In this document: piece after piece, positions 1-64,000 of the stretch | Numbering within the stretch: the stretch's first letter is position 1 | Layout: every line of letters starts with the position of its first letter | Origin: a bacterium | Lineage (GTDB): Bacteria > Vulcanimicrobiota > Xenobia > Xenobiales > Xenobiaceae | Direction of reading: 5' to 3' | Length of the DNA: 64,000 nt | Assembly (NCBI GenBank): GCA_017458675.1 | Contig: JAFTAM010000176.1 | Span: forward strand, 2,282 to 66,281 | The notes under the pieces: model-generated | The model's input: the letters and a program-made list of their open reading frames with translations, nothing else | The model's database searches: none | Told to the model about the DNA's origin: nothing | Translations under genes and position numbers: made by a program

Positions 1-2667
1 TAAAGCTCGAACAGCCCTGGTCGCCTCCAGACCGTCCATCTCCGGCATGCGCATATCCATCAAAATTGCGTCGTAATAGCCCTCCGGATGAGAGCTGAAC
101 ATCTCGACGGCGATTCTGCCGTTCTCGGCATGCTCCATCTTTACTTCGCGCATTTCCAGAAGCATTTCCACAATCTCCGCATTTACGGAGACGTCCTCGG
201 CCAGGAGAACGCGCCGGCCCGTAAGATCAGCCTTCTTTTCTCCGTCCTTAGCCTTCGCATTAAAGTACTGTCTATAATTCTGCAGGAAGGAATTCGCCTG
301 CAGAGGTTTGGCCATAAAGCCGTCAATATCAGCTTTATCGGCCTTTTCAAAGACGTCTTCACTCTGGAAGGAGGTCAAAATAACTATAGCCGACTCGCTG
401 CCAATCAACTCTCTAAGCTGCTTGGAAAGCTCCAGTCCGTCGATATCGGGCATCTTCCAGTCTACCAGAATCAGACTGTAGGCCTCTCCGCGCGCCTGCC
501 TGAGCCGGACTTTTTCCAAAGCTTCTGTTCCTGAAAGCACGCTCTCCGAGCTTATGCCGACTTTTTCCAGCTCCAGGCGGGCGTATTCGCAGGCAACCGG
601 ATCGTCGTCAACTACCAAAACATTCTTTATCTCCGCGCCGGCGGCCCCGCTTTCCTCTTCAGCCTGCTCGGAATCGGCCAGGGTCAGGGTCAGCGTAAAT
701 TTGCTGCCCTCGCCTCTCTTGCTTTCGACCTTAATTTCGCCGTTCATCATGTCGATCATGGCCTTGGTTATCGACATGCCAAGTCCGGTGCTGCCGTACT
801 TGATCTTGCCGGATAACTTCTCCTGACTGAACGGCTCAAAGAGTTTAGGCAGATACTCCTCGCTCATGCCTATGCCCGTATCGGACATAACGAATCTGAA
901 TACCGATTTTCCCTCATACTGATTGACGCGCTCAACGCTGAAGCGGACCTCGCCGCCTTCGGGAGTAAACTTGACGGAGTTGCCCAGAATATTTATAAAA
1001 ATCTGCTTGAGCTTCATATCGTCGCCGACGTAGCGCTCGCCGGCCTCGCCAATCATCTCACAGCGCCAGACGAGTCCCTTCTCATGGCACTGTCCGCCGA
1101 TCATCACGCTGACCTGATCGATAAGGGCGGGCAGCGAAAAGACGCTGCTGCGCAGAACCATGCGCCCGGCTTCGATGCGGGACATATCCAGAATATCGTT
1201 GATGATCTTCAGCAGATGATCGGCGGAGGCGCCGATCTTCTCCAGATATTCCCTGGTTTTGGCAGAGATATCCGGATCGTTGAGAGCGATCTTGTCCAGG
1301 CCGATAATGGCGTTCATCGGAGTGCGTATTTCATGGCTCATATGAGACAGGAAAGCGGTTTTAGCCTTGCTGGCCCCTTCGGCCGCCGAAAGCGCGTTGC
1401 TGAGAGCCATACTGTGATGGAGCGTCCGGCGCGTATCCGCGTCGACGTCCGTGAAGCCCATGCCGACAGCGTGCACGACATGATCGTCTCTGTCTTCGGG
1501 ATGGCGGACGCCGGCCATACGCACCATTTCATAGGTCTCCTGGCCGCCGCGGTTGATCATGTAGCGATAAGTGATTATCCGCTCGTGTTCCAGGCCTTTT
1601 CTGACCGAACCGGGATCGACGAAGCGAAGAAAAGCCTCTCTGTATTTTTCTGCCACAAAATCCTGAGCATAGCGCTTCATCGTTTCCATATAGCGGAACT
1701 TCTCGCCGTGCTGCAGACCGTGACTTATCTGTGAATGGGGCTGGTAACAGACGCCTTCGTCCTTATCGAGGTCAATATAATAGACGCTGCGGTAATCGGA
1801 AGAGAGCGCCGTAATCATGCTGTTGGCCTGAGAGTGGAGCTTAACGGCATACTGATGCAGCCCCGCTCTGACCTGATGAATCCTCTTCCCCAGACCGTGC
1901 AGATTATCGGCGGCCTCATCGTCAAAAATAGTTTTCTTTGGGGAGTCGGGATTTATCTCCCGGGTAATTGCATCCACGTCTTTGGCGACGTCGGAGAGAT
2001 CGTCCATGATGTTCCTGAGCTTTTTCCGCATTTTGGCGGTAGCGGCAAAGAGCAGAAATACGCAGAGAAGGATCGTAATTACAGTATGCATTACGATAGC
2101 CTTGGTCTGCTTGGATATCTGGGCGTCGTACCAGTCGGCGTCAAAATCGACGGCGACTATGCTGGCCACCTTCCGGTTTGAGTCAAATACCGGACAGTAG
2201 GCGCTGTAAAACCTTCCCCAGCGATCAGTATAAGGCTCCTTGTTTACGGCGGCTTTACCCTGTCCGGCCTCATACAGTCCTTCGGTGGGAACGACCGTCT
2301 CTCCGAATAAAGCCGGGTCCTCAATATCTATCGTAAAAGTGAAATTGCCGCCGCCGTTGTCGCGGACACAGTAAATATATTTGAGTTCAATATTATCCTG
2401 GAATAACTTGAGCGAGTCGCTTAAAGCCTTAAATTGAGGAGTTTCCGTGTCTTTCACGGGCAGAGCGGCCAAATCGTCGCCGTTCAGCATTTTTGCCGCC
2501 GTTTTGGCTATATCCAGCATCCGCTCGCTGATGAGCGTCTTCATGGCGGTCCGCGAATTATTTATGAGAATAGCGCCCAGAAGCAGATTGGCGGCCAGGA
2601 GCAAAACAGAGATGACAACCGCCAGCTTTACCGTAAAACCTGTTTTATTTCCTTTTAGTGTACTCAT
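1..2667 (-). CDS. Hybrid sensor histidine kinase / response regulator (partial; C-terminus runs off the window start)
   Basis: Minus-strand translation from ATG at 2667 (GGAG RBS upstream). It gives an N-terminal TM segment, a periplasmic sensor region and a second TM. There is a HisKA H-box (SHMSHEIRTPMNAIIGL) and HATPase G-boxes (GTGLGMSITKAMIDMMNGEI). Two receiver domains follow (VLVVDDDPVACE...DWKMPDIDGLE; VLLAEDVSVNAEIV...DMRMPEMDGLEAT). The frame is still open at position 1. Plus-strand track ORFs 88-2181 are antisense artefacts. Confidence 0.85.
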   Translation of the reverse strand, partial: MSTLKGNKTGFTVKLAVVISVLLLAANLLLGAILINNSRTAMKTLISERMLDIAKTAAKMLNGDDLAALPVKDTETPQFKALSDSLKLFQDNIELKYIYCVRDNGGGNFTFTIDIEDPALFGETVVPTEGLYEAGQGKAAVNKEPYTDRWGRFYSAYCPVFDSNRKVASIVAVDFDADWYDAQISKQTKAIVMHTVITILLCVFLLFAATAKMRKKLRNIMDDLSDVAKDVDAITREINPDSPKKTIFDDEAADNLHGLGKRIHQVRAGLHQYAVKLHSQANSMITALSSDYRSVYYIDLDKDEGVCYQPHSQISHGLQHGEKFRYMETMKRYAQDFVAEKYREAFLRFVDPGSVRKGLEHERIITYRYMINRGGQETYEMVRMAGVRHPEDRDDHVVHAVGMGFTDVDADTRRTLHHSMALSNALSAAEGASKAKTAFLSHMSHEIRTPMNAIIGLDKIALNDPDISAKTREYLEKIGASADHLLKIINDILDMSRIEAGRMVLRSSVFSLPALIDQVSVMIGGQCHEKGLVWRCEMIGEAGERYVGDDMKLKQIFINILGNSVKFTPEGGEVRFSVERVNQYEGKSVFRFVMSDTGIGMSEEYLPKLFEPFSQEKLSGKIKYGSTGLGMSITKAMIDMMNGEIKVESKRGEGSKFTLTLTLADSEQAEEESGAAGAEIKNVLVVDDDPVACEYARLELEKVGISSESVLSGTEALEKVRLRQARGEAYSLILVDWKMPDIDGLELSKQLRELIGSESAIVILTSFQSEDVFEKADKADIDGFMAKPLQANSFLQNYRQYFNAKAKDGEKKADLTGRRVLLAEDVSVNAEIVEMLLEMREVKMEHAENGRIAVEMFSSHPEGYYDAILMDMRMPEMDGLEATRAVRAL

Positions 2668-3339
2668 CTGTCATCACTCCGCTTCTTATATCCGAATGCT
2701 TCCCGCCGGTTAGGCGCTCCTCCGATCCGCAGCGCGGTCCGTTTTGCATAACTTAATTTTTCCGCGCAGCGGCTGATATTCATTATGCAGAATTGTCAGC
2801 ATCATGGCCGATATAAAACTCTCTGCGCCGAAATCGGCGCCGCGCGTCAACTTTACGATAAATATTGAAAGATATACTCAGAGCCATTTTTTCGCAATCC
2901 TTTAAAAGTTCGGCAAATCTGCGCAAAACCTGTTAAAACCGATAATAAACTCCGCAGCCGGCCTCCCTGCCGCCCGCGTTCGGAAGCGATCCGTCCATGG
3001 GCGGAAGCGCAGGCCGGCCGAACCGTGCAAATCCGCCTTCCCGCCGCTCAGCGCCGCTTCGAACCGGGCCGAGCCTCAGACAATGGCGACTGCAGGCCGA
3101 CGACAGCCTTTATTTTTTGTATATTCAGCAAAACCTCAGAGCGGCTTGATATGTGAAATGCTCAGTTAAAGCGCATATATTTGCAGAATTATCAAACTCA
3201 TGTTCATAAAACGCTGCATTTCAAAAAAAAAAAAAATAAAATAGCAGAATAATGCCCATTATCAGCGGAAAATACTTGATTTTTCGGTATTTTAATGTAT
3301 ACTTATAAAGTCGTATTATTTTGTATCATAGATACTTCG

Positions 3340-3536
3340 CCGGCGGTGAAGCGACCGGCTCAGGATGACGCCAAACTTTGTCATTCTGAGCGGAAGGCGA
3401 AGAATCTATACCTTTTTACAATAAAGACCCTTCGACAAGCTCAGGGTGACATGAGAGACAGGCTCAGGGGCATAAAAAACCTTGGCCGGAGACATGTCTA
3501 AGCGCTCACACTTGTCATTGAGAGCGAAGAATCTAA
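3340..3536. repeat. Cluster of palindromic core units (GGCTCAGGATGACA / TGTCATTCTGAGCGNAGCGAAGAATCTAT) plus a 95-bp unit shared with 5190-5285
   Basis: Cores at 3379-3409 and 3513-3536. ACAATAAAGACCCTTCGACAAGCTCAGGGTGACATGAGAGACAGGCTC...GGCCGGAGACATGTCTAAGC recurs at 5196-5280. Confidence 0.8.
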
Positions 3537-3561
3537 ATTTTTAATATTCAGGAGGCAGGCA

Positions 3562-4950
3562 GTGCACACTAAAAAAAGCGCCAGAAAATTTGCTTTCATA
3601 TTTACTTTAGCCGTATCGCTCATTCTATTTTTAGGCGTCAACCTGACCGGCTGCGGAACCAGCGGTACGGTCGCTCCGGCCGTTTTGCCCACAGTTGAGC
3701 CTACGGTTGAGCCCACCGACGAACCTACGGTCGAACCCACCGAAGAACCTACTGACGAGCCCACGGTCGAACCCACCGAGGAACCGACCGACGAGCCCAC
3801 GGCCGAACCCACCGACGAGCCCACCGAGGAGCCCACGGCCGAACCCACCGACGAGCCCACCAGCGAACCCACCGACGAGCCCACGACCGAGCCTACGGCC
3901 GATCCCACCGACGAACCCACGGCCGATCCCACCGAAGAACCTTCCGCCGTTGAGGTATCCTTAAGCGCTTTCGAATACGATCAGCTCACCGGCGAAGTCA
4001 CTTTCAATTCCGATTCCACGCTGGCCAAGATGGGCTACACCGGCACGGCCGAGAAGGACGAAGACGAAAAGTGGGTGGCCCACATTTATCAGAGCGCGGC
4101 CGTGAGCGGCAAAACCGTCAGGGACGGCGAGGAAGCCGTAACCGATCTGGAAATCCCCGAAAACTTTGAGTACGACGGAACCGCCTACAGAATAACCTCA
4201 ATTGACGACGACGCTTTCTGCTTCTGCAAGGATTTAAAAACGGTCGCCATGCCCGCGAGCCTCACCGCCATCGGCGACAGATCTTTCTATCACTGCATGG
4301 CCTTAACCGCCATCGATATCCCCGAAGGCGTAACCTCTGTAGGCCAGGAGGCTTTTGAGGACTGCATCGCCGCCAAGTCGCTGACCCTTCCCTCTACTCT
4401 TACTTCCATAGGCCAGGCCGCTTTCAAGGCCTGCTACCTGATTCCCGCCGTAACCCTCCCCGAAGGCTTGACCGCCATCGAGCCCAGCACTTTCGAGACG
4501 TGCATAATGCTGGAAGAAGTTACGTTCCCCTCGACGGTCGCAATTATCGGCGAACGCGCCTTTTTCGGATGCAATCAGAAACTGGCCGCCGTTGATATTC
4601 CCAACGGCGTTGAAACTATCGGCGCCGAGGCTTTCCAAATGTGTTCGAAGCTGCAGATGGTCTCTATAGCCGGAACCGTAACTGAAATAGGCGAAAACGC
4701 CTTCATGTCAACCGGTTTAAAGATGCTCGTTCTTTCCGAAGGTATTGAGACTATAGGCGAGATGGCTTTCTACAACAACGACTTAACCGCCGTAGCCATT
4801 CCCTCTTCAGTCACCTCTATTGGCAAGAACGCATTGGCGATGAATTTTGATCTGGCGACAGTCACCTGGAAGGGGAACGAATATACCGACAACGCCGAAT
4901 TCAATCAAGCCCTCAAAGACGCCGGTATAGCCACCGACGACGTCTGGTAA
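3562..4950 (+). CDS. Surface lipoprotein with Pro/Thr-rich repeat linker and BspA-type leucine-rich repeats (LRR_5-like)
   Basis: GTG start 6 nt after GGAGG. Signal peptide with lipobox (NLTGCGTSG). The linker is (EPTD/EPTE/EPTA)n. There are repeated ~23-aa units of the form IPxGVTxIGxxAFxxCxxLxxVxxP, typical of BspA/TpLRR surface proteins. Confidence 0.7.
   Translation: MHTKKSARKFAFIFTLAVSLILFLGVNLTGCGTSGTVAPAVLPTVEPTVEPTDEPTVEPTEEPTDEPTVEPTEEPTDEPTAEPTDEPTEEPTAEPTDEPTSEPTDEPTTEPTADPTDEPTADPTEEPSAVEVSLSAFEYDQLTGEVTFNSDSTLAKMGYTGTAEKDEDEKWVAHIYQSAAVSGKTVRDGEEAVTDLEIPENFEYDGTAYRITSIDDDAFCFCKDLKTVAMPASLTAIGDRSFYHCMALTAIDIPEGVTSVGQEAFEDCIAAKSLTLPSTLTSIGQAAFKACYLIPAVTLPEGLTAIEPSTFETCIMLEEVTFPSTVAIIGERAFFGCNQKLAAVDIPNGVETIGAEAFQMCSKLQMVSIAGTVTEIGENAFMSTGLKMLVLSEGIETIGEMAFYNNDLTAVAIPSSVTSIGKNALAMNFDLATVTWKGNEYTDNAEFNQALKDAGIATDDVW
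3695..3930 (+). repeat. In-frame 12-nt period coding tandem repeat (EPT[DEA] units) inside the LRR lipoprotein gene
   Basis: About 20 consecutive gaNcccacNgaNgaNcc units read directly in the sequence. This explains the spurious antisense and alternate-frame ORFs 3498-3932(-) and 3695-3964(+). Confidence 0.8.
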
Positions 4951-5077
4951 TTATTGTCCGCCTTTTTTCATTACAGATCCTTCGCCGGAGGCTCAGGATG
5001 ACAGATATACCGGCTCAATATAACGCCAAACTTTGTCATTGAGAGCGAAGCGAAGAATCTATGCCTTTATAGACCAA

Positions 5078-5124
5078 CAGCCGCTTTTCTGCAGCTTCCA
5101 AGCTGCCGGGCGGCTGTTTTTTTT
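5078..5124 (+). terminator. Rho-independent terminator (first copy)
   Basis: CAGCCGC...GCAGCTTCCAAGCTGC...GCGGCTG followed by T8. About 130 nt after the 4950 stop. Confidence 0.7.
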
Positions 5125-5334
5125 GCCTCTTTCCGTGCAGCGAACAACGCCAAACCTTGTCATTCTGAGCGAAGCGAAGAATCTATACCTGTTTACAATA
5201 AAGACCCTTCGACAAGCTCAGGGTGACATGAGAGACAGGCTCCGGGTCATAAAATACTCTTGGCCGGAGACATGTCTAAGCACTAAGATTTGTCATTCTG
5301 AGCGAAGCGAAGAATCTATGCCTTTATAGACCAA

Positions 5335-5381
5335 CAGCCGCTTTTCTGCAGCTTCCAAGCTGCCGGACGGCTGTTTTTTTT
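5335..5381 (+). terminator. Rho-independent terminator (duplicated copy)
   Basis: Same hairpin with one substitution (GGGCGG to GGACGG), followed by T8. Confidence 0.65.
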
Positions 5382-5399
5382 GCCTCCCGCAGGCAAAAC

Positions 5400-5555
5400 A
5401 CGGACTTATCTTTGGCGCGAAAGCGGACGGACCGCCCCTAGGGTTGGGCTAGCCGCGCAGCCGAGCGCAAAAGAAAACCGGCGTAACGGAAACAAACCGA
5501 AATAATTGCCATTTAACTGACGATTGTCATACAGTTTTTGTGAGATATTCCCTTA
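5400..5555 (+). repeat. Partial/degenerate copy of the dispersed repeat (middle and 3' tail only)
   Basis: CGAGCGCAAAAGAAAACCGGCGTAACGGAAACAAACCG and AATAATTGCCATTTAACTGACGATTGTCATACAG parallel the ...GCGACAAAGAAAACCGGCATAACGAAAACA... and TTGCCTTAACTATATGACATTGG parts of copies A and C. It lies upstream of gene 5692. Confidence 0.5.
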
Positions 5556-5691
5556 ATTTTAGGGCGGCGGCCCCAATCCCAGGAAAGCTTTTGCCTATTT
5601 TTGCCGAAAACAGCACTTTCGGCCAAAAAATTTTACGATCTCACACTCCCCTGCGAAGAAAATTTTCAGCTATATGAAAGGAGAACGCTTA

Positions 5692-7152
5692 ATGAAGAAA
5701 ACAAAATCAGCCCGAAGGCTATGCAGCATTCTGTTTGCCTGGATGCTGACGCTGATTGCTGTATGCGCTTCAGCCTGCAGCCACAGCGGAGATATTTCCA
5801 CCCATCCTAGTTTGGATAAAGCTACCCTGAAGGTAACGATGGGGGAAGAAAAAGTTGAGGCCAGGAGCCTCGCTCCGGCAGACGCCGTCAAATACAGAAT
5901 TTATCTGTTTGACAAAGACGGCGCCCGCGTAGACGAGTTCAGTTTCGCAGCCGAAGGACAGACCAACAAGGAATTTAATTACGAATACACCGAAAACGGC
6001 GACAGCCGTGAAATGATTGTCAAGACCGGCGCTCTGACCGCCGAGTCCATGCGGGTCGCCTGCTATAACAGCGCCGGAAAATATATGGGCTCAGGCCTGG
6101 TCGGCGGCATGAAGCTGGAGGCTTACAAGTATTATTCCTTCGACAACACTTCCGAAAGAGACAACAGCTTTGATTATCTCTCCGCCGAAGACGAAGCTAT
6201 CGAGGGAGAGCTGTTCGTCACCGCCGAGCCTTCGGTAATAGCCGTGGGTGAAAAAGCCGAGCTCAAGGCCTTCTACACCAACCCCGACGGATTCACCGAA
6301 GACGTCACCGAGAATAACGCTCTCAAGCTGGAGACCGATTCGGAGAATATCGAATTGAACGGTCACCAAGTTACCGGCCTGGCCGACGGCGCGGCTATCG
6401 TCGCCGCCACTTTAACTTTAACCCCCAGCGTTCAGATGGCCTCCTCGGTAAACGTCACCGTCGGAGAGCGCGCGCCATCTTACAGCTTCCTGCGCAAGGT
6501 TGACGGCAAGTACACAGTAATCAATTCTCTGCTCTTGGACAGAAACGAGTCTCTGGAAGCTGAAATAGCTTACGGTTACATAGACGATAACGGCAATGCC
6601 GAGATCTTTGCCGGCAAATACGCCGCCAGAACCTATACGGGCGATGCTTCCAACGGTTTCCTGACAGTTTCCCCCGCCGACGTGAGTACTGAATCCTGCC
6701 TGGTAACGGCCGACCTCTCTAAAGAGCAGAACGGCGACTACGTCTACTTCGAGCCCGACGACTGTCCCGGCGTTATCTGCGCCAGCCTGCCGGTGGCCAT
6801 TGTCAACGGCGGAGGCAGCCGCGGCGCCGTAGAGCACTCATTCCTGGAGAAACTCGAAGACGGCAGCTATAAGCCCATCGACGCCCTTTTCTTCAGCCAG
6901 CAAGTCAAAACTAAAACCGTCGCTTACGGCGATATCGACGAAAACGGCGAGGTCAAGCTCTATAACGCCAAATTCGAGGCCAGAGATTGCTTCGAAGATC
7001 CCAACGGCTATATTACCGTAACTCCCTCGGGAAGCGAGACCAAGGAATGCACGGTGGTTATCGATACCGATAAACCCGCAAACTGCAATTACCTTTACTG
7101 CGAGCCCGATTATCCCCGCATAATCTGCGCCAGTCTGCCCGTTATCTACTAA
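5692..7152 (+). CDS. Lipoprotein with bacterial Ig-like (Big_2-type) domain and internal duplicated C-terminal modules
   Basis: AAAGGAGAA RBS before ATG 5692 (track start 5674 is 6 codons upstream). Signal/lipobox region LIAVCASAC. The central segment VTAEPSVIAVGEKAELKAFYT...VTGLADGAAIVAATLT resembles Big_2. There is a repeated motif YVYFEPDDCPGVICASLPV / YLYCEPDYPRIICASLPVIY. A terminator hairpin follows. Confidence 0.55.
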   Translation: MKKTKSARRLCSILFAWMLTLIAVCASACSHSGDISTHPSLDKATLKVTMGEEKVEARSLAPADAVKYRIYLFDKDGARVDEFSFAAEGQTNKEFNYEYTENGDSREMIVKTGALTAESMRVACYNSAGKYMGSGLVGGMKLEAYKYYSFDNTSERDNSFDYLSAEDEAIEGELFVTAEPSVIAVGEKAELKAFYTNPDGFTEDVTENNALKLETDSENIELNGHQVTGLADGAAIVAATLTLTPSVQMASSVNVTVGERAPSYSFLRKVDGKYTVINSLLLDRNESLEAEIAYGYIDDNGNAEIFAGKYAARTYTGDASNGFLTVSPADVSTESCLVTADLSKEQNGDYVYFEPDDCPGVICASLPVAIVNGGGSRGAVEHSFLEKLEDGSYKPIDALFFSQQVKTKTVAYGDIDENGEVKLYNAKFEARDCFEDPNGYITVTPSGSETKECTVVIDTDKPANCNYLYCEPDYPRIICASLPVIY

Positions 7153-7162
7153 TCAGCTCATC

Positions 7163-7195
7163 GACAGCCCGCCTCTTCCGCGGGCTGTCTTTTTC
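7163..7195 (+). terminator. Rho-independent terminator
   Basis: GACAGCCCGC-loop-GCGGGCTGTC followed by TTTTT, immediately after the 7152 stop. Confidence 0.7.
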
Positions 7196-7275
7196 AGCCG
7201 GGACGTTCAGTTTCAGCGAACGCCGGGCTTCAATCAATCATGCGGGCATTTCAGGCCCGGTTTTCAGGAGGAAAT

Positions 7276-8298
7276 ATGTCCAAAACCGCATCCGTTTATT
7301 ATGCAGCGGCTATGTCCTTAGCTTTGGCCGGAATGTGCTGCGCGCTGCCCGCGCAGGCCGACGGAGACGACGCGCCCCCGGCCGCGGCTCAGGAGACCCG
7401 GATCGAAGAGAACAACGAGAACGCAGAAGTTCAGGAAGAAAACGCCGAAAAGGAAGGCGAAGAAGCTGCGGCTCAGGCGCTGCCGGAAAATATTCAGATC
7501 GAATTCAAAAACGAAGGCGATTACGTAATTCAGCCCGACAGCATGGCCTACCACAATTTTACCACCTTCATTTACAACGATTTCGACTACTTCCTCAGGC
7601 GCGATCCCCGCATTGTCAAAGCCTGTCTGGGAACCGGCGACAATATCGATATGACCCAGAAGATGAACGAATACTTCGACAAAGAGGAAGAACTGACGGA
7701 AATCAGCGAAGTCATCTTCCAGCGCATCGTCGGCCTCGACAGAGGCTGGCCTGCCCGGATGCACTTCGAGGAGACCAGCGCTCAGCCCAATATCAGTCTT
7801 TTGGGCGTCAATCAGAACGTGCTCTATAAAATTGTCAATTTCTGGAGCGGCAGAGGCTTTGAAAATTACCGCGAAGAGTACATGCGCCCCTACCGCGAAG
7901 GCGAATTCCGCTTCACCGAAAAGTTCAGGGCCCAGGTCCGCGAGCGGAAAGGCAACGGCTTGAGAGGCTGGACCAAGAAAATGAGCCTGGCCGATCTGAG
8001 TATCTGCGCGGCTTCCACCCCTATCGCCATCTTTATGGATACTGACGAAAAGCGCATCCGCGAGCGCAACGCCTGGATGCCTACTCCGCTCGAAGACTTC
8101 ATGTACTACAGTTCCCGCCACAGCTTCCCCTACGTCGGCTTCCTCGATTACAGCCTGAAGTTCTTTGACGAAAACGGGAAAGAGCTCGATATCGCCGCCG
8201 GCGAGCGCATGCCGGCCAAAGGCGGAAAGATCATCTGCTCCTGGGACAAGCTTACCCTGTTTGAGCTCGACGATATCATTAAAGCCGACAGGAACTGA
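7276..8298 (+). CDS. Secreted hypothetical protein
   Basis: GGAGG RBS then ATG 7276 (MSKTASVYYAAAMSLALAGMCCALPAQA signal peptide). Acidic N-terminal region. No recognisable catalytic motifs. Terminator follows. Confidence 0.5.
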   Translation: MSKTASVYYAAAMSLALAGMCCALPAQADGDDAPPAAAQETRIEENNENAEVQEENAEKEGEEAAAQALPENIQIEFKNEGDYVIQPDSMAYHNFTTFIYNDFDYFLRRDPRIVKACLGTGDNIDMTQKMNEYFDKEEELTEISEVIFQRIVGLDRGWPARMHFEETSAQPNISLLGVNQNVLYKIVNFWSGRGFENYREEYMRPYREGEFRFTEKFRAQVRERKGNGLRGWTKKMSLADLSICAASTPIAIFMDTDEKRIRERNAWMPTPLEDFMYYSSRHSFPYVGFLDYSLKFFDENGKELDIAAGERMPAKGGKIICSWDKLTLFELDDIIKADRN

Positions 8299-8327
8299 CC
8301 TGCCGCATTCCGGCCTTTATAAGCTGA

Positions 8328-8366
8328 ACAGCCCCGCTGCCTGCCCGGCAGGGGGCTGTTTTATTT
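8328..8366 (+). terminator. Rho-independent terminator
   Basis: ACAGCCCCGCTGCC-loop-GGCAGGGGGCTGT then TTTTATTTG after the 8298 stop. Confidence 0.65.
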
Positions 8367-8411
8367 GTATCCCGATCCTCAGCAGTCTATGGACCGCCAA
8401 TATGAAAAGGA

Positions 8412-8530
8412 GAAAGATTCTTCGCTTCGCTCAGAATAACAGACGTTTACGTCCTTGGACAAGTTTATATCATACTAAACCGCATTTTATGTCATCCTTG
8501 AGCCGCGTTTTATGTCATCCTGAGCCGACA
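8412..8530. repeat. Core unit (8412-8443) plus two tandem GCATTTTATGTCATCCTGAGCCG units
   Basis: GAAAGATTCTTCGCTTCGCTCAGAATAACAG, then CGCATTTTATGTCATCCTTGAGCCG and CGTTTTATGTCATCCTGAGCCG. Confidence 0.75.
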
Positions 8531-8613
8531 GGCGAAGGATCTTTACCCCTCAGATTCTTTCCTCAGCAGGGTTCCTTAAAGCGTCAGCCGCCCGCGCGGC
8601 AAACGCCGTAAGC

Positions 8614-10248
8614 TCAGTCATTAGGAATAGGGGGAATGCTTCTTCTAACCGCAGACTGATTATCGGCGGCAGGCATCTCGGCGGTACGAAAAGCCGACCT
8701 GGGCTTCGGCGCCTCAGAAATCTCAGGCATATAATCAGCCTTGCCGTCAGCGCCCGACAATTTTGCGCTCCCTTCAGCCGCCGATCCGCCGTCGGTTTCC
8801 TTTAAGGGAAGCGAAAAATCGGGCTCAGGATGTACCGCCGCGCCTTCAGCTCCGCCCTCAGCCTCTGCGGCTTCCAAATCGGCCTTCGTGATTCTGCTTG
8901 TATCCGAAGCGGCGGCCTGAAGCTTATCATCCCGGCTTTCCGCCGCGGCCGAAATATCCGCCGAGGCGCCGCCTTTCTCCAAAACGGCACGCTCAGAAGC
9001 GCCTGCGCCGCCGTTTTCGTCAGAATCTCCGCACTCTTCGTCCTCGGCGGCCTCTTCACCGTCGGCGTATTCCCCGTCGTCGGCGTACTCTTCGTCGTCG
9101 GCGGCCTCTTCGTCCTCAGCGTGTTCTTCGTCCTCGGCGTACTCTTCGTCCTCGGCGTACTCCTCATCCTCGGCGTACTCTTCGTCCTCGGCGTACTCTT
9201 CGTCGTCGGCGGCCTCTTCGTCCTCAGCGTGTTCTTCGTCCTCGGCGTACTCTTCGTCCTCGGCGGCCTCTTCGTCCTCGGCGTACTCTTCGTCCTCGGC
9301 GTACTCTTCGTCCTCGGCGTATTCTTCGTCCTCGGCGGCCTCTTCGTCCTCGGAGGCCTCTTCGTCCTCGGCGTATTCTTCGTCCTCGGCGTACACTTCG
9401 TCCTCGGCGCACTCTTCGTCCTCGGCCTCTTCGTCGGCGGATGATTCTGGGGCGGCGTCCCTCTCATACCCTGGGAAAACAGGCTCGGGAGCGATACTGT
9501 GCGGCTCGCCATCCTCCGCTTCGCCTCTCTCGGCAGGCAAAACTGAAAGCGATTCCCGCAGCTCTCTTTCAACCGCAAGCGCCTCTTCGCTCAAAGTAAC
9601 CTGCTCCTGCAGATCGTTGACCTGATCGCGCAGAGACCAGATTTCCTCCTGATCGTCGGCATTTTTATCGGATAAAGCCTGACGCAGCGCCTCAAAATTG
9701 ACGCTGATTTCTTCCCAGCGTCCCCGCCAGTAGGCGGCCTCGTCCCTCTGACCGTCAAGCTCCTCGCGAAGCTCCTTAATTTCCGCCTGCAGCTCCTGAC
9801 AACGCTCCGTTAACTGACTGAGCCGCTCTTTATAAACGCCGTTTTCCGAAGAAAGAGCCGCAATTTTATCCGTCAGTCCGACAGAAATCTCCGCCGGAGG
9901 CAGCGCCGCATTTACAGGCTCGGGAGCGTTCAGCAGAGGTTCTGGACAGGGCTGCGCCTGGACCGCAGCTTCTGTCTCCGCAGAGCAGGACGCCTGAGCC
10001 TCACCGCCGGCAGGCAGAGGGCCGCTTAAAGCGGGCGTCTCCGCGCTGACTGAGCTTTCCCGGCGGCGGCGCTTGAGCATGAGCTTGGGAAGCTCGCTTT
10101 TATAAATTTCCCAATGCTTGCCGCGTCCGTCAATACAAATAATGCCCCGGATCTCTCCGGAATTTATGCGGCGGTAAATAGTAGGCAGGGAGACCCCCGT
10201 CAGTTCCACCGCCTCCTGAATAGATATGCGTTCACGCTCGCCGGCCAC
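8614..10248 (-). CDS. DNA-binding HTH (excisionase/MerR-like) protein with coiled-coil region and long polyacidic EDEEYA repeat tail
   Basis: GTG start with GAGGA RBS. The N-terminus ISIQEAVELTGVSLPTIYRRINSGEI is an HTH_17-like helix-turn-helix. A heptad-rich segment follows (LSQLTERCQELQAEIKELREELD...). Then about 20 copies of EDEE[YAH]A (Asp/Glu greater than 60 percent over ~130 aa). Confidence 0.65.
   Translation of the reverse strand: MAGERERISIQEAVELTGVSLPTIYRRINSGEIRGIICIDGRGKHWEIYKSELPKLMLKRRRRESSVSAETPALSGPLPAGGEAQASCSAETEAAVQAQPCPEPLLNAPEPVNAALPPAEISVGLTDKIAALSSENGVYKERLSQLTERCQELQAEIKELREELDGQRDEAAYWRGRWEEISVNFEALRQALSDKNADDQEEIWSLRDQVNDLQEQVTLSEEALAVERELRESLSVLPAERGEAEDGEPHSIAPEPVFPGYERDAAPESSADEEAEDEECAEDEVYAEDEEYAEDEEASEDEEAAEDEEYAEDEEYAEDEEYAEDEEAAEDEEYAEDEEHAEDEEAADDEEYAEDEEYAEDEEYAEDEEYAEDEEHAEDEEAADDEEYADDGEYADGEEAAEDEECGDSDENGGAGASERAVLEKGGASADISAAAESRDDKLQAAASDTSRITKADLEAAEAEGGAEGAAVHPEPDFSLPLKETDGGSAAEGSAKLSGADGKADYMPEISEAPKPRSAFRTAEMPAADNQSAVRRSIPPIPND
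9040..9420. repeat. 18-nt period tandem repeat (coding, minus-strand EDEEYA units)
   Basis: Direct reading shows ggcgtactcttcgtcctc-like units repeated about 20 times. This generates the Arg-rich and Val/Leu-rich artefact ORFs 8802-9578, 8830-9444, 8898-9599 and 9224-9412. Confidence 0.85.
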
Positions 10249-10376
10249 TGCAGTTAATCCTCACAACCGTAATTATTAAGTCGGAATTATATTTCAATTT
10301 GTTCCGCTTCCGTTATTCTATCAATTTAATTATCCTTTTACAACCTGGCTAAAGATAAATAAACAACTGACGAAAG

Positions 10377-11291
10377 CTACAGATTAACGGAAACGTCTCC
10401 CATAGTTATAATTCGTTCCGAAAAGGCGTGGCTGCCGTCCTCCCGCCATTCCGGAACCTGCAGCTGCAAAGCCCCGTTTTCGGCTATTCCCTTGGTAAAA
10501 CCGTACACGGTGTTCTGATCATTAAAGCAGAACTTTTTTCCGCTCTCCCAGAGCGCCATAATCTCCGCCAGTTCTTCGGAGCGGAACTCCATGCGTCCGG
10601 CCTCTCCGTCGCTTTCCGCCGCTTCAGGTCTGATATTTATCTTGATAAATTTGTCTCTGTGCAGGCAGCGCCCGTACCATTCCGAGGCCAGAGCGACAAA
10701 ACCGCGGGAGGAAAGCTCGGAGCAAATCCCATAAAGGCTCTCTCCTACCGCTGTAAATACCTCCTCCGGCTCCAGCAGCAGTCCTGCAGCTTCAGCAAAA
10801 GACGAAGCCAGAAGGCGCAGATTATCGTCCGCCTCTATCCTGCGAAGATTGAGACCGACGCCGACTATAACTCCCGACGGCCTGCCGCCCTCCGTCGCCA
10901 GTTCGCAGAGAATGCCGCCGACCTTACCGTCCTCAGCCCAAATGTCGTTGGGCCATTTCAGGCTCAAGGGAGAGACGTTCTCCGTTCCGCCGCGGAGCCT
11001 GTAAAGCCTGTCCATGGCCCTTATGACCGCCAGCCCCGCCGTCAGAGGCAGAACGCTGAGCTGCTCCGGCCTCAGCAGGCCGGCTTTAAGATCTATCCAA
11101 TAGCTGGCCGTCAGACCGCCTCGGCAGCTGTGCCAGGAGCGGCTTCCCCGCCCGCGTCCGGCCGTCTGAACTTCAGCCATCAGACTGTAGCCGGGAGAGA
11201 CGGACCCTGCGGCCGCCAGACGCTTTAAATAACTGTTGGTGGAATCCGTTTCCGCTACCGTATGGAAATGAGGTTTAACGTTATTATACAT
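10377..11291 (-). CDS. birA: Biotin--[acetyl-CoA-carboxylase] ligase, group I (no N-terminal HTH)
   Basis: AAGGA RBS. Has ETDSTN, QTAGRGRGSRSW (the BirA GRGRRGR biotin-binding loop) and KWPNDIW...GGILCE motifs. Begins directly at the catalytic domain. Divergent from the biotin-dependent decarboxylase operon. Confidence 0.8.
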   Translation of the reverse strand: MYNNVKPHFHTVAETDSTNSYLKRLAAAGSVSPGYSLMAEVQTAGRGRGSRSWHSCRGGLTASYWIDLKAGLLRPEQLSVLPLTAGLAVIRAMDRLYRLRGGTENVSPLSLKWPNDIWAEDGKVGGILCELATEGGRPSGVIVGVGLNLRRIEADDNLRLLASSFAEAAGLLLEPEEVFTAVGESLYGICSELSSRGFVALASEWYGRCLHRDKFIKINIRPEAAESDGEAGRMEFRSEELAEIMALWESGKKFCFNDQNTVYGFTKGIAENGALQLQVPEWREDGSHAFSERIITMGDVSVNL

Positions 11292-11472
11292 TTTAAAAAT
11301 CCTTATGCCTAAAAATAAACTGCAGTTATATACGTATGAAAAATCCTAAAATAATTCCCTTCCCTCCCCCGCGCTGCAGAGCAGGATTTCCTTATTACCC
11401 GGAAAATCCCTCACGGAATGTCTTTGAAAGGAAGCTGAACGGGAGAATTCTTCCGTTCACTTTTGTGTATTT

Positions 11473-11808
11473 ATGATTACTCAAGGTCTAATCATAACAG
11501 CCGTAGGCATGATCGGGGTGTTTTTATTCCTGATAGTTCTGGTATATGTCACTGACTATTCCAGCAAAATCATAGCAAAACACTTCCCGGACAAGCCCGC
11601 TCCGACGCCTGCCAAGAAGGCTGCGGCCCCGGCTAAGCCGGCTCCGGCGCCTGCCGTTCCAAAACCGGCTGCCAATATGGACAAAATTGCGGCCGTTATT
11701 GCCATCGCTCAGCGCGAGCTTCAGCTGCCGACCCCAACGGTAAGCGGAGATAAGGTGGCGGCGGTCATTGCCATCGCTCAGCGCGAGATGGGAATACCCG
11801 TCAAATAA
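11473..11808 (+). CDS. oadG: Oxaloacetate decarboxylase gamma subunit-like (single TM helix plus Ala/Pro-rich linker)
   Basis: N-terminal TM helix (LIITAVGMIGVFLFLIVLVYV). Ala/Pro-rich linker (PAPTPAKKAAAPAKPAPAPAVPKPA). C-terminal duplicated AAVIAIAQRE motif. Position upstream of oadA. Weak RBS. Confidence 0.55.
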   Translation: MITQGLIITAVGMIGVFLFLIVLVYVTDYSSKIIAKHFPDKPAPTPAKKAAAPAKPAPAPAVPKPAANMDKIAAVIAIAQRELQLPTPTVSGDKVAAVIAIAQREMGIPVK

Positions 11809-11868
11809 AAGGCTGTCCTCTGTTATTCTTCCGTATTTTTTTTGTAATGTAATCCCCAAGGAGCAGTT

Positions 11869-13779
11869 ATGGGTAAAAAAGTTATCGATTTCATGTGCAC
11901 CGCCTTCCGCGACGGTTTTCAGTCCTGTTACGGCGCGCGCGTTTTAAACCGAGATTTCCTTCCGGCTATGGAAGCCTGCAAGGACGCGGGTATTAAGTGG
12001 TTTGAGCACGGCGGCGGCGCCATCTTCCAGTCAAAAGTATTTTACTGCAACGAGAATCCTTTTGACGCCATGGACGAAATCCGCACGCGCATGGGTCCGG
12101 ACGTCAACCTGCAGACCTTGGCCCGAGGCGTAAACGTGGTCGGCTTAGTCAGCCAGAACAGCGAATTTATCAAAATGCACGCTCAGCTCTTCAAAAAGCA
12201 CGGCGTGACCACCATCCGCAACTTTGACGCTCTCAACGACGTCAACAACTTAATCTACAGCGGAAAATGCATCGTCGACGCCGGTCTGAAGCATCAGTGC
12301 ACCATAACTCTTATGGGTCTGCCTCCGGGGCTTTCCGGCGCTCACACTCCCGATTTCTACGAGGGCATACTCCGCAAAATTTTAGCGGCCGGAATTAAAT
12401 TCGACAGCCTCTGCTTCAAGGATGCCAGCGGCACCACCCCGCCCCGCATCGTCCACGAGACCGTCAAGCGCGCCCGCCAGATCTTAGGATCCGACGCTTA
12501 CATCGATTTCCACTCCCACTGCACGGCCGGCGGCGATATGACCTGCTACATGGCCGCCATTGAAGCCGGCGCCAACGCCGTAGACCTTTCTATCCAGCCC
12601 ATGTCCGGCGGCACCTCTCAGCCCGACGTTCTGACTATGTGGCACAACCTGCGCGACAGCGAATACACTCTGGATATCGACGTCAAGAAGATGCGCGAGG
12701 CCGAGGCCATCAGCCAGGAGTGCATGGAAAAATACATGCTGCCTCCCGAATCCCGCACCGTCATGCCCATCATCCCCTGGAGTCCCGTGCCCGGCGGCGC
12801 TCTGACCGCCAACACCCAGATGATGCGCGACAACAACGAGCTCCATCTCTTCCCCAAACTGGTCGACGCTATGAGCGAATGCGTGGCCAAGGGCGGCTTC
12901 GGAACCTCGGTTACGCCGGTCTCCCAGTTCTACATCCAGCAGGCCTACAGCAACGTCAAGAACGGTCCCTGGGCCAAAATTACCCAAGGCTACGGCAAGA
13001 TGGTGCTGGGCTACTTTGGACGCACTCCCCATAAGCCCGATCCGGAAATTCAGAAGCTGGCCTCCGAGCAGCTCAATCTTCCCATTACCGATAAGACCGT
13101 ACTGGAGATCAACGACGCCGACGAGAGCAAAAAGAGCGAAACCATTAAGAAGAAGCTCATCGAGAACTGCATTCCCGTCACCGACGAAAACCTCTTTATC
13201 GTCTCCGCCTGCGAAGAAAAGGGCATCTTCTTCCTCAAAGGCAAGGGCCACGTCAACGTGCGCTATAAGGAGACCGCCGCTCCCAAAGCCGCCGCTCCCG
13301 CTCCGGCTCCCGCGGCAGCTCCCGCCCCCGTCAGCATGGCGAAAGTTCCCAACAGCCTGCAGATCACCCTGGAAGGCGTACCCTACAACGTCACCGTCAA
13401 TAACGGCCGCGTCATAGTCAACGGCAAGGATTACGGATACACCGTAACCGCCTCCGGCGCTCCGGCTCCGGCCGCCGCTCCTGCGCCCGCCGCCGCGCCC
13501 GCTCCCGCCGCTGCTCCCGCGCCTGCTCCTGCAGCCGCGCCGGCAGCCGCTCCCGCCTCAGCCGGCGGTACGGCGGTCACCTCTCCCCTTCCCGGCACCG
13601 TGCTGCGCATCGTCGCTCCCGCCGGAACGGCCGTCAAGAACAATGAGACCATAATCATTGTGGAAGCCATGAAGATGGAAATGGAGATCAAATCCACCAA
13701 AGCCGGAACCGTCCGCTCCATCGAGGTCGAGCCCGGCGATCAGATCGCTGCCGAAGCCGTAGTAGCTTACATTGAGTGA
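11869..13779 (+). CDS. oadA: Oxaloacetate decarboxylase alpha subunit / pyruvate-carboxylase-subunit-B type carboxyltransferase with C-terminal biotinyl domain
   Basis: AAGGAG RBS. Has [15 protein letters not shown] (HxHxTxG), PGGALTAN and VTPVSQ motifs of the OadA/PycB carboxyltransferase TIM barrel. AAPAPAPAA linkers. Biotin attachment motif EAMKMEMEI near the C-terminus. Confidence 0.85.
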
Positions 13780-13786
13780 GGTAAAA

Positions 13787-15331
13787 ATGTCTGAACATAA
13801 ATCCGGCCGCTCTTATATGCGCAGCCTGTGGCTGAACCTGCTCTTCGGCTTGGTTTTGGCTTTTGCTTTTCAGACTCCGCTTTGGGCCGCTCCTTCGGAT
13901 AATCCCGAAGCTCCCCTAACTAATCAGGACGCCCGGCCGGCCGCTTCCGCTCAAGCAGATACGGACGGCTCCGTTTCGGCTCAATCCGAGCCGCGCAGGC
14001 CTTCGGCCCGGCCCTCCCGCCGCCACAGGCCCAGAAACATGAGCGGAGCGCCCTCTCAGGTGAGGCGCGGCGCCCGTCCCGAGCATCAGAGAAGAGACAG
14101 AAAGCAGCTGCACGACTCTCACCGCCGAGCCGAAAGAGATCACGCCGCTTCCACGGCCAAAGAGGTCGGCTCCTTCTCGGAAACGATGAGCGTACTGTGG
14201 AAATCGACCGGCCTTTCGGCCTTCTGCACGGGAGACGGCTACAAAAACCTGATTATGATCGGCGTCAGTCTGGTGCTTATCTATCTGGCCATAGCCAAGG
14301 GCTTTGAGCCTCTGCTGCTCCTGCCCATCGGCATAGGCGGCCTGCTCTCCAATATTCCCAACGCGGGAATCGCCGAAGAGGGCGGCTTCCTATACTACAT
14401 TTACGAGTTCGGCATCGACAAGGGCATCTTCCCTCTGCTGATCTTCATGGGCGTAGGCGCAATGACCGACTTCGGCCCCCTGATCGCCAACCCGCGGACC
14501 GCTCTGCTTGGCGGCGCCGCTCAGTTCGGCATCTTCTTCTCCCTGATAGGCGCTTTGGTGCTGTCTGAGTACATCCCCGGCATAAACTTCAACCTGCAGG
14601 ACGCCGCCAGCATCGGCATCATCGGCGGCGCCGACGGTCCCACGGCCATCTTCCTGACCAGCCGTCTATCCCCGCGCCTGCTGGGTTCCATAGCCGTGGC
14701 CGCCTACTCGTACATGGCTCTGGTTCCCATCATCCAGCCTCCCATCATGAAGGCCCTGACCACCGAAGAAGAGCGCAATATCGTCATGAAGCAGCTGCGC
14801 CCGGTCTCCAAGACCGAAAAGATCATCTTCCCCATTACGGTGATCTTGCTGTGCGCTCTGCTGCTGCCCTCGGCCGCTCCTCTGATCGGCTGCCTGATGT
14901 TCGGCAACCTGGCCCGCGAATGCGGCGCGGTCAACCGCCTCTCCGATACCATGCAGAACGCTCTGTGCAACATCGTCACCATTCTGCTGGGTACGACCGT
15001 AGGTTCCAAGCTGGCCGCCGACAAGTTCCTGACCCCCGAGACCCTAGGCATCCTGCTTCTGGGCCTGGTGGCCTTCTGCGTAGGCACCGCCGCGGGCGTG
15101 CTTCTGGCTAAGCTGATGAACAAGTTTACCAAAGACCCGATCAACCCGCTGATCGGTGCCGCCGGCGTTTCCGCCGTTCCCATGGCGGCCCGCGTGGTCA
15201 ACGGCGTGGGTCTGGAGACCAACCCCCGCAACTTCCTGCTCATGCACGCTATGGGCCCCAACGTCTCCGGCGTTATCGGCTCGGCCGTAGCGGCAGGTAT
15301 TCTGCTGGCCATGCTGGGCGGCGGCTTCTGA
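13787..15331 (+). CDS. oadB: Sodium-ion-translocating decarboxylase beta subunit (OadB/GcdB/MmdB family), with an unusual ~130-aa N-terminal extension
   Basis: The core from ~14186 (MSVLWKS...[28 protein letters not shown], ...[15 protein letters not shown]) matches beta-subunit signatures. The frame is open back to the ATG at 13787 (GAGG-type RBS, 8 nt after the oadA stop). That extension encodes a signal/TM-like helix plus a basic disordered stretch. The true start (13787 vs 14186) is uncertain. Confidence 0.75.
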
Positions 15332-15358
15332 CAGCCTGAGCTGCCCTAGAGTCAAAAA

Positions 15359-15393
15359 ATCCGCCCCGATAACTTTCGGGACGGATTTTTTTT
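15359..15393 (+). terminator. Rho-independent terminator (A-run before, T-run after; possibly bidirectional)
   Basis: ATCCGCCCCGA-loop-TCGGGACGGAT followed by TTTTTTTT, 28 nt after the oadB stop. Confidence 0.75.
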
Positions 15394-15494
15394 GCGGACG
15401 GTTCAAGCAGCCGTTACAGGCCTCTTGCCTGATGTTCCGGCTTTCTATTGCAATTACGCCGCCAGTTTGTCATGTTAAGTTAAGAATCTTAAAA

Positions 15495-15625
15495 ACAAAG
15501 ATCCTTCGCCTCACGGCTCAGGATGACAAAACGTCTGCCTTTGAAAACTCCGCTCGCCATTACGTCGCCGCTTTGTCATTCTGAACTTCCTGTCATTCTG
15601 AGCGCAGCGAAGAATCTATGTTCTT
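15495..15625. repeat. Core-unit cluster (GGCTCAGGATGACA; TGTCATTCTGAAC; TGTCATTCTGAGCGCAGCGAAGAATCTATG)
   Basis: Read directly at 15519-15535 and 15577-15620. Lies just after the oadB terminator. Confidence 0.8.
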
Positions 15626-15701
15626 CAGTGCTTGGGAGCGTTCTTCATCCAGACCTGAACCGAAAGCTCTGCTCAGCCGAACTATATATATTCAGCCAGC
15701 C

Positions 15702-16457
15702 TTACGGCCTATATTCAGGCTTCTGCAGCCCTTTCGCGCTCAAAACAACGCGCGCGGGTTTGTTCTTTATCCCCTCTGCGTTCAGGAATATCGACGAGAG
15801 CTTCGGCAGATACTCAGCGTAAGCTTTGGATTCGACGTACCTTTGATAGGCCGCCTCGTCTCGGAAAATTTCCATTGTGTAAATAATATTAGGCGCGCGG
15901 TGATCCGCCGTCACGAATATTCCCAGCACGCCTTCGTCGTCCCTAACTGCGCGGACGGCCTCTTCTTTGACAGCCTTCTGATACTCGGCCAACCGTTCGG
16001 GCCTTACCTCATAGCGATACATATAAACCGCGCTGCCCTCGCCTTCCGCCTTTTGTTCAAAAACGACAGCGTCGGCTTCAATAATCTCCAGATTTTTCAG
16101 CAGAGGCAGCCGCCTGGCGCGGTATTCCTGAAAAGCTTCGCTGGAACAGTGAATGCGATAAGCTTCAAAGCTTTCGTAGATTTCAAGCAAGCGCATAACG
16201 TCCGGGTTATCTTCTTCCACGCCGCTGTAGAGCGCGTAGGTTCCCGCTTCCTTCGCCGTCTGCGCGCCCACGGTCTGAGCGGCAATTTCCGCCATTTCCT
16301 GCATAGAACCCGGCGCCGACTCTATGACGGCCCAATGGACCATCGGCATATTTCCTTCCGGCGTGCGAATCGGCTGCGCCGTCGAGGCGCTCGCGCTGAT
16401 CATGATTGCGCCGCCCGCCAACAGCGCGGCCAGTTTTTTCGCAAGCTTTTTATTCAT
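15702..16457 (-). CDS. Secreted protein with two tandem ABM (antibiotic-biosynthesis-monooxygenase/Dabb-like) domains
   Basis: Signal peptide (KKLAALLAGGAIMISASASTAQ). Two ~95-aa repeats each carry the E.Y.S.EA...H..S...F pattern (LEIYESFEAYRIHCSSEAFQEY; MEIFRDEAAYQRYVESKAYAEY). Confidence 0.5.
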   Translation of the reverse strand: MNKKLAKKLAALLAGGAIMISASASTAQPIRTPEGNMPMVHWAVIESAPGSMQEMAEIAAQTVGAQTAKEAGTYALYSGVEEDNPDVMRLLEIYESFEAYRIHCSSEAFQEYRARRLPLLKNLEIIEADAVVFEQKAEGEGSAVYMYRYEVRPERLAEYQKAVKEEAVRAVRDDEGVLGIFVTADHRAPNIIYTMEIFRDEAAYQRYVESKAYAEYLPKLSSIFLNAEGIKNKPARVVLSAKGLQKPEYRP

Positions 16458-16487
16458 TGCAGCTCTCTCCCTTACGCCATAGCCTAG

Positions 16488-16678
16488 CCGATATCATAAA
16501 GTTAAGGCAAAATATTGCTAACAAAGGTACATTAGCTTGTTTTACCAATGTTTGTAAATGTTTCTCCTGTCATTCTGAGCGCAGCGAAGAATCTATCAAT
16601 TACGTTCTGCGTGTTTTCGTAATGCCGGTTTTTATTAAGCATGGATGCTTAACTTCGCTTTTGCTTAGCTTACCGACA
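16488..16678 (-). repeat. Dispersed intergenic repeat, copy E (shorter, internal deletion)
   Basis: Reverse complement of CTGTCGGTAAGCTAAGCAAAAGCGAAGTTAAGCATCC...GATAGATTCTTCGCTGCGCTCAGAATGACAGG...TTGCCTTAACTTTATGATATCGG. Ends 30 nt upstream of the minus-strand start of 15702-16457. Confidence 0.8.
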
Positions 16679-16698
16679 GAAACACTAAGCAATCGCAT

Positions 16699-17001
16699 TT
16701 ACTTTCCTTCATAATCAGAAAAGTTCCCAGCGATCTTTCCGGCCTTAAAAGCGCGGATCTCATAATCGGCCAGACCGCCCTCATAATAGACGTCCTCTTT
16801 GAGAATCTCCTCAACGGCTTCGCGGGTAGGCGCAGCGGTAATCATAATGCCGGCCGTCTCTTTATCGGTATAAGGCCCCACCAGCAGGAAATTCCCCTTC
16901 TCAAAATGGCGGGTAAACCATTCGATGTGCTTTTTAAAGAGCTCCTCGCCGCGGCCGGCGGGAATTTTCTCCGGTTTCAACGTCTGATTTATAATAAACA
17001 T
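16699..17001 (-). CDS. YciI-like family protein
   Basis: 100 aa. Has HIEWFTRHFEKGNFLLVGP...AAPTREAVEEILKEDVYYEGGLADYE, matching the YCII dimeric alpha/beta barrel signature. Confidence 0.6.
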   Translation of the reverse strand: MFIINQTLKPEKIPAGRGEELFKKHIEWFTRHFEKGNFLLVGPYTDKETAGIMITAAPTREAVEEILKEDVYYEGGLADYEIRAFKAGKIAGNFSDYEGK

Positions 17002-17097
17002 GCCGCTTTCTCTCCTTATTGCAGATGTTTGCAGCCGTCGGCATACAGAACTTACTTATTCCCGGTTCTGCGTCTTGCAGAATTCAAATATATCAGC

Positions 17098-17706
17098 TTA
17101 CCGCCCGCCGCTTTCAGCCCTGAAAGCTTTTTTCATTTCCAAGCCTGCCCGGAAGGCGTCTCCGGCCTTTTTGCCGATAGTCAGATACTGCCCCTGTTCT
17201 TCGTCATAGATGAGCGGATTGAGCTTATCCAGCAAAACGCGCGCTTTATCGTTCAAAATACTTTCATCGGCCAAAATCCGTTTCACCTGGCCGGTTAACT
17301 GCATATGCGAGCCGACGGTAACGTTATGAACCAGCTCGCATTCCAGCGACAGACGAAGCTCGTTGATAATCGGCGCATGAACAGTGCAGGCCTCGCTGAC
17401 CGTAAAACCGACGTTTTTCAGCTTGTCCGCGCTGTAGCCGGTCTCTGAGCCGAGGTAGTCGGCCTCGCTGACCTGATCTGCGCCGGGAAAGCCCAAAACG
17501 AACGCCTTGCTCTGCAAAATACTCTGCAGCGTTTTCCGCTTCTGTGTGGCGTTGATAGCAACGGTTACGCAAGGCGGAACATGGCTGCTGACCATGTAAA
17601 ACGCCAAAGTGCAGGCGTCGGCCTTTCCGCTGCCGTCATAGGCGGATACGATAACGGTCTCCGTAGGAGCGACCAAAGCCCTCAGCTTCAATTCTTCTTT
17701 TGCCAT
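17098..17706 (-). CDS. Flavin reductase-like (FMN-binding split-barrel) family protein
   Basis: Segment TETVIVSAYDGSGKADACTLAFYMVSSHVPPCVTVAIN is typical of the flavin reductase-like domain. Confidence 0.6.
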   Translation of the reverse strand: MAKEELKLRALVAPTETVIVSAYDGSGKADACTLAFYMVSSHVPPCVTVAINATQKRKTLQSILQSKAFVLGFPGADQVSEADYLGSETGYSADKLKNVGFTVSEACTVHAPIINELRLSLECELVHNVTVGSHMQLTGQVKRILADESILNDKARVLLDKLNPLIYDEEQGQYLTIGKKAGDAFRAGLEMKKAFRAESGGR

Positions 17707-17877
17707 AATAATCTCCCTGTACTCAGATTATAAACTTGCAGCAGCGTTCCGCTCCGCAGCTGCGCTTCGCTCACAAAGCTCGCTCCAGAGCAGAACAGGT
17801 ACGCCGTAAGCCTGTTTTTGCACAAAATATACTTGCGCTGATTCCTGCAGGCCTGACTAAACCGATACAGCAATTTT

Positions 17878-18636
17878 CTAACTGTTCGCCTCTATAATAT
17901 CCTTTAAGCTCACATGCTCGTTGCGGAAACGCAAAGAACCGGCTTCCTGCGGCAGATGAATGGCGTTGTGCGGACAGTTGTGCAGGCAGGCATAGCAGAC
18001 CTCGCACCGTTCGGAAAAGCGCACTTTGTCTGTCACAGTGATATTATCGGCCGGACAGACTTTGGCGCAGATTCCGCAGCGTATGCAGCTGCCGTTTACC
18101 AAATAATGCAAAGCCGTGTCTTTGCGCAGAAAGCGTTCAGCCAGCTGTTCTCTGTAGACGGCCATCTGCGCCCTGGTATTGTCCGTAATTTCAACTTCAA
18201 CGGTCTTTCGCGCCGCGATTTCACTGCAAAGGAGCGCCAGCTGGCCTTCAACGTCTTTTTCAGGCAGAGTATCTATCTGCTCCTGCATATCAAAATACGG
18301 AATAAAATTATCCACCATCTTGACAGCGCTGATATAGCTCAGCTTCAAGCCCGCACTCTCGGCGGCCAGCTTAACATGAGCAAAAGCCTCCCCGTATCCC
18401 ATTCCGTAGGTATAGACAAAAAAGAAATACTCGGCGCTGATGCGGGCTTTTCGCAAAAACTCCCGGACCATCATGGGCATTTCGCAATTATATACCGGAC
18501 AGACAATACCGACGGCCTCGTCTGCGATTTCAATTTTGTCCTGCCGCATCAGCTTAGGGACAGACAGCAGCGTACCGCCGATTCGCCTGGCCACATACAG
18601 ACAATTGCCGCTGCCGGTAAAATAACATACTGTCAT
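17878..18636 (-). CDS. EFR1-family ferredoxin (flavodoxin-like domain fused to 2x[4Fe-4S] ferredoxin)
   Basis: Start moved to the ATG at 18636 (GAGGA RBS). The track start 18702 abuts the upstream stop with no RBS. N-terminal flavodoxin-like MTVCYFTGSGNC. C-terminal CIRCGICAKVCP and CEVCYACLHNCP motifs. Confidence 0.7.
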   Translation of the reverse strand: MTVCYFTGSGNCLYVARRIGGTLLSVPKLMRQDKIEIADEAVGIVCPVYNCEMPMMVREFLRKARISAEYFFFVYTYGMGYGEAFAHVKLAAESAGLKLSYISAVKMVDNFIPYFDMQEQIDTLPEKDVEGQLALLCSEIAARKTVEVEITDNTRAQMAVYREQLAERFLRKDTALHYLVNGSCIRCGICAKVCPADNITVTDKVRFSERCEVCYACLHNCPHNAIHLPQEAGSLRFRNEHVSLKDIIEANS

Positions 18637-18702
18637 AAGATCCTCGCATAAGTAAAACTTTTTCTGAAATATCCCATCATTGGCAGGAAACGTCGACTGC
18701 AA

Positions 18703-19197
18703 TTATCCTTGCTGCAGCCTCTCTATAGCCTCCAGGGTGTCCCTGTGGCGCTCGCCTTTAAAATATTTGTCCAAAACCTGAGCGAAAATATTATCAGGCT
18801 CTCCGTCAATATACTCAAAGAGCGTCATGCATGAATGCAGCTTGGGTTCGTCATCATCGCCGAAAATGAAGTAGGCGGTCCTTTGAGGAGGTCCCTCCAA
18901 CTCCAAAAGCGCTTCGGTTATTTCCCGCAGACACTTGCCCAAATAAGGATCGGCCAAAAAGGCTTCGGCTTCGGCCAATCCCTTTAAACCGTAATACTTA
19001 TTGCGTTTGCTGTTCACCCACAGCCCCTTTAAAAGCGGAAAAATCCACCACATCCAACAGCTGTGTTTGAAGCCGCCTTTAATTTCCGCTAAAGAGCCTT
19101 TATAATAGACAAACTGACCTTCTCTATCCGGACAATCGCAATAACCCGTCTCAAAGACGCTTTTAAATCTGCTTAAATCAATTTTACCGTCAGTCAT
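18703..19197 (-). CDS. DUF1810-family protein
   Basis: Has FKHSCWMWWIFPLLKGL and GLAEAEAFLADPYLGKCL, which resemble the conserved HWMW[FI]FPQL core of DUF1810. Family membership is from memory of the motif. Confidence 0.5.
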   Translation of the reverse strand: MTDGKIDLSRFKSVFETGYCDCPDREGQFVYYKGSLAEIKGGFKHSCWMWWIFPLLKGLWVNSKRNKYYGLKGLAEAEAFLADPYLGKCLREITEALLELEGPPQRTAYFIFGDDDEPKLHSCMTLFEYIDGEPDNIFAQVLDKYFKGERHRDTLEAIERLQQG

Positions 19198-19224
19198 ACA
19201 AAACTGCCCCTTTCTGCCGAAACT

Positions 19225-20724
19225 TTAAATAAGCTTAGCGGTAAAGCCCCACATGTAGGAGTTTTCCAAACGTACTTTGACATACTGTCCGGTGATATCT
19301 TTATCGCTGTCCACGTGAATGAGCCAATGCTGGGCATTGCGGCCGGTATAGCGGCCCTCGTCCTTCTTGCTGGGGCCTTCGACCAGAATCTCCGTTTCCT
19401 GGCCCAGACGCTGCCGGTTCAGTTCCTCGGAAATTTCGTTCTGAACCTCTATAAGGCGATGGAGGCGATCCATGCGCACCGGCTCAGGAATGCGGTTGGG
19501 GAATTCGCTGCCGGGCGTGCCGGGCCGCTCGGAATAGGCGAACATAAAGGCCGAATCGAACTTAACCCTGCGCACCACGTCCAGGGTATGCTGAAATTCC
19601 TCTTCGGTTTCGTCGGCAAAACCGACAATAATATCGGTGGTGATGCAGAGGCCGGGAATGGCCTTGCGCATGCGCTCCGTCAAGGCGATAAACTCCTCGC
19701 CCGTATAGCGGCGGCGCATGATTTTCAGAATGCGATCGTCGCCGGACTGCAGGGGCAGATGGATATGGGGGCAGACGTTGGGATTGGCCGCCATGGCCGC
19801 TATGGTCTCTTCCGTAAAATAGGCCGGATGCGGAGAGGTAAAGCGCAGACGGAAAGAACCGACCTTCTCGGGAGTGAGTTCATTGAGAAGTTTGGCAAAG
19901 CCCTCCTGCAGATGCAGATCGCGGGCGTAATCGTTGACGTTCTGACCCAGCAGCATAATCTCCTTATAGCCTTTGCCGAGCAGGCGCTTAACCTCTCCCA
20001 CTACCGCCTTCATGGGACGGCTGTGCAGAGGTCCGCGCACGTGAGGCACGATGCAGTAGGTGCACCATTGGTTGCAGCCCACCGAAATCGGGATCATGGC
20101 CATGAAGTCGTTGTCCGGCTGAGCCAGCAGCTGCAGATGATTGCCCTTGCTGTCGGTCTTAATTAAGCTCTCGCTGAGCTCGCGCTTCTGACGGCGCATT
20201 TTCTGTTTGGCCTTAACCGATTTTTCCGCCTGAGCCTTGAGGTCCAGCCAAACCCGACGCTTAGCCATCACCTCGTCGACATATAAGGCCAGATTGCTCA
20301 CCTGATGAGTGCCCAGCACTATATCGATCTGGGGGAAGCGTTCGGCGATAGCCTCCTTGTCCTTCTGAGCCAGACAGCCGGCCACCACCAGGACAAAACG
20401 CTCGTTCTTCTCTTTGGCGTTCTTGAAATCGCCCATGCGCCCATAGACCTTCTGATCGGCGTTGTCGCGGATGCAGCAGGTATTGAAGACCACGATATCG
20501 GCCTTGTCTTCGCTTTCGGCCTGCACGCAGCCGCGCTCTTCCAGCAGGAAGCCGATAATTTCCGAATCGTAGACGTTCATCTGACAGCCGTAAGTCTGCA
20601 CATAGTAGCTGCGCGGCCAGAAATCCGTATTCGGTCCCGCTTTGACGCCCTCCGCAGTATTCGCAGGCGCGCCTAAATCTGAGTCCGCCAAAGCGTTATT
20701 GAGCATATTATCAGTCTTTTCCAT
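19225..20724 (-). CDS. miaB: tRNA-2-methylthio-N6-dimethylallyladenosine synthase (radical SAM methylthiotransferase with TRAM domain)
   Basis: MTTase N-domain YVQTYGCQMNVYDSE. Radical SAM CNQWCTYCIVP. C-terminal TRAM (GQYVKVRLENSYMWGFTAKLI). About 35-aa N-terminal extension, so the start is uncertain. Confidence 0.85.
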   Translation of the reverse strand: MEKTDNMLNNALADSDLGAPANTAEGVKAGPNTDFWPRSYYVQTYGCQMNVYDSEIIGFLLEERGCVQAESEDKADIVVFNTCCIRDNADQKVYGRMGDFKNAKEKNERFVLVVAGCLAQKDKEAIAERFPQIDIVLGTHQVSNLALYVDEVMAKRRVWLDLKAQAEKSVKAKQKMRRQKRELSESLIKTDSKGNHLQLLAQPDNDFMAMIPISVGCNQWCTYCIVPHVRGPLHSRPMKAVVGEVKRLLGKGYKEIMLLGQNVNDYARDLHLQEGFAKLLNELTPEKVGSFRLRFTSPHPAYFTEETIAAMAANPNVCPHIHLPLQSGDDRILKIMRRRYTGEEFIALTERMRKAIPGLCITTDIIVGFADETEEEFQHTLDVVRRVKFDSAFMFAYSERPGTPGSEFPNRIPEPVRMDRLHRLIEVQNEISEELNRQRLGQETEILVEGPSKKDEGRYTGRNAQHWLIHVDSDKDITGQYVKVRLENSYMWGFTAKLI

Positions 20725-20748
20725 CGTCTTTATTCCTATCTGAAGCCT

Positions 20749-22602
20749 TTATCTAGAACCGGAAAGGACCTCAAGGGCCTTTTTGAGCTGAATATCCTTG
20801 TCTTTTTTCCCCACATAGCGGGGTTCCATGGTCACCTTAACGTCGGGAGTGAGGCCCTCGTGATTGATGACCCGGCCGCTGGGAGAATAGAATCTGGCTA
20901 TGGTCATCTTCAGAGCCGAACCGTCGCTGAAGGGGAAAACCTGCTGAACCGAGCCCTTGCCGAAGCTGTGCTCGCCGACCAGAGCGGCCAGCTTATGATC
21001 GCGCAGGGCAGCCGCGGTAATTTCCGAAGCGCTGGCCGAATAGCGGTTGATCATAACCACCATGGGCAGTCCCAGCTGTCCTTCGCCTGCCGATTTAAGA
21101 TCGCTGCGCTGCTGATTGCGCCCCAGCGTATAGACAATCAAGCCGCCCTTAGGTATCATCTGACTGCCCACGTCTACCGCCGCCTGCACAAAACCGCCGC
21201 CGTTGTTGCGAAGGTCCAGAATAACGCCGACTGCGCCCTGCTGCTTGACCCGATCCAGCTCGGCCTTGAATTCCTGTCCGGTAGTCGCGCCGAACTGACG
21301 CATCTTGATATAGCCGATATTGCCGTACATCTTGGAGGTGCAGCTGACCACGTGAATAGTGGCTCTGGTAACGGTAACATTAAAGGGAGCGGCCACGCCG
21401 GAACGTCCTATCTTCAGAACGACCTTGCTGCCCACCTCGCCGCGGATCTTCTTGGTGGCGATATCCAGAGCCATATTTTTGGTGCTCTCGCCGTTGATGG
21501 CTAAAATTTTGTCTCCGGGCTCCAGACCGGCCTTGTAGGCTGGAGCGTCCTCCATGGGTTCAAAGACGGTTATCTGGTTGCCGTTGTCCTTATCGGCTTC
21601 AATTATAATGCCGATACCGCCGAAGCCTTTGGTCTGAACCTCCTCCTGCAGTGAAGCGTATTCTTTGGGAGTGAGCAGCACCGAGAAAGGATCGCCCAGA
21701 CCGGAGAGCATGCCGCAGATGCAGGAATAAGTTACCAGTTTTTCGTCAATTTTTGGAACGTAAATCTCTTTAATCTGCTTTAAAATGTTGGCCTTTTCAT
21801 CCAGCTTCTGCAGGGGCGCAGCCGAAAGTCCGGCCGCCTCCGCCAAACGGGAGACCTCTTTAATTACGCCTTTTTCCAATTCTTTATCGTTAACTTCGTC
21901 AACGTAAGAAGTCTTTATGGAGCGGTAAATATCGCGGAAGAGGTCGCTGTTGGGAGAAAAGCCCAGACTGGAAGGGTCTTTAAGCAAAGCCTTGTAATCG
22001 GCCGTCATGGCGAAGGCCGAAGAGCCCTTTTTATTCAGAGGCTCATTTTCGTTATAGGCCTCCTCTTTTTTGGGACTGCCCGAAGAAGCCGAAGCGGCGC
22101 CGCCATTGACTGCCGTTCCGCCGCCGGAGCCGCTCCCCGCCTTGGCGGAAGCGCCGCCGGCTTTGGCGGCGGGCTGCGCCTGCTTATGAGGCTGAGGATT
22201 AGCCTTGGGCTGCTGAGCGCCGCTTGCCTTCGCGTCCTCATCGTCGTCGGCGGCGACCCAGTTATCGGGGATATCGTCGTCATTATTTGAGGAAGAAGCC
22301 TTATGCAGAGGCTTGCCGTCCTTTTCAAAGACTATCTCTATGTCGCCGTTGTCATTGATCGAAGCGTCAATCTCATCGGGCGATTTGCCGGTCTCGGCCG
22401 CCACGATATCTCTGGCCGCCTCGGCCGCTTCCTCCAAGCCCAGAGAGCTGTCGACAACATTCTCGTTCTCGGATATATCGGCCCGGATCGCCGATTCTGC
22501 GGCGGTAGGCTCGGAGCCGTTGTCAGACCCGGTGCAGGCGCAGGCAAATAAGGCCAGGGAAATAACTGCAGCCTTAATTATATGTAAACTCTTTTTATTC
22601 AT
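20749..22602 (-). CDS. S41-family C-terminal processing peptidase (PDZ plus S41 domain) lipoprotein with long low-complexity N-terminal region
   Basis: Start set at MNKKSLHII (GGAG RBS); the track start is 8 codons upstream. Lipobox LFACACTGS. PDZ segment GIGIIIEADKDNGNQITVFEPMEDAPAYKAGLEPGDKILAING. S41 core LDLRNNGGGFVQAAVDVGS. Confidence 0.8.
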   Translation of the reverse strand: MNKKSLHIIKAAVISLALFACACTGSDNGSEPTAAESAIRADISENENVVDSSLGLEEAAEAARDIVAAETGKSPDEIDASINDNGDIEIVFEKDGKPLHKASSSNNDDDIPDNWVAADDDEDAKASGAQQPKANPQPHKQAQPAAKAGGASAKAGSGSGGGTAVNGGAASASSGSPKKEEAYNENEPLNKKGSSAFAMTADYKALLKDPSSLGFSPNSDLFRDIYRSIKTSYVDEVNDKELEKGVIKEVSRLAEAAGLSAAPLQKLDEKANILKQIKEIYVPKIDEKLVTYSCICGMLSGLGDPFSVLLTPKEYASLQEEVQTKGFGGIGIIIEADKDNGNQITVFEPMEDAPAYKAGLEPGDKILAINGESTKNMALDIATKKIRGEVGSKVVLKIGRSGVAAPFNVTVTRATIHVVSCTSKMYGNIGYIKMRQFGATTGQEFKAELDRVKQQGAVGVILDLRNNGGGFVQAAVDVGSQMIPKGGLIVYTLGRNQQRSDLKSAGEGQLGLPMVVMINRYSASASEITAAALRDHKLAALVGEHSFGKGSVQQVFPFSDGSALKMTIARFYSPSGRVINHEGLTPDVKVTMEPRYVGKKDKDIQLKKALEVLSGSR

Positions 22603-22654
22603 ACCGCTGAATTCTCCGCCCGGCAAGGGCCTCCTATAATTGCCGCCCCGCTTC

Positions 22655-22900
22655 TCAGCCGAAGGCGGGCATATCCACCAGACCTCCGCCCATACAGCCC
22701 AGGCAGAGCTTGCGTCCGCTGCCGCCGCAGACCTCGCAGGCAGGATCGCCTTTTTTTTCCCCGGGATTGTTCCCGCCCTGAGCGGGTTCAGCTTCCGCCT
22801 TCCGCTCCCCGGCGCTGCTGATATCCGGAGCGGCTTCCCGCGCGCATTCGCACTCGGTATAGCCGCGGCCCTGACAGAAAGAACATTTAACCGTAAGCAT
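22655..22900 (-). CDS. Small cysteine-rich protein with DnaJ-type CxxCxGxG zinc-finger-like motifs
   Basis: 81 aa, 10 Cys. Motifs CSFCQGRGYTECEC and CEVCGGSGRKLCLGC. Sits 12 nt downstream of the YVTN gene and co-oriented with the ctp-miaB run. Confidence 0.45.
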   Translation of the reverse strand: MLTVKCSFCQGRGYTECECAREAAPDISSAGERKAEAEPAQGGNNPGEKKGDPACEVCGGSGRKLCLGCMGGGLVDMPAFG

Positions 22901-22912
22901 AACTGCGCCGCC

Positions 22913-23896
22913 TCAGTATACCCAAGTAATGGCTCTGGGTCCCTTGCCTACCAGCAGACGGCCCAGCTGCGTTCCCTTGTCCATATCGATAACCGACATG
23001 TCTTCGGTATTGAAATTAGCCACATAGCACATCGAGCCGTCGGGAGAGAAGCAAATATCGCGGGGACCGACGCCCACGGCGGTTCGGAAGCGGAGGGTGG
23101 GACGGTCCAGGGGAAAGATAGTTACGTCGTTGGAGATCATGTTCAAAACGATAACCTGATTCTTGGCCGAAACGCCTACGGCTCCGGCGCCCGATCCCAC
23201 GGGGACCTTGCTCAGAAGACGCAGATCGTTGGTCTTATAAATGCCCACCTGATTTTCGTTGGGCAGAGATATCAAAATCCGTCCGTTGTCGGGAGTCAAA
23301 TCCATGCCGCCCAGCTTGGAGCCGACGCCGGTCTGCTTGACCACCTCCCAGGCAAAGAGATCGACAATAGTTATCAGGCCCGTCTCCTCATGGCCCACAA
23401 ACATTTTGGCGCCGTTTTTGGAGATGCGCATAAAGCTGGGTCCCAAGCCGTTCAGAGGCAGAGTGCGCACTACATTGAGAGAAGGCACATGCAGCTCCAC
23501 CAGAGAGCAGGTTTCTCCGTCCAGAACATAAAGGCGGCCGCCGTCGGGAGCAAAAGCCAGATCGAGGGGCTTAATGATCTGCGGGTCTTTGTGGGTGCTG
23601 CCGAAACGCATATTGTCGGTAGCGACTATGGCGATGCAGCCGTTTTTGGGCTGAGCGACGGCGATAAATTTATTGTCCGGCGAGGTCACCAGGCGCTCCG
23701 GATTCGAACCTACCGAAAAATTGCCGATGATGCGCACCGTACGGGCGTCGACAACCGTCATGGAGTCCCCCAAAAAGCAGGAAACCACTAAGCGCGGGGC
23801 GGTAAACTGCGCCTGAGCCGTTCTCTGCCAGCATAGACAAAGAGCCATAACCGCCGCTAAAGAGAATAAGCAGATTAAAAACTTTTTATATTTCAT
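22913..23896 (-). CDS. YVTN-family seven-bladed beta-propeller repeat protein, secreted
   Basis: Signal peptide. Repeated ~40-aa blades (RLYVLDGETCSLVELHVPS; MCYVANFNTEDMSVIDMDKGTQ). The antisense track ORF 22640-23791 is rejected. Confidence 0.65.
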   Translation of the reverse strand: MKYKKFLICLFSLAAVMALCLCWQRTAQAQFTAPRLVVSCFLGDSMTVVDARTVRIIGNFSVGSNPERLVTSPDNKFIAVAQPKNGCIAIVATDNMRFGSTHKDPQIIKPLDLAFAPDGGRLYVLDGETCSLVELHVPSLNVVRTLPLNGLGPSFMRISKNGAKMFVGHEETGLITIVDLFAWEVVKQTGVGSKLGGMDLTPDNGRILISLPNENQVGIYKTNDLRLLSKVPVGSGAGAVGVSAKNQVIVLNMISNDVTIFPLDRPTLRFRTAVGVGPRDICFSPDGSMCYVANFNTEDMSVIDMDKGTQLGRLLVGKGPRAITWVY

Positions 23897-24074
23897 AATT
23901 CATACCGTCTTTCCGTTCAAAAGGGAAATTTACAGATATTTGAAGCAAAATAATCTCCTCGGGTTTCCTGTAAATTTGCGGTTTATATGCGTTGATTCCT
24001 TTTATATGAGAGCCTCCCGGCGGAAAAACTTTCAGCTTTGCCGTCGCTGTCGGCAAGTTAAGCAAAAACATATC

Positions 24075-24225
24075 TTTTACATCAAAGATCCTTCTCACGA
24101 AGGCTCATTGACCGGCTCAAGATGACAAACACTCTGTCATTCTGAGCGGCAGCGAAGAATCTATATCTTTTACATCAAAGATCTTTCGCCGGACGCTCAT
24201 TGACCGGCTCAGGATGACATCGGCC
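24075..24225. repeat. Tandem pair of ~60-bp units each ending in GGCTCA[AG]GATGACA, with one full core (24135-24167)
   Basis: TACATCAAAGATCCTTCTCACGAAGGCTCATTGACCGGCTCAAGATGACA...TGTCATTCTGAGCGGCAGCGAAGAATCTAT...TACATCAAAGATCTTTCGCCGGACGCTCATTGACCGGCTCAGGATGACA. Confidence 0.8.
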
Positions 24226-24288
24226 CGGCAAAAAACACGCGGAGAGCAAGCTAAAGGTTACAGGCTGCAGGCAAAGAACTTAACGGCC

Positions 24289-25995
24289 ATGCAAATAAGA
24301 CCTCCGTTTCTTTTAACCGCCCTTCTGGCCGCCTTTGCCTCCGCGGCCTCGGCGCAGCCCAACGACGCCGAAACTTCTCAAGCGGCGCAGAGCGCAAAAT
24401 ACACCCCGCCTCAGGCGATCTGTCTGCCCCTGGACAGCCGCCCCTGCAACCGGCTCTTTCCCGCCCAAATGGCCAGAATCGGCGGAGGCGAGCTGCTCAT
24501 GCCGGATACGTTTTATCTGGGCAAAGCTTATACGCCGGGAAATACCGAAAAACTGGCCCAATGGCTCCTGGCGCAGCCGATAGCCTCCGACGCCATAATT
24601 TCCGCCGATATGCTGGCCTACGGAGGCCTGATCGCCTCCCGTACGGCAGAGACGAGCGAAGAACAGGCCCTGCAGAATTTGCAGGTTTTGCAGACGCTCT
24701 GCGACAAGGGACAGAAACTGGAGGTTTTAGTCACTCTGCCCAGACTTTCCCTGAGGACCTCCGATCGCCAGGCCCCTTATGAAGCGGCTTTGAAAAACTG
24801 GGCCACTTCGGGAAGCCTGGATAAGCTTCCCAACGTTCCCGAGGATATTTTTAACGAATACATGCAGGTCCGCCGCCGCAATTTTAACGTCGTCTGCCAT
24901 TTGATCGATCTTGCCGCTCAGGGAACGCTTCAAAAGCTGGTTATCGGCCTCGACGACTCGGCTCACAACAAGGGACTGCACATCGAAGAGCGCGCCCGTT
25001 TAAATAAATATATCGCCGAAAAAAAGGCCGCTTCCCGGGTTGTCTTCCTGAGCGGCGCCGACGAGCTGACCTGCTGCATGACCGCCGGCTGGCTGAGCCG
25101 AGTCAATAATTACAATCCCCGCCTGGAGCTGATCTATTCAGATCCGAAAGCCGCCGATACAATCCCTCTTCTGGAAAATTCCACCTTAAAAGAGACGGTC
25201 GAGATGCACATGGCCCTGAGCGGCGCCATTCCCGCCGAAGGCACGGGAACAGCCCTGTTTATCGAAACGCCCTCGGACAAACCCTACGCCGTGCCTGTTC
25301 AGGAAGGGACTGCGGAGACCAAGGCTCTGGCAGAAAATTTGCTCAAAAGGATAGAAACGCTCAAAAGCGTCCGCTCCGATCGCCCTTACGGAATCGCCGA
25401 CCTGCGCCTGGTCAACCGGGCCGAGCCGATCTTTGCCCAGACCGTCATAGATAAGCTGCCCATCTGGGAACTGAGCGCCTATTCGGCCTGGAATACCCCC
25501 TCGAACTCGCTGGGCACGGCTATCGCCCAGGCCTGCGTACAGCAGATAGGCATAGTCAGAGGAAGCGGCTGGGACGCTTATTCCCGACTGGAGAGCGAAA
25601 AGACCCAGCAAGCCTTCACCGTCGCCCGCCTCATCGACGATTACGCCTATCAGGCCGTGATCAGACAAGAGCTCAAACAGGACTACAACAATATTGACAT
25701 GCGCAGCGATCCTCTGCTCAACGCCGCCGGTCCCGCCGGTTTGAAGGCCCGCTCTCTGGCTATTCCCTGGGCTCAGAATCTGTGGCGGGACAAGCTGGAA
25801 AACAAGTCTTACTATTCGCGGATCGTCGCCGATTGCGTCTATTTTGACAGCATGCAGCTGGAAATCGTCCTGCCCTGGCCGCGCCTCTTTGAAATAGAGG
25901 AGCGCCTCAATCTGACCGTCCTGCCCTATAAGGACAAACCGTCAGCCGGACAGAAAGCCCCAAAAGCAGAGAACAAATTTGCAAAAGAATCTTGA
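24289..25995 (+). CDS. Secreted hypothetical protein (~569 aa)
   Basis: ATG 24289 gives signal peptide MQIRPPFLLTALLAAFASAASAQ. The track start 24214 lies inside the GGCTCAGGATGACA repeat unit and is rejected. No diagnostic motifs. Confidence 0.5.
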   Translation: MQIRPPFLLTALLAAFASAASAQPNDAETSQAAQSAKYTPPQAICLPLDSRPCNRLFPAQMARIGGGELLMPDTFYLGKAYTPGNTEKLAQWLLAQPIASDAIISADMLAYGGLIASRTAETSEEQALQNLQVLQTLCDKGQKLEVLVTLPRLSLRTSDRQAPYEAALKNWATSGSLDKLPNVPEDIFNEYMQVRRRNFNVVCHLIDLAAQGTLQKLVIGLDDSAHNKGLHIEERARLNKYIAEKKAASRVVFLSGADELTCCMTAGWLSRVNNYNPRLELIYSDPKAADTIPLLENSTLKETVEMHMALSGAIPAEGTGTALFIETPSDKPYAVPVQEGTAETKALAENLLKRIETLKSVRSDRPYGIADLRLVNRAEPIFAQTVIDKLPIWELSAYSAWNTPSNSLGTAIAQACVQQIGIVRGSGWDAYSRLESEKTQQAFTVARLIDDYAYQAVIRQELKQDYNNIDMRSDPLLNAAGPAGLKARSLAIPWAQNLWRDKLENKSYYSRIVADCVYFDSMQLEIVLPWPRLFEIEERLNLTVLPYKDKPSAGQKAPKAENKFAKES

Positions 25996-26061
25996 CACAG
26001 CCATAAACTATGGTACCTTAAAAGAACGCTGATTTCAGTTTATAAAACAGGAGTTGTTACA

Positions 26062-26724
26062 ATGAATAAAACATGGCGCGCGGCAGCCTTTGCATCTCTT
26101 TTAGCGTGTTTAATTGGAACAGCTGATATAGATATTGCGTTTGCCCAAAATAATTATCCTAAGGCTTCCCGCAAAAAACCTCGCCAGACGGTCACCGCTT
26201 CTCAAAGCGTTACCCAGGACGCTGCAGGTACTTCCGGCCAAAGTTCCGGATATGTTTCCGAAGAAGAGTTAGAGCGGATGCGCCAGCGACAGGCAGCCAA
26301 CGAAGCGTATAAAAAAAGCGCCATAAAATCAGCTCAGCAGGACACTGAATATGATCGCGAACGCGACAAGCTGCGCAATGATCTTGTAGATTTTGATCTG
26401 TCTTATTTGGACAGCAGGATAGAAGCTTCCAGGAATACTTTGCCCCGTCTGCGCAAGAACGTCTCCGATTTGGAGGATAGCTTGGGCGACGACTCTATAC
26501 GAAAACTGCAGAGAGAAGAATTGGCAGAACTCAGGGAGCTTTTGGAAGAGTATAACAACAATAAAATCGCTTACGCTTCCCAACCCAAAATTCAAGCCCA
26601 AATAATTTCCAAGTACAGAACCTTAGCCGATTTAAAGTGCAAATATGTGGAAGTCTACGAACAGGTTTTAGACAAACGCGGTATAAGCAATTACACTAAA
26701 GCGCGCTCTTTGCTTAAGTTCTGA
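26062..26724 (+). CDS. Secreted coiled-coil protein, paralog A (conserved AQNYPKASRKKP N-terminal motif)
   Basis: AGGAG RBS. Signal peptide. Charged, heptad-rich body. Paralogous to 27065-27748. Confidence 0.5.
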   Translation: MNKTWRAAAFASLLACLIGTADIDIAFAQNNYPKASRKKPRQTVTASQSVTQDAAGTSGQSSGYVSEEELERMRQRQAANEAYKKSAIKSAQQDTEYDRERDKLRNDLVDFDLSYLDSRIEASRNTLPRLRKNVSDLEDSLGDDSIRKLQREELAELRELLEEYNNNKIAYASQPKIQAQIISKYRTLADLKCKYVEVYEQVLDKRGISNYTKARSLLKF

Positions 26725-26778
26725 TTTTGTGTCATGCGGAGCCGATTTTTTACCGTTTTACAGGCGCCGATCCAATAT

Positions 26779-27032
26779 CGGTAAGTTAAGCAAAAACAGG
26801 CTTTAAGCAGACATTCCTAATAAAGGTTTTCTTTGACGCGTACGCGGAGATTCGAGCGTAAGCGAGCGCGGAGCGGTAGCGACAAAGAAAACCGGCATAA
26901 CGAAAACAAGTTAAACATGCTTGAAAGATTCTTCGCTGCGCTCAGAATGACAGAAGAAACATTTACAAGCCTAATGCAGAGATACTCTTGTACCATTTTT
27001 AGCAAGTTATTGCCTTAACTATATGACATTGG
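26779..27032 (+). repeat. Dispersed intergenic repeat, copy A (full length ~250 bp)
   Basis: CGGTAAGTTAAGCAAAAACAGGCTTTAAGCA...core TTGAAAGATTCTTCGCTGCGCTCAGAATGACAG (26923-26953)...3' tail TTGCCTTAACTATATGACATTGG, ending 33 nt before the ATG of 27065. Confidence 0.85.
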
Positions 27033-27064
27033 GTACCGATCAATGTTTTTTTCAGGAGGTTGTA

Positions 27065-27748
27065 ATGAATAAGCGGTTGCTGAGAGCGGCAATGTTTTTG
27101 GCCGCGGTTTGTTGTTGTTTGGCTTCGGACGGTTTTGATACCGCCCAGGCTCAGAATTATCCTAAGGCTTCCCGCAGAAAACCGAGCGCGGCTGCGAAAC
27201 CTGCTGTTCCTGCGGCAGCGACTTCTGTAAATACCTCTGATTCTTCCGACGCCGACCTCAGCGACGAAGAGCTGCAGAAGGCCAAAGAACGTCAGGCCGA
27301 GTATGAAAAGCTGCAAAAACAGGACGCCGAATTCAACAGCTGGAAGCAGCAAAATGAAATCAACAAAAAGAATCAGGCTAGGAAAGAATATAATAAGAGA
27401 GTATCCGATGATATTATAATGGAGAAGTATGCCGTCAACAGCTGGCAGGGATTGGCAGACAGCGGCTATGCCAAAATGATGACATCCGGGACAACCGAAA
27501 ATTTATTGCAAGAGCATAAGAGCCAATATAACGACATTAAGCGATTATTCGATAATTATCGAAAAGGTTTTGAGCCTCATTGGCTCTACCCGGATATACA
27601 GGCGTCCGACGCGGATCTAAAAACATACAGAGAACTTTTAAATAAGGAAATAAATATTAGAGTATCTATCGTACGGGCCTATGAACGCGAACTTAAAAAA
27701 CGCAATAATTATAATTTTAATCCCGTGGATAACCTCTTTAGCAAATAA
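27065..27748 (+). CDS. Secreted coiled-coil protein, paralog B
   Basis: GGAGG RBS before ATG 27065 (the track ORF starts 14 codons earlier). Same AQNYPKASRRKP motif after the signal peptide. Preceded by dispersed-repeat copy A. Confidence 0.5.
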   Translation: MNKRLLRAAMFLAAVCCCLASDGFDTAQAQNYPKASRRKPSAAAKPAVPAAATSVNTSDSSDADLSDEELQKAKERQAEYEKLQKQDAEFNSWKQQNEINKKNQARKEYNKRVSDDIIMEKYAVNSWQGLADSGYAKMMTSGTTENLLQEHKSQYNDIKRLFDNYRKGFEPHWLYPDIQASDADLKTYRELLNKEINIRVSIVRAYERELKKRNNYNFNPVDNLFSK

Positions 27749-27792
27749 TGAGCCTGATGTTTGTCAGCTCCTTCGCTGCGCTCATAAAGACA

Positions 27793-27855
27793 AAAAAAAG
27801 CGGCGCGCTGCTTTCCTCAAAAAAAACAGTACGCGCCGCCTCCCGTTTTCCCCGG
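27793..27855. terminator. Possible bidirectional terminator between convergent genes
   Basis: GCGGCGCGC (27800-27808) pairs perfectly with GCGCGCCGC (27832-27840), flanked by an A8 run and a T-rich stretch. The loop is long (23 nt), hence low confidence. Confidence 0.35.
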
Positions 27856-27884
27856 CTGACTCATCCCCAAATAAAGCCTGCTGT

Positions 27885-28217
27885 TCAGCAGCAATGATGC
27901 TGGAACATCAAATACGCTACAAAAACCTCGGCTGCAGAGCCCAGCACCGTGCTGATAAGCGCGCCCGCAGCCGCAGCTTTGGCGCGCTCCGGATTGCTCT
28001 TTCGATAGACAAACCATATTATAAAGCCGAAACATCCCAGCAAGAAGCCGAAAATTCTCCAAAACCAGAGGCTTTGCGGCAGGGCTGAGTTTTCCTCATC
28101 GCCTTCGAAACTGTAACTGTTTCCTGTCGGCTTCGCCATTTCCGCAGTACTGATGCCGCAGTCCGGGCAGCAGACCGCTCCGTCGTAAAGTTCTTTATGA
28201 CATTCGGGACAAATCAT
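27885..28217 (-). CDS. Zinc-ribbon domain membrane protein, paralog 1
   Basis: N-terminal MICPECHKELYDGAVCCPDCG (4-Cys ribbon). C-terminal two TM helices. Confidence 0.5.
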   Translation of the reverse strand: MICPECHKELYDGAVCCPDCGISTAEMAKPTGNSYSFEGDEENSALPQSLWFWRIFGFLLGCFGFIIWFVYRKSNPERAKAAAAGALISTVLGSAAEVFVAYLMFQHHCC

Positions 28218-28228
28218 AATAATAACCT

Positions 28229-28453
28229 TTATTCCGCCAGCTGAGATATTACATCCAAATGCATAATTACGAAAATCAGTACAAATACAAATACCATCGC
28301 CAACAAAATCCAGGGAACAATCGCCGTGATTTTCTTATGCTTCTCTCCTCCGGCAGAGCTGTCAATTCTATTCATATCGGCAGCGCTTATGCCGCATTCC
28401 GGGCAGCAGACCGCTCCGTCGTAAAGCTCCTTATGACACTGAGGGCAAATCAT
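28229..28453 (-). CDS. Zinc-ribbon domain membrane protein, paralog 2
   Basis: AAGGAG RBS. N-terminal MICPQCHKELYDGAVCCPECG is near-identical to paralog 1. Single C-terminal TM helix. Confidence 0.5.
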   Translation of the reverse strand: MICPQCHKELYDGAVCCPECGISAADMNRIDSSAGGEKHKKITAIVPWILLAMVFVFVLIFVIMHLDVISQLAE

Positions 28454-28529
28454 TTTTTTCTGCGCTCCTTAAAAAAAGCGGTCCAAGCCTTCTTTTCTGA
28501 AAGGCCTGAACCGCCGCAAGCTTAAGGCT

Positions 28530-29756
28530 CTATTTAACCTGGGTCCAGTCGGTTCCGTTAAGATTGGGATCGGAGTTAGGATTAAACAGGTTGGAATCGG
28601 TATTTATGACCTGTCCGTTGCTGTTTACCCAGGCATTATTGTAATTATTGTCTGTCTGAACAGTAGACGAAGGATCATAGGGATTAGCCACGTCGGTCTT
28701 CTCGGTAATGACTTCGTGCCAGCCCTGACGGACGCGATCCTGAGTAGCCGCCGTGCTTTGGTTTATCTGATTTTGAATATTATTTATATGATTATTCTTG
28801 TCCTGAATGATCTTATTCACGTTGCTCATATGATCAGCTGTCTGCTGATTAACCTGATTGTTGTACTGAACGCCATACTGGAAAAACTGATCGTGCTTTT
28901 TGCAGGAAGCCAGTATCTGCTGCAAAGATTTCGACTCCTGCTGCAGCAGCGAAGCCGGCGCCACAATTCCGTAGCTGGACTGATTGATAACGTCATGCAT
29001 CATCACCCGGCCGGCATTTCTCTCGGTGCACATCAGATAGCAAACCACCTCGGCCTTATAAGGCTGGCCGTTGCAGGTCATAGAAAACGTCACATGATAT
29101 TTCATAGGCATACAGTTAAGCTGAATGAGCGGACTGCTGCTCTGCTTCATCATCTGAATAACCTGACGATTTTCCGGAGTATCGTTGGGAGTCAGCTGCG
29201 AAGAAGTCACCTGAACGTTCTGCATGTTTAAGAACGGCTCCAGATCCTTGAGCAGCGAGAAGGCCAAAGCATTGTTCTGCAAAACCGGAGAATTTCTGAC
29301 CGGACCTATGCCTTGAGCGCTCATCGTGAAATTGTTGAAGGCGGCGCTTCCGGTCTGACGGTTGACAAACACGCTCTGCCAGGTTATGGGCTTCATTGAA
29401 AAGCGCAGAACCCGACCGGTACCCTGCCAGCCTGCCGGCAGAGAATAGGATTCAACCGGTAAATTGGTAACCTGATCTATCAGAGTGAACTGAGATGAAG
29501 CTGTCTGTGTACTCACCTGCTGCGCCTGACCTCCCATATTTCCGTTGTTTTCCGGCACATAAGCCTGCTGTCCGCCGGACATATTATTTGCGCTGCCCGC
29601 CTCTGCACCGCCGTCAGCCGGTTCGGTAACGGCGACATCCTCGCCGTCTTCGTCGCCGCCCAAATCGCTCAGCGCATCCAGAGTCTGCTGACTGCAGCCG
29701 AACAAACAGGAGCATAAAACTAAAGAAATAGCTAATTTTCCGTATTTTATCTGCAT
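28530..29756 (-). CDS. Lipoprotein with Gln/Asn-rich C-terminal region, function unknown
   Basis: Signal/lipobox LCSCLFGCSQ. The C-terminal third is N/Q-rich (NNHINNIQNQINQ...). Confidence 0.5.
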   Translation of the reverse strand: MQIKYGKLAISLVLCSCLFGCSQQTLDALSDLGGDEDGEDVAVTEPADGGAEAGSANNMSGGQQAYVPENNGNMGGQAQQVSTQTASSQFTLIDQVTNLPVESYSLPAGWQGTGRVLRFSMKPITWQSVFVNRQTGSAAFNNFTMSAQGIGPVRNSPVLQNNALAFSLLKDLEPFLNMQNVQVTSSQLTPNDTPENRQVIQMMKQSSSPLIQLNCMPMKYHVTFSMTCNGQPYKAEVVCYLMCTERNAGRVMMHDVINQSSYGIVAPASLLQQESKSLQQILASCKKHDQFFQYGVQYNNQVNQQTADHMSNVNKIIQDKNNHINNIQNQINQSTAATQDRVRQGWHEVITEKTDVANPYDPSSTVQTDNNYNNAWVNSNGQVINTDSNLFNPNSDPNLNGTDWTQVK

Positions 29757-29947
29757 ATTATCTCCCCGCGGACTTCCTCCGCCTCATGGCTGATTTTTTA
29801 TTAAGTTCAATATTGCTTGCCGAAAACTTCTTAAAATCAGAACCTTAGACGTCATTTTTTTCTTTTTTTCAGCCGGACGCACAAACTTTTCAAAACTGCG
29901 ATCAGAAAAGCCGACAGTGGAACAAAGCCCCGCTTACCGAGAGACGT

Positions 29948-30823
29948 CTAAACAAACCTCTCCCACTGCATATCCAGCTCTTCAAAAAAAGCCTTGCCGT
30001 CGCTTCCCAGCTTCTGAACAGCCAAAGCTTTAGCTTCATAAGAGACGGCAAGTTCCAGATCGTCGGCTAAACTGACCAGCTTTTTATTTAGTTCCAGCTG
30101 AGCCCGGCTGTCGGCAATGAGGTTGGCGAAGCGCTCGCCGGCCAGGCGGGGATTGGCCAAAAGCTTTTCCAGACTGCCGGCCGTCTTCAATATTTTAGCC
30201 GCCGTCTTAGGGCCGACGCCCTTTATGCCGATAATATTGTCGCAGGAATCGCCCTGCAGAGCCAGCCAGTCGCCGATAAGTTCCGGAGGAACCCCGTAAC
30301 GCTTTTCACAGGTCTCTTTATCGACATAATGCTCCATCTTATTAGCATGAGCGTCGGGAACAATAATGGCAATATCGCCCTCAAGAGCCGTCAGCTGCGC
30401 CAAATCCTTATCTTTGGAAATAACGCGAACCCGCCAGCCTTCTTCCTTCAGAATCCGGCGCGCAATGGAAGCGATCACGTCGTCGGCCTCATAACCGGGC
30501 TTATTGACGGTAACAAAGCCCATCTTTTCGCACATTTCAATAGCCTTGGGGATCTGCAGCTTCAGACTGGGATCGACCTCCGGCCGGTTGGCCTTATAAA
30601 TAGGCGACAGCTCCTTGCGAAAGGCAGGTTCCTCCGATTCAAAGGCGCAGACGCAGTACTGCATGGGCAGATTCTTGCGCATATGCGTCAGAGCCGAGGC
30701 CAGTCCGTATAAAGCGCCGGTGGGAAAACCGGAGCGGCTGTGCAGTTTGCTGTTTTCCAGGGCATAAAAGCTCTTAAATAACAGATACATTGTATCTACA
30801 ATATATAAAGTATCGGAAAGCAT
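29948..30823 (-). CDS. 5'-3' exonuclease (Pol I N-terminal-type, standalone; 53EXO plus H3TH)
   Basis: Has YIVDTMYLLFKSFYA, YEADDVIASIA, and the H3TH segment GIKGVGPKTAAKIL. Confidence 0.8.
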   Translation of the reverse strand: MLSDTLYIVDTMYLLFKSFYALENSKLHSRSGFPTGALYGLASALTHMRKNLPMQYCVCAFESEEPAFRKELSPIYKANRPEVDPSLKLQIPKAIEMCEKMGFVTVNKPGYEADDVIASIARRILKEEGWRVRVISKDKDLAQLTALEGDIAIIVPDAHANKMEHYVDKETCEKRYGVPPELIGDWLALQGDSCDNIIGIKGVGPKTAAKILKTAGSLEKLLANPRLAGERFANLIADSRAQLELNKKLVSLADDLELAVSYEAKALAVQKLGSDGKAFFEELDMQWERFV

Positions 30824-30895
30824 CTTTTTTCCTTATCTGCTGAAATTGTCTGCCGTCAAAGCGTCTGCCTCGGGCGGCGCGTTTTCCCATCCGGT

Positions 30896-31495
30896 TCAGG
30901 GCTGAGCTTTCTTTGCCCGGCCGAAAACCTGAGAAACGACGATCTCCTTTTCGCCGAAATCGAATAAATTATTGACCTCGCCTACAGACTGATAGCAGAC
31001 TACATTGCCTAAACCGACCGAAGCGCAGTAAAGAGCGGCGCTCTGATACATGGAACCGGCATGCATTCCGGCAAAGCGATCGCCTTTAGGAGCCGCATAA
31101 TAGAACATAAGCGGCGCTTCTTTAAAACGGCCCGCTCTGGCGTCGCCCTTCTTCTTCAGGATCAGGGTATTATTTTCGGGATCGTAAAGCCAAAGTCCGG
31201 AAGCGTCGGCAACATAAACGTCCATATTGCGCTTGTTCATCGCCGTCGGCACGGTGCGCTTCCCGTCTTTCCGGTTTACTCCGTAAGCGGCCCACAGCAG
31301 GTTGCTCAGTTCCTGCCGCGGCAGGGGATCGGGCAGAAAGTTCCGCTCGGTGTGTCTCTCGTTCAAAACCGTCATAATTCCCTGACCTCCGCTGCGCACA
31401 GGAGCGGGCAGGCTGACAACCGTATCGCCGGCGCTGCAGGCAGAAGCCATAAATGCAGTCATAGCCAGGGTCAGACACCAGTTTCTGAAATTCAT
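30896..31495 (-). CDS. Nitroreductase-family protein with signal peptide/lipobox
   Basis: Lipobox FMASACSAG. Core LNERHTERNFLPDPLPRQELSNLLWAAYG is typical of the nitroreductase fold. Confidence 0.55.
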   Translation of the reverse strand: MNFRNWCLTLAMTAFMASACSAGDTVVSLPAPVRSGGQGIMTVLNERHTERNFLPDPLPRQELSNLLWAAYGVNRKDGKRTVPTAMNKRNMDVYVADASGLWLYDPENNTLILKKKGDARAGRFKEAPLMFYYAAPKGDRFAGMHAGSMYQSAALYCASVGLGNVVCYQSVGEVNNLFDFGEKEIVVSQVFGRAKKAQP

Positions 31496-31543
31496 ATATC
31501 TTTAAACCTCCGCATTAAGGGAAGTTTTAAAGAAAACGGCATA

Positions 31544-32140
31544 CTAACCTTTTTTTGAGCTGAATTTTTTAAGTATGGGCTCAGTAATCTTCAGAACCTG
31601 CAGAGAGAGCAGACCGAACAAAACGCCTATGGCCGTTCTCGAGACAATTACAAAAAGCAGCACGGCCGCCAAAGACCAGCCGCCGGCCGGACCGAGCTGA
31701 GACAGCCGCCGGCAGACGGCGGAAAAATCGCCGCCCATAAATATAACTCCGTTGATCAGCCCGCATAAAAAAGCCAAAATCCCTGCCGCCGTTCCGGCGA
31801 GACACGTACTTTTACGGTTTATGCCGCCTGCGGAGAGAATCAAATCAATTGCCAGAGCTTCCAGAACAATACAGTAAAGAGCAAAGAGCTTAAAGCCGCC
31901 GGTTATGGCATAATTTACAAAGGCCGTGGCAAAACCGCACATTGTCACCGCTCCGAAGCGGCGCAGCCTGGAAAACAGCAGCACATAAACCAGAAGATTC
32001 AGTCCCACCATAACCGAGCCTTTTAAAGAAAAGCCGATCACATGCAGAAGATTTCCTACCGAAAGCTCCAAAACTGAATTGCAGGCGGTCAGCGCCGCAA
32101 TAAGAGTGATATCGCTCGCCGAATATCTCAGCTTTTTCAC
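31544..32140 (-). CDS. Polytopic small membrane protein (ECF-transporter S-component-like)
   Basis: 198 aa with 5-6 predicted hydrophobic helices. The assignment is by size and topology only. Confidence 0.35.
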   Translation of the reverse strand: MKKLRYSASDITLIAALTACNSVLELSVGNLLHVIGFSLKGSVMVGLNLLVYVLLFSRLRRFGAVTMCGFATAFVNYAITGGFKLFALYCIVLEALAIDLILSAGGINRKSTCLAGTAAGILAFLCGLINGVIFMGGDFSAVCRRLSQLGPAGGWSLAAVLLFVIVSRTAIGVLFGLLSLQVLKITEPILKKFSSKKG

Positions 32141-32158
32141 GCCATAAAAAGACCTAAC

Positions 32159-32524
32159 TTAAAGAATCTGCTCTTTGGGAACTGCCTCCAGCTCAATACA
32201 AAAATCCGCAAAGGCAGCCTGCGCCTCCCCGTTTACCCGGCGCAGGATCTTCTCGTAGGCCTCCAAAAACCGGCGGGCCTCCTTCGTGAGTTCCGAGCCG
32301 CCGTGCTGAGCGCCGCCGATAAATTTGTCCATCAGCTTAAAGCCCAGCATGCTTTCCAGCTTCTTTAAAATGTTATGAGCCTTGGCATAGGACATGCCCA
32401 TTTCCAAGGCTGCCTGGCGAATCGAGCCGAACTCCTCCACCTTTTTCAGCAAAGCATAGGGGCCGGGGCCCATAAACTTGTTGCCGTCCTTGTCGCGAAG
32501 CTGCACATTTACGCGTATATTCAT
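32159..32524 (-). CDS. ModE-N-terminal-like winged HTH regulator (short form)
   Basis: Start at ATG 32524 (GGAG RBS); the upstream part of the track ORF is rejected. Has GSIRQAALEMGMSYAKAHNILKKLESMLG, matching the ModE/LysR-type wHTH. Confidence 0.55.
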   Translation of the reverse strand: MNIRVNVQLRDKDGNKFMGPGPYALLKKVEEFGSIRQAALEMGMSYAKAHNILKKLESMLGFKLMDKFIGGAQHGGSELTKEARRFLEAYEKILRRVNGEAQAAFADFCIELEAVPKEQIL

Positions 32525-32781
32525 ATTTTTATATCTCCAAAAGAGCGTGATTCTTTTCTTTGTATAACGGGAAAAGCCTTCTGCCTGCCGCTCTGAGCGA
32601 AGCGGCAAGTCTTCACAGTATAAGCGTGAAAGGCGCTTAGCCGGAAGCTCAGGACGGCATAAAGCGATCATGCCGAGCGAAGCGAAAAACAGCGCCGCTC
32701 CTGCGCTCCGGCTCCTGCTCTGACGGCTCGGAACCGCAGACTTCGCCCGGAACAGAGGCTTCTTCTCCCGAGCTTTCTCAT

Positions 32782-34212
32782 TTACCAATCGGAGCTTCTG
32801 ATTTCTATATTGGGTTCGCTTACCGCTTTTTCAACTTCATCTCCGACGCTGTCGGGAACGTCTATCAAAACCGTAACCAGACGATCGAAGGTCTTTATCT
32901 GCGCCTTGTCCTTCAGAATATCCGCAGCCGCTTTTGAAAACTCCTGAGCGTCAAAATCGCTGTCCCAGACCGACGACCAAATCACAAAGCTTTCGCCCTC
33001 GGCAGGTTCGCTCTGCGCCTCGGCTTCGGCGTCCTTCTCCGAGCTCGGCGCCGCCGCTTCCCCGACGTTTCTGCGGTAAACCCGCCAAGTGTCGCCTCCC
33101 CAGCCTCGGCCTGCGGAAATCGCATTGTTCTCCGGCAGGAACTTTTCCGCCCAGGCCCTGATGACATACTCGCCGGCGCTGTCGTCGCCCAGGGAGACAT
33201 ACTCTCCGAAGGCCTCGGGCAGGCGGCTCATATCGACGACCTTGGGGGCGTCGACATTTTTGACGTACTTCAGGGGATGGAGAATATATTCGGTAGAGGC
33301 GGGAATCTGTCTGAATATCCTGTTGATTCCGGCCTGTCCCTGCTGGTCAGCCACGGTCTTGCGGAATTCCAGACCCTGCAGATAAGGCATGAGCGCCAGA
33401 GCGCGCACGATAAAAGGCGAATTTTTCAGCTGAGGATACTGATTTATGGCATTTTGAATCAAATTGGAGGAGCTGAAAATATAATCGGTCACCATGGAAG
33501 AATTTATTCCCATGGCAGAGCCGACATAATCGAACATAGCCGCCGTGGCGTCGCCCTCGGCCGCCGCCATGGCCGCCAGCTCCCGGTCAAGGTTGCCGTC
33601 GGCTTTCATAATGCTGTCGCCCAAATTAAAATTTTGATCCTGCAGAGCGTGACAGAGTTCATGAACTAAAAATATATCGCCTAAATTTATATTGAAATGA
33701 TCCAAAAGCTTGACGACGGTTTTATTTAGGCTGGGCTCCTCCAAAATATCGGTGACGACCAGAAGGACCTTTCCGACCGTATCGTAGAGTCCGCGCACCT
33801 GGTCGGAATAGAGCAGTTCGCTGCATTTGGCGAAGATCTGTTCCTTGTTCAAAAGCAGCAGATGATGGAAGAAATCGTCGCGTCTCTGTTCCGCGGCGGG
33901 ATTTCCGTATTTTTTATTGACGTCCTTAATATAGTCTCCAGCCTGTCGCAGAGTGCAGAAATTGCACTGAACGTCCTTGTTGAACTTCAGACCGCGCACT
34001 TTTTCCAAATCCTGCATTAAAACCGCAATGCGCCGGCGCTCTCCGGGATCGTTTCTGCCGGTACAGGTCACTCCGGCCTTGCGGACGCCCTGAGCGGATC
34101 CGTCGCCGGGGACAGGCTGAGCGCAGACCGAAGCTGAACCGACAAGGGAGAGGCCCAGAATCAGGCTGAGCCAAAAGTTTTTATCAAAAATTCCTGTTTT
34201 GCTTATATTCAT
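32782..34212 (-). CDS. Secreted protein with HExxH motif (putative zinc metallopeptidase)
   Basis: Signal peptide. Single HELCH zinc-binding-type motif. No further family assignment. Confidence 0.4.
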   Translation of the reverse strand: MNISKTGIFDKNFWLSLILGLSLVGSASVCAQPVPGDGSAQGVRKAGVTCTGRNDPGERRRIAVLMQDLEKVRGLKFNKDVQCNFCTLRQAGDYIKDVNKKYGNPAAEQRRDDFFHHLLLLNKEQIFAKCSELLYSDQVRGLYDTVGKVLLVVTDILEEPSLNKTVVKLLDHFNINLGDIFLVHELCHALQDQNFNLGDSIMKADGNLDRELAAMAAAEGDATAAMFDYVGSAMGINSSMVTDYIFSSSNLIQNAINQYPQLKNSPFIVRALALMPYLQGLEFRKTVADQQGQAGINRIFRQIPASTEYILHPLKYVKNVDAPKVVDMSRLPEAFGEYVSLGDDSAGEYVIRAWAEKFLPENNAISAGRGWGGDTWRVYRRNVGEAAAPSSEKDAEAEAQSEPAEGESFVIWSSVWDSDFDAQEFSKAAADILKDKAQIKTFDRLVTVLIDVPDSVGDEVEKAVSEPNIEIRSSDW

Positions 34213-34302
34213 ATATCCAACCTTAAACAGAAAGCAAATTTAAATTCCTCAAACATAAAGAGGCGGCTTCGCCGACGAAACCGCCTCTCAGACTGCAGCA
34301 GC

Positions 34303-35538
34303 CTACTTAATTTTGCTCAGGTCAAAATCGACCCGCACGGGGCGGTGATCGCTGGCCGCGCCTGCCTCCTGGGTATTGTAGACTCTGGCGCTTCCGGGCA
34401 CGACCGCCGGCTTAAGCCTGTTGTTTACAAAGATGTAATCCAAAGCCGATTTGTAGCGCTTGCTGAAGAACGACAGGCGGCGCTCCCTGGGCAAATGGCC
34501 CAGAACGTCGGTCAGGAAGGGACAGGTCGTAAGAGGCTTGAGGGCCTTGGAATCGGGCTCGTCGTTAAGATCGCCGCAGATAGCCACCGGCAGAGACTGC
34601 AGACCTTCGGCTATTTCCACCACTCTCTGAGCCTGCTGAAAACGCTTGGCGTCGCTTTCCTCGCCGCCCAGCTTACTCTTTAAATGATTGACCAAAAGCG
34701 TAAAGTTGCTGGTATGCTTGAAATGAACCTCCAGACAGTCGCGGGAAAAAGCGCCCCGGCTTCCGTTCGAGCCGAAGCGGTCCTTGGCATGGCTGACATA
34801 GTTCCTGATCGGAATCTTGGACATCACGCCCACGTTAATGCCGCGGATCTTGTCGTTGCCGGGATAAAAAACTATATAAGGATATCCGCTGCGTTCGGCC
34901 AGGTCTTCCAGACAGCCCTGCGTCTCAATTTCCTGAACGCCCACGATATCGGCGTTGATACCTTTAATTACGCCGCCGAGCCGGTTGAGCTTATCTCCGT
35001 ACTGGCGTTCGCTGAGCACCTCGTCCTTATAGTAATCGTCGTTGGTATCAAAGAAATTCTCCAGGTTCCAGGTCGCCATGCTGATTTTGGAGCGGTCAGA
35101 GACCTTCGTGCCTTCGGCGATATCGGTTCCCTTCCGATTGGACTTTCCGGAAGCCTTTTTATCGGCGGATTCAGCCTTCTTTTTGGAATGCTTTTTGCCT
35201 TTATCCGATTTACGTCCGGAATCGTTTTTCCGGTTGGCGGAATCTGAAGCGGCGCTCCCGTCTGCCTTATCGCCGGCGGCGGAAGTCTTTTCGGGGCTCT
35301 GCGCCTCCTCATACCCGTCGGCCTTTTCGCTGCCGGCGGAAGCCTCTTCGGATTCCTGCGCTTCCTCATGCTTTTCGGCCGGGTCGTTATTTTCAGCCCT
35401 GTCCTGGGCCGGGATTCTGTTTCCGGAATCTGCAGAGCCGTTCTCTCCGGGCTCGGTGCAGGCGCTCAGACACAGACCCGAAAACGCCATGGCCAGAAAA
35501 GTTCCCAAAACATATTTTTTTACAAAAGAGAACGACAT
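34303..35538 (-). CDS. Endonuclease/exonuclease/phosphatase (EEP) family lipoprotein with acidic then Lys-rich N-terminal linker
   Basis: Lipobox GLCLSACT. About 150-aa low-complexity linker. Catalytic domain ISMATWNLENFFD...IVGVQEIE...ICGDLND...SDHRPV. Confidence 0.7.
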   Translation of the reverse strand: MSFSFVKKYVLGTFLAMAFSGLCLSACTEPGENGSADSGNRIPAQDRAENNDPAEKHEEAQESEEASAGSEKADGYEEAQSPEKTSAAGDKADGSAASDSANRKNDSGRKSDKGKKHSKKKAESADKKASGKSNRKGTDIAEGTKVSDRSKISMATWNLENFFDTNDDYYKDEVLSERQYGDKLNRLGGVIKGINADIVGVQEIETQGCLEDLAERSGYPYIVFYPGNDKIRGINVGVMSKIPIRNYVSHAKDRFGSNGSRGAFSRDCLEVHFKHTSNFTLLVNHLKSKLGGEESDAKRFQQAQRVVEIAEGLQSLPVAICGDLNDEPDSKALKPLTTCPFLTDVLGHLPRERRLSFFSKRYKSALDYIFVNNRLKPAVVPGSARVYNTQEAGAASDHRPVRVDFDLSKIK

Positions 35539-35718
35539 AGTATAACCTCAGTAAATACAAGGTACAGCCTGGGCCTTTTTGCCGAAAAGCCGACAAAAAT
35601 CGGAACGGCGGCTGAAGACGGCGCGGGAGCTGCCGCGGCTTTGAAGCTGGCGCTCAGCGTCCCGTACGGCGGCTGAGCGGCTCGGTCTCCTCAGAAGCTG
35701 AAATCCGCGGAGAAAAGT

Positions 35719-36159
35719 CTATTTGGCAGGAGCGGGGGCCGCGGCTCCCTGAGCGGGCGCGCCGGCCTTCTGATTGGCGGCGCCGGCCGGAGCCTTGGTA
35801 TCGGCAGGCTTAGCGTCCTTTTGGGCCTGATTATTTGCCGCGGCTTTCTTGTCGGCAGAACCGACGTCTTTTTTATGGCGGTTCCTGCCCTTATTTGCTC
35901 TGCGGCTTCTATGCTTACGATTTAAAGACTTGGAGCCTCTCTTGCCGGCCCTTCTGCCCTTAACCCTCTTGCCTTTTTTAGACTTCTTGTGCTTGCCTGC
36001 CTTGCTCTTCTTCTGAGCCTTATCGCTTACTCCGGCCTTACTTCCGGAATCTGCGGAACCGCCCTCGCCGGACACGGTGCAGGCGCTCAGACAAAGACCG
36101 GAAACCGCCATGGCAAAGACGGCTCCCAAAAAATACTTTTTCAAAAACGATAACGACAT
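35719..36159 (-). CDS. Lys/Arg-rich lipoprotein; truncated paralog of the N-terminal part of the EEP lipoprotein
   Basis: Signal peptide MSLSFLKKYFLGAVFAMAVSGLCLSACT is near-identical to MSFSFVKKYVLGTFLAMAFSGLCLSACT of 34303-35538. The remainder is a K/R-rich tail. The upstream ~120 nt is also duplicated. Confidence 0.5.
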   Translation of the reverse strand: MSLSFLKKYFLGAVFAMAVSGLCLSACTVSGEGGSADSGSKAGVSDKAQKKSKAGKHKKSKKGKRVKGRRAGKRGSKSLNRKHRSRRANKGRNRHKKDVGSADKKAAANNQAQKDAKPADTKAPAGAANQKAGAPAQGAAAPAPAK

Positions 36160-36178
36160 GATATAACCTCAGATTAAA

Positions 36179-37030
36179 TTACAGTACGGAAGGGACCTTA
36201 TTTCCGAAAAGCTGATAAACATTGGAATGACGGCGGCTGAAGACGATATCGGCAAGCTCGATGGCTTCAAAGCTTCCGCTCACCATTCTGGCTTCCAGCT
36301 TGATTCCGCGCTGCTCCCCTATGCCGCACAGATTGTAGACGGCTAAAATTTCATTGGCTTCCTCAAGGCTGCCGGCGGCAAAAGTGCGTCTTTGCTCTAC
36401 AGGCTGCTGATATTCAGGCTTAACGACGCCGGCCAGAATCTCTTCGCTGCATTCCAGGCAGAGGCTTTTGCATACTTCCCTGAAGACGTCTTCCCAGCGG
36501 CTGATAATAATCGGACACTCTTCGGTAATTTCCCGGTTATGATCGGACTGATGGCAGGAATGGAAAACGGAATCATAGACGGCCTTTCCTTCCTCAGACA
36601 CCTTGCCGATAACGAAAAATTCGCAGAGCATAGTCGAAGAAATCAGCCACTGCCACTTCTGCTCGCGGGAAAATTCAGGATTGTATTCGCTGTCCTTGTG
36701 AGCGGTCAGCATCTGCAGTTCAAAGCCTGCTCCGGGCAGCTGAGCGGCGCAGCTCTCCAGCCTGCCGAACAGCAGTTCAAAGGTCGGCGACTCGCTGATT
36801 TCTCTGACGGGCGCTTTATAAATAAAGTCGCGCGTATCGGCGTTGATCCTGCAGTTTTCGCCGGCAAAAGCCTTTTTTAAGACAGCCAGCTGCGCGTCGT
36901 CCGCGTACTGCACAATCAGCTCATAGCTCCAAAAAGAGGAGTCGTTTTTTATTAAATCGATTTCATGCTCGATGCGATAGGCTTTCGCATAATAGCGTAT
37001 AAATTTAGAAAAAAGCTCAGGTAAAATCAT
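36179..37030 (-). CDS. Hypothetical cytoplasmic protein
   Basis: 283-aa ORF with coding-like composition and no recognised motifs. Confidence 0.4.
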   Translation of the reverse strand: MILPELFSKFIRYYAKAYRIEHEIDLIKNDSSFWSYELIVQYADDAQLAVLKKAFAGENCRINADTRDFIYKAPVREISESPTFELLFGRLESCAAQLPGAGFELQMLTAHKDSEYNPEFSREQKWQWLISSTMLCEFFVIGKVSEEGKAVYDSVFHSCHQSDHNREITEECPIIISRWEDVFREVCKSLCLECSEEILAGVVKPEYQQPVEQRRTFAAGSLEEANEILAVYNLCGIGEQRGIKLEARMVSGSFEAIELADIVFSRRHSNVYQLFGNKVPSVL

Positions 37031-37245
37031 AATCGGGCTTTATTCCACGCTTACGGTTTTATCCTGCTGAAAAAATGAGGCGATTGTCATTCCTCGCCCG
37101 TCTCGGACATATGCGCCCGGCAGTATGTTCCCGAACCGGATAAACGCCTGCCCCGCTCCGGCGGCACGACTGCAGCGTTCCCTCTCCGGCGGCGCTCCGA
37201 GCCGATAAAAATGAGTTTCCCAGCCTGCCGAAGAGCATATTTTAT

Positions 37246-37277
37246 TTGACATAAACGCTAAATTAAAGTAGTATAAA
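37246..37277 (+). promoter_or_regulatory. Candidate sigma-70-type promoter for the pfa locus
   Basis: TTGACA (37246-37251), 17-nt spacer, TAGTAT/TATAAA (37269-37277), about 70 nt upstream of pfaD ATG in an AT-rich leader. Confidence 0.4.
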
Positions 37278-37344
37278 TAGATTCATAATCGGCGGATTAT
37301 CTTCAGAATCCCATATTTATACAGAAGCAGAAAAGGAATAAAAT

Positions 37345-38994
37345 ATGCAGCCTTGCAGCCGCAATTATATAAACTGCCGTTTTTACGGCAATCAGGCTCC
37401 TTCAGCTCCTGAGCAGGCCCTGCGTCGGCTCAATAAGCCCGTATTCGCGGTCCTAAGCCGGGACGGAAGCTCCGCTGAGTTTTACAGCGGCGGCAGAATA
37501 GACTGCGAAGGCGCGGAAAGCGCTTCTGCGGAAGGACGCCCTCTTCTGGCGTTCGTTCCGCCTCTGAGAGCCGAGGATTGGGGAAACGCCGCTTTAAAAC
37601 GGGAATGCGGCATAAAATACGCCTGCCTGAGCGGTTCCATGGCCAACGGCATCGCCTCAGAGGCCTTAGTGGTCAATATGGCCAAAGCCGGCATGATGGG
37701 CTTTTTCGGCTCGGCCGGTTTAGGTCTCAGACAGGTGGAGGATCATATCGACTCCTTGAAAAAGCGTCTGCCCAGTCAGCCCTTCGGCTGCAATCTGATT
37801 TACAATCCCCACAATCAGCCGCTGGAGGCTCAGACCGCCGAACTTTTTATCAGAAAGGACGTCGCTTTTATCGAAGCCTCGGCTTATCTGACCCTCAATC
37901 CTTCGATTCTGCATTACCGCTACAGCGGCGTAAAGGAGCTGCCCGACGGCTCTCTGCATATTCCTCATAAAGTATTTGCAAAGGTTTCGCGCCCGGAAGT
38001 CGCCGCCAAGTTTCTGAGCCCGCCTCCTCCGGAAATGCTGCGCAAGCTGGTTGAGGAGGGAAAACTGACCTCTTCGGAAGCGGCTCTGGCTTCACGCATA
38101 CCTCCCGCCTATGCCTTGACCGCCGAGGCCGACTCGGGCGGCCATACCGACAACCGTCCGGCTCTGGCTCTGATCCCCGCGGTTATCAGTCTGCGCGACA
38201 GCCTGTGCCGAAAATACGGCTGGCATGTTTACGTTGGCGCCGCCGGAGGCGTATCTACTCCCGAATCGGCGGCGGCGATGTTCGCCATGGGCGCCGATTA
38301 CGTCATGACCGGCACGATAAACCAGGCCTGCCAGGAATCGGGCAGCAGCTCCGTAGTGCGGGAAATGCTCTCCAAGGCCACCGGCGCCGACGTCATGATG
38401 GCCCCGGCCGCCGATATGTTTGAAATGGGAGTAAACGTACAGGTGCTCAAATGGGGAACGATGTTCCCGATTCGGGCCCGCCGCCTCTATGAAATTTACC
38501 GCGCCTACGCCAGCTATGACGAGGTTCCCGACAGCATAAAGACCCAGATAGAGCGCGACATGCTGCGTCAGAGCTTCGATCGGGCCTGGGAAAGCACCAA
38601 GGCCTTCTTCCGGGAGCGCGATCCCCAGCAGATAGCCAAAGCCGACGGCAATCCAAAATATAAAATGGCCCTGGTCTTCCGTTCCTATCTCGGACAGGCC
38701 TCGCGCTGGGCCAACGCCGGAATACCCGACCGCAAGACCGACTATCAGATCTGGTGCGGCCCCTCCATCGGAAGTTTTAACCAATGGTGCAAAGGAACAT
38801 TCTTAGAAGACGTGAAGGAACGTCACGCCGATTTGGCCGCGCTCAATATTTTAGCCGGCGCCTGCGTAATTACCAGGGCCAATCTGCTGCGCAGCCAAGG
38901 CATAGAGCTTCCCGGCAGGCTCTGCAGCTTCAGTCCTCTGCCTTATAACGAGTTAGCGTCATTATTACAGGAGTCAGTCAGTGTCCGTCAATAA
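37345..38994 (+). CDS. pfaD: PfaD-family enoyl reductase (trans-acting ER of PUFA/secondary-lipid synthases)
   Basis: AAAGGAATAAAAT then ATG. Segment GSMANGIASEALVVNMAKAGMMGFFGSAGL is the nitronate-monooxygenase-like FMN TIM barrel characteristic of PfaD. 549 aa. Confidence 0.8.
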   Translation: MQPCSRNYINCRFYGNQAPSAPEQALRRLNKPVFAVLSRDGSSAEFYSGGRIDCEGAESASAEGRPLLAFVPPLRAEDWGNAALKRECGIKYACLSGSMANGIASEALVVNMAKAGMMGFFGSAGLGLRQVEDHIDSLKKRLPSQPFGCNLIYNPHNQPLEAQTAELFIRKDVAFIEASAYLTLNPSILHYRYSGVKELPDGSLHIPHKVFAKVSRPEVAAKFLSPPPPEMLRKLVEEGKLTSSEAALASRIPPAYALTAEADSGGHTDNRPALALIPAVISLRDSLCRKYGWHVYVGAAGGVSTPESAAAMFAMGADYVMTGTINQACQESGSSSVVREMLSKATGADVMMAPAADMFEMGVNVQVLKWGTMFPIRARRLYEIYRAYASYDEVPDSIKTQIERDMLRQSFDRAWESTKAFFRERDPQQIAKADGNPKYKMALVFRSYLGQASRWANAGIPDRKTDYQIWCGPSIGSFNQWCKGTFLEDVKERHADLAALNILAGACVITRANLLRSQGIELPGRLCSFSPLPYNELASLLQESVSVRQ

Positions 38995-41900
38995 GTCTGT
39001 CAAAACTAAAGATCAGCCCGAAAATATGCCCATAGCCATAATAGGTATGGGCTGTCTCTTCCCCAAAGCCGGAGACCGCCAAAGCTTCTGGCGGATTCTG
39101 CGCACAGGCGCCGACTGTATCGGTCCCGTGCCGGAGACCCACTGGTCGGTAAACGATCTTTACGACGGCGACCACTCCAGTCCCGACCGCTGCTACGCCA
39201 AAATGGGCGGCTTCCTCGAGCCTTATCCCTTCGATCCTACCGAATTCAATATTCCTCCCAACGTGTTGGAAGCCACCGACACCTCTCAGCTTCTGGGCCT
39301 GGTCGGCGCTAAAGCCGCCCTTGAAGACGCAGGCTACGGCCAGGAGGGCAAGGAGCTTCCCAAGGATCGCACCAGCGTTATTTTAGGCGTCACCGGCGCT
39401 TTGGAAATGGTCATTCCTCTGGGCGCACGCCTGGGCCATCCCCGCTGGCGCAAGGCCCTGGCTCAGGCCGGAATAGACAAAGAGACCTCCGAAAAGATCA
39501 TTGCCGATATCGCCGATTCATACGTATCCTGGCAGGAAAATTCTTTCCCCGGACTTTTGGGCAACGTGGTGGCCGGACGCATTGCCAACCGCCTCGATCT
39601 CCACGGCACCAACTGCGCCGTGGACGCCGCCTGCGCCAGCTCTTTAGCAGCCGTGCATCTGGCGGTTTCCGAACTGCAGGCGGGACAGGCCGACGTCTGC
39701 CTCACCGGCGGAACCGACACCTTCAACGATATTTTCATGTTTACTTGCTTCAGCAAGACTCCCGCCCTTTCCGACAGCGGACGCATCTCCCCCTTCTCGG
39801 AAAGCTGCGACGGCACTCTGCTGGGCGAGGGAATCGGCGTTCTGGTCTTAAAGCGTCTGGCCGACGCCGAGCGCGACAATGACAGAATCTATGCGGTTAT
39901 TAAAGGCATGGGAACCTCCTCCGACGGAAATTCCGGCGCCATTTACGCGCCCAGCGCGCCCGGCCAGGCTATGGCTCTGCGCCGCGCTTATGAGGAAAGC
40001 GCCGTCGATCCCAAAACCGTAGAGGTCGTCGAAGCTCACGGCACCGGCACTAAGGTCGGCGACGCCGTCGAATTCAAGGCGCTTAAGGAAGTTTATCTGG
40101 AAGCCGGAGCCGCTCCGCAGTCCTGCGCCCTGGGCACCGTCAAGTCGCAGATAGGCCATACCAAGGCCTCCGCCGGAGCCGCCAGCCTCTGCAAAGCGGC
40201 CTTCTCTCTCTTCCATAAGGTCATTCTGCCCACTCTGAATGTCAGCAGGCCCAACCCCAAGCTGGAAATAGAGGACAGTCCCTTCTACTTAAACACATCC
40301 GTCCGCCCCTGGATCTCCAATCCTCATCATCCCCGCCGCATCGGCGTATCCTCCTTCGGATTCGGCGGAGCGAATTACCATGCGGTTTTGGAGGAGCACA
40401 AGCCCGAGCGCCTCGCTCCCGCCTGGGACGGTTCCGTGCAGATCTGGCCCTTCTCCGCCGCCGACAAACAGAGTCTGATCGCTTCCGTGCGAAGCGCCGC
40501 CGCCTGCAAGCCCTATGAAAGCGCCTATCAGGCCTGCCTGCAGAGAGAGACTTTCGATCATAAAGCTCCCTGCCGCGCCGTCATTGTAACCGGTCCGGCC
40601 GATTACGCCGAAAAACTGGCCGCTCTGGCCGACGCTCTGGAAAACGGCAAGGAGCAGAGCAATGCGCTGCCCGAAGACGCCTATTACGGCGACGTCTCCT
40701 CCGAATTGGGCAAGGTGGCCTTCCTCTTCCCCGGTCAGGGCAGCCAATATGTGCGCATGGGCTCAGAGCTCTTCAGCGTCTTCCCCGAAGCTCTGCAGGT
40801 TCTGGAATGCGCCCAGCAGACCCTTAAGGGCAGCGGTCAGGCCCCGGCGGAATACATCTTCCCCAAGCCCCGCTTCACCGAAAATGAAGAGGAAGAAAAT
40901 ACCAAAGCCTTAACCGATACCAAGATTACTCAGCCCTCCCTGGGAGCCATGGAAAGCGCTATGGCCGCCGTACTGGAACGCTTTGAGGTCGTGCCTCAGG
41001 CTATGGCCGGCCACTCTTTCGGAGAACTGGTAGCTCTGCAGAGAGCTCAGGTTTATTCTCAGAAGGATCTCTTCTCGCTTTCCGCTCTGCGCGGCGCTTT
41101 AATGGCCGCAGGCGACGGAGGCAGAGGGGCCATGGCCGCAGTATCCGCTCCGTTGGCGGATATTGAAGCCATTGTCGCCGAAGTCGGCGGCGATCTGGTG
41201 CTGGCTAACCGCAATCACCCGACGCAGGGAGTTATTTCCGGCACAAAGGAAGCTCTGGCCAAAGCCGAAGAGCTCTGCAAGGCCAAAAAGATGACCGCCA
41301 AGCGCCTGCAGGTTTCGGCCGCCTTCCACAGCTCGCTCATGCGGAGCGCCCGCGATCCCTTCTTCAGCGCTCTGGAGCAGACGGAATTCAAAACGCCAGT
41401 TCTTCCGGTTTACGCCAATATGACCGGCAAGCTTTACGGAAGCGAAGCTGAAAAGAACCGGCAGACCCTGGCCGATCAGCTGGTAAGCTCCGTGCGCTTC
41501 ATCGACATTGTTGAGGATATGTATGCCGAAGGCTTCCGCACCTTCATCGAAGTCGGCCCCAAAACCGTTCTTACCGGCCTGGTCAAAAAGATTTTGGGGA
41601 AAAATCCCTGCAATCTGCTCTCAACCGACGGCCGCAAAGGCGGAGACGAACTGAAGAATATCGCTCTGACCCTGGCCCGGCTGGCCGCTTTAGGATACGC
41701 CGTCAAGCTGGCGGCCTGGGAAGAAAAGGTCGCCAAGCCCCGTCATAAGCGCATGGAAGTTCCCATCTGCGGCGCCAATTACCGCACGCCCGGCAAAAAA
41801 GCGCCCGCTCCCTGGAGCGATCCCCATGAACCTGCCGAAAACTATCAGCCCATAAAGTTCGTCAGCGACAATCCCCCGGTGATGCCGGCTCCCACTCCTA

Positions 41901-44900
41901 TAGAAAAGCTTGAAATAGTCGAACTTAACTCTCAAAATCAAGCGGCGGCTCCCGCCGAGCCTGCGGCAATCCGCAGTTCAGCGTCCAATTCCGCCGCTTA
42001 CAGTCCCGTCAAGGATAGTCCCGTGTCAAATACCGTTTTTAATTCCCAGCCTGCCGCCGCCGTCTCCCCTGCTGCGCCGATTCCCTCCGCCGGCAGTTCT
42101 TCCGTTCTGCTTGAGGCCTTCAAAACTATCCAGAGCGGCCTCAGCGCCATGCAGGTCCTGCAGGAGCAGACCGCGTCAGCCCACATGCGATTTCTGGAAA
42201 GCCAGGAGCAGATTCAGCGTTCGCTGCAGAGCATCATTTCCGCCCAGCAGGGCTTGGCCCAAGTCAGCCTGAAGCCTCAGGCTCTGCAGACGCTCCACGT
42301 CATGCCGGCCCTGCATATCCCGGCTCCCGCCGCCTTCAGCCAGCCGACCGCCGCCGTTCAGCCCGCCGCCCCGAAGATCGCCGCGCAGCCACAGCCGGAA
42401 ACGCTCTCTTTCTCTCCCATGGCAGGCTATTCAGCCAACGAACCGCTGCCTGTGCCGATATCTTCCCCTAAAAACGAAAGCAGAGATTCCGGGAACCAAA
42501 ACCTGCAGCTTCCCAAAGCCCCTCAGGAAAAGCCTCAGACCGACGCCGCCGTAGCCGTTCTTTCCGTAGTTTCGGAAATGACCGGCTATCCCGCCGATAT
42601 GCTGCGCCTGGATATGAATTTAGAAACAGACTTAGGCATTGATTCCATTAAGAGAGTGGAAATTCTCTCCGCCATTCAGCGCAGTCTGCCCCAGGCAAAA
42701 ACCATAGCTCCCGACGAAATCGGCTCGCTGCAGACCCTGCAGCAGATTATAGAGCGCTTAGGCGTCTCCTCAGCCGCCCCGCAGCCGAAAACGGCTCCCG
42801 CAGTTCCGGCAGTTCCTGCTTCTCCCGAGCCGAAAGCCGAACCCGCCGCCCGGCCTCAAGGCTCCGCCGAGAAGATCGTCATGAAGGTTGTGACCGAAAC
42901 TACGGGTTATCCTGAAGAAGCCGTCAATCTGGATATGGACCTGGAAAACGATTTAGGCGTCGATTCCATTAAGCGCGTGGAAATTTTAGCCGCCATCCAG
43001 AAGGCGCTGCCCGACGCAGCCCAGATCGCTCCCGACGAGCTCAGCTCTCTGCACACGCTGCGCCAGATATTGAATAAGCTGCAGCCCGAGAGCAAGGCTT
43101 CCCCGTTATCCGCGTCCGAAAGCAAAGAGACGGTTTCCCGTCCCTCCGCGCCCGAACAGAACCTGCAGTCAGGCTCCGTCGCCGAAACCATAATTTCAGT
43201 CATAGCCGAAATGACCGGCTATCCGGTTGAAACCTTAAATCCGGATCTGGATTTAGAAAACGATTTGGGCATTGACTCCATTAAGCGCGTGGAAATTTTA
43301 GCCGCCATTCAGAAAGCGCTGCCCAACGTCAAGGATATTGCTCCCAGCGAGCTCACCGATCTCCATACCATTAAGGATATCATCGCCCGCCTGAGCAGCG
43401 ATCCTCACGATCCTCAGGGTGGACCTTCTCCTTCCGATCCCGATAAGGATAAAAAAAAAGATCATAATTCAGGAATAGACAGAAAAAACAGCGGTCCGGA
43501 CCCGCATTCAGCCGCAGCCCTGGGGGGGGCTTTGTTCGGCTCCGAGCCGCCTTTGCTGCGCCGCCGCCTCCGTTATCTGCCTTCCCCCAGGCCCTCACAG
43601 TCCGCAGAAACTGCGAACCAGGGGCTTTATTTGATTTTAGGGGACAAAAATCTGGGACGCGCTCTCAAAAACGCCCTGACGCTTTCCGGAAAGCAGGCTG
43701 AATTCATTCCCGTCCAAAAAGTATCCGACCTCATGCTGCCGCAGAAATTTTCGGTTATAGCGGTAATGGAGCATACTGATATTAAACAGGAAGAAGACGT
43801 CTATAAAACTTTCAGGCAGTCCCAAAGGAGCTTAAAGGAGCTCTTCCGCAGCGTGCGAGCTGTTTGCCAGGCCTGCAATAAAAAGAAAATCCACCCCCAG
43901 AGCTTTACTACCGTAACTTGTCTCGACGGCGCCTTCGGAACAGAAAGGCCGGATTTCCAGCCGATTGAGGCCGGTCTGCACGGCCTGGCCAGAGTAATGG
44001 CCAACGAATATCCTCAGACCGTCTGCCGCGCCTTTGACGTCGATTCTCAGCTTCAAACTGCGGAAGCAGCCGCTCTCATTGCCGAAGAACTGAAGGTAAA
44101 GGGAAGCAATGAAGTAGGTTTAAGCGCCCAAACCAGACGCATAGCCGTTCTGCAGGAAGACAGGCTCAATTTAGAGCAGCCCAACCCCTCTCTGCCGGCC
44201 CGTCCCGTAATCATAGTCACCGGCGGAGCGCGCGGAGTTACCGCAGACTGCGCAAAGACGCTGGCAAAAGCCTGCCGGCCCCGCTTTATCCTGATCGGAC
44301 GCTCTCCCGTCCCCCGGAAAGAAGCGGCGGAAACCGCGCAGGCCTCGACCCCGCAGGCTTTGAAATCTCTGCTCTATACTCAAGCCAAAGCCAGGGGGCT
44401 CAGCCTCACTCCCAAAGACCTTGAAGCTACATGCCGGCAGATTCTGGCCAACCGCGAAGCGCTGCAGAATATCGCCGAACTGGAAGCGGCAGGCTCCGAG
44501 GCGCTGTATATATCTGCAGACGTTCAGGATTTTTCCCAGGTTAAAGAAGCTGTGAATCTGGCCAAAAAGCGCTTCGAACGCATCGACGGCGTAATCCACG
44601 GCGCAGGAGTGCTGGCCGACCGCTATATCGCCGACAAAACCGACGAGCAGTTCAACCGGGTTTTTGATACTAAAATCTGCGGACTTTACAACCTCTGCCA
44701 GGCTCTGAAGGACGAACCTCTTAAGTTCGTACTGACTTTCTCTTCGGTTTCGGCCCGCTTCGGACGTCCCGGCCAGTGCGATTACGCCATGGCCAACGAG
44801 GTCATGAACAAATTTACGCACTTCGCCTCCTTCCGCCATCCTCAGACCCGCTATACGGCCATGGGCTGGGGTCCCTGGGAAGGCGGCATGGTCGACGCCG

Positions 44901-45946
44901 CTCTGAAACGCGTCTTTGAAGAGCTCAAGGTCGAGGTTATCGCCCGCCCCAAAGGGACCCGCGCCTTAGCCGAAGAGGTCATTTTCGGCCGAGCCAGGGA
45001 CGCCGAGCTGATAATGGGCGAAGGTTTCGACGTACCCTCGGAGCCTCAGCCGAAAAGCTCCGACAACGCGCCGCGCGAAAGCTTTCGGCGCACTCTGAAC
45101 CTTCAGAATTACAGTTTTCTTCAGGATCACGTAATTAACGGCCGCCCGGTCATGCCTATCGCCCTCATGGTGGAACTGGCCGCCCAGGCCTGCCGCAGTT
45201 ATTTCCCCGAATACAAATTCTTAGGCTGCGACAAACTGCGGGTCCTCCACCCCATCGCTCTGCCCGCGGACAAGAACATCGCCGCTGAAAAGAGAGCTCA
45301 GGCAGAGAGCGACCTCTGCATAAGCGCGGACAAACTCATTAAAGAAGACAATCTTCTGCAGGCGGAACTGACCTTCTGGCACTCCGACGGAAGCGGCGAA
45401 AGGCGGAAATGCGTGGTCTGCACGGCCCTTTTAGGCAAAGAAAGACCTGATAATTCCAAGGTTGAATTCCCCCGGACTCAGACCGCCGCAGCCGCCGACA
45501 GCCGCCGCCACAATATAGAAGATATTTATAAAAACTATCTCTTCCACGGTCCCAGCTTAAAAGGCATAGACAATATTGAGCGCCACAGCCCGAACGATAT
45601 TGTTGTAAACGCAAGAAACTTGGGAGGTTTGCCGTTAAGCCAGCCTGACGGAGAAGCGCTCACCGATCCTCTGTTTTTAGACTGCGCTCTGCAGACGGGC
45701 CTTATATTCAGCGGTCTGGAGCAGGGAAGCTGCTCGCTGCCTATGTACTGCGGCCGATACCGCCAGTATGTCGATAAATTCCCCGCCAGCGCCAAAATAG
45801 CTCTGGTAGCCAGCGACAGCAACCCTCAGCAGCTCAGGGGCGATATTTACATCGAACATGACGGCGACATTTTAGCGCATCTGGGCGACGTTCACTGGAC
45901 CGTAAGTCCCGGCTTGGCCGAATCCTTCCGCCGAAACCGCTTATAA
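38981..45946 (+). CDS. pfaA: PfaA-like multidomain polyketide/fatty-acid synthase: KS-AT-ACPx3-KR-DH
   Basis: GTG start overlapping the pfaD end (AGGAG RBS). KS motifs DAACASSLAAVHL, EAHGTGTKVGD, KSQIGHTKAS. AT motif GHSFGE. Three ACP repeats (LGIDSIKRVEILSAIQ, LGVDSIKRVEILAAIQ, LGIDSIKRVEILAAIQ at ~nt 42640, 42955, 43270). KR motif IIVTGGARGVT. PKS-type DH motif LQDHVINGRPVMP. Confidence 0.9.
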   Translation: MSVNKSVKTKDQPENMPIAIIGMGCLFPKAGDRQSFWRILRTGADCIGPVPETHWSVNDLYDGDHSSPDRCYAKMGGFLEPYPFDPTEFNIPPNVLEATDTSQLLGLVGAKAALEDAGYGQEGKELPKDRTSVILGVTGALEMVIPLGARLGHPRWRKALAQAGIDKETSEKIIADIADSYVSWQENSFPGLLGNVVAGRIANRLDLHGTNCAVDAACASSLAAVHLAVSELQAGQADVCLTGGTDTFNDIFMFTCFSKTPALSDSGRISPFSESCDGTLLGEGIGVLVLKRLADAERDNDRIYAVIKGMGTSSDGNSGAIYAPSAPGQAMALRRAYEESAVDPKTVEVVEAHGTGTKVGDAVEFKALKEVYLEAGAAPQSCALGTVKSQIGHTKASAGAASLCKAAFSLFHKVILPTLNVSRPNPKLEIEDSPFYLNTSVRPWISNPHHPRRIGVSSFGFGGANYHAVLEEHKPERLAPAWDGSVQIWPFSAADKQSLIASVRSAAACKPYESAYQACLQRETFDHKAPCRAVIVTGPADYAEKLAALADALENGKEQSNALPEDAYYGDVSSELGKVAFLFPGQGSQYVRMGSELFSVFPEALQVLECAQQTLKGSGQAPAEYIFPKPRFTENEEEENTKALTDTKITQPSLGAMESAMAAVLERFEVVPQAMAGHSFGELVALQRAQVYSQKDLFSLSALRGALMAAGDGGRGAMAAVSAPLADIEAIVAEVGGDLVLANRNHPTQGVISGTKEALAKAEELCKAKKMTAKRLQVSAAFHSSLMRSARDPFFSALEQTEFKTPVLPVYANMTGKLYGSEAEKNRQTLADQLVSSVRFIDIVEDMYAEGFRTFIEVGPKTVLTGLVKKILGKNPCNLLSTDGRKGGDELKNIALTLARLAALGYAVKLAAWEEKVAKPRHKRMEVPICGANYRTPGKKAPAPWSDPHEPAENYQPIKFVSDNPPVMPAPTPIEKLEIVELNSQNQAAAPAEPAAIRSSASNSAAYSPVKDSPVSNTVFNSQPAAAVSPAAPIPSAGSSSVLLEAFKTIQSGLSAMQVLQEQTASAHMRFLESQEQIQRSLQSIISAQQGLAQVSLKPQALQTLHVMPALHIPAPAAFSQPTAAVQPAAPKIAAQPQPETLSFSPMAGYSANEPLPVPISSPKNESRDSGNQNLQLPKAPQEKPQTDAAVAVLSVVSEMTGYPADMLRLDMNLETDLGIDSIKRVEILSAIQRSLPQAKTIAPDEIGSLQTLQQIIERLGVSSAAPQPKTAPAVPAVPASPEPKAEPAARPQGSAEKIVMKVVTETTGYPEEAVNLDMDLENDLGVDSIKRVEILAAIQKALPDAAQIAPDELSSLHTLRQILNKLQPESKASPLSASESKETVSRPSAPEQNLQSGSVAETIISVIAEMTGYPVETLNPDLDLENDLGIDSIKRVEILAAIQKALPNVKDIAPSELTDLHTIKDIIARLSSDPHDPQGGPSPSDPDKDKKKDHNSGIDRKNSGPDPHSAAALGGALFGSEPPLLRRRLRYLPSPRPSQSAETANQGLYLILGDKNLGRALKNALTLSGKQAEFIPVQKVSDLMLPQKFSVIAVMEHTDIKQEEDVYKTFRQSQRSLKELFRSVRAVCQACNKKKIHPQSFTTVTCLDGAFGTERPDFQPIEAGLHGLARVMANEYPQTVCRAFDVDSQLQTAEAAALIAEELKVKGSNEVGLSAQTRRIAVLQEDRLNLEQPNPSLPARPVIIVTGGARGVTADCAKTLAKACRPRFILIGRSPVPRKEAAETAQASTPQALKSLLYTQAKARGLSLTPKDLEATCRQILANREALQNIAELEAAGSEALYISADVQDFSQVKEAVNLAKKRFERIDGVIHGAGVLADRYIADKTDEQFNRVFDTKICGLYNLCQALKDEPLKFVLTFSSVSARFGRPGQCDYAMANEVMNKFTHFASFRHPQTRYTAMGWGPWEGGMVDAALKRVFEELKVEVIARPKGTRALAEEVIFGRARDAELIMGEGFDVPSEPQPKSSDNAPRESFRRTLNLQNYSFLQDHVINGRPVMPIALMVELAAQACRSYFPEYKFLGCDKLRVLHPIALPADKNIAAEKRAQAESDLCISADKLIKEDNLLQAELTFWHSDGSGERRKCVVCTALLGKERPDNSKVEFPRTQTAAAADSRRHNIEDIYKNYLFHGPSLKGIDNIERHSPNDIVVNARNLGGLPLSQPDGEALTDPLFLDCALQTGLIFSGLEQGSCSLPMYCGRYRQYVDKFPASAKIALVASDSNPQQLRGDIYIEHDGDILAHLGDVHWTVSPGLAESFRRNRL

Positions 45947-46051
45947 CCGATACCACCCTGTTTTAAGGCTCGGAGCTTAAGCCGCAGCTGCTGTCCGAGC
46001 CGTTTTCTGTTTTACAGAATAATTCAAAATAATTAAACGGACCATCAGAAC

Positions 46052-49000
46052 ATGTCAGATAATCACTGCGATATAGCTATAGTCGGAATGGGACTGCACT
46101 TTCCCGGCGCGGACAGTCCCGAACAGTATTGGAAAGCTCTGCAGAGAGGCGAAGATCTCGCCCGCCCCATGGATGAAAAGAGACGCAAGGTTTCCCTAAA
46201 CGGCCTGATCAGTCCACAGACCAAAGCCGACGCTATGCGCTGCGACAGGGGATATTTTTTAAACGCTCTGCCCACGCCTCAGCAGCTTGATCTTCCCGAG
46301 GGAACAGACCCTCTTTTTGTTTTGGCATTAAGTACGGCGGAGCAGGCCTTAAAGGACGCCGGCAAGCTGCCGTCGGAACAGACCGGCGTCATTATGGCCT
46401 CCATCGCCCTGCCCACCGATACCACCTCGGCCCTGAGCGAAAGCACGCTGGGACGCAGCTTTGCCGAGAGCCTGCAGGCCAAGCTGCCGCCGGATAAAGC
46501 CTCGGCCGTCTCACCCGCCGAACTGCTGCCCTGCGAATATACTTTCCTCAGCAGCGTCTCCGACAGCAGCGAACAGGTTAAAGCTCTGAACAATTACCCG
46601 GTCGGACTTCCGGCTCAGCTGATCGCCTCCCGTTTCAGCCTGGGACTGGGAGCTTACACTTTAGACGCGGCCTGCGCCTCCTCGCTGGTAGCTATCGAGC
46701 TGGCCTGCCGGGAACTGCGCAGCGGGCGCGCCGAGGCCATGTTGGCCGGCGGCCTCTCCCGCCCCGACTGCCTCTACACTCAAATGGGCTTTTCCGCCCT
46801 CCACGCCCTCTCGCCCAGCGGCGCATGCTCTCCTTTTGACAAAAAAGCCGACGGACTTATGGTCGGCGAAGGCTGCGGTCTGGTCGTTCTGAAACGCCTG
46901 AAAGACGCCGAACGCAGCGGCGACAAAATTTACGGAGTCATTAAAGGAACAGGTCTTTCCAACGACATCGAAGGCAGTCTGGTGGCCCCGGCCAACGAGG
47001 GGCAGATCCGCTGCCTCCGGGACGCCTATCAAATCTGCGGCCTGAAGCCCTGGGATATAGACTTTATCGAATGCCACGGAACCGGCACACCGGTAGGCGA
47101 CAGCATTGAGTTCAAAAGCCTGCAGACTCTCTGGGAAGGAGCTCCCGAAAGCAGCCGCTGCCAGCTCCGCTCCGTCAAATCCATGCTGGGCCATTTATTG
47201 ACCGCCGCCGGTTCCGCCGGCTTAATCAGAGTGCTCTTAAACCTGCAGAAGGGGCAGATCACGCCGCAGGTCAACTTCAATGAAGCGGGCATACCTCTGA
47301 AAGAGAGCCATTTTGAAATATCCAATCAGTCCGTATCCTGGCCGAAAAAGGCCGAGGCTCCCCGCCGGGCCGCCGTCAGCGGCTTCGGCTTCGGCGGCAT
47401 CAACGCCCATTTAATTATCGAAGAATATCTGCCTCAGACAGCCTGCGAAGTCAACAGCGCGGCAGACGCACGGGCAACCGCTTCCTCCGCGCCCGCCTCT
47501 GCAGAAGAATCTGAAAACGGCGAAGAAGCGGCCGCCATTATCGGAATGGCCTGCCGCTTAGGCCAAATCGGCAGCATTCGCGAACTGGCCGGCGCTTTGT
47601 TGGACGGAAATTTTGAAAATGCAAAAATTTCGCCGGAGCCGTCCGCTCAGACATGCGAAAAATCCCGTCAGGGCGGCGCTTTCCTGAACAAGGTCGACAT
47701 ACCTATAGGGCGCTTCCGCATCCCTCCCGCCGATCTGCCCTCCATTCTGCCTCAGCAGTCCCTGCTTTTAAATACGGCCGCCGAGGCTATGCTCGACGCC
47801 GGTCAGCCCCTGCGCCTGCAGCGCGAGAGAGCCGCTGCGGTTATCGGCATAAATCTCGACTTAAATTCCACAAATTTCAATCTGCGCTGGCTGTTAAAAG
47901 ACAAAGCTGAAATCTGGGCGCAGAATTTAGGCTTAGACGAAAATGAAGCCAAGAGATGGCAGGAGGCCCTCAAGGATGAAATCTCCGAGCCCCTGGATGC
48001 GGTAAAAACTATCGGCGCTTTAGGCAGCATCGCAGCCAGCCGCGCCGCCCGCGAATTCCGTTTCGGCGGATGCTCTTTTACGGTGTCTTCCCAGGAGCTG
48101 TCCGGCTTTGACGCGCTGCAGATAGGCGCAGAGGCTCTGCTGAACCGCCGTCAGGATTTAATATTAGTCGGCTCAATAGACCTTCAGGGAGATCCGCGCC
48201 TGGCCTCCTGCCGCTTAAAAGACGAACCCATGCCCGAAAAATACGGAGAAGGGTCCTGCTGCCTGGTTTTAAAGAGGTACAGCGACGCCGTAAAGGACGG
48301 AGACCACATTTATGCGCTCATTAAAGGCTTGGCCAAAGCTGGCGCGGCCGCCCCGGAGAAAGACTCCTATACCGCTTTGGAAACGGCTTTGCGGCAGGCC
48401 TGTGAATACTCAGGAACACCGGCCGAAGACATTGCCTATCTGGAAACGGTCAACGGGCAATATCTCAGTCAGGGTCCCCAGAGCGCCTGTCAGACCCTGC
48501 GCCGCGTCTTGGACAGAGGGACCAAACCTCTGAGCGCGGGCAGCATTGAGGATTACGTCGGCCATAACGGCGCAAATTCCTTTACAGCCTCCCTGATCAA
48601 AACCGCCTTATGTCTCGACCAGGAGCTCTGGCCCGCCTCCAGACATTTTGACAGACTCTGCGGAGACGCAAACGATTGGCGCGGCAGTCGCTTTACCGTA
48701 CAGAAAACTTCATCTTTCTGGTTCAGAAACCGAGCTGAGGGGCCGCGGCGGGCCTTAGTCTGCGGGCGAGCCTACCCCGGTCAGTATGCCGCCGCCGTCT
48801 TAGAAGAACATTTTTCCGACGCTTACAGACCTCTGGCCGCTCCGCAGCTGCAGATCGGGATCTGGCCCTTCTTCGGCGAAAACGCCCAGGCGATAACCGC
48901 CAAACTGTCGGCGGTCCTGGAAAAAACTAAAGAGCTGCAGTCCCTGTCTGCGTCGGCTTCAGAGCAAAGCCGCCTGCTCCGGAACTTATGCCTGGATAAT

Positions 49001-52000
49001 TACCGCAGGGAAAAGGAAGAAGGAGCATCCCGCCTGTGTCTGGCCATAGCCAGCGACAGAAAAAACTCCGCTCCCCTCGCGGAATTCCAAAAACAGCTGG
49101 AAACAGCTCTGCAACATCTGCAGACCTCGCCCGAACAGGAACTGCGCCAGAATTCAATATTCTACAGCGCCGAGCCGCTGGCAAAATCCGGAAAAACAGC
49201 CTTTGTCTATCCCGGTTCAGGCGCAAATTTCTTAGGTTTGGGGCGCGAATTCGCTCTCAATTTCCTGCCTCTCATGCATCGCTTCGACCGCGAAAATCTG
49301 TATATGGCCGGCGAATTTGCCGCTAAATACAATCAGCCTCTGCGCCTGGACTGGTCTGAAGGCTGGCAGCAGAGAGCCGTACAGGAGCTGCAGGCCGACA
49401 CTCATCATATGATGTCCAGCCAGGTGAGCTTCGCCATGCTGACCACTGATATCGCGCGCTCTCTGGGTATAGAGCCGAACTGCGCCATAGGCTACAGCCT
49501 GGGCGAATCCTCGGCCCTCTTCTCTCTGCGGGCCTGGCCGGACCGCGATAAGATGTATCTGCGCATGGAGGGCTCCGATCTCTTCCGGGAGAAACTTTCC
49601 GGCAAATGCACGGCCGCCCGTCAGGCCTGGCACATTCCCGAAAACGCTCCCTTCAGTTGGAGCGCCGCCCTCTTGCCCGTACCGGCCGATAAGGTTAAAG
49701 AGGCGCTCAAGAATGTTAAAAACGCGCGTCTGCTGATTATCAATACCGACAAAGAGTGCGTAGTCGGCGGAACTCCCGAAGGCATTGACGAACTTTGCGC
49801 TCTGCTGCATACCAAAGCCATTAAAGTCAGCGGCGTAGATACCGTACACTGCGACTGTCTGGAGCCTGCGGCTGAAGAATATTGGCATATGCACCATCTG
49901 CCCTGCCAGCCTCTGCCCGGGGTTGAGTTCTACAGCGGCTGCAAAAACTGCGCATATCCTCTTACTTCAGAAAATATCGCCGACTCAATCGTCTCCCACG
50001 GACGGTACGGTTTTGATTATACAAAAACCATTCGCCGCGCCTGGGAGGACGGGGCCCGCATATTCCTTGAGATGGGACCGGGCTCTTCCTGCGCCCGCAT
50101 GATCCGCAGTATACTGCGCGGCAAACCACATTTTGCCATTAGCCTGAGCGGACGCGGCCAATCGGAGATGTTCTCCCTGGCCCAGTTCCTGGCAGGCGTT
50201 CTGAGCCAGGGGCTCCGTCCCGATCTCAGCCCGTTCTTCCCCTCGCTGCAGGCTGAAAAAGCAGAAAAGACGACGCCCACCCTGACCGTCCCGCTGAGCC
50301 GCCGTCCCTGCGATCCTCCGCTTCCCGCTTTTCCGAAAGCTTTATTCTCTGAAGGCACAAATACCGCTATGACCCAGAAAATTAAAACCGATTTGACGCT
50401 CGAATCCGAAACTGTCCCTGTCGAAACCGCAAAACCGGCCGAAGGCAGGACGCTCACAGAAATAACTGCGCTCAGCGCTGCCGAGGCAGCTTCAGTTCCG
50501 GACGCTCCGAAATGCGTCTGCGCCGATCCTCTGCAGAGTCTGCTTATGCAGCTGGCCCGAAATTCAAATTCAGCCCACCGGAAATGGCTTGAATTTGTCG
50601 GACAAAGCGCTAAAGTCTGGGAAAACCTTCTGGTCGGTCAAAGCAGCCTTATCTCCCAGGCCGCCGCCGGCAATCCGCAGCTGTTCAGGGAGCCGCTGAC
50701 AGTTGAAAAACCGTCGGAAGCCGCGCCTGTCTTATCCCCGGCGGCCCAATTTGCGCCTCATTCAGAAGATAAAGACCAAACTCACAAAGAGCACGGCTAC
50801 ACTCATAAGCTGCACGGCATCGAAACTACCGCCGACGGAGGCTATATCTGCGGCTTTAAGCCCAGCCTGGCCCCGCCCGATCAAAAGGTATTTTTAAACC
50901 GTCGGCAGTGTCTTGAATTTGCTACCGGCAAAATCGGCGACGTCTTGGGCGAACAGTTTGCTCCCATAGACAGCTATGCCGCCCGAGTGCGCCTTCCTGC
51001 CGAACCCTTGATGCTGGTAGACCGCATCGTTTCCATTGAAGGCGAACCTCTCAGCTTAGGCGCCGGACGCATAATTACCGAGCACGACGTCGTCCCCGAT
51101 ATGTGGTATCTCGACGGAAACCGCGCCCCGGTCTTTATTTCCGTGGAAGCCGGCCAGGCCGACCTGTTCCTGTGCAGCTGGCTGGGCATAGACTTCCAGG
51201 CCAAGGGCGACAGAGTATACCGGCTTTTGGACGCCAACGTCAAATTCCACCGCGGCCTGCCTCAGCCCAGCGAAACCGTACGCTACGATATCCGCATCAA
51301 GCGCTTTATCAACCAGGGAGAGACCTGGCTCTTCTTCTTTGAATACGAAGGAACTATCAACGGCGAGACCTTCCTGACCATGCGCGATGGCTGCGCCGGC
51401 TTCTTTACTCAGGAGGAGATCCGCAATAACGGCGGCCTGGTCATGACCGAAGCCAGCCTGCGCCCTCAAAAAGGCAAAAAAGGTCCGGAAGTCCAGGAAC
51501 TGACTCCTCTGAGCGCTTCCAGCTACACGCTGGAACAGGTCGAGGCTCTGCGCCGCGGCGATCTCGAGGGCTGCTTCGGCGCCGCCTTCGCCGGTCTGAA
51601 TCTGAAGAAGCCCGTAAGCCTGCCCGCCGGTCTGCTGCGCCTGATCCACCGCATCCCCGAATGCGACCCCTTCGGAGGACGCTGGGGCCTGGGCAAGGTG
51701 GTGGCCGAAGCCGACGTCCATCCCGAAGACTGGTATCTGACCTGCCACTTCATAGACGACATGGTCATGCCGGGAACCCTGATGTACGAATGCTGCGCTC
51801 ACGCTCTGCGCTTCCTATTAACCCGCTTTGGCTGGGTAGGCGAACAGGATAAAATTGCCTATGAACCGGTTCTGGGCGTCACCGCCGTACTCAAATGCCG
51901 CGGCCCGGTTCTGCAGACCACCAAGACCGTGCGCTACCAGGTTGAGATTAAGGAAATGGGCTACAACCCGGCGCCTTACGTCATTGCCGACGCTATCATG

Positions 52001-53380
52001 TACGCCGACAACAAGCGCATAGTGGGCTTTGAAAACGTTTCCATGCAGCTGACCGGCACAACCGGCGAAGAGCTGGAAAAGCTCTGGGCTGAGCGCAGCG
52101 CTTCTTCCCAAAACGCAGCTATTGAGCCGGGAAGCGCCTGCACTGACGACTGCGGCGACCCCAGAGCCGCCAATCCCGGCGATCTCAGCCATGCCGACGG
52201 CCGTTTAGGTCTGCTGCCCGCTTATAAAAATGTTACCATGAACGGCGATCCTCTCAAGGAAGCCATATTTACCGAGGAAAACTTCCGCCAATTTTCCGTA
52301 GGTCAGCCCAGTCTGGCCTTCGGCAAGGCTTTCAGGCCCTTCGACTCCCGATTTATAGCCCGCCTGCCGGGAGTGCCCTATCAGTTCGTAAACCGCATCG
52401 TGAGCGCCGATCATCCCTTCTTGGAGACCAAAGCCGGCGGCTGGGTAGAAGCGCAGTACGACGTACCGGCCAACGCCTGGTATTTTAAGGCCAACAAGAC
52501 CGGAGCCATGCCCTTCTGCGTAATAAATGAAATCGCGCTGCAGGTCTGCGGCTGGGTCTCCAGCTATGCCGGTTCTTCCCGCCACAGCTCGGATCCCTTA
52601 TATTACCGAAATTTGGGCGGAACCTCCGTGCTGCGCAGGGAAATTACTCCTCAAACCGGACGCATAACCATTAAGGTGCGCATGACTAAATCCTCGGAAG
52701 CAGGCGGACTGATCATTCAATCCTTTGATATGAAAATCGAGCAGAAGGGTGAAGTTATATATGAAGGCACGACCACCTTCGGCTTCTTCACTAAGCAGGC
52801 CCTTGCCGATCAGGTAGGCATCCGCGGCTGGAAGAGCAGAATTTGGCTGCCCGAGCAGGAAAATACGCCCGAAAGTCTGCCGATACAGCATCCCTTAAGC
52901 CCCTATGACGAAAATCTCGAGCAAAGCGGCAGCCTGGAACTTCCCGCCAAGGCTCTGCTGATGCTGGACAGCTTCGCCTGGTATCCTCAGGGCGGAAGCA
53001 AGGGACTGGGTGCGGCGGTAGGACGCAAAAAGATCGATCCCAAGGAATGGTTCTTCACCGCCCACTTCTTCCAGGATCCGGTCATGCCCGGCTCCTTAGG
53101 CTTAGAAGCCTTCCTGCAGGTACTTAAGGCAGCCGCCTTAAAACTGTGGCCCCACTTGCAGAAGACCCATCGCTTCAGCGCTATAACCGCCGGTTCTCCT
53201 CATACCTGGCTCTACCGGGGACAGGTTACCCGCGCCAATTCCTTTACAACCGCAAGAGCTGAGATAACCGAAATCCATGACGGTCCCGAGCCGTATCTGA
53301 AGGCCCGAGGCTTCCTGCAGGCCGATGATTTAACTATTTACGAGCTTCAGGATTTCGGCATAGCTCTGCTGAAAAGCTGA
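46052..53380 (+). CDS. pfaC: PfaC-like protein with integrated acyltransferase: KS-CLF-AT-DH(FabA-like)x2
   Basis: KS motifs LDAACASSLVAIEL, ECHGTGTPVGD, KSMLGHLLTA. A second KS-like domain lacks the active Cys (chain-length factor). AT motif AIGYSLGESSALFSL (~nt 49490). Two FabA-type hotdog pairs with CHFIDDMVMPG (~nt 51740) and AHFFQDPVMPG (~nt 53060). Ends ~110 aa after the last DH. Confidence 0.9.
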   Translation: MSDNHCDIAIVGMGLHFPGADSPEQYWKALQRGEDLARPMDEKRRKVSLNGLISPQTKADAMRCDRGYFLNALPTPQQLDLPEGTDPLFVLALSTAEQALKDAGKLPSEQTGVIMASIALPTDTTSALSESTLGRSFAESLQAKLPPDKASAVSPAELLPCEYTFLSSVSDSSEQVKALNNYPVGLPAQLIASRFSLGLGAYTLDAACASSLVAIELACRELRSGRAEAMLAGGLSRPDCLYTQMGFSALHALSPSGACSPFDKKADGLMVGEGCGLVVLKRLKDAERSGDKIYGVIKGTGLSNDIEGSLVAPANEGQIRCLRDAYQICGLKPWDIDFIECHGTGTPVGDSIEFKSLQTLWEGAPESSRCQLRSVKSMLGHLLTAAGSAGLIRVLLNLQKGQITPQVNFNEAGIPLKESHFEISNQSVSWPKKAEAPRRAAVSGFGFGGINAHLIIEEYLPQTACEVNSAADARATASSAPASAEESENGEEAAAIIGMACRLGQIGSIRELAGALLDGNFENAKISPEPSAQTCEKSRQGGAFLNKVDIPIGRFRIPPADLPSILPQQSLLLNTAAEAMLDAGQPLRLQRERAAAVIGINLDLNSTNFNLRWLLKDKAEIWAQNLGLDENEAKRWQEALKDEISEPLDAVKTIGALGSIAASRAAREFRFGGCSFTVSSQELSGFDALQIGAEALLNRRQDLILVGSIDLQGDPRLASCRLKDEPMPEKYGEGSCCLVLKRYSDAVKDGDHIYALIKGLAKAGAAAPEKDSYTALETALRQACEYSGTPAEDIAYLETVNGQYLSQGPQSACQTLRRVLDRGTKPLSAGSIEDYVGHNGANSFTASLIKTALCLDQELWPASRHFDRLCGDANDWRGSRFTVQKTSSFWFRNRAEGPRRALVCGRAYPGQYAAAVLEEHFSDAYRPLAAPQLQIGIWPFFGENAQAITAKLSAVLEKTKELQSLSASASEQSRLLRNLCLDNYRREKEEGASRLCLAIASDRKNSAPLAEFQKQLETALQHLQTSPEQELRQNSIFYSAEPLAKSGKTAFVYPGSGANFLGLGREFALNFLPLMHRFDRENLYMAGEFAAKYNQPLRLDWSEGWQQRAVQELQADTHHMMSSQVSFAMLTTDIARSLGIEPNCAIGYSLGESSALFSLRAWPDRDKMYLRMEGSDLFREKLSGKCTAARQAWHIPENAPFSWSAALLPVPADKVKEALKNVKNARLLIINTDKECVVGGTPEGIDELCALLHTKAIKVSGVDTVHCDCLEPAAEEYWHMHHLPCQPLPGVEFYSGCKNCAYPLTSENIADSIVSHGRYGFDYTKTIRRAWEDGARIFLEMGPGSSCARMIRSILRGKPHFAISLSGRGQSEMFSLAQFLAGVLSQGLRPDLSPFFPSLQAEKAEKTTPTLTVPLSRRPCDPPLPAFPKALFSEGTNTAMTQKIKTDLTLESETVPVETAKPAEGRTLTEITALSAAEAASVPDAPKCVCADPLQSLLMQLARNSNSAHRKWLEFVGQSAKVWENLLVGQSSLISQAAAGNPQLFREPLTVEKPSEAAPVLSPAAQFAPHSEDKDQTHKEHGYTHKLHGIETTADGGYICGFKPSLAPPDQKVFLNRRQCLEFATGKIGDVLGEQFAPIDSYAARVRLPAEPLMLVDRIVSIEGEPLSLGAGRIITEHDVVPDMWYLDGNRAPVFISVEAGQADLFLCSWLGIDFQAKGDRVYRLLDANVKFHRGLPQPSETVRYDIRIKRFINQGETWLFFFEYEGTINGETFLTMRDGCAGFFTQEEIRNNGGLVMTEASLRPQKGKKGPEVQELTPLSASSYTLEQVEALRRGDLEGCFGAAFAGLNLKKPVSLPAGLLRLIHRIPECDPFGGRWGLGKVVAEADVHPEDWYLTCHFIDDMVMPGTLMYECCAHALRFLLTRFGWVGEQDKIAYEPVLGVTAVLKCRGPVLQTTKTVRYQVEIKEMGYNPAPYVIADAIMYADNKRIVGFENVSMQLTGTTGEELEKLWAERSASSQNAAIEPGSACTDDCGDPRAANPGDLSHADGRLGLLPAYKNVTMNGDPLKEAIFTEENFRQFSVGQPSLAFGKAFRPFDSRFIARLPGVPYQFVNRIVSADHPFLETKAGGWVEAQYDVPANAWYFKANKTGAMPFCVINEIALQVCGWVSSYAGSSRHSSDPLYYRNLGGTSVLRREITPQTGRITIKVRMTKSSEAGGLIIQSFDMKIEQKGEVIYEGTTTFGFFTKQALADQVGIRGWKSRIWLPEQENTPESLPIQHPLSPYDENLEQSGSLELPAKALLMLDSFAWYPQGGSKGLGAAVGRKKIDPKEWFFTAHFFQDPVMPGSLGLEAFLQVLKAAALKLWPHLQKTHRFSAITAGSPHTWLYRGQVTRANSFTTARAEITEIHDGPEPYLKARGFLQADDLTIYELQDFGIALLKS

Positions 53381-53489
53381 ATTTGTTAAAATTTATTAAA
53401 TAATTGATTCAGAGTTTACATTTTTACAACACATAGACAGCGACATAATGCTATTATTAAAATGAAATATTTTATCGGAGGATAACAAG

Positions 53490-54374
53490 ATGTTTACTCC
53501 CGGTGTACCTTTCGGTCCCAACCCCTTCGGGGGTCCGTTAGGCATGGGCATGGGCGTAATAGGTCCTGCCGCTGTGCTGGCCCAGAGTTCGGCCATGACC
53601 GGAGCGGCAACCTTAGCCTATACCGTCGGCGCATTCAACACCGATATGCTGGGCGCCGCAATCTGCGCAGAAGCGCTGGGCGGTCCTCAGTTTGAATACG
53701 CCATGGGCGGTTATGCCGGCTCTATAGCCGGACAGGGAATCGGCGGTCTTTTAGGCATAGGCCTCGGTTCATATTTCGGCGGTCCGATGGGTATAATCGG
53801 CGGCGGAATGCTCGGCTCGATCTTAGGCGGAGGTATCGGCGGCGATTTGGCCAGAGATCTCTTTACTCCGGTTCCTTTCCCGCAGGACTCTTTCCCGCAG
53901 GACTCCTTCCCGCCCGGATCCTTCCCTCCGGGGTCTGTCCCGCCCGGGTCTTATCCGCATTACGGCAGCGGCCCGGTTTACACTCCAACTCCAACCCCTT
54001 CTCCCAGCACGGATACGGATAACACAAAAAAGGATAACGATTATCCTTATACTCCGCCCCCGCCGCCAGACTTTTACGGTCCCGGCCGCTTTGGCCACCA
54101 TCGCCGCCATCCCGGCGGTCCCTTCGGTCCGCGTCCGTTCCCCGGCGGTCCCTGGGGTCCCCGTCCCGGCGGACCTTACGGTCCCAGATATCCCGGCGGC
54201 TACGGCCCTCGTCCCTATCCGGGGACTAATCCCAGCACAAATCCGGGTTCTTATATTCCGCGTCCTCCTGTTCCTCCCGTGCCTCCGCGCCATAGCCGCG
54301 GTCCCGGCGGACCGGGCGGCCCCGACGGTCCTGACGGCCACGGTCCCAGACGCAGACGCGAGCTGCATTTCTAA
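53490..54374 (+). CDS. Glycine-zipper / Pro-Gly-rich small protein, paralog 1
   Basis: GGAGGATAACAAG RBS-leader. N-terminus MFTPGVPFGPNPFGGPLGMGMG. Gly-zipper hydrophobic segment GIGGLLGIGLGSYFGGPMGIIGGGMLGSILGGGIGG. C-terminal PGGPxGPRP repeats. Confidence 0.55.
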   Translation: MFTPGVPFGPNPFGGPLGMGMGVIGPAAVLAQSSAMTGAATLAYTVGAFNTDMLGAAICAEALGGPQFEYAMGGYAGSIAGQGIGGLLGIGLGSYFGGPMGIIGGGMLGSILGGGIGGDLARDLFTPVPFPQDSFPQDSFPPGSFPPGSVPPGSYPHYGSGPVYTPTPTPSPSTDTDNTKKDNDYPYTPPPPPDFYGPGRFGHHRRHPGGPFGPRPFPGGPWGPRPGGPYGPRYPGGYGPRPYPGTNPSTNPGSYIPRPPVPPVPPRHSRGPGGPGGPDGPDGHGPRRRRELHF

Positions 54375-54592
54375 GCCTTCTGATTTTAAACAAAGCAGGC
54401 TGAATTTCAGCCGCAAGTGTTTTTCTAAAAAAGCATCTTTATTCGCATAGGCAGAACGCCCTTAAAAAGCCGTATGCCCTGGATATGTGATAAATAGAAA
54501 GAATATTCAGTCCGACGCGCATATCTTTACGGCTGCTGCAGTAAGGAGCCTATCTGCCTCGGATAGAAAGATTATCTACGGAGGATAACAAA

Positions 54593-55372
54593 ATGTTTAT
54601 TCCCGGTGCACCTTTTGGTCCCAATCCGTTCGGCGGTCCGTTCGGCATGGGCATGGGTATGATGGGTCCTGGCCCGCTCATGGGCGCAGGAACCGCTTTA
54701 GCCGGAGCCGCTACCCTGGCTTACGGCGTAGGCGCTCTTAACACCGCTATGCTGGGCGCCACTCTCGGCGGCGGAATGATGGGCTGCCCCCAGATGTCCA
54801 ATGGCATGGGCGGCTTTGCAGGTTCTGTCGTCGGTCAGGGAATCGGCGGACTCTTAGGCATGGGCTTAGGCTCTTCTATCGGCGGCCCTATGGGAATGGT
54901 CGGCGGCGGAATGCTCGGCTCGATCTTAGGCGGAGGTATCGGCGCCAAGATCGGTAATGACATGCAGCAGGCCAGACAGGCTTATCAGCAGCCTCCACAG
55001 CCCGGCCCCGAACCCGGCCCGGTCAGAAGCGATGAAGCTTCCAGTACCGTAGGCGACGCTCTTAAAGGCGCGGCTATCGGAGGCGCAATCGGTTTAGGCG
55101 CCGCTGCCATAGCCAACTCAGCCAGCGCCAGCTTCTTCCCGCCTCCTCCTCCGCCTCCCGGCGGTCCCTTCGGCGGTCCTTTCGGTCCCGGTCCCCGACC
55201 CGGCGGCCCCTTCGGCGGTCCCTTCGGTCCCGGTCCCCGACCCGGCGGCCCCTTCGGCGGTCCCGGTCCCCGTCCCGGCGGTCCCTTCGGCGGTCCCCAT
55301 CCTCACCACGGTCCTCATCCCGGCGGTCCCTTCGGCCCCGGTCCTCACCGCGGTCCCGGTTTTCCATTTTAA
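54593..55372 (+). CDS. Glycine-zipper / Pro-Gly-rich small protein, paralog 2
   Basis: Identical GGAGGATAACAAA leader. N-terminus MFIPGAPFGPNPFGGPFGMGMG. Same Gly-zipper block. C-terminal (GGPFGGPFGPGPRP)n. Terminator follows. Confidence 0.55.
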   Translation: MFIPGAPFGPNPFGGPFGMGMGMMGPGPLMGAGTALAGAATLAYGVGALNTAMLGATLGGGMMGCPQMSNGMGGFAGSVVGQGIGGLLGMGLGSSIGGPMGMVGGGMLGSILGGGIGAKIGNDMQQARQAYQQPPQPGPEPGPVRSDEASSTVGDALKGAAIGGAIGLGAAAIANSASASFFPPPPPPPGGPFGGPFGPGPRPGGPFGGPFGPGPRPGGPFGGPGPRPGGPFGGPHPHHGPHPGGPFGPGPHRGPGFPF

Positions 55373-55394
55373 TAAATAGCTTTTGAACGTACAA

Positions 55395-55430
55395 GCGGCT
55401 TCTGCAGATTCGCAGAAAGCCGTTTTTTTA
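55395..55430 (+). terminator. Rho-independent terminator
   Basis: CGGCTTCTGC-loop-GCAGAAAGCCG followed by TTTTTTTATT, 20 nt after the 55372 stop. Confidence 0.65.
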
Positions 55431-55545
55431 TTGTTATTTGGCTAAACGCAGCGCCTCTCGGAGCCGGCCGGCTTACTGGCCTTAAACTTTATTTAATGAA
55501 GCTCGGGGGCGCGCCGAAGCAAAGAAGCAACGCCTATCGTCAATG

Positions 55546-55770
55546 TCGGTAAGCTAAACAAAAACTAGCTTTAAGCAGGCATGCTTAACAGAGGATTTGC
55601 CCTGCACAAAAGCGAGCGTCCGAGCCGAAGGCGCCGCGAAGCGAAATACAAATCAAAGCCGGCTCAGCGAAAACATACAGAACATGTTTGAAAGATTCTT
55701 CGCAGCGCTCTCAATGACAGAGTAAACGATTAAGAGTATAATTGTTCGCCTTATAAATACCGACCTGAGT
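55546..55770 (+). repeat. Dispersed intergenic repeat, copy B (more diverged)
   Basis: TCGGTAAGCTAAACAAAAACTAGCTTTAAGCAGG...GAAAGATTCTTCGCAGCGCTCTCAATGACAG...TTCGCCTTATAAATAC. Forms the left flank of the AT-rich island. Confidence 0.75.
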
Positions 55771-56926
55771 ACTTATACATGTCAGTTGAGGACAATAATT
55801 CTGTTCTATAATACAATAAATACAGAAATACTGTACAATAATTCAGCCGGTTTGCATTGCTGTAAGTATTATTGCACACAAAAAAATGAGGCTGGCAGCA
55901 ATCGGCACAGCCTCATATTACTCAAAATACATATTCAAATGCCGAAAATATTCAGAGTCCCTCCCGCTGCAGCATTTTGAATACATATTCTTAAAATTCC
56001 GTCAGATATCGCAGTCAACAAAATGAAGCTTATTATACTGCAATTCCAAGGTAAGGTCGTCATCTCTGATAATGCATAAGCTCTGTTTTCCCCGTATTAT
56101 GAGCTATGCACAGCAGAGACTACAAAAACGGTATTTCTGAAATATCTTCAGCATAATAACATACTCTTCCCCTAAGAGAGACAATAAAAGTATTATTGCC
56201 ATTATTTGCTGAAGAATTAGAAAAGAAACTCAGCCCGCCGCCATTATTGTTCTGCAATAATGCCCAGAAATAACTGATTGGAACAGATAATGACATAAAA
56301 GATACAGCATTTATTGCTAAACTGACAATAAAAACGGTTAAGGTATGACCTTCTTTTCAACACTAATTGATATCATCTCCATTTCGGATATGACTCATTG
56401 TTTGTTTTCATTCCTTTTCACTAAACTGACCTGTGAAATACTGTCAGCAATATTTCACCTATGACAGCTGCGTTTAATTATCCCCCACGACAGCTGGTCA
56501 CGTTGTCACAAAATCGGCCTTAAGAATGAAAACCCGTCTCAGAATTCGATAAAGCATCCCTATAGACAATCACAAATGATACTGATAATACAATAAAGAT
56601 AAACTCGTCAGGTAAAACTAATCTGTCGCGAACAATAATACACTCAGAACATCAAATAAGCCTTGCAATAACCTGTCAATACGCCTGATAACGACATTAT
56701 GACAATATAATGCTTCCATCTTCCCCACCCTCTTACTGGTCTGGACATCAATTAATTGCTGTCCTTTTGTAGTATTATAATACCACAGCAGACAATAATA
56801 ATCAACACCTATTTATATTATTGTATAACATTTTTGGTACTTTCTTCAGACCATGATCGAAGCGTGATAACATAATACTGACGCAGCTCCGCTATTTTAA
56901 ACCTGCCAGATAAAAGATACTCACTG
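55771..56926. other. AT-rich (about one-third GC) gene-less island flanked by direct copies of the dispersed repeat
   Basis: Sampled lines give ~30-35 percent GC against a ~58 percent background. No ORF of 60 aa or more except the weak 55786-55980. Contains hairpins and dyads (55886-55916; GTGAAATA-n9-TATTTCAC at 56436-56460; duplicated GACAGCTG at 56464-56498). Confidence 0.6.
55879..55916 (-). terminator. Orphan rho-independent terminator (minus strand) inside the AT-rich island
   Basis: Minus-strand reading shows ATGAGGCTG-loop13-CAGCCTCAT followed by TTTTTTT. No ORF of 60 aa or more on the minus strand upstream of it (55920-56900). Confidence 0.5.
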
Positions 56927-57179
56927 CCGGTAAGTTAAGAAAAACAGGCTTTAAGCATACACGCTTAATAAAGGTTTTCTTTGACGCGTACGCGGAGATT
57001 CGAGCACAGCTTCGCGCGGAGCGGCAGCGACAAAGAAAACCGGCATAACGAAAACATGCAGAACATGATTGAAAGATTCTTCGCTGCGCTCTCAATGATA
57101 AGGGAAACACTCTTAAGCATATACAGACAAGCTTTTATGCCATTTTCGGCAAAATCTTGCCTTAACTATATAACATTGG
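56927..57179 (+). repeat. Dispersed intergenic repeat, copy C
   Basis: CCGGTAAGTTAAGAAAAACAGGCTTTAAGCATAC...GAAAGATTCTTCGCTGCGCTCTCAATGATAAG...CTTGCCTTAACTATATAACATTGG. Forms the right flank of the island, ~115 nt upstream of the HAD gene start. Confidence 0.85.
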
Positions 57180-57292
57180 TCTTATGCGGCAAGTTATTTT
57201 TAGCCAAGCTAACATTTTCATCAGTTAAGTTTTCCATAAATACCGGATATGTAGTAAAATACATATCCATTTAAACGGAGCGGAAAAAAACA

Positions 57293-57955
57293 ATGAAGTC
57301 TTTTACAACCTGCATATTTGATATGGACGGAGTTCTGTTAGATTCAGAGCCCTTCTGGCGTCAGGCCCAGATGCGGATTTTCGCTGAAGTCGGTCTGAAT
57401 TTAAACGAAGAAGACTGCCGGCAGACAACTGGGATCCGCATTGACGAACTGGTAAGATTCAGATACGGCCAACAGCCTTGGACCGGCCCTTCCTGCGCTG
57501 AGGTTTCGGCACAAATCCAAAATACGGTAGGCCTGCTAATTTCACAGCACGGAAGAACCCTGCCGGGCGTCAGAGAAGCTGTTAATTTTATGCGATCCCA
57601 AGGGCTGAGACTGGCGCTGGCCTCTTCTTCCTCGCTGCAGCTCATTGACATCACCCTTAAGACCTTAGGACTTCAAAATTGCTTTGAGCTCATCCATTCA
57701 GCCGAAAACGAACCCTTAGGCAAGCCGCATCCGGCCGTCTTTCTGCATACGGCTGAAAAGCTGGGCGAAAAGCCGGTAAGCTGTCTGGTAATCGAAGATT
57801 CCTTAAATGGAGTAATAGCCGCCAAAGCTGCTCAAATGACCTGCGTTGTCGTTCCCGACCGTGCCGATAACGATAACCCTAAATTCATAATCGCCGATCT
57901 GACTCTGAAGAATCTGACGGAGCTGCCAGCGCGCTGGCCCGACATAGTAAAGTAA
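57293..57955 (+). CDS. HAD-superfamily sugar-phosphate phosphatase (beta-PGM/YniC-like subfamily)
   Basis: Motif I FDMDGVLLDSEP. Motif III GKPHPAVF. Motif IV EDSLNGVIAAKAA. Confidence 0.8.
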   Translation: MKSFTTCIFDMDGVLLDSEPFWRQAQMRIFAEVGLNLNEEDCRQTTGIRIDELVRFRYGQQPWTGPSCAEVSAQIQNTVGLLISQHGRTLPGVREAVNFMRSQGLRLALASSSSLQLIDITLKTLGLQNCFELIHSAENEPLGKPHPAVFLHTAEKLGEKPVSCLVIEDSLNGVIAAKAAQMTCVVVPDRADNDNPKFIIADLTLKNLTELPARWPDIVK

Positions 57956-57957
57956 GA

Positions 57958-58167
57958 TTATGCTTAGCAAATAATTGGGCTTTGCCTCATCATCCTGAGC
58001 GCAGCGAAGAATCTTTCAGCATGTTTTACATGTTTTCGCTGTGTCGGTTTTCTTTTGCACTTCGCTCCGCGCTCGCCGTAACCGGAGCTCGGACGCTCGC
58101 TTCAGAGCAAAACAAAACCTGTGTATAACATGTCTGCTTAAAGCCTGCTTTTGCTTAACTTACCGAC
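57958..58167 (-). repeat. Dispersed intergenic repeat, copy D (inverted orientation, between convergent genes)
   Basis: Reverse complement of GGTACTGTCGGTAAGTTAAGCAAAAGCAGGCTTTAAGCAGACATG...GAAAGATTCTTCGCTGCGCTCAGGATGATGAGG. Confidence 0.8.
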
Positions 58168-58190
58168 AGTACCGCGCCCGCCGTCCGTAT

Positions 58191-59576
58191 TTACTCCCTC
58201 TCTGAAATACAGAAGGGCGCCCAGGAGCTAAGAATCAAAATACAGGCCGTCGGGATTATTCCCCAATAGAAACTGGAACTTTTGCCGCCCAGAAAGGCAA
58301 AGACCGCAAAGCCCAACAGGAAGCCGCCTAAAACCAAGCTCAAACCTTTGGGCAGATATTTTAAGGAAAGCAGAGACAGAACAAATAAAACCGGTCCCAC
58401 AATCGCCCAGCAGGCATAGAAGGGCTCGGCGTACTGCAGCATAGTCAGCAGAAACTGCCAGCCGCCGCTGCCGGAATCGGGATCGAACAAACCGCATGGC
58501 AGGAGCTCCGGCAGGCAGCTGAATACGGTGAAAAGGTGAACTGCCAGGAAAGTCAGGCCTATAGCCAAGGGCAAACACGTCCAGCCTTTTTTCTCCCATT
58601 TTTCCGCATAAGCCGCTGCAGGCAGCAGCAGAGCCGGCAAAAGCATGAATTCTCTGGTTATCGCAGCCATTATAAGGCAAAGAGAAGCTCCCAGGCTATG
58701 TCGGCGCACAATAAAGGGCAGGCTGAAGATCACGAAAAACATAGCCCAGTATTCGGTCATAAGCATCAGCCAGGAGGAAACCCCATAAAAGAAAAGCGGG
58801 CCTATAGCCGCGGCGGCCGCATAGGCCGGCAGAGAGCCGATAATGGCTTCTCCGGCCCGCCAGACGCTGTACATAGCCAGAGCTGAAAAGATCAGAAATA
58901 AGTAGGTAACTCCCATTCCCCAGCCCCAGGTGCAGTACTTCCAAAGCATAAAACAGGAGGGCAGACGGTAACCGAAAGCAAAGGGCGGCGCTATTCCGAC
59001 ATTGCCGCTCAGCAGACAGTTCTCAGCTATTGCCGAATAGACAGACTGCCCTTCGCAGACCCTGTAATACATCTGTCTGTATAAAGAGCCGTCATTGCCG
59101 ACCGGCCGCCTGCCTGAATCGATCTGCATAGCCGCGGAAAAACCGGGATTCAGGCAGAGGCTCTGCAGAGCCAGCAAAAGGGCCGTCGCTCCCAAAACTC
59201 CCAGCGCAAAGCGGCGCTCTTTAAACAGCGGTTTTTCTCCCCATAGGCTCCATAAAAGACCGGCCGCCAATGCAGCCAAAGTGAGGCTGAGCGTATGAGC
59301 ATCCAAAAAACCGTTTGTCAAACCGGCGGTAACCGCATCCCGGCCCAGCAGCAGAGAAGTAAAATCGCTCCTGACCAGCAGAAAGGCGCACAGAGCATTG
59401 ATCAGAGCGGCTTTCAAAGGTTTATGCCGGGTTTCAGGCATCAAGGAGTACAAAAACCAAGCGCATATGAAAGGTACCAGCCACACCGCAGGCTGCCACA
59501 CCGAAGCGCTCAAGGCGCACCAAAGCAGCAGCGTCCCTAGTGTTGAACCTAAAAATTTTAGACTTTCCGAGCTCAT
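58191..59576 (-). CDS. Polytopic integral membrane protein (possible GT-C-type glycosyltransferase)
   Basis: 461 aa with more than 10 hydrophobic helices. The family call is tentative. Confidence 0.4.
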   Translation of the reverse strand: MSSESLKFLGSTLGTLLLWCALSASVWQPAVWLVPFICAWFLYSLMPETRHKPLKAALINALCAFLLVRSDFTSLLLGRDAVTAGLTNGFLDAHTLSLTLAALAAGLLWSLWGEKPLFKERRFALGVLGATALLLALQSLCLNPGFSAAMQIDSGRRPVGNDGSLYRQMYYRVCEGQSVYSAIAENCLLSGNVGIAPPFAFGYRLPSCFMLWKYCTWGWGMGVTYLFLIFSALAMYSVWRAGEAIIGSLPAYAAAAAIGPLFFYGVSSWLMLMTEYWAMFFVIFSLPFIVRRHSLGASLCLIMAAITREFMLLPALLLPAAAYAEKWEKKGWTCLPLAIGLTFLAVHLFTVFSCLPELLPCGLFDPDSGSGGWQFLLTMLQYAEPFYACWAIVGPVLFVLSLLSLKYLPKGLSLVLGGFLLGFAVFAFLGGKSSSFYWGIIPTACILILSSWAPFCISERE

Positions 59577-59589
59577 TTCGCATCAGCCA

Positions 59590-60279
59590 TTAAACCGATC
59601 TGTGCACTTCTAAACCGTTGACGCACATAGCCGGCTGAGGACGGCAGGGACAGATATATTCGCAGGCCCCGCAGCCCATACAGCGCTCGGGATCGACTAC
59701 AATCTGCACCTTTTTGGGATCGCTCTCCAAAGGGACTGCGCTTATGGCGCCGTTGGGACAGATCTTCTGGCAGGCCTTGCAGGAGGCTCCGCGGCTGTTC
59801 AGGCAAATCTGACCGTTCCATTCCGCCAAGCCCACCTGCAGAGCCGTCTTGCGGGAAGCGCTCAGGGGCTGAATGGCCCCGGCGGGACACACCTGCGAGC
59901 ATTTTACGCATTCGGGACGACAGTAGCCGTTTTCAAAAGACATGGCCGGCTGTTCTAAATTTAAAAGTCCGTATTTAGCGTCTATTACCTTATGTGAAGC
60001 CTTTACGTTCAGAACTCGGTTGGGACAGCTGCTCACACAGAGCTGACAGCCGACGCAGCGCCGGTGAAAGTTAGCCAGACTCTGCGCGCCGAAGGGAACT
60101 ATATAGCATTTTCTTTCCGGATTGACTCTGGCCGGCCGGCCGCTCGCCTTCTTCTCCTCAGCCAAAGCCTCGCCGCTTATGCCCGCCGCCAGCAGAGAGC
60201 CTACAACCGTACCCAGGAAGCCGCGCCTGCTGCAGCCGCTTTCGTGTTCACTGTATGAGCTTTTTTCTTTATTGTCCAT
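59590..60279 (-). CDS. NapG/MauM-like periplasmic ferredoxin with Tat signal and four [4Fe-4S] motifs
   Basis: Tat motif SRRGFLGTVVGSLLAAG. Cluster motifs CVGCQLCVSSCP, CRPECVKCSQVCP, CKACQKICP, CMGCGACEYICP. Confidence 0.7.
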   Translation of the reverse strand: MDNKEKSSYSEHESGCSRRGFLGTVVGSLLAAGISGEALAEEKKASGRPARVNPERKCYIVPFGAQSLANFHRRCVGCQLCVSSCPNRVLNVKASHKVIDAKYGLLNLEQPAMSFENGYCRPECVKCSQVCPAGAIQPLSASRKTALQVGLAEWNGQICLNSRGASCKACQKICPNGAISAVPLESDPKKVQIVVDPERCMGCGACEYICPCRPQPAMCVNGLEVHRSV

Positions 60280-60304
60280 AGTTTCTTCTCCCCTCTGCAG
60301 CGAG

Positions 60305-61153
60305 CTATTGCTCCTCAGCTTCGGCAGCGGCTCTGCCGGACCTTGCCGCCAGGCCTATAGCCTTTTTAGGACATGCCTCCAGGCAGTTGAAGCATTTTAC
60401 GCACGAAGCGTTATTTACCGAAAAATTAGGAACGTCGATACAGCTTACCTTACATCCCCTGGCGCAGGAACCGCATTTAATACATTTTTCTTTGTCGATG
60501 GCTATAACCTTATAAGACTTAGCCGCGAAAAATCCCAGAAAAGTTCCTACCGGGCAGACTTTCCTGCACCAGAAGCGCTTTTGCCATAAGGCCGCCGCCA
60601 GCGCAAAGAGGCCGATAATTAAAGCCGCCGCCGTCGATAAAAGGCTCTGCGAAGCATATTTAACCGGAACCAGGCCAAGACTCTCGCCCAGCCAGGAGAC
60701 CAGCAGATTATTGATAAATGCGGCGGCAGGGTTAAATATATCATTCATCAGACGTCCAAATATAGCGTAGGGAGAAAGCAGCGAAAAGATGATATTTATT
60801 CCCAGCGCCAGAGAAGCTATGTAGAAAATCAATATGACTAAACGCAGCCGGCAGCCGGAATCGTCATATTTGCCGTCAAAGCTGCGCCGTTTTTTCGGAA
60901 CCAGACGAGCGGCCAAATCCTGCAGAATGCCCAAAGGACAGACAAAAGAGCAGTAAACGCGCCCCAGCAGAAAAGTTATGATTAGCCATATTAAGGCTGC
61001 AAAGCTCAAAGCCAGCACAGACTCGGTAAACTGGATCCCGGGCAGCCAGCTCAGCCATTTCACCGCCCAGCCGCTGTTGGCAAAATTGGCAAATAAACAT
61101 ACAAAGCCCAGCAGCACCACAACAGCCGATGCTATTCTCAATTTTTTCAGCAT
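60305..61153 (-). CDS. NapH/MauN-family membrane-bound ferredoxin-type (quinol dehydrogenase) subunit
   Basis: Four TM helices. Two CxxCP motifs (RVYCSFVCPLG, RFWCRKVCPVG). Two C-terminal ferredoxin motifs (CIKCGSCARGC, CVKCFNCLEACP). Confidence 0.7.
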   Translation of the reverse strand: MLKKLRIASAVVVLLGFVCLFANFANSGWAVKWLSWLPGIQFTESVLALSFAALIWLIITFLLGRVYCSFVCPLGILQDLAARLVPKKRRSFDGKYDDSGCRLRLVILIFYIASLALGINIIFSLLSPYAIFGRLMNDIFNPAAAFINNLLVSWLGESLGLVPVKYASQSLLSTAAALIIGLFALAAALWQKRFWCRKVCPVGTFLGFFAAKSYKVIAIDKEKCIKCGSCARGCKVSCIDVPNFSVNNASCVKCFNCLEACPKKAIGLAARSGRAAAEAEEQ

Positions 61154-61194
61154 ACTGCACTAACCTCCGCCTTCTGAGAACCGACATCCGCGCC

Positions 61195-62592
61195 TCAGCT
61201 GCGGCTGCGTCTGATATTCTCGGTAAAATGCTGAATATTTTCCAGCTCGGAAGGGATATTGATATTCTGCGGACACTTGCGCAGACAGGCGCCGCAGCCT
61301 ATGCAGCGATCCGCCTGGGCCGACGGATCGAAACTGCGCTCATAGCCGCCCAGATACTCATTCCTGGCTTTTACATAATTGGGATCGAACGAGCTCTGCG
61401 GCATTTCCGCTTCCACCACGCATTTGTTGTAATGCCTGAACAGTCCGGGGATGTCAACTCCGAAAGGACAGGGCATACAGTACTCGCAGCCGGTGCAGGG
61501 TATGCGCTTGGCCTTGTCGCTCACTCCCAGAGCCCGCTGCAGAGTCTTGTGCTCACCGTCTGACAAGGGTTCAAAAGGCGCAAAGGTTTGCAGATTATCC
61601 TCCAGATGCTCTATGTAAGTCATCCCGCTCAGAGTCGTCAGAACGTTGGGCAGAGAGCCGCAGAAGCGGAAGGCCCAGGAGGCCACGCTGCGCTGAGGCG
61701 CCGCTTCCTTGAGAATGGCGTTGCCGCCGCCCGGCAGACTGGCCAATGCGCCGCCCAAAAGCGGCTCCATGATCGTAACCTGAATATTGCGGGCGGCCAG
61801 CTTATCGTACATGCCCTTGGCCGTCACCGGATGCTTGGCGTCATTATTGGCCGGTCCCAGCTCCCAGTCGTGATAATTGAGCTGAATCTGCACAAAGTCC
61901 CAGTCAACGGGCAGCGAGAGCATATAGTCAAAGAGCTCGGAATTGCCGTGGAACGACCAGCCCAGGCACCTTATGCGTCCCTGCTTTTTCTGCTCCAGCA
62001 AATAATCCAGCACGCCGTATTCTTCATAGACCCGTCTATATTTTTCCATATTATTGACGTTGTGCAGCAGATAATAGTCAATATAATCGGTCTGCAGATT
62101 GGCCAGCTGTTCTTCAAAGATGCGCTTGGCATGATCCAGGCTTTCGACTATGCGTCCCGGCATTTTGGTAGCCAGATAAAAGCTTTTGCGAGGATATTTC
62201 TTCAAGGCCCGGCCCACAAAGGCTTCGGATTTGCCGCCGTGATAGACGTAGGCGGTATCGTAATAGTTTACGCCGCCGGCATAGGCCGTATCGATCAGGC
62301 GCTGTCCCATCTCCTCGTCAATCTCGCCCGCCTTGGCGCCGTTAGTAAGAGTAGGGAAACGCATACAGCCGTAACCCAGCAAAGAGACTTTATCCTGATT
62401 GCGCTTATTGAGGCGGTAGGCCATCTCACCCAGCTTTTTGCGTATCAAGGCCGCTTTTTCAGCCGTATTTAAAGCCTCTGCCGCCTTATCGGAACTGCAG
62501 CCGGCAAACAGGGAAGCGCCGGCCAAAGCCGCTCCTCCGCCCAGCCATTCCAGAAACTGGCGTTTGCTGATTTTATTTTCAGAGCCGTCCAT
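61195..62592 (-). CDS. Aldo/keto reductase fused to C-terminal 2x[4Fe-4S] ferredoxin domain, with Tat-type signal and lipobox
   Basis: KRQFLEWLGGGAALAGASLFAGCSS (twin-basic KR variant plus L-F-A-G-C lipobox). AKR core YYDTAYVYHGGKSE. C-terminus CTGCEYCMPCP and CIGCGACLRKCP. Confidence 0.75.
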   Translation of the reverse strand: MDGSENKISKRQFLEWLGGGAALAGASLFAGCSSDKAAEALNTAEKAALIRKKLGEMAYRLNKRNQDKVSLLGYGCMRFPTLTNGAKAGEIDEEMGQRLIDTAYAGGVNYYDTAYVYHGGKSEAFVGRALKKYPRKSFYLATKMPGRIVESLDHAKRIFEEQLANLQTDYIDYYLLHNVNNMEKYRRVYEEYGVLDYLLEQKKQGRIRCLGWSFHGNSELFDYMLSLPVDWDFVQIQLNYHDWELGPANNDAKHPVTAKGMYDKLAARNIQVTIMEPLLGGALASLPGGGNAILKEAAPQRSVASWAFRFCGSLPNVLTTLSGMTYIEHLEDNLQTFAPFEPLSDGEHKTLQRALGVSDKAKRIPCTGCEYCMPCPFGVDIPGLFRHYNKCVVEAEMPQSSFDPNYVKARNEYLGGYERSFDPSAQADRCIGCGACLRKCPQNINIPSELENIQHFTENIRRSRS

Positions 62593-62780
62593 TCTCGCCT
62601 CCCTTTAATCTGCAGTTTACAAAAACAGCCTCCTCAATCTGTGATTATAATAATGCCAGCAGAATAAGGAGACTGTCGCAACAAAATATAAAATATAGAT
62701 ACCTTGAATTTACGTCATTACCTGCCGATAAATACAGAATAATTCGCTATTGTTCACAATAACATTGATATTATGCTAGC

Positions 62781-63977
62781 TTAACTGTTTTCCGTAGGAG
62801 GCTCAACGGCCATATAGTCCTTAGCCATTCTCTGCAGATACTCTTTAGTCAAACTGTTGATGCGCTCAAAGTCTGGACCGGCCAGAACCATGCCGACATG
62901 GTGGTCCTTGTGCATGCGCCAATAGACCTCAGGATCGTTATACGCGGAAGTATCGGGTTCGGCCTGACGGGCCAGACTCACCAGCAGGGAGGCGCTGTCA
63001 TGCCGCCTCTTAGGAACCTTGTACTCCTCTCCCCTGACATAGGCGACTTCCAGCTTGGCCCATTCTTTCCACATATTCAGGCCGGTGGCCGCCTCGACCA
63101 TCATATCTATTCTGGCGCCGCCCACTCGCGCCGCAATTTCCAGGAAATAGATCTGTCCGTCTTTTACCGAGCGTATAAATTCAGCATGGGTTACGCCGCG
63201 CTGAATCTTCATGGCTTTAACTACTCTTTTGTTCATTTCCGCCACTTCAGGCTCTTCTTCATAGCCTTCGGGCAGAGTCTGCGTACAGAAGACGCCGCCG
63301 AAATTCCAGATATCAAAGGGCGGCTTTACATAGCGCGAAACGTTGGTAAAGACGATCTTGTGGTTCCAGACAATAGAATCGACATGATAGACGCTGCCGG
63401 GGATATACTCCTCCAAAAGGCGGTGGCTCTGCTCGTCTCCGAGCTTATCAACGGTATCCCAGAACTCCTGAGGATTGGAAATCTTCTTAATGCCTATCGA
63501 ACCGGCCTCAGAGCGAGGTTTCAGGAACCAGGGCGCCGGAACTTCAGCCATAAATTCTCTGATTCTGTCATAATTCAGAACATGGACAAAGCGAGGGCAC
63601 AGAATATTCTCTTCGCGAGCCTGAACCCTCATGGCCAGCTTATCGCGGAAGTAGCGGGCAGTCGTGTCGCCCATGCCGTGAATGCGCAGATGCTCGCGGA
63701 TGAAGGCGGCCATTTCCACGTCAAAATCGTCCATGGGAACGATCAGATCAAAGACCAAAGTCCTGGCCAAATAGGAAACGGCGTTCAGGACCTCGTTCCT
63801 ATCGGTAAATTCCGGGATATAGAAGGTGTCGTCAATACAATCGCGGGCCCAGGGTTCGTCCTTAAGGCTCAGCTTAGTCAATAAATAAATTTTGCAGCCC
63901 AGTCTATGGCATTCTTCCAAAAACAAATTGCCTTTAAAATAACTGGCGACGACTAAAACTGAAATCGGCTTATCCAA
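62781..63977 (-). CDS. ATP-grasp domain protein (carboxylate-amine ligase-like)
   Basis: Segments WFLKPRSEAGSIGIKKISNPQEF and EEYIPGSVYHVDSIVWNHKIVF resemble ATP-grasp B and C subdomain motifs. Low certainty. Confidence 0.45.
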   Translation of the reverse strand: MDKPISVLVVASYFKGNLFLEECHRLGCKIYLLTKLSLKDEPWARDCIDDTFYIPEFTDRNEVLNAVSYLARTLVFDLIVPMDDFDVEMAAFIREHLRIHGMGDTTARYFRDKLAMRVQAREENILCPRFVHVLNYDRIREFMAEVPAPWFLKPRSEAGSIGIKKISNPQEFWDTVDKLGDEQSHRLLEEYIPGSVYHVDSIVWNHKIVFTNVSRYVKPPFDIWNFGGVFCTQTLPEGYEEEPEVAEMNKRVVKAMKIQRGVTHAEFIRSVKDGQIYFLEIAARVGGARIDMMVEAATGLNMWKEWAKLEVAYVRGEEYKVPKRRHDSASLLVSLARQAEPDTSAYNDPEVYWRMHKDHHVGMVLAGPDFERINSLTKEYLQRMAKDYMAVEPPTENS

Positions 63978-64000
63978 AATCTTATTGCTCCTGTATAATT

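Follow-up and report, generated by a model that had tools for sequence, protein, structure and literature searches.

The 64-kb stretch of bacterial DNA analyzed here (the window) carries, around positions 3340–5390, closely spaced copies of a 30-base motif together with a duplicated terminator. What kind of repeat the motif represents, and how it relates to the duplications around it, are the questions raised by this locus. The first-pass annotation had proposed a REP-like element at high local density. The core TGTCATTCTGAGCGNAGCGAAGAATCTAT had seven matches at ≤3 mismatches in the window versus 0.00 expected from 100 shuffles, and the half-motifs GTCATYCTGAGC and GCGAAGRATCT had 20 (0.5 expected) and 22 matches (4.0 expected), respectively, counts far above chance. 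Scanning with R1, a single-arm covariance model, detected 17 strong arms (E ≤ 0.05) and five weaker ones, scored where they adjoined strong arms, corresponding to a density of ~1 arm per 3 kb. All 17 strong arms were intergenic, although intergenic DNA accounts for 12.4% of the window (P ~4e-16), and the five weak arms were intergenic as well. The repetition is genuine, and the motif represents one arm of a small hairpin-forming, REP-type repeat.

The positions originally listed for the motif (3379, 3513, 5030, 5161, 5291, 8412, 15590, 16569, 24135, 26923, 55691, ~57085, and 57990) were all recovered, as was a degenerate copy at 27765 (single arm at 27762–27796, minus strand; R1 E = 0.015). 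The "copies" reported at 32590–32700 were too degenerate to score, with one local match at E = 1.4. The inverted partner GGCTCAGGATGACA was found at 3326–3369, 4971–5007, 8509–8546, 15495–15532, 24082–24127, and 24175–24219. A distinct ~255-nt repeat (type B) contained one third of the listed copies, namely those at 16569, 26923, 55691, 57085, and 57990. Type B was full at 26778–27032 (minus strand; arm 26922–26956) and 56928–57179 (minus; arm 57070–57104), partial at 55531–55727 (minus; arm 55689–55723), internally deleted at 16485–16676 (plus; arm 16564–16598), and devoid of its 5′ part at 57990–58166 (plus; arm 57990–58018).

Each arm, ~25 nt in length (range 25–40 nt), is an autonomous stem-loop. 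The tag at its 5′ end, (T)GTC, is unpaired. The stem begins with five base pairs (ATYCT/AGRAT), which are followed by a tandem G·A/A·G step of the sheared type (5′-TGAG/CGAA-3′); at the apex, a G-C clamp closes a GNA or GNNA loop (GCGNAGC or GCGNNAGC), and the tail, C(TC), is again unpaired. In 200 arms, the base preceding GTC, itself fixed by the search pattern, was T in 159, C in 24, G in 11, and A in 6, and the tail positions were C in 198, T in 156, and C in 102. The strong arms of the window all read TGTC/TGTT or CTGTC. The first two stem pairs were A-U in 129 and U-A in 131 of 138 distinct arms, and positions 6/22 were occupied by C-G in 79, T-A in 67, C-A in 4, and T-G in 1 of 151 pattern-selected arms. 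Across the 138 distinct arms, 98.7% of the cells were paired and six of the seven pairs showed double changes, with 84 double-change cells versus 25.6 in shuffles and five or fewer when the partner position was slid. At least five compensated stem variants were present (ATC/GAT, ATT/AAT, ATG/CAT, ACC/GGT, and GTC/GAC), and the apical pairs were compensated in turn (G-C to A-T and C-G to T-A). The apical segment varied from 7 to 40 nt and was self-complementary at every length; 7-nt apices were GCGNAGC or the compensated ACGNAGT, and 8-nt apices were mostly GCGNNAGC.

Among 101 inverted neighbor pairs, 43 preserved pairing within each arm yet differed between the arms, and the reverse was seen in one. 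Because pairing within the arm survives where pairing between arms breaks, the conserved hairpin is that of the arm rather than of the arm pair. The ~13-bp stem formerly drawn between two arms is secondary, although the partner that it requires does exist. Folding of the paired units gave −31 to −41 kcal/mol as RNA (z = −4.3 and −7.7). For the single arm, the minimum free energy structure was the proposed hairpin, and its nearest-neighbor energy of −1.9 (DNA) or −4.6 (RNA) kcal/mol was matched by shuffled sequences. Tandem GA steps are unusually stable in DNA. The special stability that we ascribe to the arm derives from this property and from published measurements of GCGNAGC, not from the energies computed here. 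GCGNAGC and GCGNNAGC are the two ultra-stable classes of DNA mini-hairpins and are far less stable as RNA, with a Tm of 76.5 °C for d(GCGAAGC) versus 39 °C for r(GCGAAAGC) (PMC13037366).

Neighboring arms were inverted in 101 of 117 pairs. The spacers of the dimers ranged from 8 to 142 nt, with interiors unrelated between copies; dimers occurred in both orientations, and single arms also occurred. Iterated 5′ half-arms, spaced at 18–24 nt, were confined to the tag side (19 of 143 upstream versus none downstream). Single arms between co-directional genes were oriented along the genes in 15 cases and opposed in 14, and intergenic contexts were convergent in 47 cases versus divergent in 29. Some arms sit in divergent promoter regions. 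Arrays were located at 3326–3538, 5154–5321, and 24082–24219, the last consisting of three alternating arms upstream of a DUF4127 gene (minus, 24082–24127; plus, 24131–24166; minus, 24175–24219; R1). A dimer between convergent genes (8411–8546; R1) comprised a minus arm at 8411–8445 and a plus arm at 8509–8546, with an iterated half-arm at ~8490. The cluster 3′ of the oxaloacetate decarboxylase beta gene (15464–15621; R1) comprised a degenerate arm (15464–15493), a minus arm (15495–15532), a half-arm (15575), and a plus arm (15587–15621). An array was also found at 1138–1392 of L123, a scaffold from another assembly. A seven-arm array just beyond the window follows a paralogue of the lipoprotein gene described below.

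At 3326–5390, arm clusters surround a gene for a BspA-type LRR lipoprotein (3562–4950, plus strand; lipobox LTGC, PT linker; Pfam LRR_5 1.5e-57, PT 1.7e-24). The left partner of the first dimer, which folds at −41.4 kcal/mol as RNA, is an arm with a long apical insertion (GTCATCCTGAGCC-GGTCGCTTCACCGCC-GGCGAAGTATC; 3326–3369, minus; R1 E = 0.45 and pattern match). It is followed by an arm with a TGTC tag, an ATTCT/AGAAT stem, GA/AG, and the apex GCGGAAGGC (3375–3411, plus; 39.8 bits, E = 4e-8), an arm with a compensated ACCCT/AGGGT stem (3421–3455, minus; 27.6 bits, E = 6e-5), a companion spacer including the palindrome AGACATGTCT (3456–3508; direct repeats D4 and D7 with 5233–5286), and a truncated arm directly upstream of the ribosome-binding site of the LRR gene (3509–3538, plus; E = 0.44). 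The tag of this truncated arm forms a −35-like TTGTCA, with promoter-like hexamers at 3512–3539. Downstream of the gene lie an arm with the apex GCC-TCC-GGC (4971–5007, minus; 36.8 bits, E = 2.5e-7), an iterated 5′ half-arm on its tag side (GGCTCAATATAAC; 5011–5024, minus; identified by sequence), a TTGAGAG-variant arm (5030–5064, plus; E = 3.5e-4), which belongs to copy 1 of a 98-nt arm-plus-terminator unit (direct repeat D3), and copy 1 of an intrinsic-terminator-like hairpin with T8 (5078–5124, plus). A second module copy then opens with the arm at 5154–5188 (plus; 49.6 bits, E = 1e-10) and continues with a copy of 3421–3455, the ACCCT/AGGGT variant (5198–5232, minus; 27.6 bits; D4), the second companion spacer (5233–5286; D4 and D7), the arm of copy 2 of the arm-plus-terminator unit (5287–5321, plus; 48.2 bits; D3), which is also present on the independent contig L124, and terminator-like hairpin copy 2 with T8 (5335–5381, plus).

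The terminator is carried twice, as had been noted: 5032–5129 and 5289–5386 are 97% identical, lie 257 nt apart, and each contain a hairpin and a T-run. The companion unit common to both sides of the gene was also verified (3397–3480 versus 5174–5257, 95% identity) and forms part of a common module of ~150–165 nt (3375–3538 versus 5154–5321; 91% identical over ~146 nt aligned). Direct copies of this module, and the two arm clusters, flank the LRR gene. The duplication at 4975–5390 is present but is not the plain tandem one that had been suggested, in that the intervening 159 nt copy the cluster upstream of the gene.

For this duplication, the second arm-plus-terminator copy and the inserted module could be an artefact, the assembly graph having looped at a repeat. 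Scaffold L123 is shorter by one 257-nt unit, running from the arm of copy 1 straight into the terminator of copy 2 with the crossover inside a 69-nt identical stretch; the junction T1 to 5130–5162 is present only in the window assembly, and contigs of other assemblies end within these arms. However, contig L124, assembled at k = 141 from a different sample, contains the copy-specific segment 5163–5288 (100% identity with the window here, only 91% with the upstream module), joined to copy 2 and to the gene that follows. Moreover, three SNPs separate the two copies, 5130–5145 following copy 1 has no other occurrence in the window, and the join in L123 falls exactly where a short-k assembler would collapse the sequence. 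We accordingly consider an artefact in the window assembly rather improbable; the 257-nt-shorter form itself could be either a polymorphism or an assembly collapse.

Comparison with relatives showed that the presence of arms differs: no arms were found in 83 kb of syntenic DNA carrying the same genes, one arm was present in 4.9 kb of a closer relative, and the closer relative L126 had neither the LRR gene nor its arm clusters. These differences are in line with the suggestion that the element is active or recently active, although no insertion event or empty site accompanied them. Likewise, the shorter form with its crossover in the repeat agrees with the idea that the element seeds local rearrangement, but the same difference could arise by assembly collapse. 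Independent contigs end at arms; these breaks agree with a high copy number, as does the seven-arm array beyond the window.

The repeat is not private to the source genome but common to bacteria of ~17 phyla and to viral contigs. The exact 25-mer was detected in genomes of ~17 phyla, CPR groups, Bacillota, Acidobacteriota, and Chloroflexota among them; at least 120 genome stretches carried it, versus ~0.02 expected by our own arithmetic. At least 120 viral contigs and a few plasmids carried it as well, and its distribution was patchy. Because this sample was drawn by an exact-pattern search, it understates the variation across phyla. In viral contigs, the arms were mostly located just 3′ of capsid-region genes, 8–160 nt downstream, with 14 in the same orientation and 9 in the opposite one. 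No neighboring gene recurred across 120 genome loci, and phage structural genes were the sole recurrent neighbors when 240 genome and viral loci were pooled. Thirteen RAYT/TIRYT-like queries matched none of 15,758 ORFs in ~2 Mb around arms, a sample that a single-copy gene elsewhere would escape, and no RAYT-like gene was detected among the window ORFs scanned. Rfam 15 gave no match at the gathering score in the window, two tRNAs only in 15 loci with canonical units, and chance-level matches only at E ≤ 10 in 3250–5450.

Taken together, we propose that the motif is an arm of a REP-class family that probably constitutes a non-autonomous selfish element acting as a single-stranded DNA hairpin. 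We infer that this hairpin would be the active form, on which an enzyme encoded away from the element would act in trans to copy or move it. Homologous recombination and slippage between its many copies may then build and reshuffle the arrays, carrying along neighboring signals such as the terminator and bracketing genes such as that for the surface LRR lipoprotein; recombination would thus be the origin of the duplicates. Where dimers are transcribed, very stable hairpins would form in 5′ and 3′ UTRs, and a side effect on mRNA stability is plausible. No transposition event, empty site, or mobilizing enzyme was found in the loci and relatives compared.

The stable folding of the dimers as RNA could alternatively mean that the arm or dimer is selected in transcripts, for 3′-end protection, termination, translation control, or as a small RNA, and that its spread across phyla reflects a conserved RNA-binding partner. 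Cluster 3326–3538 lies between a promoter-like site (3276–3303) and the LRR start codon and is thus probably a 5′ UTR, downstream clusters lie between stop codon and terminators, convergent contexts outnumber divergent ones, and the covariation fits RNA equally; the position of viral arms 3′ of capsid-region genes, with their preference for the gene orientation, would also suit an RNA role. A structured RNA nevertheless appears unlikely, since single arms between co-directional genes are unbiased in orientation, arms are present in divergent promoter regions too, relatives with the same genes have no arms, no Rfam family was found in the window or the 15 canonical-unit loci, and the GCGNAGC and GCGNNAGC apices are much more stable as DNA (PMC13037366). 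The symmetric covariation could in principle instead reflect a dimeric protein on double-stranded DNA, with ATYCT-N11-AGRAT as the quasi-palindromic operator or nucleoid-protein site. The arm is indeed a symmetric palindrome confined to intergenic DNA, and gyrase, IHF, and Pol I have binding sites in classical REP/BIME elements. Compensated stem and apical variants, however, are tolerable for a helix but not for a base-reading protein, the apex pairs with itself at every length from 7 to 40 nt, ~1 arm per 3 kb is excessive for a regulon, and no one protein is common to CPR bacteria, Firmicutes, Acidobacteria, and phages, making this reading very unlikely.

We regard as still less credible that the plus/minus dimer is a MITE, with TGT...ACA as the two ends left from a DDE transposon (Tn7/Tn402/Mu type) after deletion and the half-arms as extra transposase-binding sites. 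The outer ends do read TGTCAT...ATGACA, the tag-side iteration of half-arms resembles arrayed transposase sites, and the first 12 nt of the arm resemble TGTCATTTTCAG, which we take to be the Tn402 inverted repeat and mention as a lead only. Yet direct repeats of 2–9 bp around 74 dimers (offsets 0–3) were at chance level, giving no target-site duplication; the spacers have neither a conserved length nor a conserved interior, dimers in both orientations coexist with single arms, no transposase gene lies between or beside the arms, and covariation within the arm is maintained at the cost of identity between arms. Near-identity across phyla is hard to explain for a selfish element alone and may point to a conserved host partner. 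It is conceivable, albeit quite unlikely, that the 25-nt hairpin, with its TGTC tag, GA-zipper stem, and GCGNAGC, serves almost universally as a single-stranded nucleic-acid module whose reader is a conserved machine of the host or of phages instead of a dedicated transposase. Possible candidates are a primase or SSB-exclusion site, a nuclease of replication or repair, and an HUH enzyme of wide distribution. Such a machine would explain the same sequence in ~17 phyla, CPR bacteria, and viral contigs, the tandem iteration of the tag-side half only, and the existence of CGTC-type REPs without a linked transposase; if true, it would provide a "transposase-free" route for the spread and maintenance of repeats.

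In the window, the element accounts for most intergenic repeats, and it would explain the duplicated terminator and why short-read assemblies break at this locus; the surface LRR lipoprotein gene is thereby marked as lying within a recombination-prone cassette. The prevailing view of REP-type repeats is that each is specific to a lineage and associated with a RAYT transposase, and the occurrence of one sequence in ~17 phyla and viral contigs departs from this picture. The arm combines two unusually stable non-Watson-Crick DNA motifs with no enzyme attached, and the family sharpens the question already posed by CGTC-REPs of what moves or maintains such repeats, the defined 25-mer providing a bait for finding the partner. 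The arm also yields spurious small ORFs in many annotations (FFAALRMT, ILRCAQND, and VILSEAKNL), which an R1-type model could mask.

Among known systems, "REP-like short palindromic element" proved correct as a class: the arm is a short (20–40 nt), hairpin-forming, extragenic palindrome, multicopy by its count in the window, and arranged in inverted dimers, alternating arrays, and mosaic clusters. Y1/HUH enzymes recognize a hairpin with an unpaired 5′ tetranucleotide, and each REP or REPIN sequence is confined to a species or genus and co-evolves with a RAYT. GTAG REP/REPIN/BIME elements share with the arm short imperfect extragenic palindromes, inverted doublets, alternating arrays, and the absence of target-site duplication, but their tag is GTAG rather than (T)GTC, they have a RAYT, whereas none was found near arms in the 15,758 ORFs, and they are restricted in range, whereas the arm 25-mer is the same across phyla. 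Several RAYT-mobilized enterobacterial REPs have the GCGNAGC apex of the arm (table in PMC2817692).

The DNA mini-hairpins GCGNAGC and GCGNNAGC (Hirao and co-workers; reviewed in PMC13037366) are identical to the arm apex, with any base at N. Their natural uses, in the phage G4 and ssiA priming sites and the phage N4 hairpin promoters, include no dispersed repeat (PMC13037366). Unlike the arm, they are a structural motif rather than a genetic element.

In architecture only, the nearest analogue of the arm arrays may be the dRS3/NIME arrays of Neisseria. NIMEs are intergenic arrays of 50–150-bp RS units bracketed by ~20-bp inverted hairpin repeats (dRS3), adjoin surface-protein genes, and are thought to promote recombination. 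Here, likewise, arms enclose a companion unit of ~95–150 nt on either side of the LRR lipoprotein gene. The sequence of dRS3 (ATTCCC-N8-GGGAAT) is unlike that of the arm, no perfect-stem GTCAT-type hairpin of the dRS3 kind was found in the window, and the link of NIMEs to DNA uptake and phage integration has no known counterpart for the arm.

The closest class appears to be the CGTC/TGTC-tagged REP superfamily, for which, to our knowledge, no cognate enzyme is known and no link to a transposase has ever been made. Its description (Di Nocera, De Gregorio and Rocco 2013, BMC Genomics 14:522; PMC3733652) includes in it Neisseria dRS3, as CGTC-1 clustered in mosaic regions, and Rickettsia RPE-4/RPE-6, and states that the CGTC tag is often TGTC (or CCTC). 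As described there, these repeats have, like the arm (T before GTC in 159 of 200), an unpaired 4-nt tag at one end, a stem starting with A-T and T-A, and a short unpaired tail; they occur mostly as inverted dimers, at times in clusters and occasionally within genes, as does the arm family. By the same account, the four families have an uninterrupted 8–9-bp stem, a 4–5-nt loop, and a CCA tail, whereas the stem of the arm consists of 5 bp, a tandem G·A/A·G, and 2 bp, its loop is a 3-nt GNA unless the apex is longer and structured, and its tail reads CTC. The translated arm forms VILSEAKNL, FFAALRMT, and DSSLRSE matched none of the intragenic peptides listed there. As a lead only, the CGTC-2 peptide RHSELVSGS (Additional file 3, PMC3733652) is what CGTCATTCTGAG..., with the same first 11–12 nt as the arm, would encode. 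Both the superfamily, reported there in five phyla, and the arm family, in ~17 phyla and viral contigs, span several phyla without an attached transposase gene, and, judged against the written description, the arm looks like an undescribed family within this superfamily.

Counting bore out the high local density of the core unit described in the first-pass annotation. The 29-nt core gave seven matches at ≤3 mismatches in the window (0.00 expected), its halves GTCATYCTGAGC and GCGAAGRATCT gave 20 and 22 matches (0.5 and 4.0 expected, respectively), and a repeat search delineated a five-member family around the core within 3200–5600. R1, a covariance model of the single arm built from 138 arms, detected 17 arms in the window at E ≤ 0.05 and, adjacent to these, five weaker arms; two weak matches that lay alone inside genes were taken as chance. 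All 22 arms were located in the intergenic 12.4% of the window (P ~4e-16 for the 17 strong ones), and orientations alternated within clusters. The arms around the LRR lipoprotein gene formed an upstream cluster at 3326(−), 3375(+), 3421(−), and 3509(+) and a downstream cluster at 4971(−), 5030(+), 5154(+), 5198(−), and 5287(+). Elsewhere, we found a dimer at 8411(−) and 8509(+), a pair at 15495(−) and 15587(+), and a three-arm array at 24082(−), 24131(+), and 24175(−), and arms were absent from all of 28–55 kb.

The flanks of matching loci made it evident that a lone arm is itself a quasi-palindrome. The stem comprises A4–T24, T5–A23, Y6–R22, C7–G21, and T8–A20, followed by G9·A19 and A10·G18, and the apical pairs G11–C17 and C12–G16 close a GNA loop. 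The 5′-TGAG/CGAA-3′ step corresponds to the sequence context of the tandem sheared G·A in d(ATGAGCGAAT)2. Among pattern-selected arms, Y6/R22 was C–G in 79, T–A in 67, C–A in 4, and T–G in 1, and unselected arms carried the further stem variants ATG/CAT, ACC/GGT, and GTC/GAC. Across 138 distinct arms, in which positions 8–10 and 18–20 were fixed by the search pattern and the counted paired positions were free, or free within purine/pyrimidine, 98.7% of cells were paired, and six of seven pairs showed changes on both sides. Double-change cells numbered 84, compared with 25.6 in shuffles (0 of 500 reached 84) and at most 5 in slid-partner controls. The apical segment ranged from 7 to 40 nt and was self-complementary in each length class (1.8–2.7 pairs versus 0.5–0.6 in shuffles): 7-nt apices were GCGNAGC or the compensated ACGNAGT, 8-nt apices were mostly GCGNNAGC, and some longer apices contained a second GA/AG layer.

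The first pass had proposed a stem between paired inverted units. Two arm pairs did fold at −41.4 and −30.9 kcal/mol as RNA (−22.5 and −11.9 as DNA), but in 43 of 101 neighbouring inverted pairs both arms were self-complementary yet unlike each other, so that arm-to-arm pairing was broken, and the reverse was found in one of the 101; the conserved unit is the hairpin within the single arm. An argument for pairing between arms from strand-specific G·U was dropped, as in every mixed dimer either strand has a single G·T and a single A·C. A hammerhead or K-turn reading of CUGA...GAA was also rejected, the hammerhead-core G8-A9 and the 3-nt K-turn bulge being absent and Rfam giving no match.

In ViennaRNA, the minimum free energy fold of the single arm was exactly the proposed structure, with energies of −1.9 (DNA) and −4.6 (RNA) kcal/mol that shuffles equalled; the special stability of the arm is therefore based on the literature rather than on the energy model. 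GCGNAGC and GCGNNAGC are 'mini-hairpin DNA' sequences, the stability of which exceeds what standard thermodynamic models explain: d(GCGAAGC) has a Tm of 76.5°C, and the RNA counterpart r(GCGAAAGC) is far weaker, at 39°C (PMC13037366).

A scan for the exact pattern GTCATYCTGAGCGNAGCGAAGRATC in GTDB genomes, one per species, gave at least 120 matches, compared with ~0.02 expected by chance in 596 Gb by our own arithmetic. The matches listed included Acidobacteriota, Chloroflexota, Nitrospirota, Nitrospinota, Bacteroidota, Ignavibacteria, Gemmatimonadota, Bacillota, Planctomycetota, Verrucomicrobiota, Omnitrophota, Saccharibacteria, Gracilibacteria, Alphaproteobacteria, Desulfovibrio, Bdellovibrionales, Fibrobacter, and Abditibacteriaceae, and among them the identical arm unit occurred in about 17 phyla. 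A few plasmid matches, none annotated, were found in cyanobacteria (an added group), Phocaeicola, and Granulicella. The exact 25-mer was also present in at least 120 IMG/VR viral contigs (L131–L250). In one recurrent phage group, arms lay 8–160 nt downstream of genes in a putative major capsid and portal region, as judged by eye, in the same orientation as the gene in 14 cases and opposite in 9. In a Fibrobacter MAG (L069), the 25-mer was located inside an apparent signal-peptide coding region, downstream of an ATG. Further hairpin repeats similar in style accompanied arms in other phyla (L040, L085, L022, and others of the genome stretches L001–L120), including ..CATTCCGGCGAAAGCCGGAATCC.. and the CGTC-1-like GTCACCCCCGCGAAAGCGGGGG, and a shared motif, CAGGCTGCGGAAAAAC, often preceded acidobacterial arm copies.

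Beyond the window, the tags of the commonest dimer lay on the outside (78 cases; the spacer had a median of 29 nt); tags faced inward in 23 pairs, and 16 pairs were in the same orientation. The tag and 5′ half-stem (TGTCATYCTGAGC) recurred in tandem every 18–24 nt on the side of full arms that bears the tag, in several phyla (e.g., L046, L067, L088, L100, and L108); this iteration was found upstream of 19 of 143 arms and downstream of none. Half-arm copies in the window were located at 15575–15586, ~8490–8505, and 5011–5024. Just left of the window, the overlapping scaffold L123 carried seven alternating arms with a 73-nt period (L123 1138–1392), following a paralogous BspA-type LRR gene (L123 1–1071; 36% identical) and its terminator. 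This paralog has a TD-repeat linker in place of PT.

The LRR lipoprotein gene in the window (3562–4950; lipobox LTGC, PT linker, and BspA-type LRR_5 repeats) follows the 5′ part of a histidine kinase gene (1–2667, minus strand). Its PT-rich (EPTD/EPTA) linker is encoded by a 12-nt-period repeat (3643–3966). The upstream arm cluster, spanning 3326–3538, was located between a promoter-like site, TTGATT-16-TATACT (3276–3303), and the ribosome-binding site, and the downstream clusters between the stop codon and the gene at 5692–7152. A run of 14 A at 3225–3238, which precedes the promoter-like hexamers by ~40 nt, is possibly a slipped-strand (phase-variable) tract or a UP-like element. The hexamer TTGTCA in the arm tag region has a −35-like score (3378–3405 and 3512–3539), and the truncated arm at 3509–3538 provides TTGTCA-16-TAAATT ~10 nt before the ribosome-binding site; from this placement, arms might supply promoter elements.

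Direct copies of a module bracketed the LRR gene at 3375–3538 and 5154–5321 (91% identical over ~146 nt aligned), in the order arm(+), spacer, arm(−) of the ACC/GGT type, companion, and arm(+). The shared companion unit noted in the first pass was recovered as 3397–3480 and 5174–5257 (95%), extended by 3474–3529 and 5252–5307 (84%). The description of the duplication at ~4975–5390 was accurate, with one refinement. A 98-nt arm-plus-terminator unit was indeed doubled (5032–5129 and 5289–5386; 97% identical, 257 nt apart), each copy carrying a terminator-like stem followed by T8, so that the terminator is present twice as reported. The 159 nt separating these copies was itself a copy of the cluster upstream of the LRR gene, making the whole a mosaic and not a straightforward tandem duplication. 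Additionally, a 10–12-nt 5′ flank, ACGCCAAACYT, was common to the arms at 3380, 5034, and 5159, suggesting that these three were derived from one another by local copying and not by independent insertion.

L123 was 99.9+% identical to the window minus exactly 257 nt, and was a hybrid, with a copy-1-type arm, a copy-2-type terminator SNP, and a crossover inside a 69-nt identical stretch. This pattern would result from a deletion by recombination, from an ancestor lacking the duplication, or from collapse in a short-k assembly. The overlapping contig L124, from another sample (k = 141), supported the copy-2 side, and the T1-to-5130 join was found in the window assembly only; the 257-nt difference may be a polymorphism or an assembly collapse. 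L124 ends in 18-nt-period tandem repeats that lie at 9030–9436 of the window, within an HTH_17 gene (8614–10248, minus strand).

The copies listed earlier at 16569, 26923, 55691, 57085, and 57990 each lay inside a separate family of ~255-nt repeats (type B) with one arm at a fixed position: 16485–16676(+), 26778–27032(−), 55531–55727(−), 56928–57179(−), and 57990–58166(+), with a fragment at 5454–5495(−). The ends were loosely inverted (CAATGTC..AGTTAAGGCAA / TTGCTTAACTTACCGACATTG), a long internal hairpin, GGTTTTCTTTG..CAAAGAAAACC, showed a few compensatory changes, and no clear target-site duplication was seen around the copies. Type B may represent a MITE or else a gene for a small RNA. Two type-B repeats lie within an AT-rich 1.9-kb region (55373–57292) with no ORF > ~70 aa, after a gene for a Gly/Pro-rich repetitive protein (54593–55372). 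Two very large ORFs (2321 and 2442 aa; 38981–53380), after an FabD/NMO-type gene (37345–38994), resemble a trans-AT polyketide synthase cluster.

Several observations were points for mobility of the arms: four syntenic loci of relatives (biotin ligase/oxaloacetate decarboxylase order; OAD-beta 86% identical) contained no arms in 83 kb; the closer relative L126 (flanking genes 77% nt identity), with one arm in 4.9 kb, lacked both clusters along with the LRR gene, and had a type-B repeat (L126 1012–1260) at the place of the LRR cassette; arms occurred in viral contigs and within the apparent Fibrobacter coding region; and independent assemblies broke inside arms. The convergent spacer at 8299–8613, compared with L126 4005–4390, was rejected as a clean orthologous empty site, L126 containing different sequence with a small ORF, and a metagenome scan for close relatives of the gene at 7240–8298 found none. 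Points against a classical transposon were the lack of target-site duplications around arms, spacers variable in length and sequence, and the failure to find an associated gene. All-against-all ORF clustering around arms revealed no recurrent neighbour in genome loci beyond housekeeping families, and phage structural genes were the only recurrent neighbours in the viral set; phmmer detected nothing RAYT/TIRYT-like in the 15,758 ORFs of ~2 Mb around arms; and Pfam showed no transposase among ~30 other window ORFs, which were ordinary housekeeping or PKS genes. A MITE hypothesis for the arms was likewise rejected, given flanks that were only weakly palindromic and the same lack of duplications. 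Arms showed no transcript-strand bias (15 versus 14). Combined with an apex that is specifically stable as DNA, this would favour the view that the active form is a hairpin of single-stranded DNA, in line with REP/RAYT and IS200/IS605 biology.

The element is real and REP-like, as the first pass had classed it. No Rfam family matched in the window as a whole (gathering score), in 15 foreign loci, or, at E ≤ 10, in the region; a full-text literature search for the arm sequence and peptides returned nothing relevant, and the motif was not in the RepRanger paper. The element goes beyond the routine in that the identical unit occurs in about 17 phyla and viral contigs, is built of two exceptional DNA motifs, and has half-arms iterated on one side only. 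The CGTC-tagged REP superfamily has the tag CGTC, often TGTC, a stem beginning A–T, T–A, and a short tail, occurs mainly as dimers in five phyla without a dedicated transposase, and takes in Neisseria dRS3 and Rickettsia RPE-4 and RPE-6 (PMC3733652). It is the nearest described class, and the arm shares its tag, A–T/T–A start, dimer habit, and lack of an attached enzyme, but is without the uninterrupted 8–9-bp stem, 4–5-nt loop, and CCA tail; arm translations were also absent from the intragenic peptides listed there (PMC3733652). On these stem, loop, tail, and peptide differences, we filed the arm outside CGTC-1 to CGTC-4, and it is apparently an undescribed family of this class, set apart from those four by their descriptions as accessible to us. 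The GCGNAGC apex is shared with RAYT-associated enterobacterial REPs, and the mosaic arm arrays next to surface-protein genes would work in the manner of Neisseria NIMEs.

Follow-up and report, generated by a model that had tools for sequence, protein, structure and literature searches.

Gene and Genomic Neighbourhood

The window, i.e., the whole stretch of 64,000 nucleotides that was analysed, contains a complete gene at positions 8614..10248 of the minus strand, with a GTG start codon and a TGA stop codon (8614-8616), as delimited by the ORF list and by single-ORF orthologues. This is a real gene, and its product of 544 aa, with a net charge of about -124, is a coiled-coil protein that presumably binds DNA. 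The N-terminus of the protein lines up with the N-termini of the orthologues, and a Shine-Dalgarno sequence GAGGA (10258-10262, minus strand), read from the sequence, is situated nine bases 5' of the GTG; GAGGA also precedes the orthologue starts at a similar position. In the 128 bp that separate this gene from the biotin ligase gene, a consensus scan returned a promoter-like -35/-10 site (10315..10343, minus strand; TTGTAA, 17-nt spacer, TAGAAT with TG), which is a pattern match only. Operator or centromere-like repeats were not detected in the window's region upstream of the gene. An AGATC-type motif recurs upstream of the orthologues and is missing from the window.

The upstream neighbour (10377..11291, minus strand) encodes a biotin protein ligase (BPL; Pfam BPL_LplA_LipB) without an N-terminal HTH, and the neighbours in the window comprise BPL, OAD, and surface proteins. 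The conserved chromosomal order consists of the OAD operon, the BPL gene, the family gene, and a convergent TPR gene. According to tblastn, this housekeeping synteny is kept across genera, with the biotin ligase gene located upstream of the family gene in all gut-clade loci. The conserved TPR neighbour was not found in the window. In a distant clade, a leucyl-tRNA synthetase gene is situated upstream instead of the BPL gene, and the role of a biotin regulator, considered on account of the BPL neighbour, was downgraded for this reason. No integrase gene occurs near the family gene, and plasmid and phage collections searched with tblastn gave no match to the family.

The family is tiny: a set of 1.84 billion representatives contains about 18 full-length relatives. 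In a genome scan it was restricted to UBP9/Eremiobacterota-type MAGs from gut, rumen, and digesters, and it is chromosomal at every locus examined. At all 14 orthologous loci the protein is encoded by a single ORF, and the 13 tail-bearing ones have no stop codon between HTH, coiled coil, and tail. The possibility raised in the preliminary description, that the HTH and the acidic region are normally separate genes with an intervening stop codon, is thus contradicted.

Winged HTH, Linker, and Coiled Coil

Residues 7-56 (10081..10230, minus strand) form a winged HTH (wHTH; beta-alpha-alpha-beta-beta-alpha) of the excisionase/MerR type according to Pfam, AF2, and Foldseek. Pfam HTH_17 (PF12728) matches residues 9-59 above its cut-off (E = 1.8e-7, 31.8 bits vs. 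27), TIGR01764 “excise” of NCBIfam falls marginally below its own (27.9 vs. 28.8 bits), and PHROG 66 matches the HTH as well. Beyond this excisionase-type domain, just generic coiled-coil noise was obtained from NCBIfam and PHROGs. The domain is predicted with a pLDDT of about 95 over residues 7-56 (AF2), and the charge of the HTH segment is +2.6. The best fold matches of the predicted domain in Foldseek are BldC, the MerR-type proteins CvkR/MtaN, RacA, and Xis of mycobacteriophage Pukovnik, with target TM-scores of 0.5-0.73 (about 0.7 at an rmsd of 2.2-2.8 Å for BldC and Pukovnik Xis); the E-values are weak (~0.02) due to the shortness of the domain. No match to the MerR Pfam profiles (PF13411/PF00376) and no effector domain were found in the 544-aa protein, and the HTH is separated from the following helix by a disordered linker of 64 residues, unlike MerR regulators with their dimerisation helix directly after the wing. 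Judged from the predicted structure, the likeness to the MerR family is one of fold level only.

The Ala/Pro/Glu-rich linker (residues 61-124; 9877..10068, minus strand) is predicted as disordered; its pLDDT stays below 50 over residues 61-99 and below about 60 as far as residue 120, before it reaches about 70 over residues 121-124. It cannot be aligned among the orthologues. The linker is followed by a coiled coil (residues 125-235; 9544..9876, minus strand), which AF2 predicts as one helix of 111 residues with a pLDDT of about 98. The helix carries a single unbroken heptad register with 69% of the a/d positions hydrophobic; weak matches to this region are of the bZIP/ZapB/SMC type. An alignment of 20 family members, with identities down to 23%, reveals the family signature Y-W-R-G-R-W-E-E at residues 173-180 (9709..9732, minus strand), which across the family reads YW[R/K]GRWEE; Y173, W174, G176, and R177 never vary among these members, and W178 and E180 hardly do. 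Both Trp residues of the signature occupy core d/a positions of the heptad register. An excisionase/MerR-like HTH at the N-terminus and a subsequent coiled coil had been proposed from the sequence alone, and both are borne out.

The 18-nt Array and the Acidic Tract

Tandem Repeats Finder identified 21.9 copies of an 18-nt unit at 9033..9426 (minus strand), encoding (DEE[Y/A/H/C]AE)n, with 85% matches, 0 indels, and a score of 550. This array is by far the strongest in the 64-kb window. Its units read D-E-E-[Y/A/H/C]-A-[E/D] and give rise to an acidic tract of 135 aa (residues 271-405; 9034-9438, minus strand), in which 88 D/E and 12 Y, but no K/R, result in a charge of -88. The tract is predicted to be disordered, with a pLDDT of about 40 and no secondary structure in the AF2 model and a Uversky disorder margin of +1.04 for the array. 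The presence of a polyacidic repeat tract within one ORF agrees with the preliminary description, but the wording “near-perfect” for the 18-nt repeats was overstated in view of the 85% match and of 13 different sequences among the 23 units, only six of which match the consensus exactly. Variation among the units centres on the one codon for Y/A/H/C, with hardly any change at the acidic positions. The longest substring that recurs exactly has a length of 78 nt and lies inside a higher-order duplication of 108 nt. The unit variants and this duplication point to a recent growth of the array.

No comparable tandem repeat was found in any of the orthologues (14 loci), and the array therefore represents a species-specific minisatellite expansion. 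A search with the tail and the repeat against 5.8 billion proteins gave 8000 word-sharing candidates, none of them significant. For a second copy from the same species, the exact-protein look-up gave no hit, and the metagenome scan and the genome scan each reached at most 49% identity. Since the best hit of the genome scan remained at 49% although the window sequence itself fits the search pattern, the species of the window is absent from the collections searched. The array is a peculiarity of a single genome and not a new kind of system.

The Tail outside the Array

For most of residues 240-544 the AF2 pLDDT is below 50, and the tail as a whole is thus predicted to be disordered. The tails of the orthologues (13 loci) contain 16-22% D/E, have lengths of 129-302 aa, and are rich in indels even among close relatives. 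As for the question of conserved homolog architecture, an acidic disordered tail is a feature of the clade, whereas the tandem array occurs in this genome only. A tail is missing altogether from the closest relative, L002/P0001, and from the distant clade, and therefore the tail is not essential for the core function. The segment after the repeat is rich in A/S/G/E/D, in line with the Ser/Ala/Glu-rich region described before.

Two PEPxF motifs flank the array. The first, APEPVFP (residues 253-259; 9472..9492, minus strand), was found by a motif scan on the N-terminal side of the array, and the second, HPEPDFS (residues 473-479; 8812..8832, minus strand), has counterparts in all 13 tail-bearing orthologues, which read YPEPDFG, YPEPVFG, or HPEPTFP. 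The YPEPDFG of the orthologues aligns with the second and not with the first copy of the window protein. At the C-terminus, comparison with the orthologues reveals the motif RRSIPPIPND (8617..8646, minus strand). In most orthologues the last residues read ...KRGRKRIPPLR or KKRIPPIK, and 11 of the 13 tail-bearing orthologues have kept a basic-IPP[L/I] C-terminus. In the window copy the polybasic run is mostly gone, and R-x-IPP-[ILM] is still there. Due to the loss of most of the polybasic C-terminus and the absence of the TPR neighbour from the window, the tail may be in decay, and selection could be indifferent to the array. An interpretation of the R-IPP-L-R C-terminus as an FtsZ-tail-like or AT-hook-like peptide was discarded, since the likeness is too loose.

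Comparison with Known Systems

The order of a MerR-type wHTH, a coiled coil, and a disordered C-terminal region corresponds to that of RacA, RocS, and Par. The wHTH of RacA is followed by a disordered region and then by a coiled coil, which is responsible for both oligomerisation and partner binding (PMC4914108). RacA and Par consist of a wHTH, a coiled coil, and a disordered C-domain, RocS carries an amphipathic C-terminal helix instead, and in all three the coiled coil serves for multimerisation and the C-terminal region for contact with a partner or with the membrane (PMC11500499). RicO of Staphylococcus aureus combines an N-terminal DNA-binding domain with a C-terminal amphipathic helix (bioRxiv 10.64898/2026.03.06.710092). 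The chromosome-anchoring protein RacA of Bacillus subtilis shares the arrangement wHTH-linker-coiled coil with the family, and its DNA-binding domain ranks high in the fold search, but with 184 aa it has neither the long acidic tail nor the YWRGRWEE signature nor the tandem repeat of the window protein. RocS of Streptococcus pneumoniae, pSK1 Par, and RicO are Firmicutes proteins for which no homology to the family was detected. In contrast to RocS and RicO, the C-terminus of the family consists of the basic-IPP motif with no predicted amphipathic helix, and its tail of 130-330 aa is strongly acidic. Homology to RacA, RocS (DUF536), or Par was found neither in Pfam nor in NCBIfam, and the PDB search with the family profile returned chance coiled-coil matches and a weak Xis match only, without RacA. 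The likeness to RacA, RocS, and Par is one of fold and domain order without sequence homology.

BldC of Streptomyces and phage Xis share the small wHTH fold and the Pfam family with the HTH of the window protein, but are single-domain proteins of 50-70 aa which form head-to-tail multimers on DNA and have no linker, coiled coil, or tail. Since BldC, which heads the fold matches, acts as a transcription factor, a purely regulatory role fits the HTH equally well.

With regard to the tail, D/E tracts are described to autoinhibit and electrostatically tune nucleic-acid binding in HMGB1 (PMC10250230) and Hfq (PMC5606850). In the window protein, too, an extended disordered stretch rich in D/E occurs in cis with a basic domain that is predicted to bind nucleic acid. 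Its tract comprises 135 aa compared to 30 residues in HMGB1 (PMC10250230), and it differs from HMGB1 and Hfq by the tandem repeat at the DNA level, the regular Tyr/Ala positions, and the coiled coil between tract and HTH. DNA-mimic proteins such as Ocr and ArdA present a folded, B-DNA-like carboxylate scaffold to which DNA-binding proteins attach; since the tract is predicted to be disordered (pLDDT of about 40), it is unlike such folded bacterial and phage proteins. The earlier suggestion of a “DNA mimic or histone-like chaperone tail” amounts to no more than a plausible electrostatic analogy. A Glu-rich tandem repeat that is a minisatellite at the DNA level and varies in copy number by strain is known from the acidic repeat protein (Arp) of Treponema pallidum. 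The Arp unit measures 60 bp, the protein has neither an HTH nor a coiled coil, and its cellular context is another one, so the analogy with the window array concerns repeat dynamics only.

Proposed Function and Alternative Explanations

We propose, at what we regard as slightly less than an even chance of being correct, that the family represents a lineage-restricted chromosomal DNA-binding adaptor. Modelled on the mode of action of RacA, RocS, and pSK1 Par, the coiled coil would pair at least two wHTH heads and thereby raise the avidity for DNA, and the PEPxF and basic-IPP[L/I] motifs of the tail would recruit a partner or a surface. The EDEEYA tract would have arisen by recent in-frame growth of the 18-nt minisatellite within an already acidic and length-variable tail. 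By analogy with D/E tracts, the main effect of the array is most likely electrostatic: with a charge of about -88 it could compete as a fuzzy intramolecular rival with DNA for the basic wHTH, which would result in autoinhibition or in a tuning of specificity. The array might also keep the C-terminal motifs apart from the coiled coil, in the manner of an extended spacer whose charges repel each other. As the unit consists of six codons, any change in copy number would shift the length and charge of the tail and never switch the gene off. If this adaptor model holds true, the family would be the first candidate for a wHTH/coiled-coil tether or regulator described for the uncultured gut UBP9/Eremiobacterota-type lineage. 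Furthermore, one scaffold would be available in three natural states, namely tailless (L002), with an acidic tail of the ordinary kind (most orthologues), and with an additional charge of -88 (window). This unusually clean series could be used for testing the tuning of bacterial DNA-binding proteins by acidic disordered regions.

A more far-reaching version, which we consider improbable, takes the array as a length-tunable electrostatic module, made of a hypermutable 18-nt minisatellite, and as the prokaryotic counterpart of eukaryotic D/E-repeat tails. Its copy number would then set the strength of autoinhibition or the capacity to sequester polyamines or basic proteins of the nucleoid. The Tyr residues that recur at regular intervals within poly-Glu might be a substrate for phosphorylation, a comparison based on poly-Glu/Tyr-like sequence, and the family could provide an uncultured phylum with its chromosome tether of the RacA/RocS type, for which the conserved convergent TPR protein would be the partner.

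Set against the adaptor is an ordinary BldC- or MerR-like transcription factor, possibly autoregulatory or controlling the BPL/oxaloacetate decarboxylase genes, in which the coiled coil dimerises and tail and array have no specific role. This is a serious possibility, albeit a rather unlikely one. It agrees with BldC as best and MerR-type regulators as next fold matches, with the promoter-like site of the gene's own, with the recurrent AGATC-type motifs upstream of the orthologues, and with the location directly downstream, in all gut-clade loci, of a biotin ligase that lacks the class II BirA repressor HTH. The linkage to BPL is, however, gone in the distant clade, an operator-like repeat was not found in the window's upstream region, neither a MerR Pfam match nor an effector domain is present, and a disordered linker of 60-110 residues, a coiled coil of 110 residues, and a motif-bearing disordered tail are atypical of a simple repressor. 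The matches to HTH_17, TIGR01764, and PHROG 66 and the fold match to Pukovnik Xis would be accounted for if a mobile element had integrated here and the protein were its excisionase or recombination directionality factor. The size of 544 aa, the presence of a coiled coil, the housekeeping synteny across genera, the lack of a nearby integrase, and the lack of matches in phage and plasmid collections effectively refute this explanation, to which we ascribe a negligible probability.

Two further explanations concern the array itself. It may be a minisatellite that has expanded, neutrally or at a slight cost, within a tail in decay; it would then have no mechanism of its own and be tolerated because the region is disordered. 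Its occurrence in this genome only, the dispensability of the tail in L002 and the distant clade, the eroded polybasic C-terminus and the lost TPR neighbour, as well as the indel-rich tails of the orthologues are in agreement with this. We nevertheless regard it as unlikely, as the frame and the HPEPDFS and RRSIPPI motifs are intact beyond 394 nt of repeat, the variation is confined mainly to the Y/A/H/C codon with almost invariant acidic positions, and a charge of -88 beside a DNA-binding domain would hardly be without functional effect. An artefact of assembly, in the array as such or in its number of copies, would be conceivable given that tandem repeats misassemble easily and that no second copy of the species is contained in the collections searched. 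Typical reads and the largest k-mers of assemblers exceed 78 nt, the length of the longest exact internal repeat, and consequently a unique assembly path leads through the array. Together with the 13 distinct unit sequences and the continuation of the frame into the conserved C-terminal motifs, this makes an artefact very improbable.

Overlapping ORFs and Annotation

The array gives rise to several further ORFs. An Arg-rich ORF (RRTLRP...) at 8898..9599 on the plus strand corresponds to the array read on the opposite strand, and the ORF list contains three more of the Arg-rich or GVLFVL type at 8830-9444 (plus strand), 8802-9578 (minus strand), and 9224-9412 (minus strand). Since the PEPxF and R-x-IPP motifs past the array lie in the frame of the HTH, the coding frame is fixed and ORFs in other frames are artefacts. 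The preliminary description was right in regarding such ORFs as spurious, but their assignment to the reverse strand is wrong for two of the four, which are located on the same strand as the gene. In an annotation, the four ORFs across 8802-9599 should be treated as artefacts, and “excisionase” would be the wrong product name for the gene.

The HTH Gene and Its Repeat Array

The HTH gene (8614-10248, minus strand) initiates at a GTG codon and encodes a protein of 544 aa with a computed overall charge of approximately -124 and a pI of approximately 4.05. A Shine-Dalgarno sequence (GAGGA) was read nine bases 5' of the start codon, and a -35/-10-like site is situated at 10343-10315 (minus strand) within the 128-bp gap that separates the gene from the preceding one. 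The preliminary description of a protein combining an HTH with a polyacidic repeat was confirmed. Spurious ORFs of the Arg-rich or GVLFVL type occur in other frames of the array (8898-9599 and 8830-9444, plus strand; 8802-9578 and 9224-9412, minus strand).

Tandem Repeats Finder placed the array at 9033-9426, with an 18-nt unit, 21.9 copies, 85% matches, no indels and a score of 550, and no stronger array was detected in the window. In the frame of the HTH gene the units read D-E-E-[Y/A/H/C]-A-[E/D]; residues 271-405 comprise 88 D/E and 12 Tyr residues and no Lys or Arg. The repeats had been characterised as near-perfect, which does not hold at this match level: 13 different sequences were counted among 23 units, six of which are identical to the consensus. 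Differences are mostly found at codon 4, and those codons that specify acidic residues are nearly invariant. Since the unit corresponds to six codons, a change in unit number would alter length and charge and could not phase-switch the gene.

The longest exact repeat inside the array is 78 nt and derives from a six-unit (108-nt) higher-order duplication; typical sequencing reads exceed this length. An assembly artefact is argued against by this short maximum exact repeat, by the sequence diversity of the units, and by the frame, which is intact through the array into the conserved C-terminal motifs. A second copy of the species was not found in any collection searched by genome scan, exact-protein look-up or metagenome scan.

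Family Distribution and Conservation of the Tail

The N-terminal 270 residues matched six proteins among 5.8 billion clusters, and with a profile search approximately 18 full-length relatives were recovered from 1.84 billion representatives, lower-scoring matches being to generic HTH_17 only. According to the genome scan, the family is nearly confined to UBP9/Eremiobacterota-type MAGs (UBA4705, Hadza gut MAGs, rumen RUG807, a 'Candidatus Eremiobacteraeota' bin, UBA6111, and UBA1432); one family-bearing bin is labelled Burkholderiales. The HTH and the signature Y-W-[R/K]-G-R-W-E-E at the start of the coiled coil are common to all members. Both the domain and the architecture as a whole belong to known kinds, and the family is a very small, uncharacterised one limited to one lineage.

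For the closer relatives (gut clade), 14 orthologous loci were extracted, all of which contain a single ORF of 208-562 aa. Therefore, these loci do not refute the preliminary description, as they would have done with HTH and acidic region in separate genes. Thirteen of these loci encode a low-complexity, acidic (16-22% D/E) tail of 129-302 aa. No tail is present in L002/P0001, a close relative (called at 206 aa; 208 aa counted from the first in-frame start), or in any of the remoter relatives (distant clade, approximately 190-250 aa). Orthologue tails are indel-rich even among close relatives; e.g., L003 and L005 share 78% identity over their N-terminal part, and the alignment of their tails contains 50 gap columns. 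All 13 tails retain a [Y/H]PEP[D/V/T]F motif, and 11 of them possess a basic C-terminus ending in R-IPP-[L/I]-[R/K]. In case of the window protein, the motif scan located HPEPDFS at residue 473 and an extra APEPVFP at residue 253; its C-terminus reads RRSIPPIPND, with the polybasic run mostly gone.

No tandem repeat comparable to the array was detected by Tandem Repeats Finder in any orthologue gene, and the window tail had no match in the protein database. Thus, with regard to conservation, the acidic disordered tail is a feature of the gut clade, whereas the EDEEYA array is confined to the present genome. As far as our searches show, the polyacidic, Tyr-containing minisatellite joined to this wHTH/coiled-coil family is unique.

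Genomic Neighbourhood

Directly upstream of the HTH gene lies a gene encoding a biotin protein ligase without the N-terminal repressor HTH (10377-11291, minus strand), divergent from an oxaloacetate decarboxylase gamma/alpha/beta operon (11473-15331, plus strand); this arrangement was observed in the window and at all gut-clade loci. Distant-clade members are instead preceded by a leucyl-tRNA synthetase gene, and therefore the link to biotin is probably just synteny. The alpha subunit gene of the decarboxylase carries an 18/36-nt Ala-Pro linker repeat (13454-13556).

The most persistent neighbour of the family is a convergent downstream gene encoding a TPR protein of 620-740 aa, which is present at every locus with adequate flank, including relatives at 23% identity (minus strand in L003, 7153-9021, L011, 6659-8875, and L010, 884-2890; equivalents in L001, L004-L009, and L012-L019). 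Its product is a candidate partner of the tail motifs. The TPR gene is absent in L002 and across the whole 64-kb window (1-64000). In the window its place is taken by unannotatable genes of secreted or surface type and copies of a dispersed repeat. Two ORFs without Pfam match are located here on the plus strand, one of 492 aa (5674-7152) and one of 352 aa (7240-8298), the latter convergent with the HTH gene. In the 352-aa product, the N-terminus is signal-peptide-like and one segment is acidic and of low complexity.

No integrase was found near the HTH gene and the family had no match in phage and plasmid collections; therefore, an identity as excisionase was rejected.

Protein Architecture and Proposed Function

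Residues 9-59 matched Pfam HTH_17 with 31.8 bits (gathering score 27), and the score for TIGR01764 ('excise') was slightly under the cut-off. AlphaFold2, supplied with an alignment of 20 family members, predicted a beta-alpha-alpha-beta-beta-alpha winged helix (residues 7-56, pLDDT ~95), a disordered linker (61-124), and one unbroken coiled-coil helix (125-235, pLDDT ~98). A single heptad register extends across all 111 residues of the coiled coil, with 69% hydrophobic a/d positions. Trp174 and Trp178, invariant or nearly so, of the YWRGRWEE signature (residues 173-180; 9709-9732, minus strand) occupy core a/d positions, which is unusual, and the pair may be the sign of a binding site or of a special oligomeric state. 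In the full-length model the tail (240-544) has pLDDT <50 over most of its length, except for weak helices at 433-463, and the array region (pLDDT ~40) is without secondary structure; a charge-hydropathy calculation is in accord with this. In a Foldseek search against the PDB only the HTH part was matched (target-normalised TM-scores 0.5-0.73), with BldC as top match, besides the MerR-type CvkR and MtaN, the RacA DNA-binding domain and mycobacteriophage Pukovnik Xis.

RacA has been described as a MerR-type wHTH followed by a disordered linker, a coiled coil and a disordered/partner-binding region at the C-terminus (PMC4914108), and RocS, RacA, and pSK1 Par have been described as a group with this plan (PMC11500499). 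In these proteins binding to DNA gains avidity from oligomerisation of the coiled coil, and the C-terminal portion tethers the protein on DNA to the membrane or a partner. Due to the like arrangement of the HTH protein, we tentatively favour a DNA-binding adaptor that would form dimers or oligomers, its coiled coil pairing the DNA-binding heads and its tail motifs bringing in a partner. The main rival is a plain transcription factor, for which BldC as best fold match and the promoter-like site of the gene's own speak; we consider it possible, if rather doubtful. Under either the adaptor or the transcription factor reading the array would act electrostatically, and the self-repelling tract (charge -88) could also serve as an extended spacer. 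A mainly electrostatic effect is the most plausible one by analogy to HMGB1 (PMC10250230) and Hfq (PMC5606850), where D/E tracts likewise situated in cis with nucleic-acid-binding domains confer autoinhibition and tune binding. The role of the acidic tract as DNA mimic or histone-like chaperone tail, put forward earlier, would likewise be an analogy. That the array is instead a neutral expansion in a tail decaying in the window's lineage appears unlikely.

Additional Repeats and Motifs

Two or three AGATC[A/T] motifs per locus are situated 30-60 nt 5' of the orthologue starts in L003, L005-L008, and L015 (e.g., AAGATCA ... AAGATCAC) and may be operator sites; the window region upstream of the HTH gene contains no counterpart.

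A dispersed short element, TCTGAGCG[A/C]AGCGAAGAATC, occurs in nine copies in the window at <=3 mismatches (0.03 expected), located at 5040-5059, 5164-5183, 5297-5316, 8416-8435 (minus strand), 15597-15616, 16574-16593, 26927-26946 (minus strand), 57075-57094 (minus strand), and 57994-58013. At least some copies are intergenic, e.g., the one at 8416, and one copy lies closely downstream of the HTH gene. Adjoining the element, a 23-nt tandem repeat (TTTATGTCATCCTGAGCCGCAT, 2.9 copies, 8464-8527) occupies part of the interval that separates the HTH gene from the convergent 352-aa gene. Another coding tandem repeat near the HTH gene is the 'EPTD' PT-repeat (12 nt x 19, 3697-3941) of a BspA-type leucine-rich-repeat surface protein (3562-4950, plus strand). 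Overlapping tandem repeats with periods of 42, 33, and 75 nt at 55157-55344 are up to 96% identical and CCC/GGC-rich, and probably code for Pro/Gly.

Follow-up and report, generated by a model that had tools for sequence, protein, structure and literature searches.

The closest described systems to the repeats analysed here are small tagged hairpins and the composite elements that contain them. In the survey by Di Nocera, De Gregorio & Rocco (2013, BMC Genomics 14:522; PMC3733652), CGTC-tagged REPs carry a tag that stays unpaired (TGTC is given as one variant), their arms open with A-T, the tail is short and no transposase is dedicated to them; their superfamily includes Neisseria dRS3 and Rickettsia RPE-4/RPE-6. 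In the NIMEs of Neisseria, dRS3 hairpins (ATTCCC-N8-GGGAAT) flank RS modules of 50 to 150 bp (Bentley et al. 2007, PMC1797815). The repeat family described below lies in a window of 64,000 nucleotides (the whole stretch of DNA analysed), and it is probably a non-coding, non-autonomous mosaic repeat of the MITE/BIME/NIME kind that is private to its lineage.

Five copies (A to E) and one partial copy had been predicted in the window, and MAFFT, BLASTN and nhmmer agreed with the predicted positions within a few bases. The five copies show 69 to 83% pairwise identity in the MAFFT alignment. Each copy used as a BLASTN query against the window retrieved the other copies (E = 1e-19 to 1e-71), and a five-copy nhmmer profile retrieved exactly A, B, C, D and E, with E-values of 1e-80 to 2e-49. 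The nhmmer ranges were 26776-27032 (+) for A, 55544-55739 (+) for B, 56924-57179 (+) for C, 58169-57972 (-) for D and 16679-16488 (-) for E, while the partial copy gave E = 4e-10 at 5406-5508. All copies are intergenic and none has a conserved ORF (the core-spanning frame is shifted in D and meets an early stop in B and E). This is a genuine dispersed, non-coding family whose copies are locally dense.

The element is a mosaic of separable modules. Copy A (26770..27035, + strand) is full length and consists of a left inverted repeat with the 5' block (26770-26810), a degenerate small hairpin (26803-26826), a long palindrome (26825-26894), a linker (26895-26922), the core hairpin (26926-26953) and a tail (26954-27035) that contains the right inverted repeat (27006-27035). 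Copy C (56921..57179, +) is also full length including the tail, with two mismatches in the core arms (TCAAT, not AGAAT). Copy E (16488..16681, -) has the tail and an intact core and lacks the 73-nt long palindrome, so that ...CATGCTT is joined directly to AATAAAAACCGG. Copy B (55541..55739, +) contains the 5' block, a perfect small hairpin (TTAAGCAGGCATGCTTAA), the long palindrome, the linker and a core with two arm mismatches identical to those of copy C; copy D (57972..58170, -) extends from the 5' block through the core, and both lack the family tail. The similarity of copy D to the family stops near 57972, compared with the earlier range of 57958-58167. The partial copy (5406..5565, +) comprises a variant of the long palindrome plus linker (5406-5508) and a marginal tail-like stretch (5533-5565), with neither 5' block nor core.

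Three parts had been proposed as common to all copies; this holds for the 5' block, which all five copies carry, and fails for the tail, present in A, C and E only. The core is not specific to the family. At up to one mismatch, the 5' block matched six times in the window (the five copies and a solo block at 24052), and at up to three mismatches it matched seven times, against 1.1 expected. The core at up to three mismatches gave five matches against 0 expected, two of them solo cores outside the family, and the tail matched only in A, C and E, also against 0 expected. B and D diverge approximately 15 to 20 nt past the core, and their tails resembled that of A no better than shuffled sequence (42/300 and 57/300 shuffles reached the observed score); the trace of a tail in the partial copy was marginal (6/300). 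The solo 5' block, TCGGCAAGTTAAGCAAAAAC (24047..24070, +), adjoins three TGTC-tagged hairpins at 24088-24218.

The 5' block forms an 18-bp palindrome, TTAAGCA-N4-TGCTTAA, and the end block has two direct TTAAGCA motifs and one inverted. The long palindrome measures about 70 to 73 nt, with an outer stem of 11 to 13 bp; it is absent from E and nearly the sole content of the partial copy. In A, C and E, the tail ends in ~25 nt that repeat the 5' end imperfectly and in inverted orientation. The left end of copy A, CCAATATCGGTAAGTTAAGCAAAAAC, matches the reverse complement of its right end, CCAATGTCATATAGTTAAGGCAATAAC, imperfectly over ~25 nt, and this match is strong in A alone, being limited to AGTTAAG in C and to 13 to 14 nt in E. 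No recognisable target-site duplication was found at any copy.

The core spans 26 to 28 nt and is laid out as GTC, a 5-bp arm, GA, a GC-rich mini-hairpin, GA, the complementary arm and CT. Besides the family copies, some 15 intergenic sites in the window carry a solo core, and of 16 window hairpins 15 have the tag TGTC and one has CGTC. A four-hairpin array upstream of an LRR gene (3317..3540; hairpins at 3332-3369, 3380-3405, 3427-3450 and 3513-3535) carries TGTC/CGTC tags in alternating orientation, and a five-hairpin array (4960..5320; hairpins at 4977-5002, 5035-5060, 5159-5182, 5204-5227 and 5292-5315) includes a duplicated unit of hairpin, terminator-like stem and T-run. Two hairpin pairs have convergent genes on either side: one at 8412..8545 (8412-8442, with a degenerate tag, and 8514-8540) is preceded by the half-site repeat TGTCATCCTTGAGCC, and the other at 15473..15620 (15501-15527 and 15592-15615) also holds a half-site (15572-15585), together with GTTAAGTTAAGAATCTTAAAAAC, which resembles the 5' block. 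The hairpin-pair spacer ATAYCTKTTTACAWYAA recurs at 3405, 5185 and 24160, and a degenerate solo core (27757..27799, +) lies directly past the stop of the 27065-27748 gene.

Beyond the window, the core matched at least 120 loci across many phyla. At the two variable arm positions in loci from many phyla, 75 C-G and 63 T-A combinations were observed versus 6 mismatched ones (Fisher p = 4e-33), and in a broader scan 174 of 198 arm pairs were perfectly complementary versus 66 under permutation, with at least 11 arm types. The core is a real hairpin with covarying arms. Its support comes from covariation and non-canonical pairs and not from folding energy, which was weak in a nearest-neighbour model (-1.9 kcal/mol, no better than shuffles). 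The non-canonical pairs (tandem G.A and a GNA loop), which the energy model does not credit, presumably act as in d(GCGAAGC)-type mini-hairpins.

The original prediction had found no named REP family to match. This no longer applies to the core, a TGTC-tagged REP-type hairpin found in many phyla that, by its sequence layout, fits the TGTC/CGTC-tagged superfamily as surveyed (PMC3733652), whereas the remainder of the element is lineage-private. The comparison concerns the core only and is made at the level of the superfamily, above its families CGTC-1 to -4. At that level, the core shares the unpaired 5' tag, 9-nt arms opening A-T and a short unpaired tail, as well as an intergenic, multi-copy distribution in many phyla with no adjoining transposase gene and a frequent arrangement in inverted pairs with spacers of 15 to 60 nt. 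It differs in the conserved tandem G.A in the middle of its arms, in a loop of mostly 3 nt (GAA/GCA; elsewhere with inserts of up to 21 nt) in place of 4 to 5 nt, in a CT(C) instead of a CCA tail, and in window dimers that carry their tags outward. No transposase recurring beside the hairpin was found in other phyla.

The modules other than the core are, by sequence comparison, private to the lineage of the host, an uncultured gut or rumen bacterium near Candidatus Bruticola (Vulcanimicrobiota, class Xenobia). A linker-plus-core pattern had no match in species-representative genomes and one match, by chance, in JGI metagenomes, and the other modules had no match in 845 kb of hairpin-bearing loci from other phyla. 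Plasmid matches covered the 28-nt core only, and a translated-element search returned core peptides only. In relatives at 69 to 87% MiaB identity, neither the repeat family nor the hairpin was found in ~38 kb of non-redundant sequence.

Compared with NIMEs, the window has similar intergenic arrays at gene ends, built of a small tagged hairpin (here ATTCT/ATCCT...AGAAT/AGGAT) in alternation with longer modules of 20 to 150 nt that belong to several families and are variously recombined. However, NIMEs have hairpins at both borders, while in the 190- to 260-bp family the hairpin is placed mid-unit and the element has inverted ends of its own; NIMEs are also reported only in Neisseria, and the present gut host, related to Vulcanimicrobiota, has no RS-like sequence in common with Neisseria. 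Correia elements (CREE) of Neisseria resemble the family in size class, non-coding nature, inverted ends, intergenic and often gene-upstream location, and possibly an outward-facing promoter-like sequence near one end. In contrast to the long near-perfect inverted repeats and TA duplication of CREE, the family repeat is imperfect with no visible duplication, two of five copies lack one end, and the sequences are not similar. With E. coli REP/BIME and REPIN-RAYT systems, the window has in common tagged imperfect palindromes that alternate in orientation, conserved linker motifs and a mosaic intergenic architecture; the tag there is GTAG and not TGTC, no RAYT (Y1 transposase) gene was seen in the window or adjoining the hairpin elsewhere, and the 190- to 260-bp composite has no counterpart among BIMEs.

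No autonomous partner or transposase was found within the window, and we infer mobility of the family with an enzyme that would act in trans and be encoded outside the window, copies arising by transposition or hairpin-targeted recombination. They would then have diverged to the present 69 to 83% identity, with palindrome excision giving E, internal deletion giving the partial copy, and truncation or module swapping ~15 to 20 nt past the hairpin giving B and D. Effects on neighbours, possibly hairpin-carrying read-through transcripts or a weak sigma-70-like site in the tail, would be by-products and not the element's raison d'etre.

A structured RNA, to be checked by folding and covariation, had been raised earlier and is now disfavoured. 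A non-coding RNA gene or riboswitch-like leader would agree with the long hairpin retained in four copies with 4 pairs altered on both sides, a full-length fold z of -2.5 to -2.8, and the 5' leader position of three copies. However, the whole element folds end to end, and because both strands fold equally well, in copy A (-69.4 versus -70.8 kcal/mol) as in the long palindrome (z = -4.1 and -3.9), these are better read as DNA palindromes than as a strand-specific RNA. E, the partial copy and B/D do without whole structural modules, the unit has no conserved promoter-terminator pair, two copies have no gene downstream, and the downstream genes have no pathway in common. Rfam gave no match at the gathering threshold across the window, or at E <=10 in 55400-58300 (B to D) and 3200-5700 (the arrays and partial copy). 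Such an RNA is very improbable.

The start codons given for the downstream genes (27065, 57293, 16457 and 5692) were all correct. The distance from tail to ATG, predicted as 30 to 115 nt, was confirmed for A (~30 to 33 nt), C (114 nt) and E (31 nt) and exceeded in the partial copy (~127 to 137 nt to ATG 5692). Likewise, placement immediately upstream of a gene in a consistent orientation applies to A, C, E and the partial copy and not to B, which is 1.5 kb from the next start codon, while D is uninformative. Copy A lies 52 nt past the stop of the 26062-26724 gene and upstream of the 27065-27748 gene, C precedes a HAD hydrolase gene, and E lies 20 nt past the stop of a YCII gene (16699) and upstream of an ABM gene. 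B and C sit in one common intergenic region, where the 1.1 kb after B is AT-rich and has no sizeable ORF. Since the downstream genes are unrelated (HAD hydrolase, ABM monooxygenase and a protein without assigned function), the family did not arise as a side effect of gene duplication. Every one of the five informative copies, namely A, B, C, E and the partial copy, points the same way as its flanking genes (chance ~0.03 one-sided, 0.06 two-sided), a bias drawn from too few copies. Uniform co-orientation is not required of a purely neutral element.

Promoter or 5'-UTR donation, in which the tail would be a sigma-70-type promoter (TTAGCA, 17-nt spacer, TATGAY) driving or modulating the downstream gene from a start a few bases past the tail's last conserved base, is compatible with a mosaic repeat. 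By eye, promoter-like sites are present in A (TTAGCA-17-TATGAC), C (TCGGCA-17-TATAAC) and E (TTAGCA-17-TATGAT). The tail occurs only in copies that precede a co-oriented start codon by 31 to 114 nt, namely A, C and E (with a marginal trace in the partial copy), and is absent from B and D. A and E leave no room for another promoter between tail and ribosome-binding site, and Correia elements, which commonly precede genes, affect expression (PMC1797815). However, only one of three tails, that of E, passed a lenient sigma-70 consensus scan (a consensus that may not be that of the host phylum), the -10 ends in C in both A and C, and the -35 of C is deviant. Conservation in the tail is highest not in the hexamers but in the spacer TTGCCTTAAC, which is the inverted match of the 5' end, and the HAD gene has a promoter-like TTTCCA-18-TAAAAT of its own between copy C and the ATG. 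Copies A and E each follow closely on the stop of an upstream gene that runs in the same direction as the downstream one, with no evident terminator, and therefore read-through could serve the downstream gene; uniform orientation at n = 3 to 4 has a chance of 0.06 to 0.12. A promoter supplied by the tail is thus a weak possibility, and we consider donation unlikely.

E. coli REP/BIME sequences act as cis elements on DNA or mRNA. A comparable host-recruited role here (binding of a protein, stabilisation or attenuation at the mRNA 3' end, or insulation of adjacent transcription units), with conserved blocks retained through selection on the host, appears more doubtful still. CGGTAAG, TTAAGCA, CGAAAACA and AGATTCTTCGC are invariant across all copies despite 69 to 83% overall identity, and such blocks in old copies could reflect host function rather than transposase binding. 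The 18-bp palindrome is perfect in B, C and E, in A, D and E a co-oriented gene stops 20 to 52 nt before the 5' end, and all informative copies follow local transcription; REPs have documented roles in mRNA stability and termination (PMC3733652). In contrast, B and C have a broken core hairpin and A and D a degenerate small 5' hairpin, which argues against strong selection per copy, no hairpin is followed by a sense-strand T-run, and the neighbouring genes are functionally unrelated. In other phyla, the core was sense to genes 34 times and antisense 22 times on a crude ORF map, with no strong orientation bias.

Two smaller observations concern the surroundings of the mosaic repeat. The NCBI-annotated start of the ABM gene is 54 nt further in than 16457. 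Copy D lies, as predicted, between convergent gene ends (HAD gene stop 57955, stop of a 461-aa gene 58191), and it behaves as a repeat in assembly: in two other, independent metagenome assemblies, three contigs of this organism all end within its long palindrome.

The dispersed repeat family described in the original prediction was recovered in three ways. The five substantial copies could be aligned with one another, each copy used as a BLASTN query against the window retrieved all of the others (E values of 1e-19 to 1e-71), and a profile hidden Markov model built from the five copies and run on the window returned only these at comparable scores (E values of 1e-80 to 2e-49). The model placed copy A at 26776-27032 (+), copy B at 55544-55739 (+), copy C at 56924-57179 (+), copy D at 58169-57972 (-), and copy E at 16679-16488 (-), together with a partial copy at 5406-5508 (E = 4e-10). 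The five copies and the partial one are dispersed and all intergenic on the window ORF map; copy length ranges from 190 to 265 nt, and pairwise identity over shared columns is 69 to 83%, with A and C the closest pair, though they lie 30 kb apart. The start codons quoted earlier for the downstream genes agreed with the ORF map and the sequence. The genes 3' of A, C, and E encode an unknown protein, a HAD hydrolase, and an ABM-domain protein, respectively, and because these are unrelated, the repeat is not a duplicated gene upstream region; an origin in the upstream regions of paralogous genes was thus ruled out. Additionally, B (+) and D (-) lie as an inverted pair (55541-58170) with 82-nt arms, 79% complementary. 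The 2.2 kb bracketed by them contains the HAD hydrolase gene and copy C as well as an AT-rich stretch, an arrangement resembling a composite transposon. The AT-rich stretch between B and C (55770-56900, 1.1 kb) has a G+C content of 36 to 40% versus 54% for the window; its longest ORF is 64 amino acids, and it matched neither Rfam families nor phages. B and C, only 70% identical overall although no more than 1.4 kb apart, have an identical two-base substitution in the core arm (TC for AG).

In the orientation of the earlier description, which was largely accurate overall, a full copy consists of five parts: an end block, a long palindrome, a linker, a core, and a tail. After the end block, (C)CAATGTCGGTAAGYTAAGCAAAA, come another TTAAGCA and, 4 nt on, the inverted TGCTTAA, giving a 7-4-7 palindrome that is perfect in B, C, and E and degenerate in A and D. 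The long palindrome of approximately 70 nt has outer arms, GGTTTTCTTTG and CAAAGAAAACC, that pair over 11 to 13 bp, and its folding energies as DNA were -19.3 and -17.1 kcal/mol for the two strands (z = -4.1 and -3.9). The linker contains the invariant CGAAAACA, the core is AGATTCTTCGCTGCGCTCAGAATGAC, and the 85-nt tail ends in TTGCCTTAACTWTATRAYATYGG. The tail had been listed as common to all copies, which did not hold up: its pattern was found only in A, C, and E (three matches versus none expected), and the corresponding sequences of B and D were no more similar to the tail of A than shuffled sequence was. Both B and D match the family to approximately 15 to 20 nt past the core and then continue into unrelated sequence. 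Copy E is missing exactly the long palindrome, with a flank ending in CATGCTT joined directly to AATAAAAACCGG, and the partial copy consists of a palindrome variant and the linker followed by a marginal tail-like stretch. A solo 5' block (the first 20 nt) was located at 24047-24070, where it directly adjoins three small hairpins in an array. In make-up the element is a mosaic, its modules also being found apart from one another. No reading frame is conserved through it: across the core, D carries a frame shift, and B and E run into early stops. The element therefore encodes nothing, and a small-protein reading was rejected.

Over its final 25 nt or so, the tail imperfectly repeats, in inverted orientation, roughly the opening 25 nt of the element. 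This match is imperfect over about 26 to 30 nt in A, covers 13 to 14 nt in E (AAGYTAAG(G)CAAAA), and is limited to the 7 aligned nt AGTTAAG in C, while the right end is absent from B and D; the minimum-energy fold of A pairs both ends. Like a MITE, the composite is small, lacks coding capacity, and occurs in several dispersed copies, but its ends compare only in part with MITE terminal inverted repeats, being imperfectly matched in A, C, and E and incomplete in B and D, and they carry no target-site duplication. No shared direct repeat abuts A, C, or E, none was recognized at any copy, and the sole candidate, CCGAT near A, is offset by 3 nt; the duplications of old copies may have been lost. 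No transposase gene was found within the 64-kb window and no further copy in the 4.4 kb past its right end. As for empty sites, the loci of relatives (MiaB homologues of 87%, 74%, and 69% identity) end before copy E or lose synteny, a search with the ABM protein yielded no syntenic relative, and the proteins at the left end of the window have no database records; those called at 1-3300 as ORFs appear to be shadows of a long gene on the minus strand that continues past the window. We infer that the element is mobile, with no target duplication, empty site, or partner element found; an autonomous partner, if any, would have an ORF between inverted CCAATGTCGGTAAGTTAAGCAAAA ends. In two other metagenome assemblies (ERZ28653721 and ERZ28019071), three contigs belonging to this organism break off within the long palindrome of D, approaching it from both sides (window 58093-58105), which is the usual behavior of repeats and illustrates how they break short-read assemblies. 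The 38-bp inverted repeat of the Tn3 family (GGGG...ACGYTAAG) was rejected as a match; a GG-rich stretch approximately 40 nt upstream of TAAG occurs only in D and E, and A and C are without it.

The best-supported reading takes the element to be a mosaic repeat, non-autonomous and of the MITE, BIME, or NIME kind, arranged around a TGTC-tagged REP hairpin. An enzyme encoded outside the window would spread it in trans, and copies would later decay through palindrome loss, truncation, and module exchange. The tail might also donate a sigma-70-type promoter to the downstream gene, and that it is present exactly in the copies preceding a start codon is the most suggestive point for this. Hexamers read by eye in the tails (TTAGCA-17-TATGAC in A, TCGGCA-17-TATAAC in C, and TTAGCA-17-TATGAT in E) would give leaders of approximately 30 to 115 nt; however, in a consensus scan only E passed (9 of 12 positions) and A and C failed. 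Conservation of the tail peaks in the spacer, where it forms the inverted repeat of the left end, and the HAD gene has another promoter-like site past copy C. All five informative copies are co-oriented with flanking genes (p ~0.03, one-sided), but the copy number is too small, with B and C in one region and D uninformative. Overall, we retain donation of a promoter as a secondary, less likely possibility. A function as a structured RNA is unlikely. Folding, proposed earlier as a check for such an RNA, gave no strand-specific structure, the two strands folding alike; the element can do without individual modules, and its copies precede unrelated genes. The window gave no Rfam match at gathering score, and searches of 55400-58300 and 3200-5700 at E values up to 10 returned noise only; a known RNA family was rejected on this basis.

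The core occurs within the composite and also on its own. Approximately 16 intergenic copies of the hairpin are present in the 64 kb, and as a solo core it was found at approximately 15 other intergenic sites in both orientations, often as alternating pairs (3317-3540, 4960-5320, 8412-8545, 15473-15620, 24088-24218, and 27757-27799). On the other strand, the core reads TGTC, ATTCT, GA, GCGCAGC, GA, AGAAT, CT. The arms, ATYCTGAGC and GCGAAGRAT, are 9 nt each, start with A-T and T-A, and include two non-Watson-Crick G.A positions; the arm pairs in the window are ATTCT/AGAAT, ATCCT/AGGAT, and ACCCT/AGGGT. The middle is occupied by a mini-hairpin, GC-rich and 7 to 21 nt in size. Loops of 3 nt (GAA or GCA) are the most frequent, and other copies have GC-rich inserts of 7 to 21 nt. 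The tag is TGTC in 15 of the 16 window hairpins and CGTC in the remaining one. Pairs with their tags outward share a conserved 17-nt spacer, ATAYCTKTTTACAWYAA (3380-3450, 5159-5227, and 24136-24218), and combine an ATTCT arm with ACCCT or ATCCT; because the arm sequences of the partners differ, such a pair is unable to form one long hairpin. The nearest-neighbor energy of the core hairpin, -1.9 kcal/mol, was no better than that of shuffles, in a model that credits neither the tandem G.A pairs nor the GC-GAA-GC mini-hairpin, both of which may be unusually stable in DNA. One to three tandem 5' halves (TGTCATCCTGAGC plus approximately 7 nt, with a period of approximately 20 nt) often precede a full hairpin, both in the window (15560-15615 and 8488-8540) and in three hairpin-bearing loci from unrelated phyla (L040, L053, and L069). 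The stretches at 5022-5125 and 5279-5385 are duplicates of a unit in which a single hairpin precedes a terminator-like stem carrying a T8 run (CAGCCGCTTTTCTGCAGCTTCCAAGCTGCCGGRCGGCTGTTTTTTTT). At 24214, the ATG of the longest ORF for the DUF4127 gene sits within a hairpin (CTCAGGATGAC), and the true start is probably further downstream.

Species-representative genomes, one per species, were scanned for the 26-nt hairpin GTCATYCTGAGCGMAGCGAAGRATCT, and the exact sequence was present at at least 120 loci in a dozen or more phyla. Among the matches listed were Saccharibacteria, Acidobacteriota, Nitrospirota, Nitrospinota, Chloroflexota, Gemmatimonadota, Omnitrophota, Planctomycetota, Verrucomicrobiota, Bacillota, Proteobacteria, and Bacteroidota, the last including Phocaeicola plebeius and Hymenobacter glaciei. 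Silvibacterium bohemicum, which like H. glaciei is culturable, also carries exact copies. Inverted pairs 15 to 60 nt apart were frequent among these matches (e.g., L039 3710-3783, L058 2271-2343, L068 2060-2143, and L066 749-834, each a locus from such a genome), and in their flanks a T preceded GTC in 81% and a C followed the CT tail in 63%. The scan pattern let the two variable arm positions vary independently, and the matches listed had C-G in 75 cases, T-A in 63, and a mismatch in 6 (Fisher p = 4e-33). With looser anchors, the 5-bp outer arms were perfectly complementary in 174 of 198 matches, compared with 66 under permutation, and at least 11 arm types were represented. This covariation of the arms shows that the hairpin is under selection as a hairpin. 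Between co-directional genes in the other phyla, 34 hairpins were sense and 22 antisense on a crude ORF map, with no strong bias. No hairpin-associated enzyme recurred when 1,600 ORFs from 845 kb of the hairpin-bearing loci listed were clustered; the only clusters were common families of paralogues (e.g., sensor kinases). Literature searches by sequence string and by the spurious-ORF peptide returned nothing relevant. Two RNA motifs were rejected: a hammerhead core, as CUGA-stem-GAA is without the required GA of CUGANGA, and a K-turn, as there is no 3-nt bulge.

The survey of CGTC-tagged REPs by Di Nocera et al. (PMC3733652) describes a superfamily with an unpaired CGTC tag (variants TGTC and CCTC) at the foot of an 8- to 9-bp stem whose first two positions are complementary A-T, a loop of 4 to 5 nt, and a 3-nt tail, mostly CCA. 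According to the same survey, these REPs are multi-copy, mainly intergenic, and frequently arranged as inverted dimers in several phyla, the Neisseria dRS3 repeat is a member, and no dedicated transposase or other mobilizing enzyme was found. Compared with that description, the core, and the core only, has the unpaired TGTC/CGTC tag at the stem foot, 9-nt arms beginning A-T, and a short tail, and it is multi-copy, intergenic, often in inverted pairs, and present in many phyla with no adjacent transposase. It differs in its loop, which is 3 nt or long rather than 4 to 5 nt, and in its tail, CT(C) rather than CCA. By these sequence features, the core appears to belong to a widespread class of tagged hairpins already in the literature. 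The earlier statement that the element could not be matched to a named REP family therefore fails for the core, which fits the class in its tag, arms, and arrangement, and stands for the other modules, which are private.

Several searches bear on this privacy. The linker-plus-core pattern had no match in GTDB species-representative genomes, the 5'-block pattern had one in JGI metagenomes, in an unrelated coding region and taken as chance, and BLASTN of the modules against the 845 kb of hairpin-bearing loci gave no further copy. In a plasmid collection only the core matched, in Calothrix. Relatives at 69 to 87% MiaB identity had neither the composite nor the hairpin in approximately 38 kb of non-redundant sequence; the window MiaB shares 68% identity with its counterpart in a Candidatus Bruticola MAG (Vulcanimicrobiota, class Xenobia). 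Protein searches with the translated element found only core peptides from spurious ORFs, such as ERFFAALRMT, and annotators should mask the repeat because it spawns such ORFs. The composite is a new, lineage-private member of the bacterial intergenic repeats of known type.

In Neisseria, dRS3 hairpins (ATTCCC-N8-GGGAAT) flank more than 100 families of 50- to 150-bp modules, the NIMEs of Bentley et al., whose arrays were noted as not seen outside that genus (PMC1797815). Small arrays in the window (3317-3540, 4960-5320, and 24047-24218) similarly alternate hairpins and spacers. The composite, however, has a single dRS3-like hairpin in mid-unit instead of hairpins at both borders, and it has inverted ends of its own; it may be seen as analogous to the NIME architecture, not as a member. 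A joint reading, which we offer as a tentative possibility, is that these are NIME-like mosaic arrays in which private modules would be shuffled and spread at the TGTC hairpin by a widely conserved, hairpin-specific recombinase or nuclease. If this is true, NIME-like organization would extend beyond Neisseria, the sole host reported so far, and the composite family would be a traceable hitchhiker usable to find that enzyme. Taken alone, the composite family matters only modestly. It shows that a Vulcanimicrobiota lineage of the gut or rumen, uncultured so far, carries dense modular intergenic repeats, which may shape the expression of neighboring genes. How the hairpin spread and is maintained across many phyla is the more interesting question, beside this finding rather than in it, and a genome with the hairpin inside recognizable longer modules offers a route to follow its spread and seek the enzyme.

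The window has several other features. The ABM-domain gene beside copy E (15702-16457, -) is closest, among named homologues, to those of Schwartzia and Selenomonas (Negativicutes; 72% identity), and the MiaB gene, at a distance of 3 kb, clusters with Xenobia/Vulcanimicrobiota; these affinities may reflect gene transfer within the rumen. A large polyketide-type cluster at 37345-53380 (+), in which no repeat copies were found, encodes a FabD/enoyl-reductase-like protein of 549 amino acids followed by ORFs of 2,321 and 2,442 amino acids. The adjacent paralogues at 53490-54374 and 54593-55372 have no Pfam match, contain G+C-rich internal repeats, and are 73% identical over their first 300 nt. Finally, an HTH_17 protein (8614-10248, -) carries a long run of acidic repeats of 9/18 nt, and PT repeats occur at 3643-3966 in a BspA-type LRR protein.
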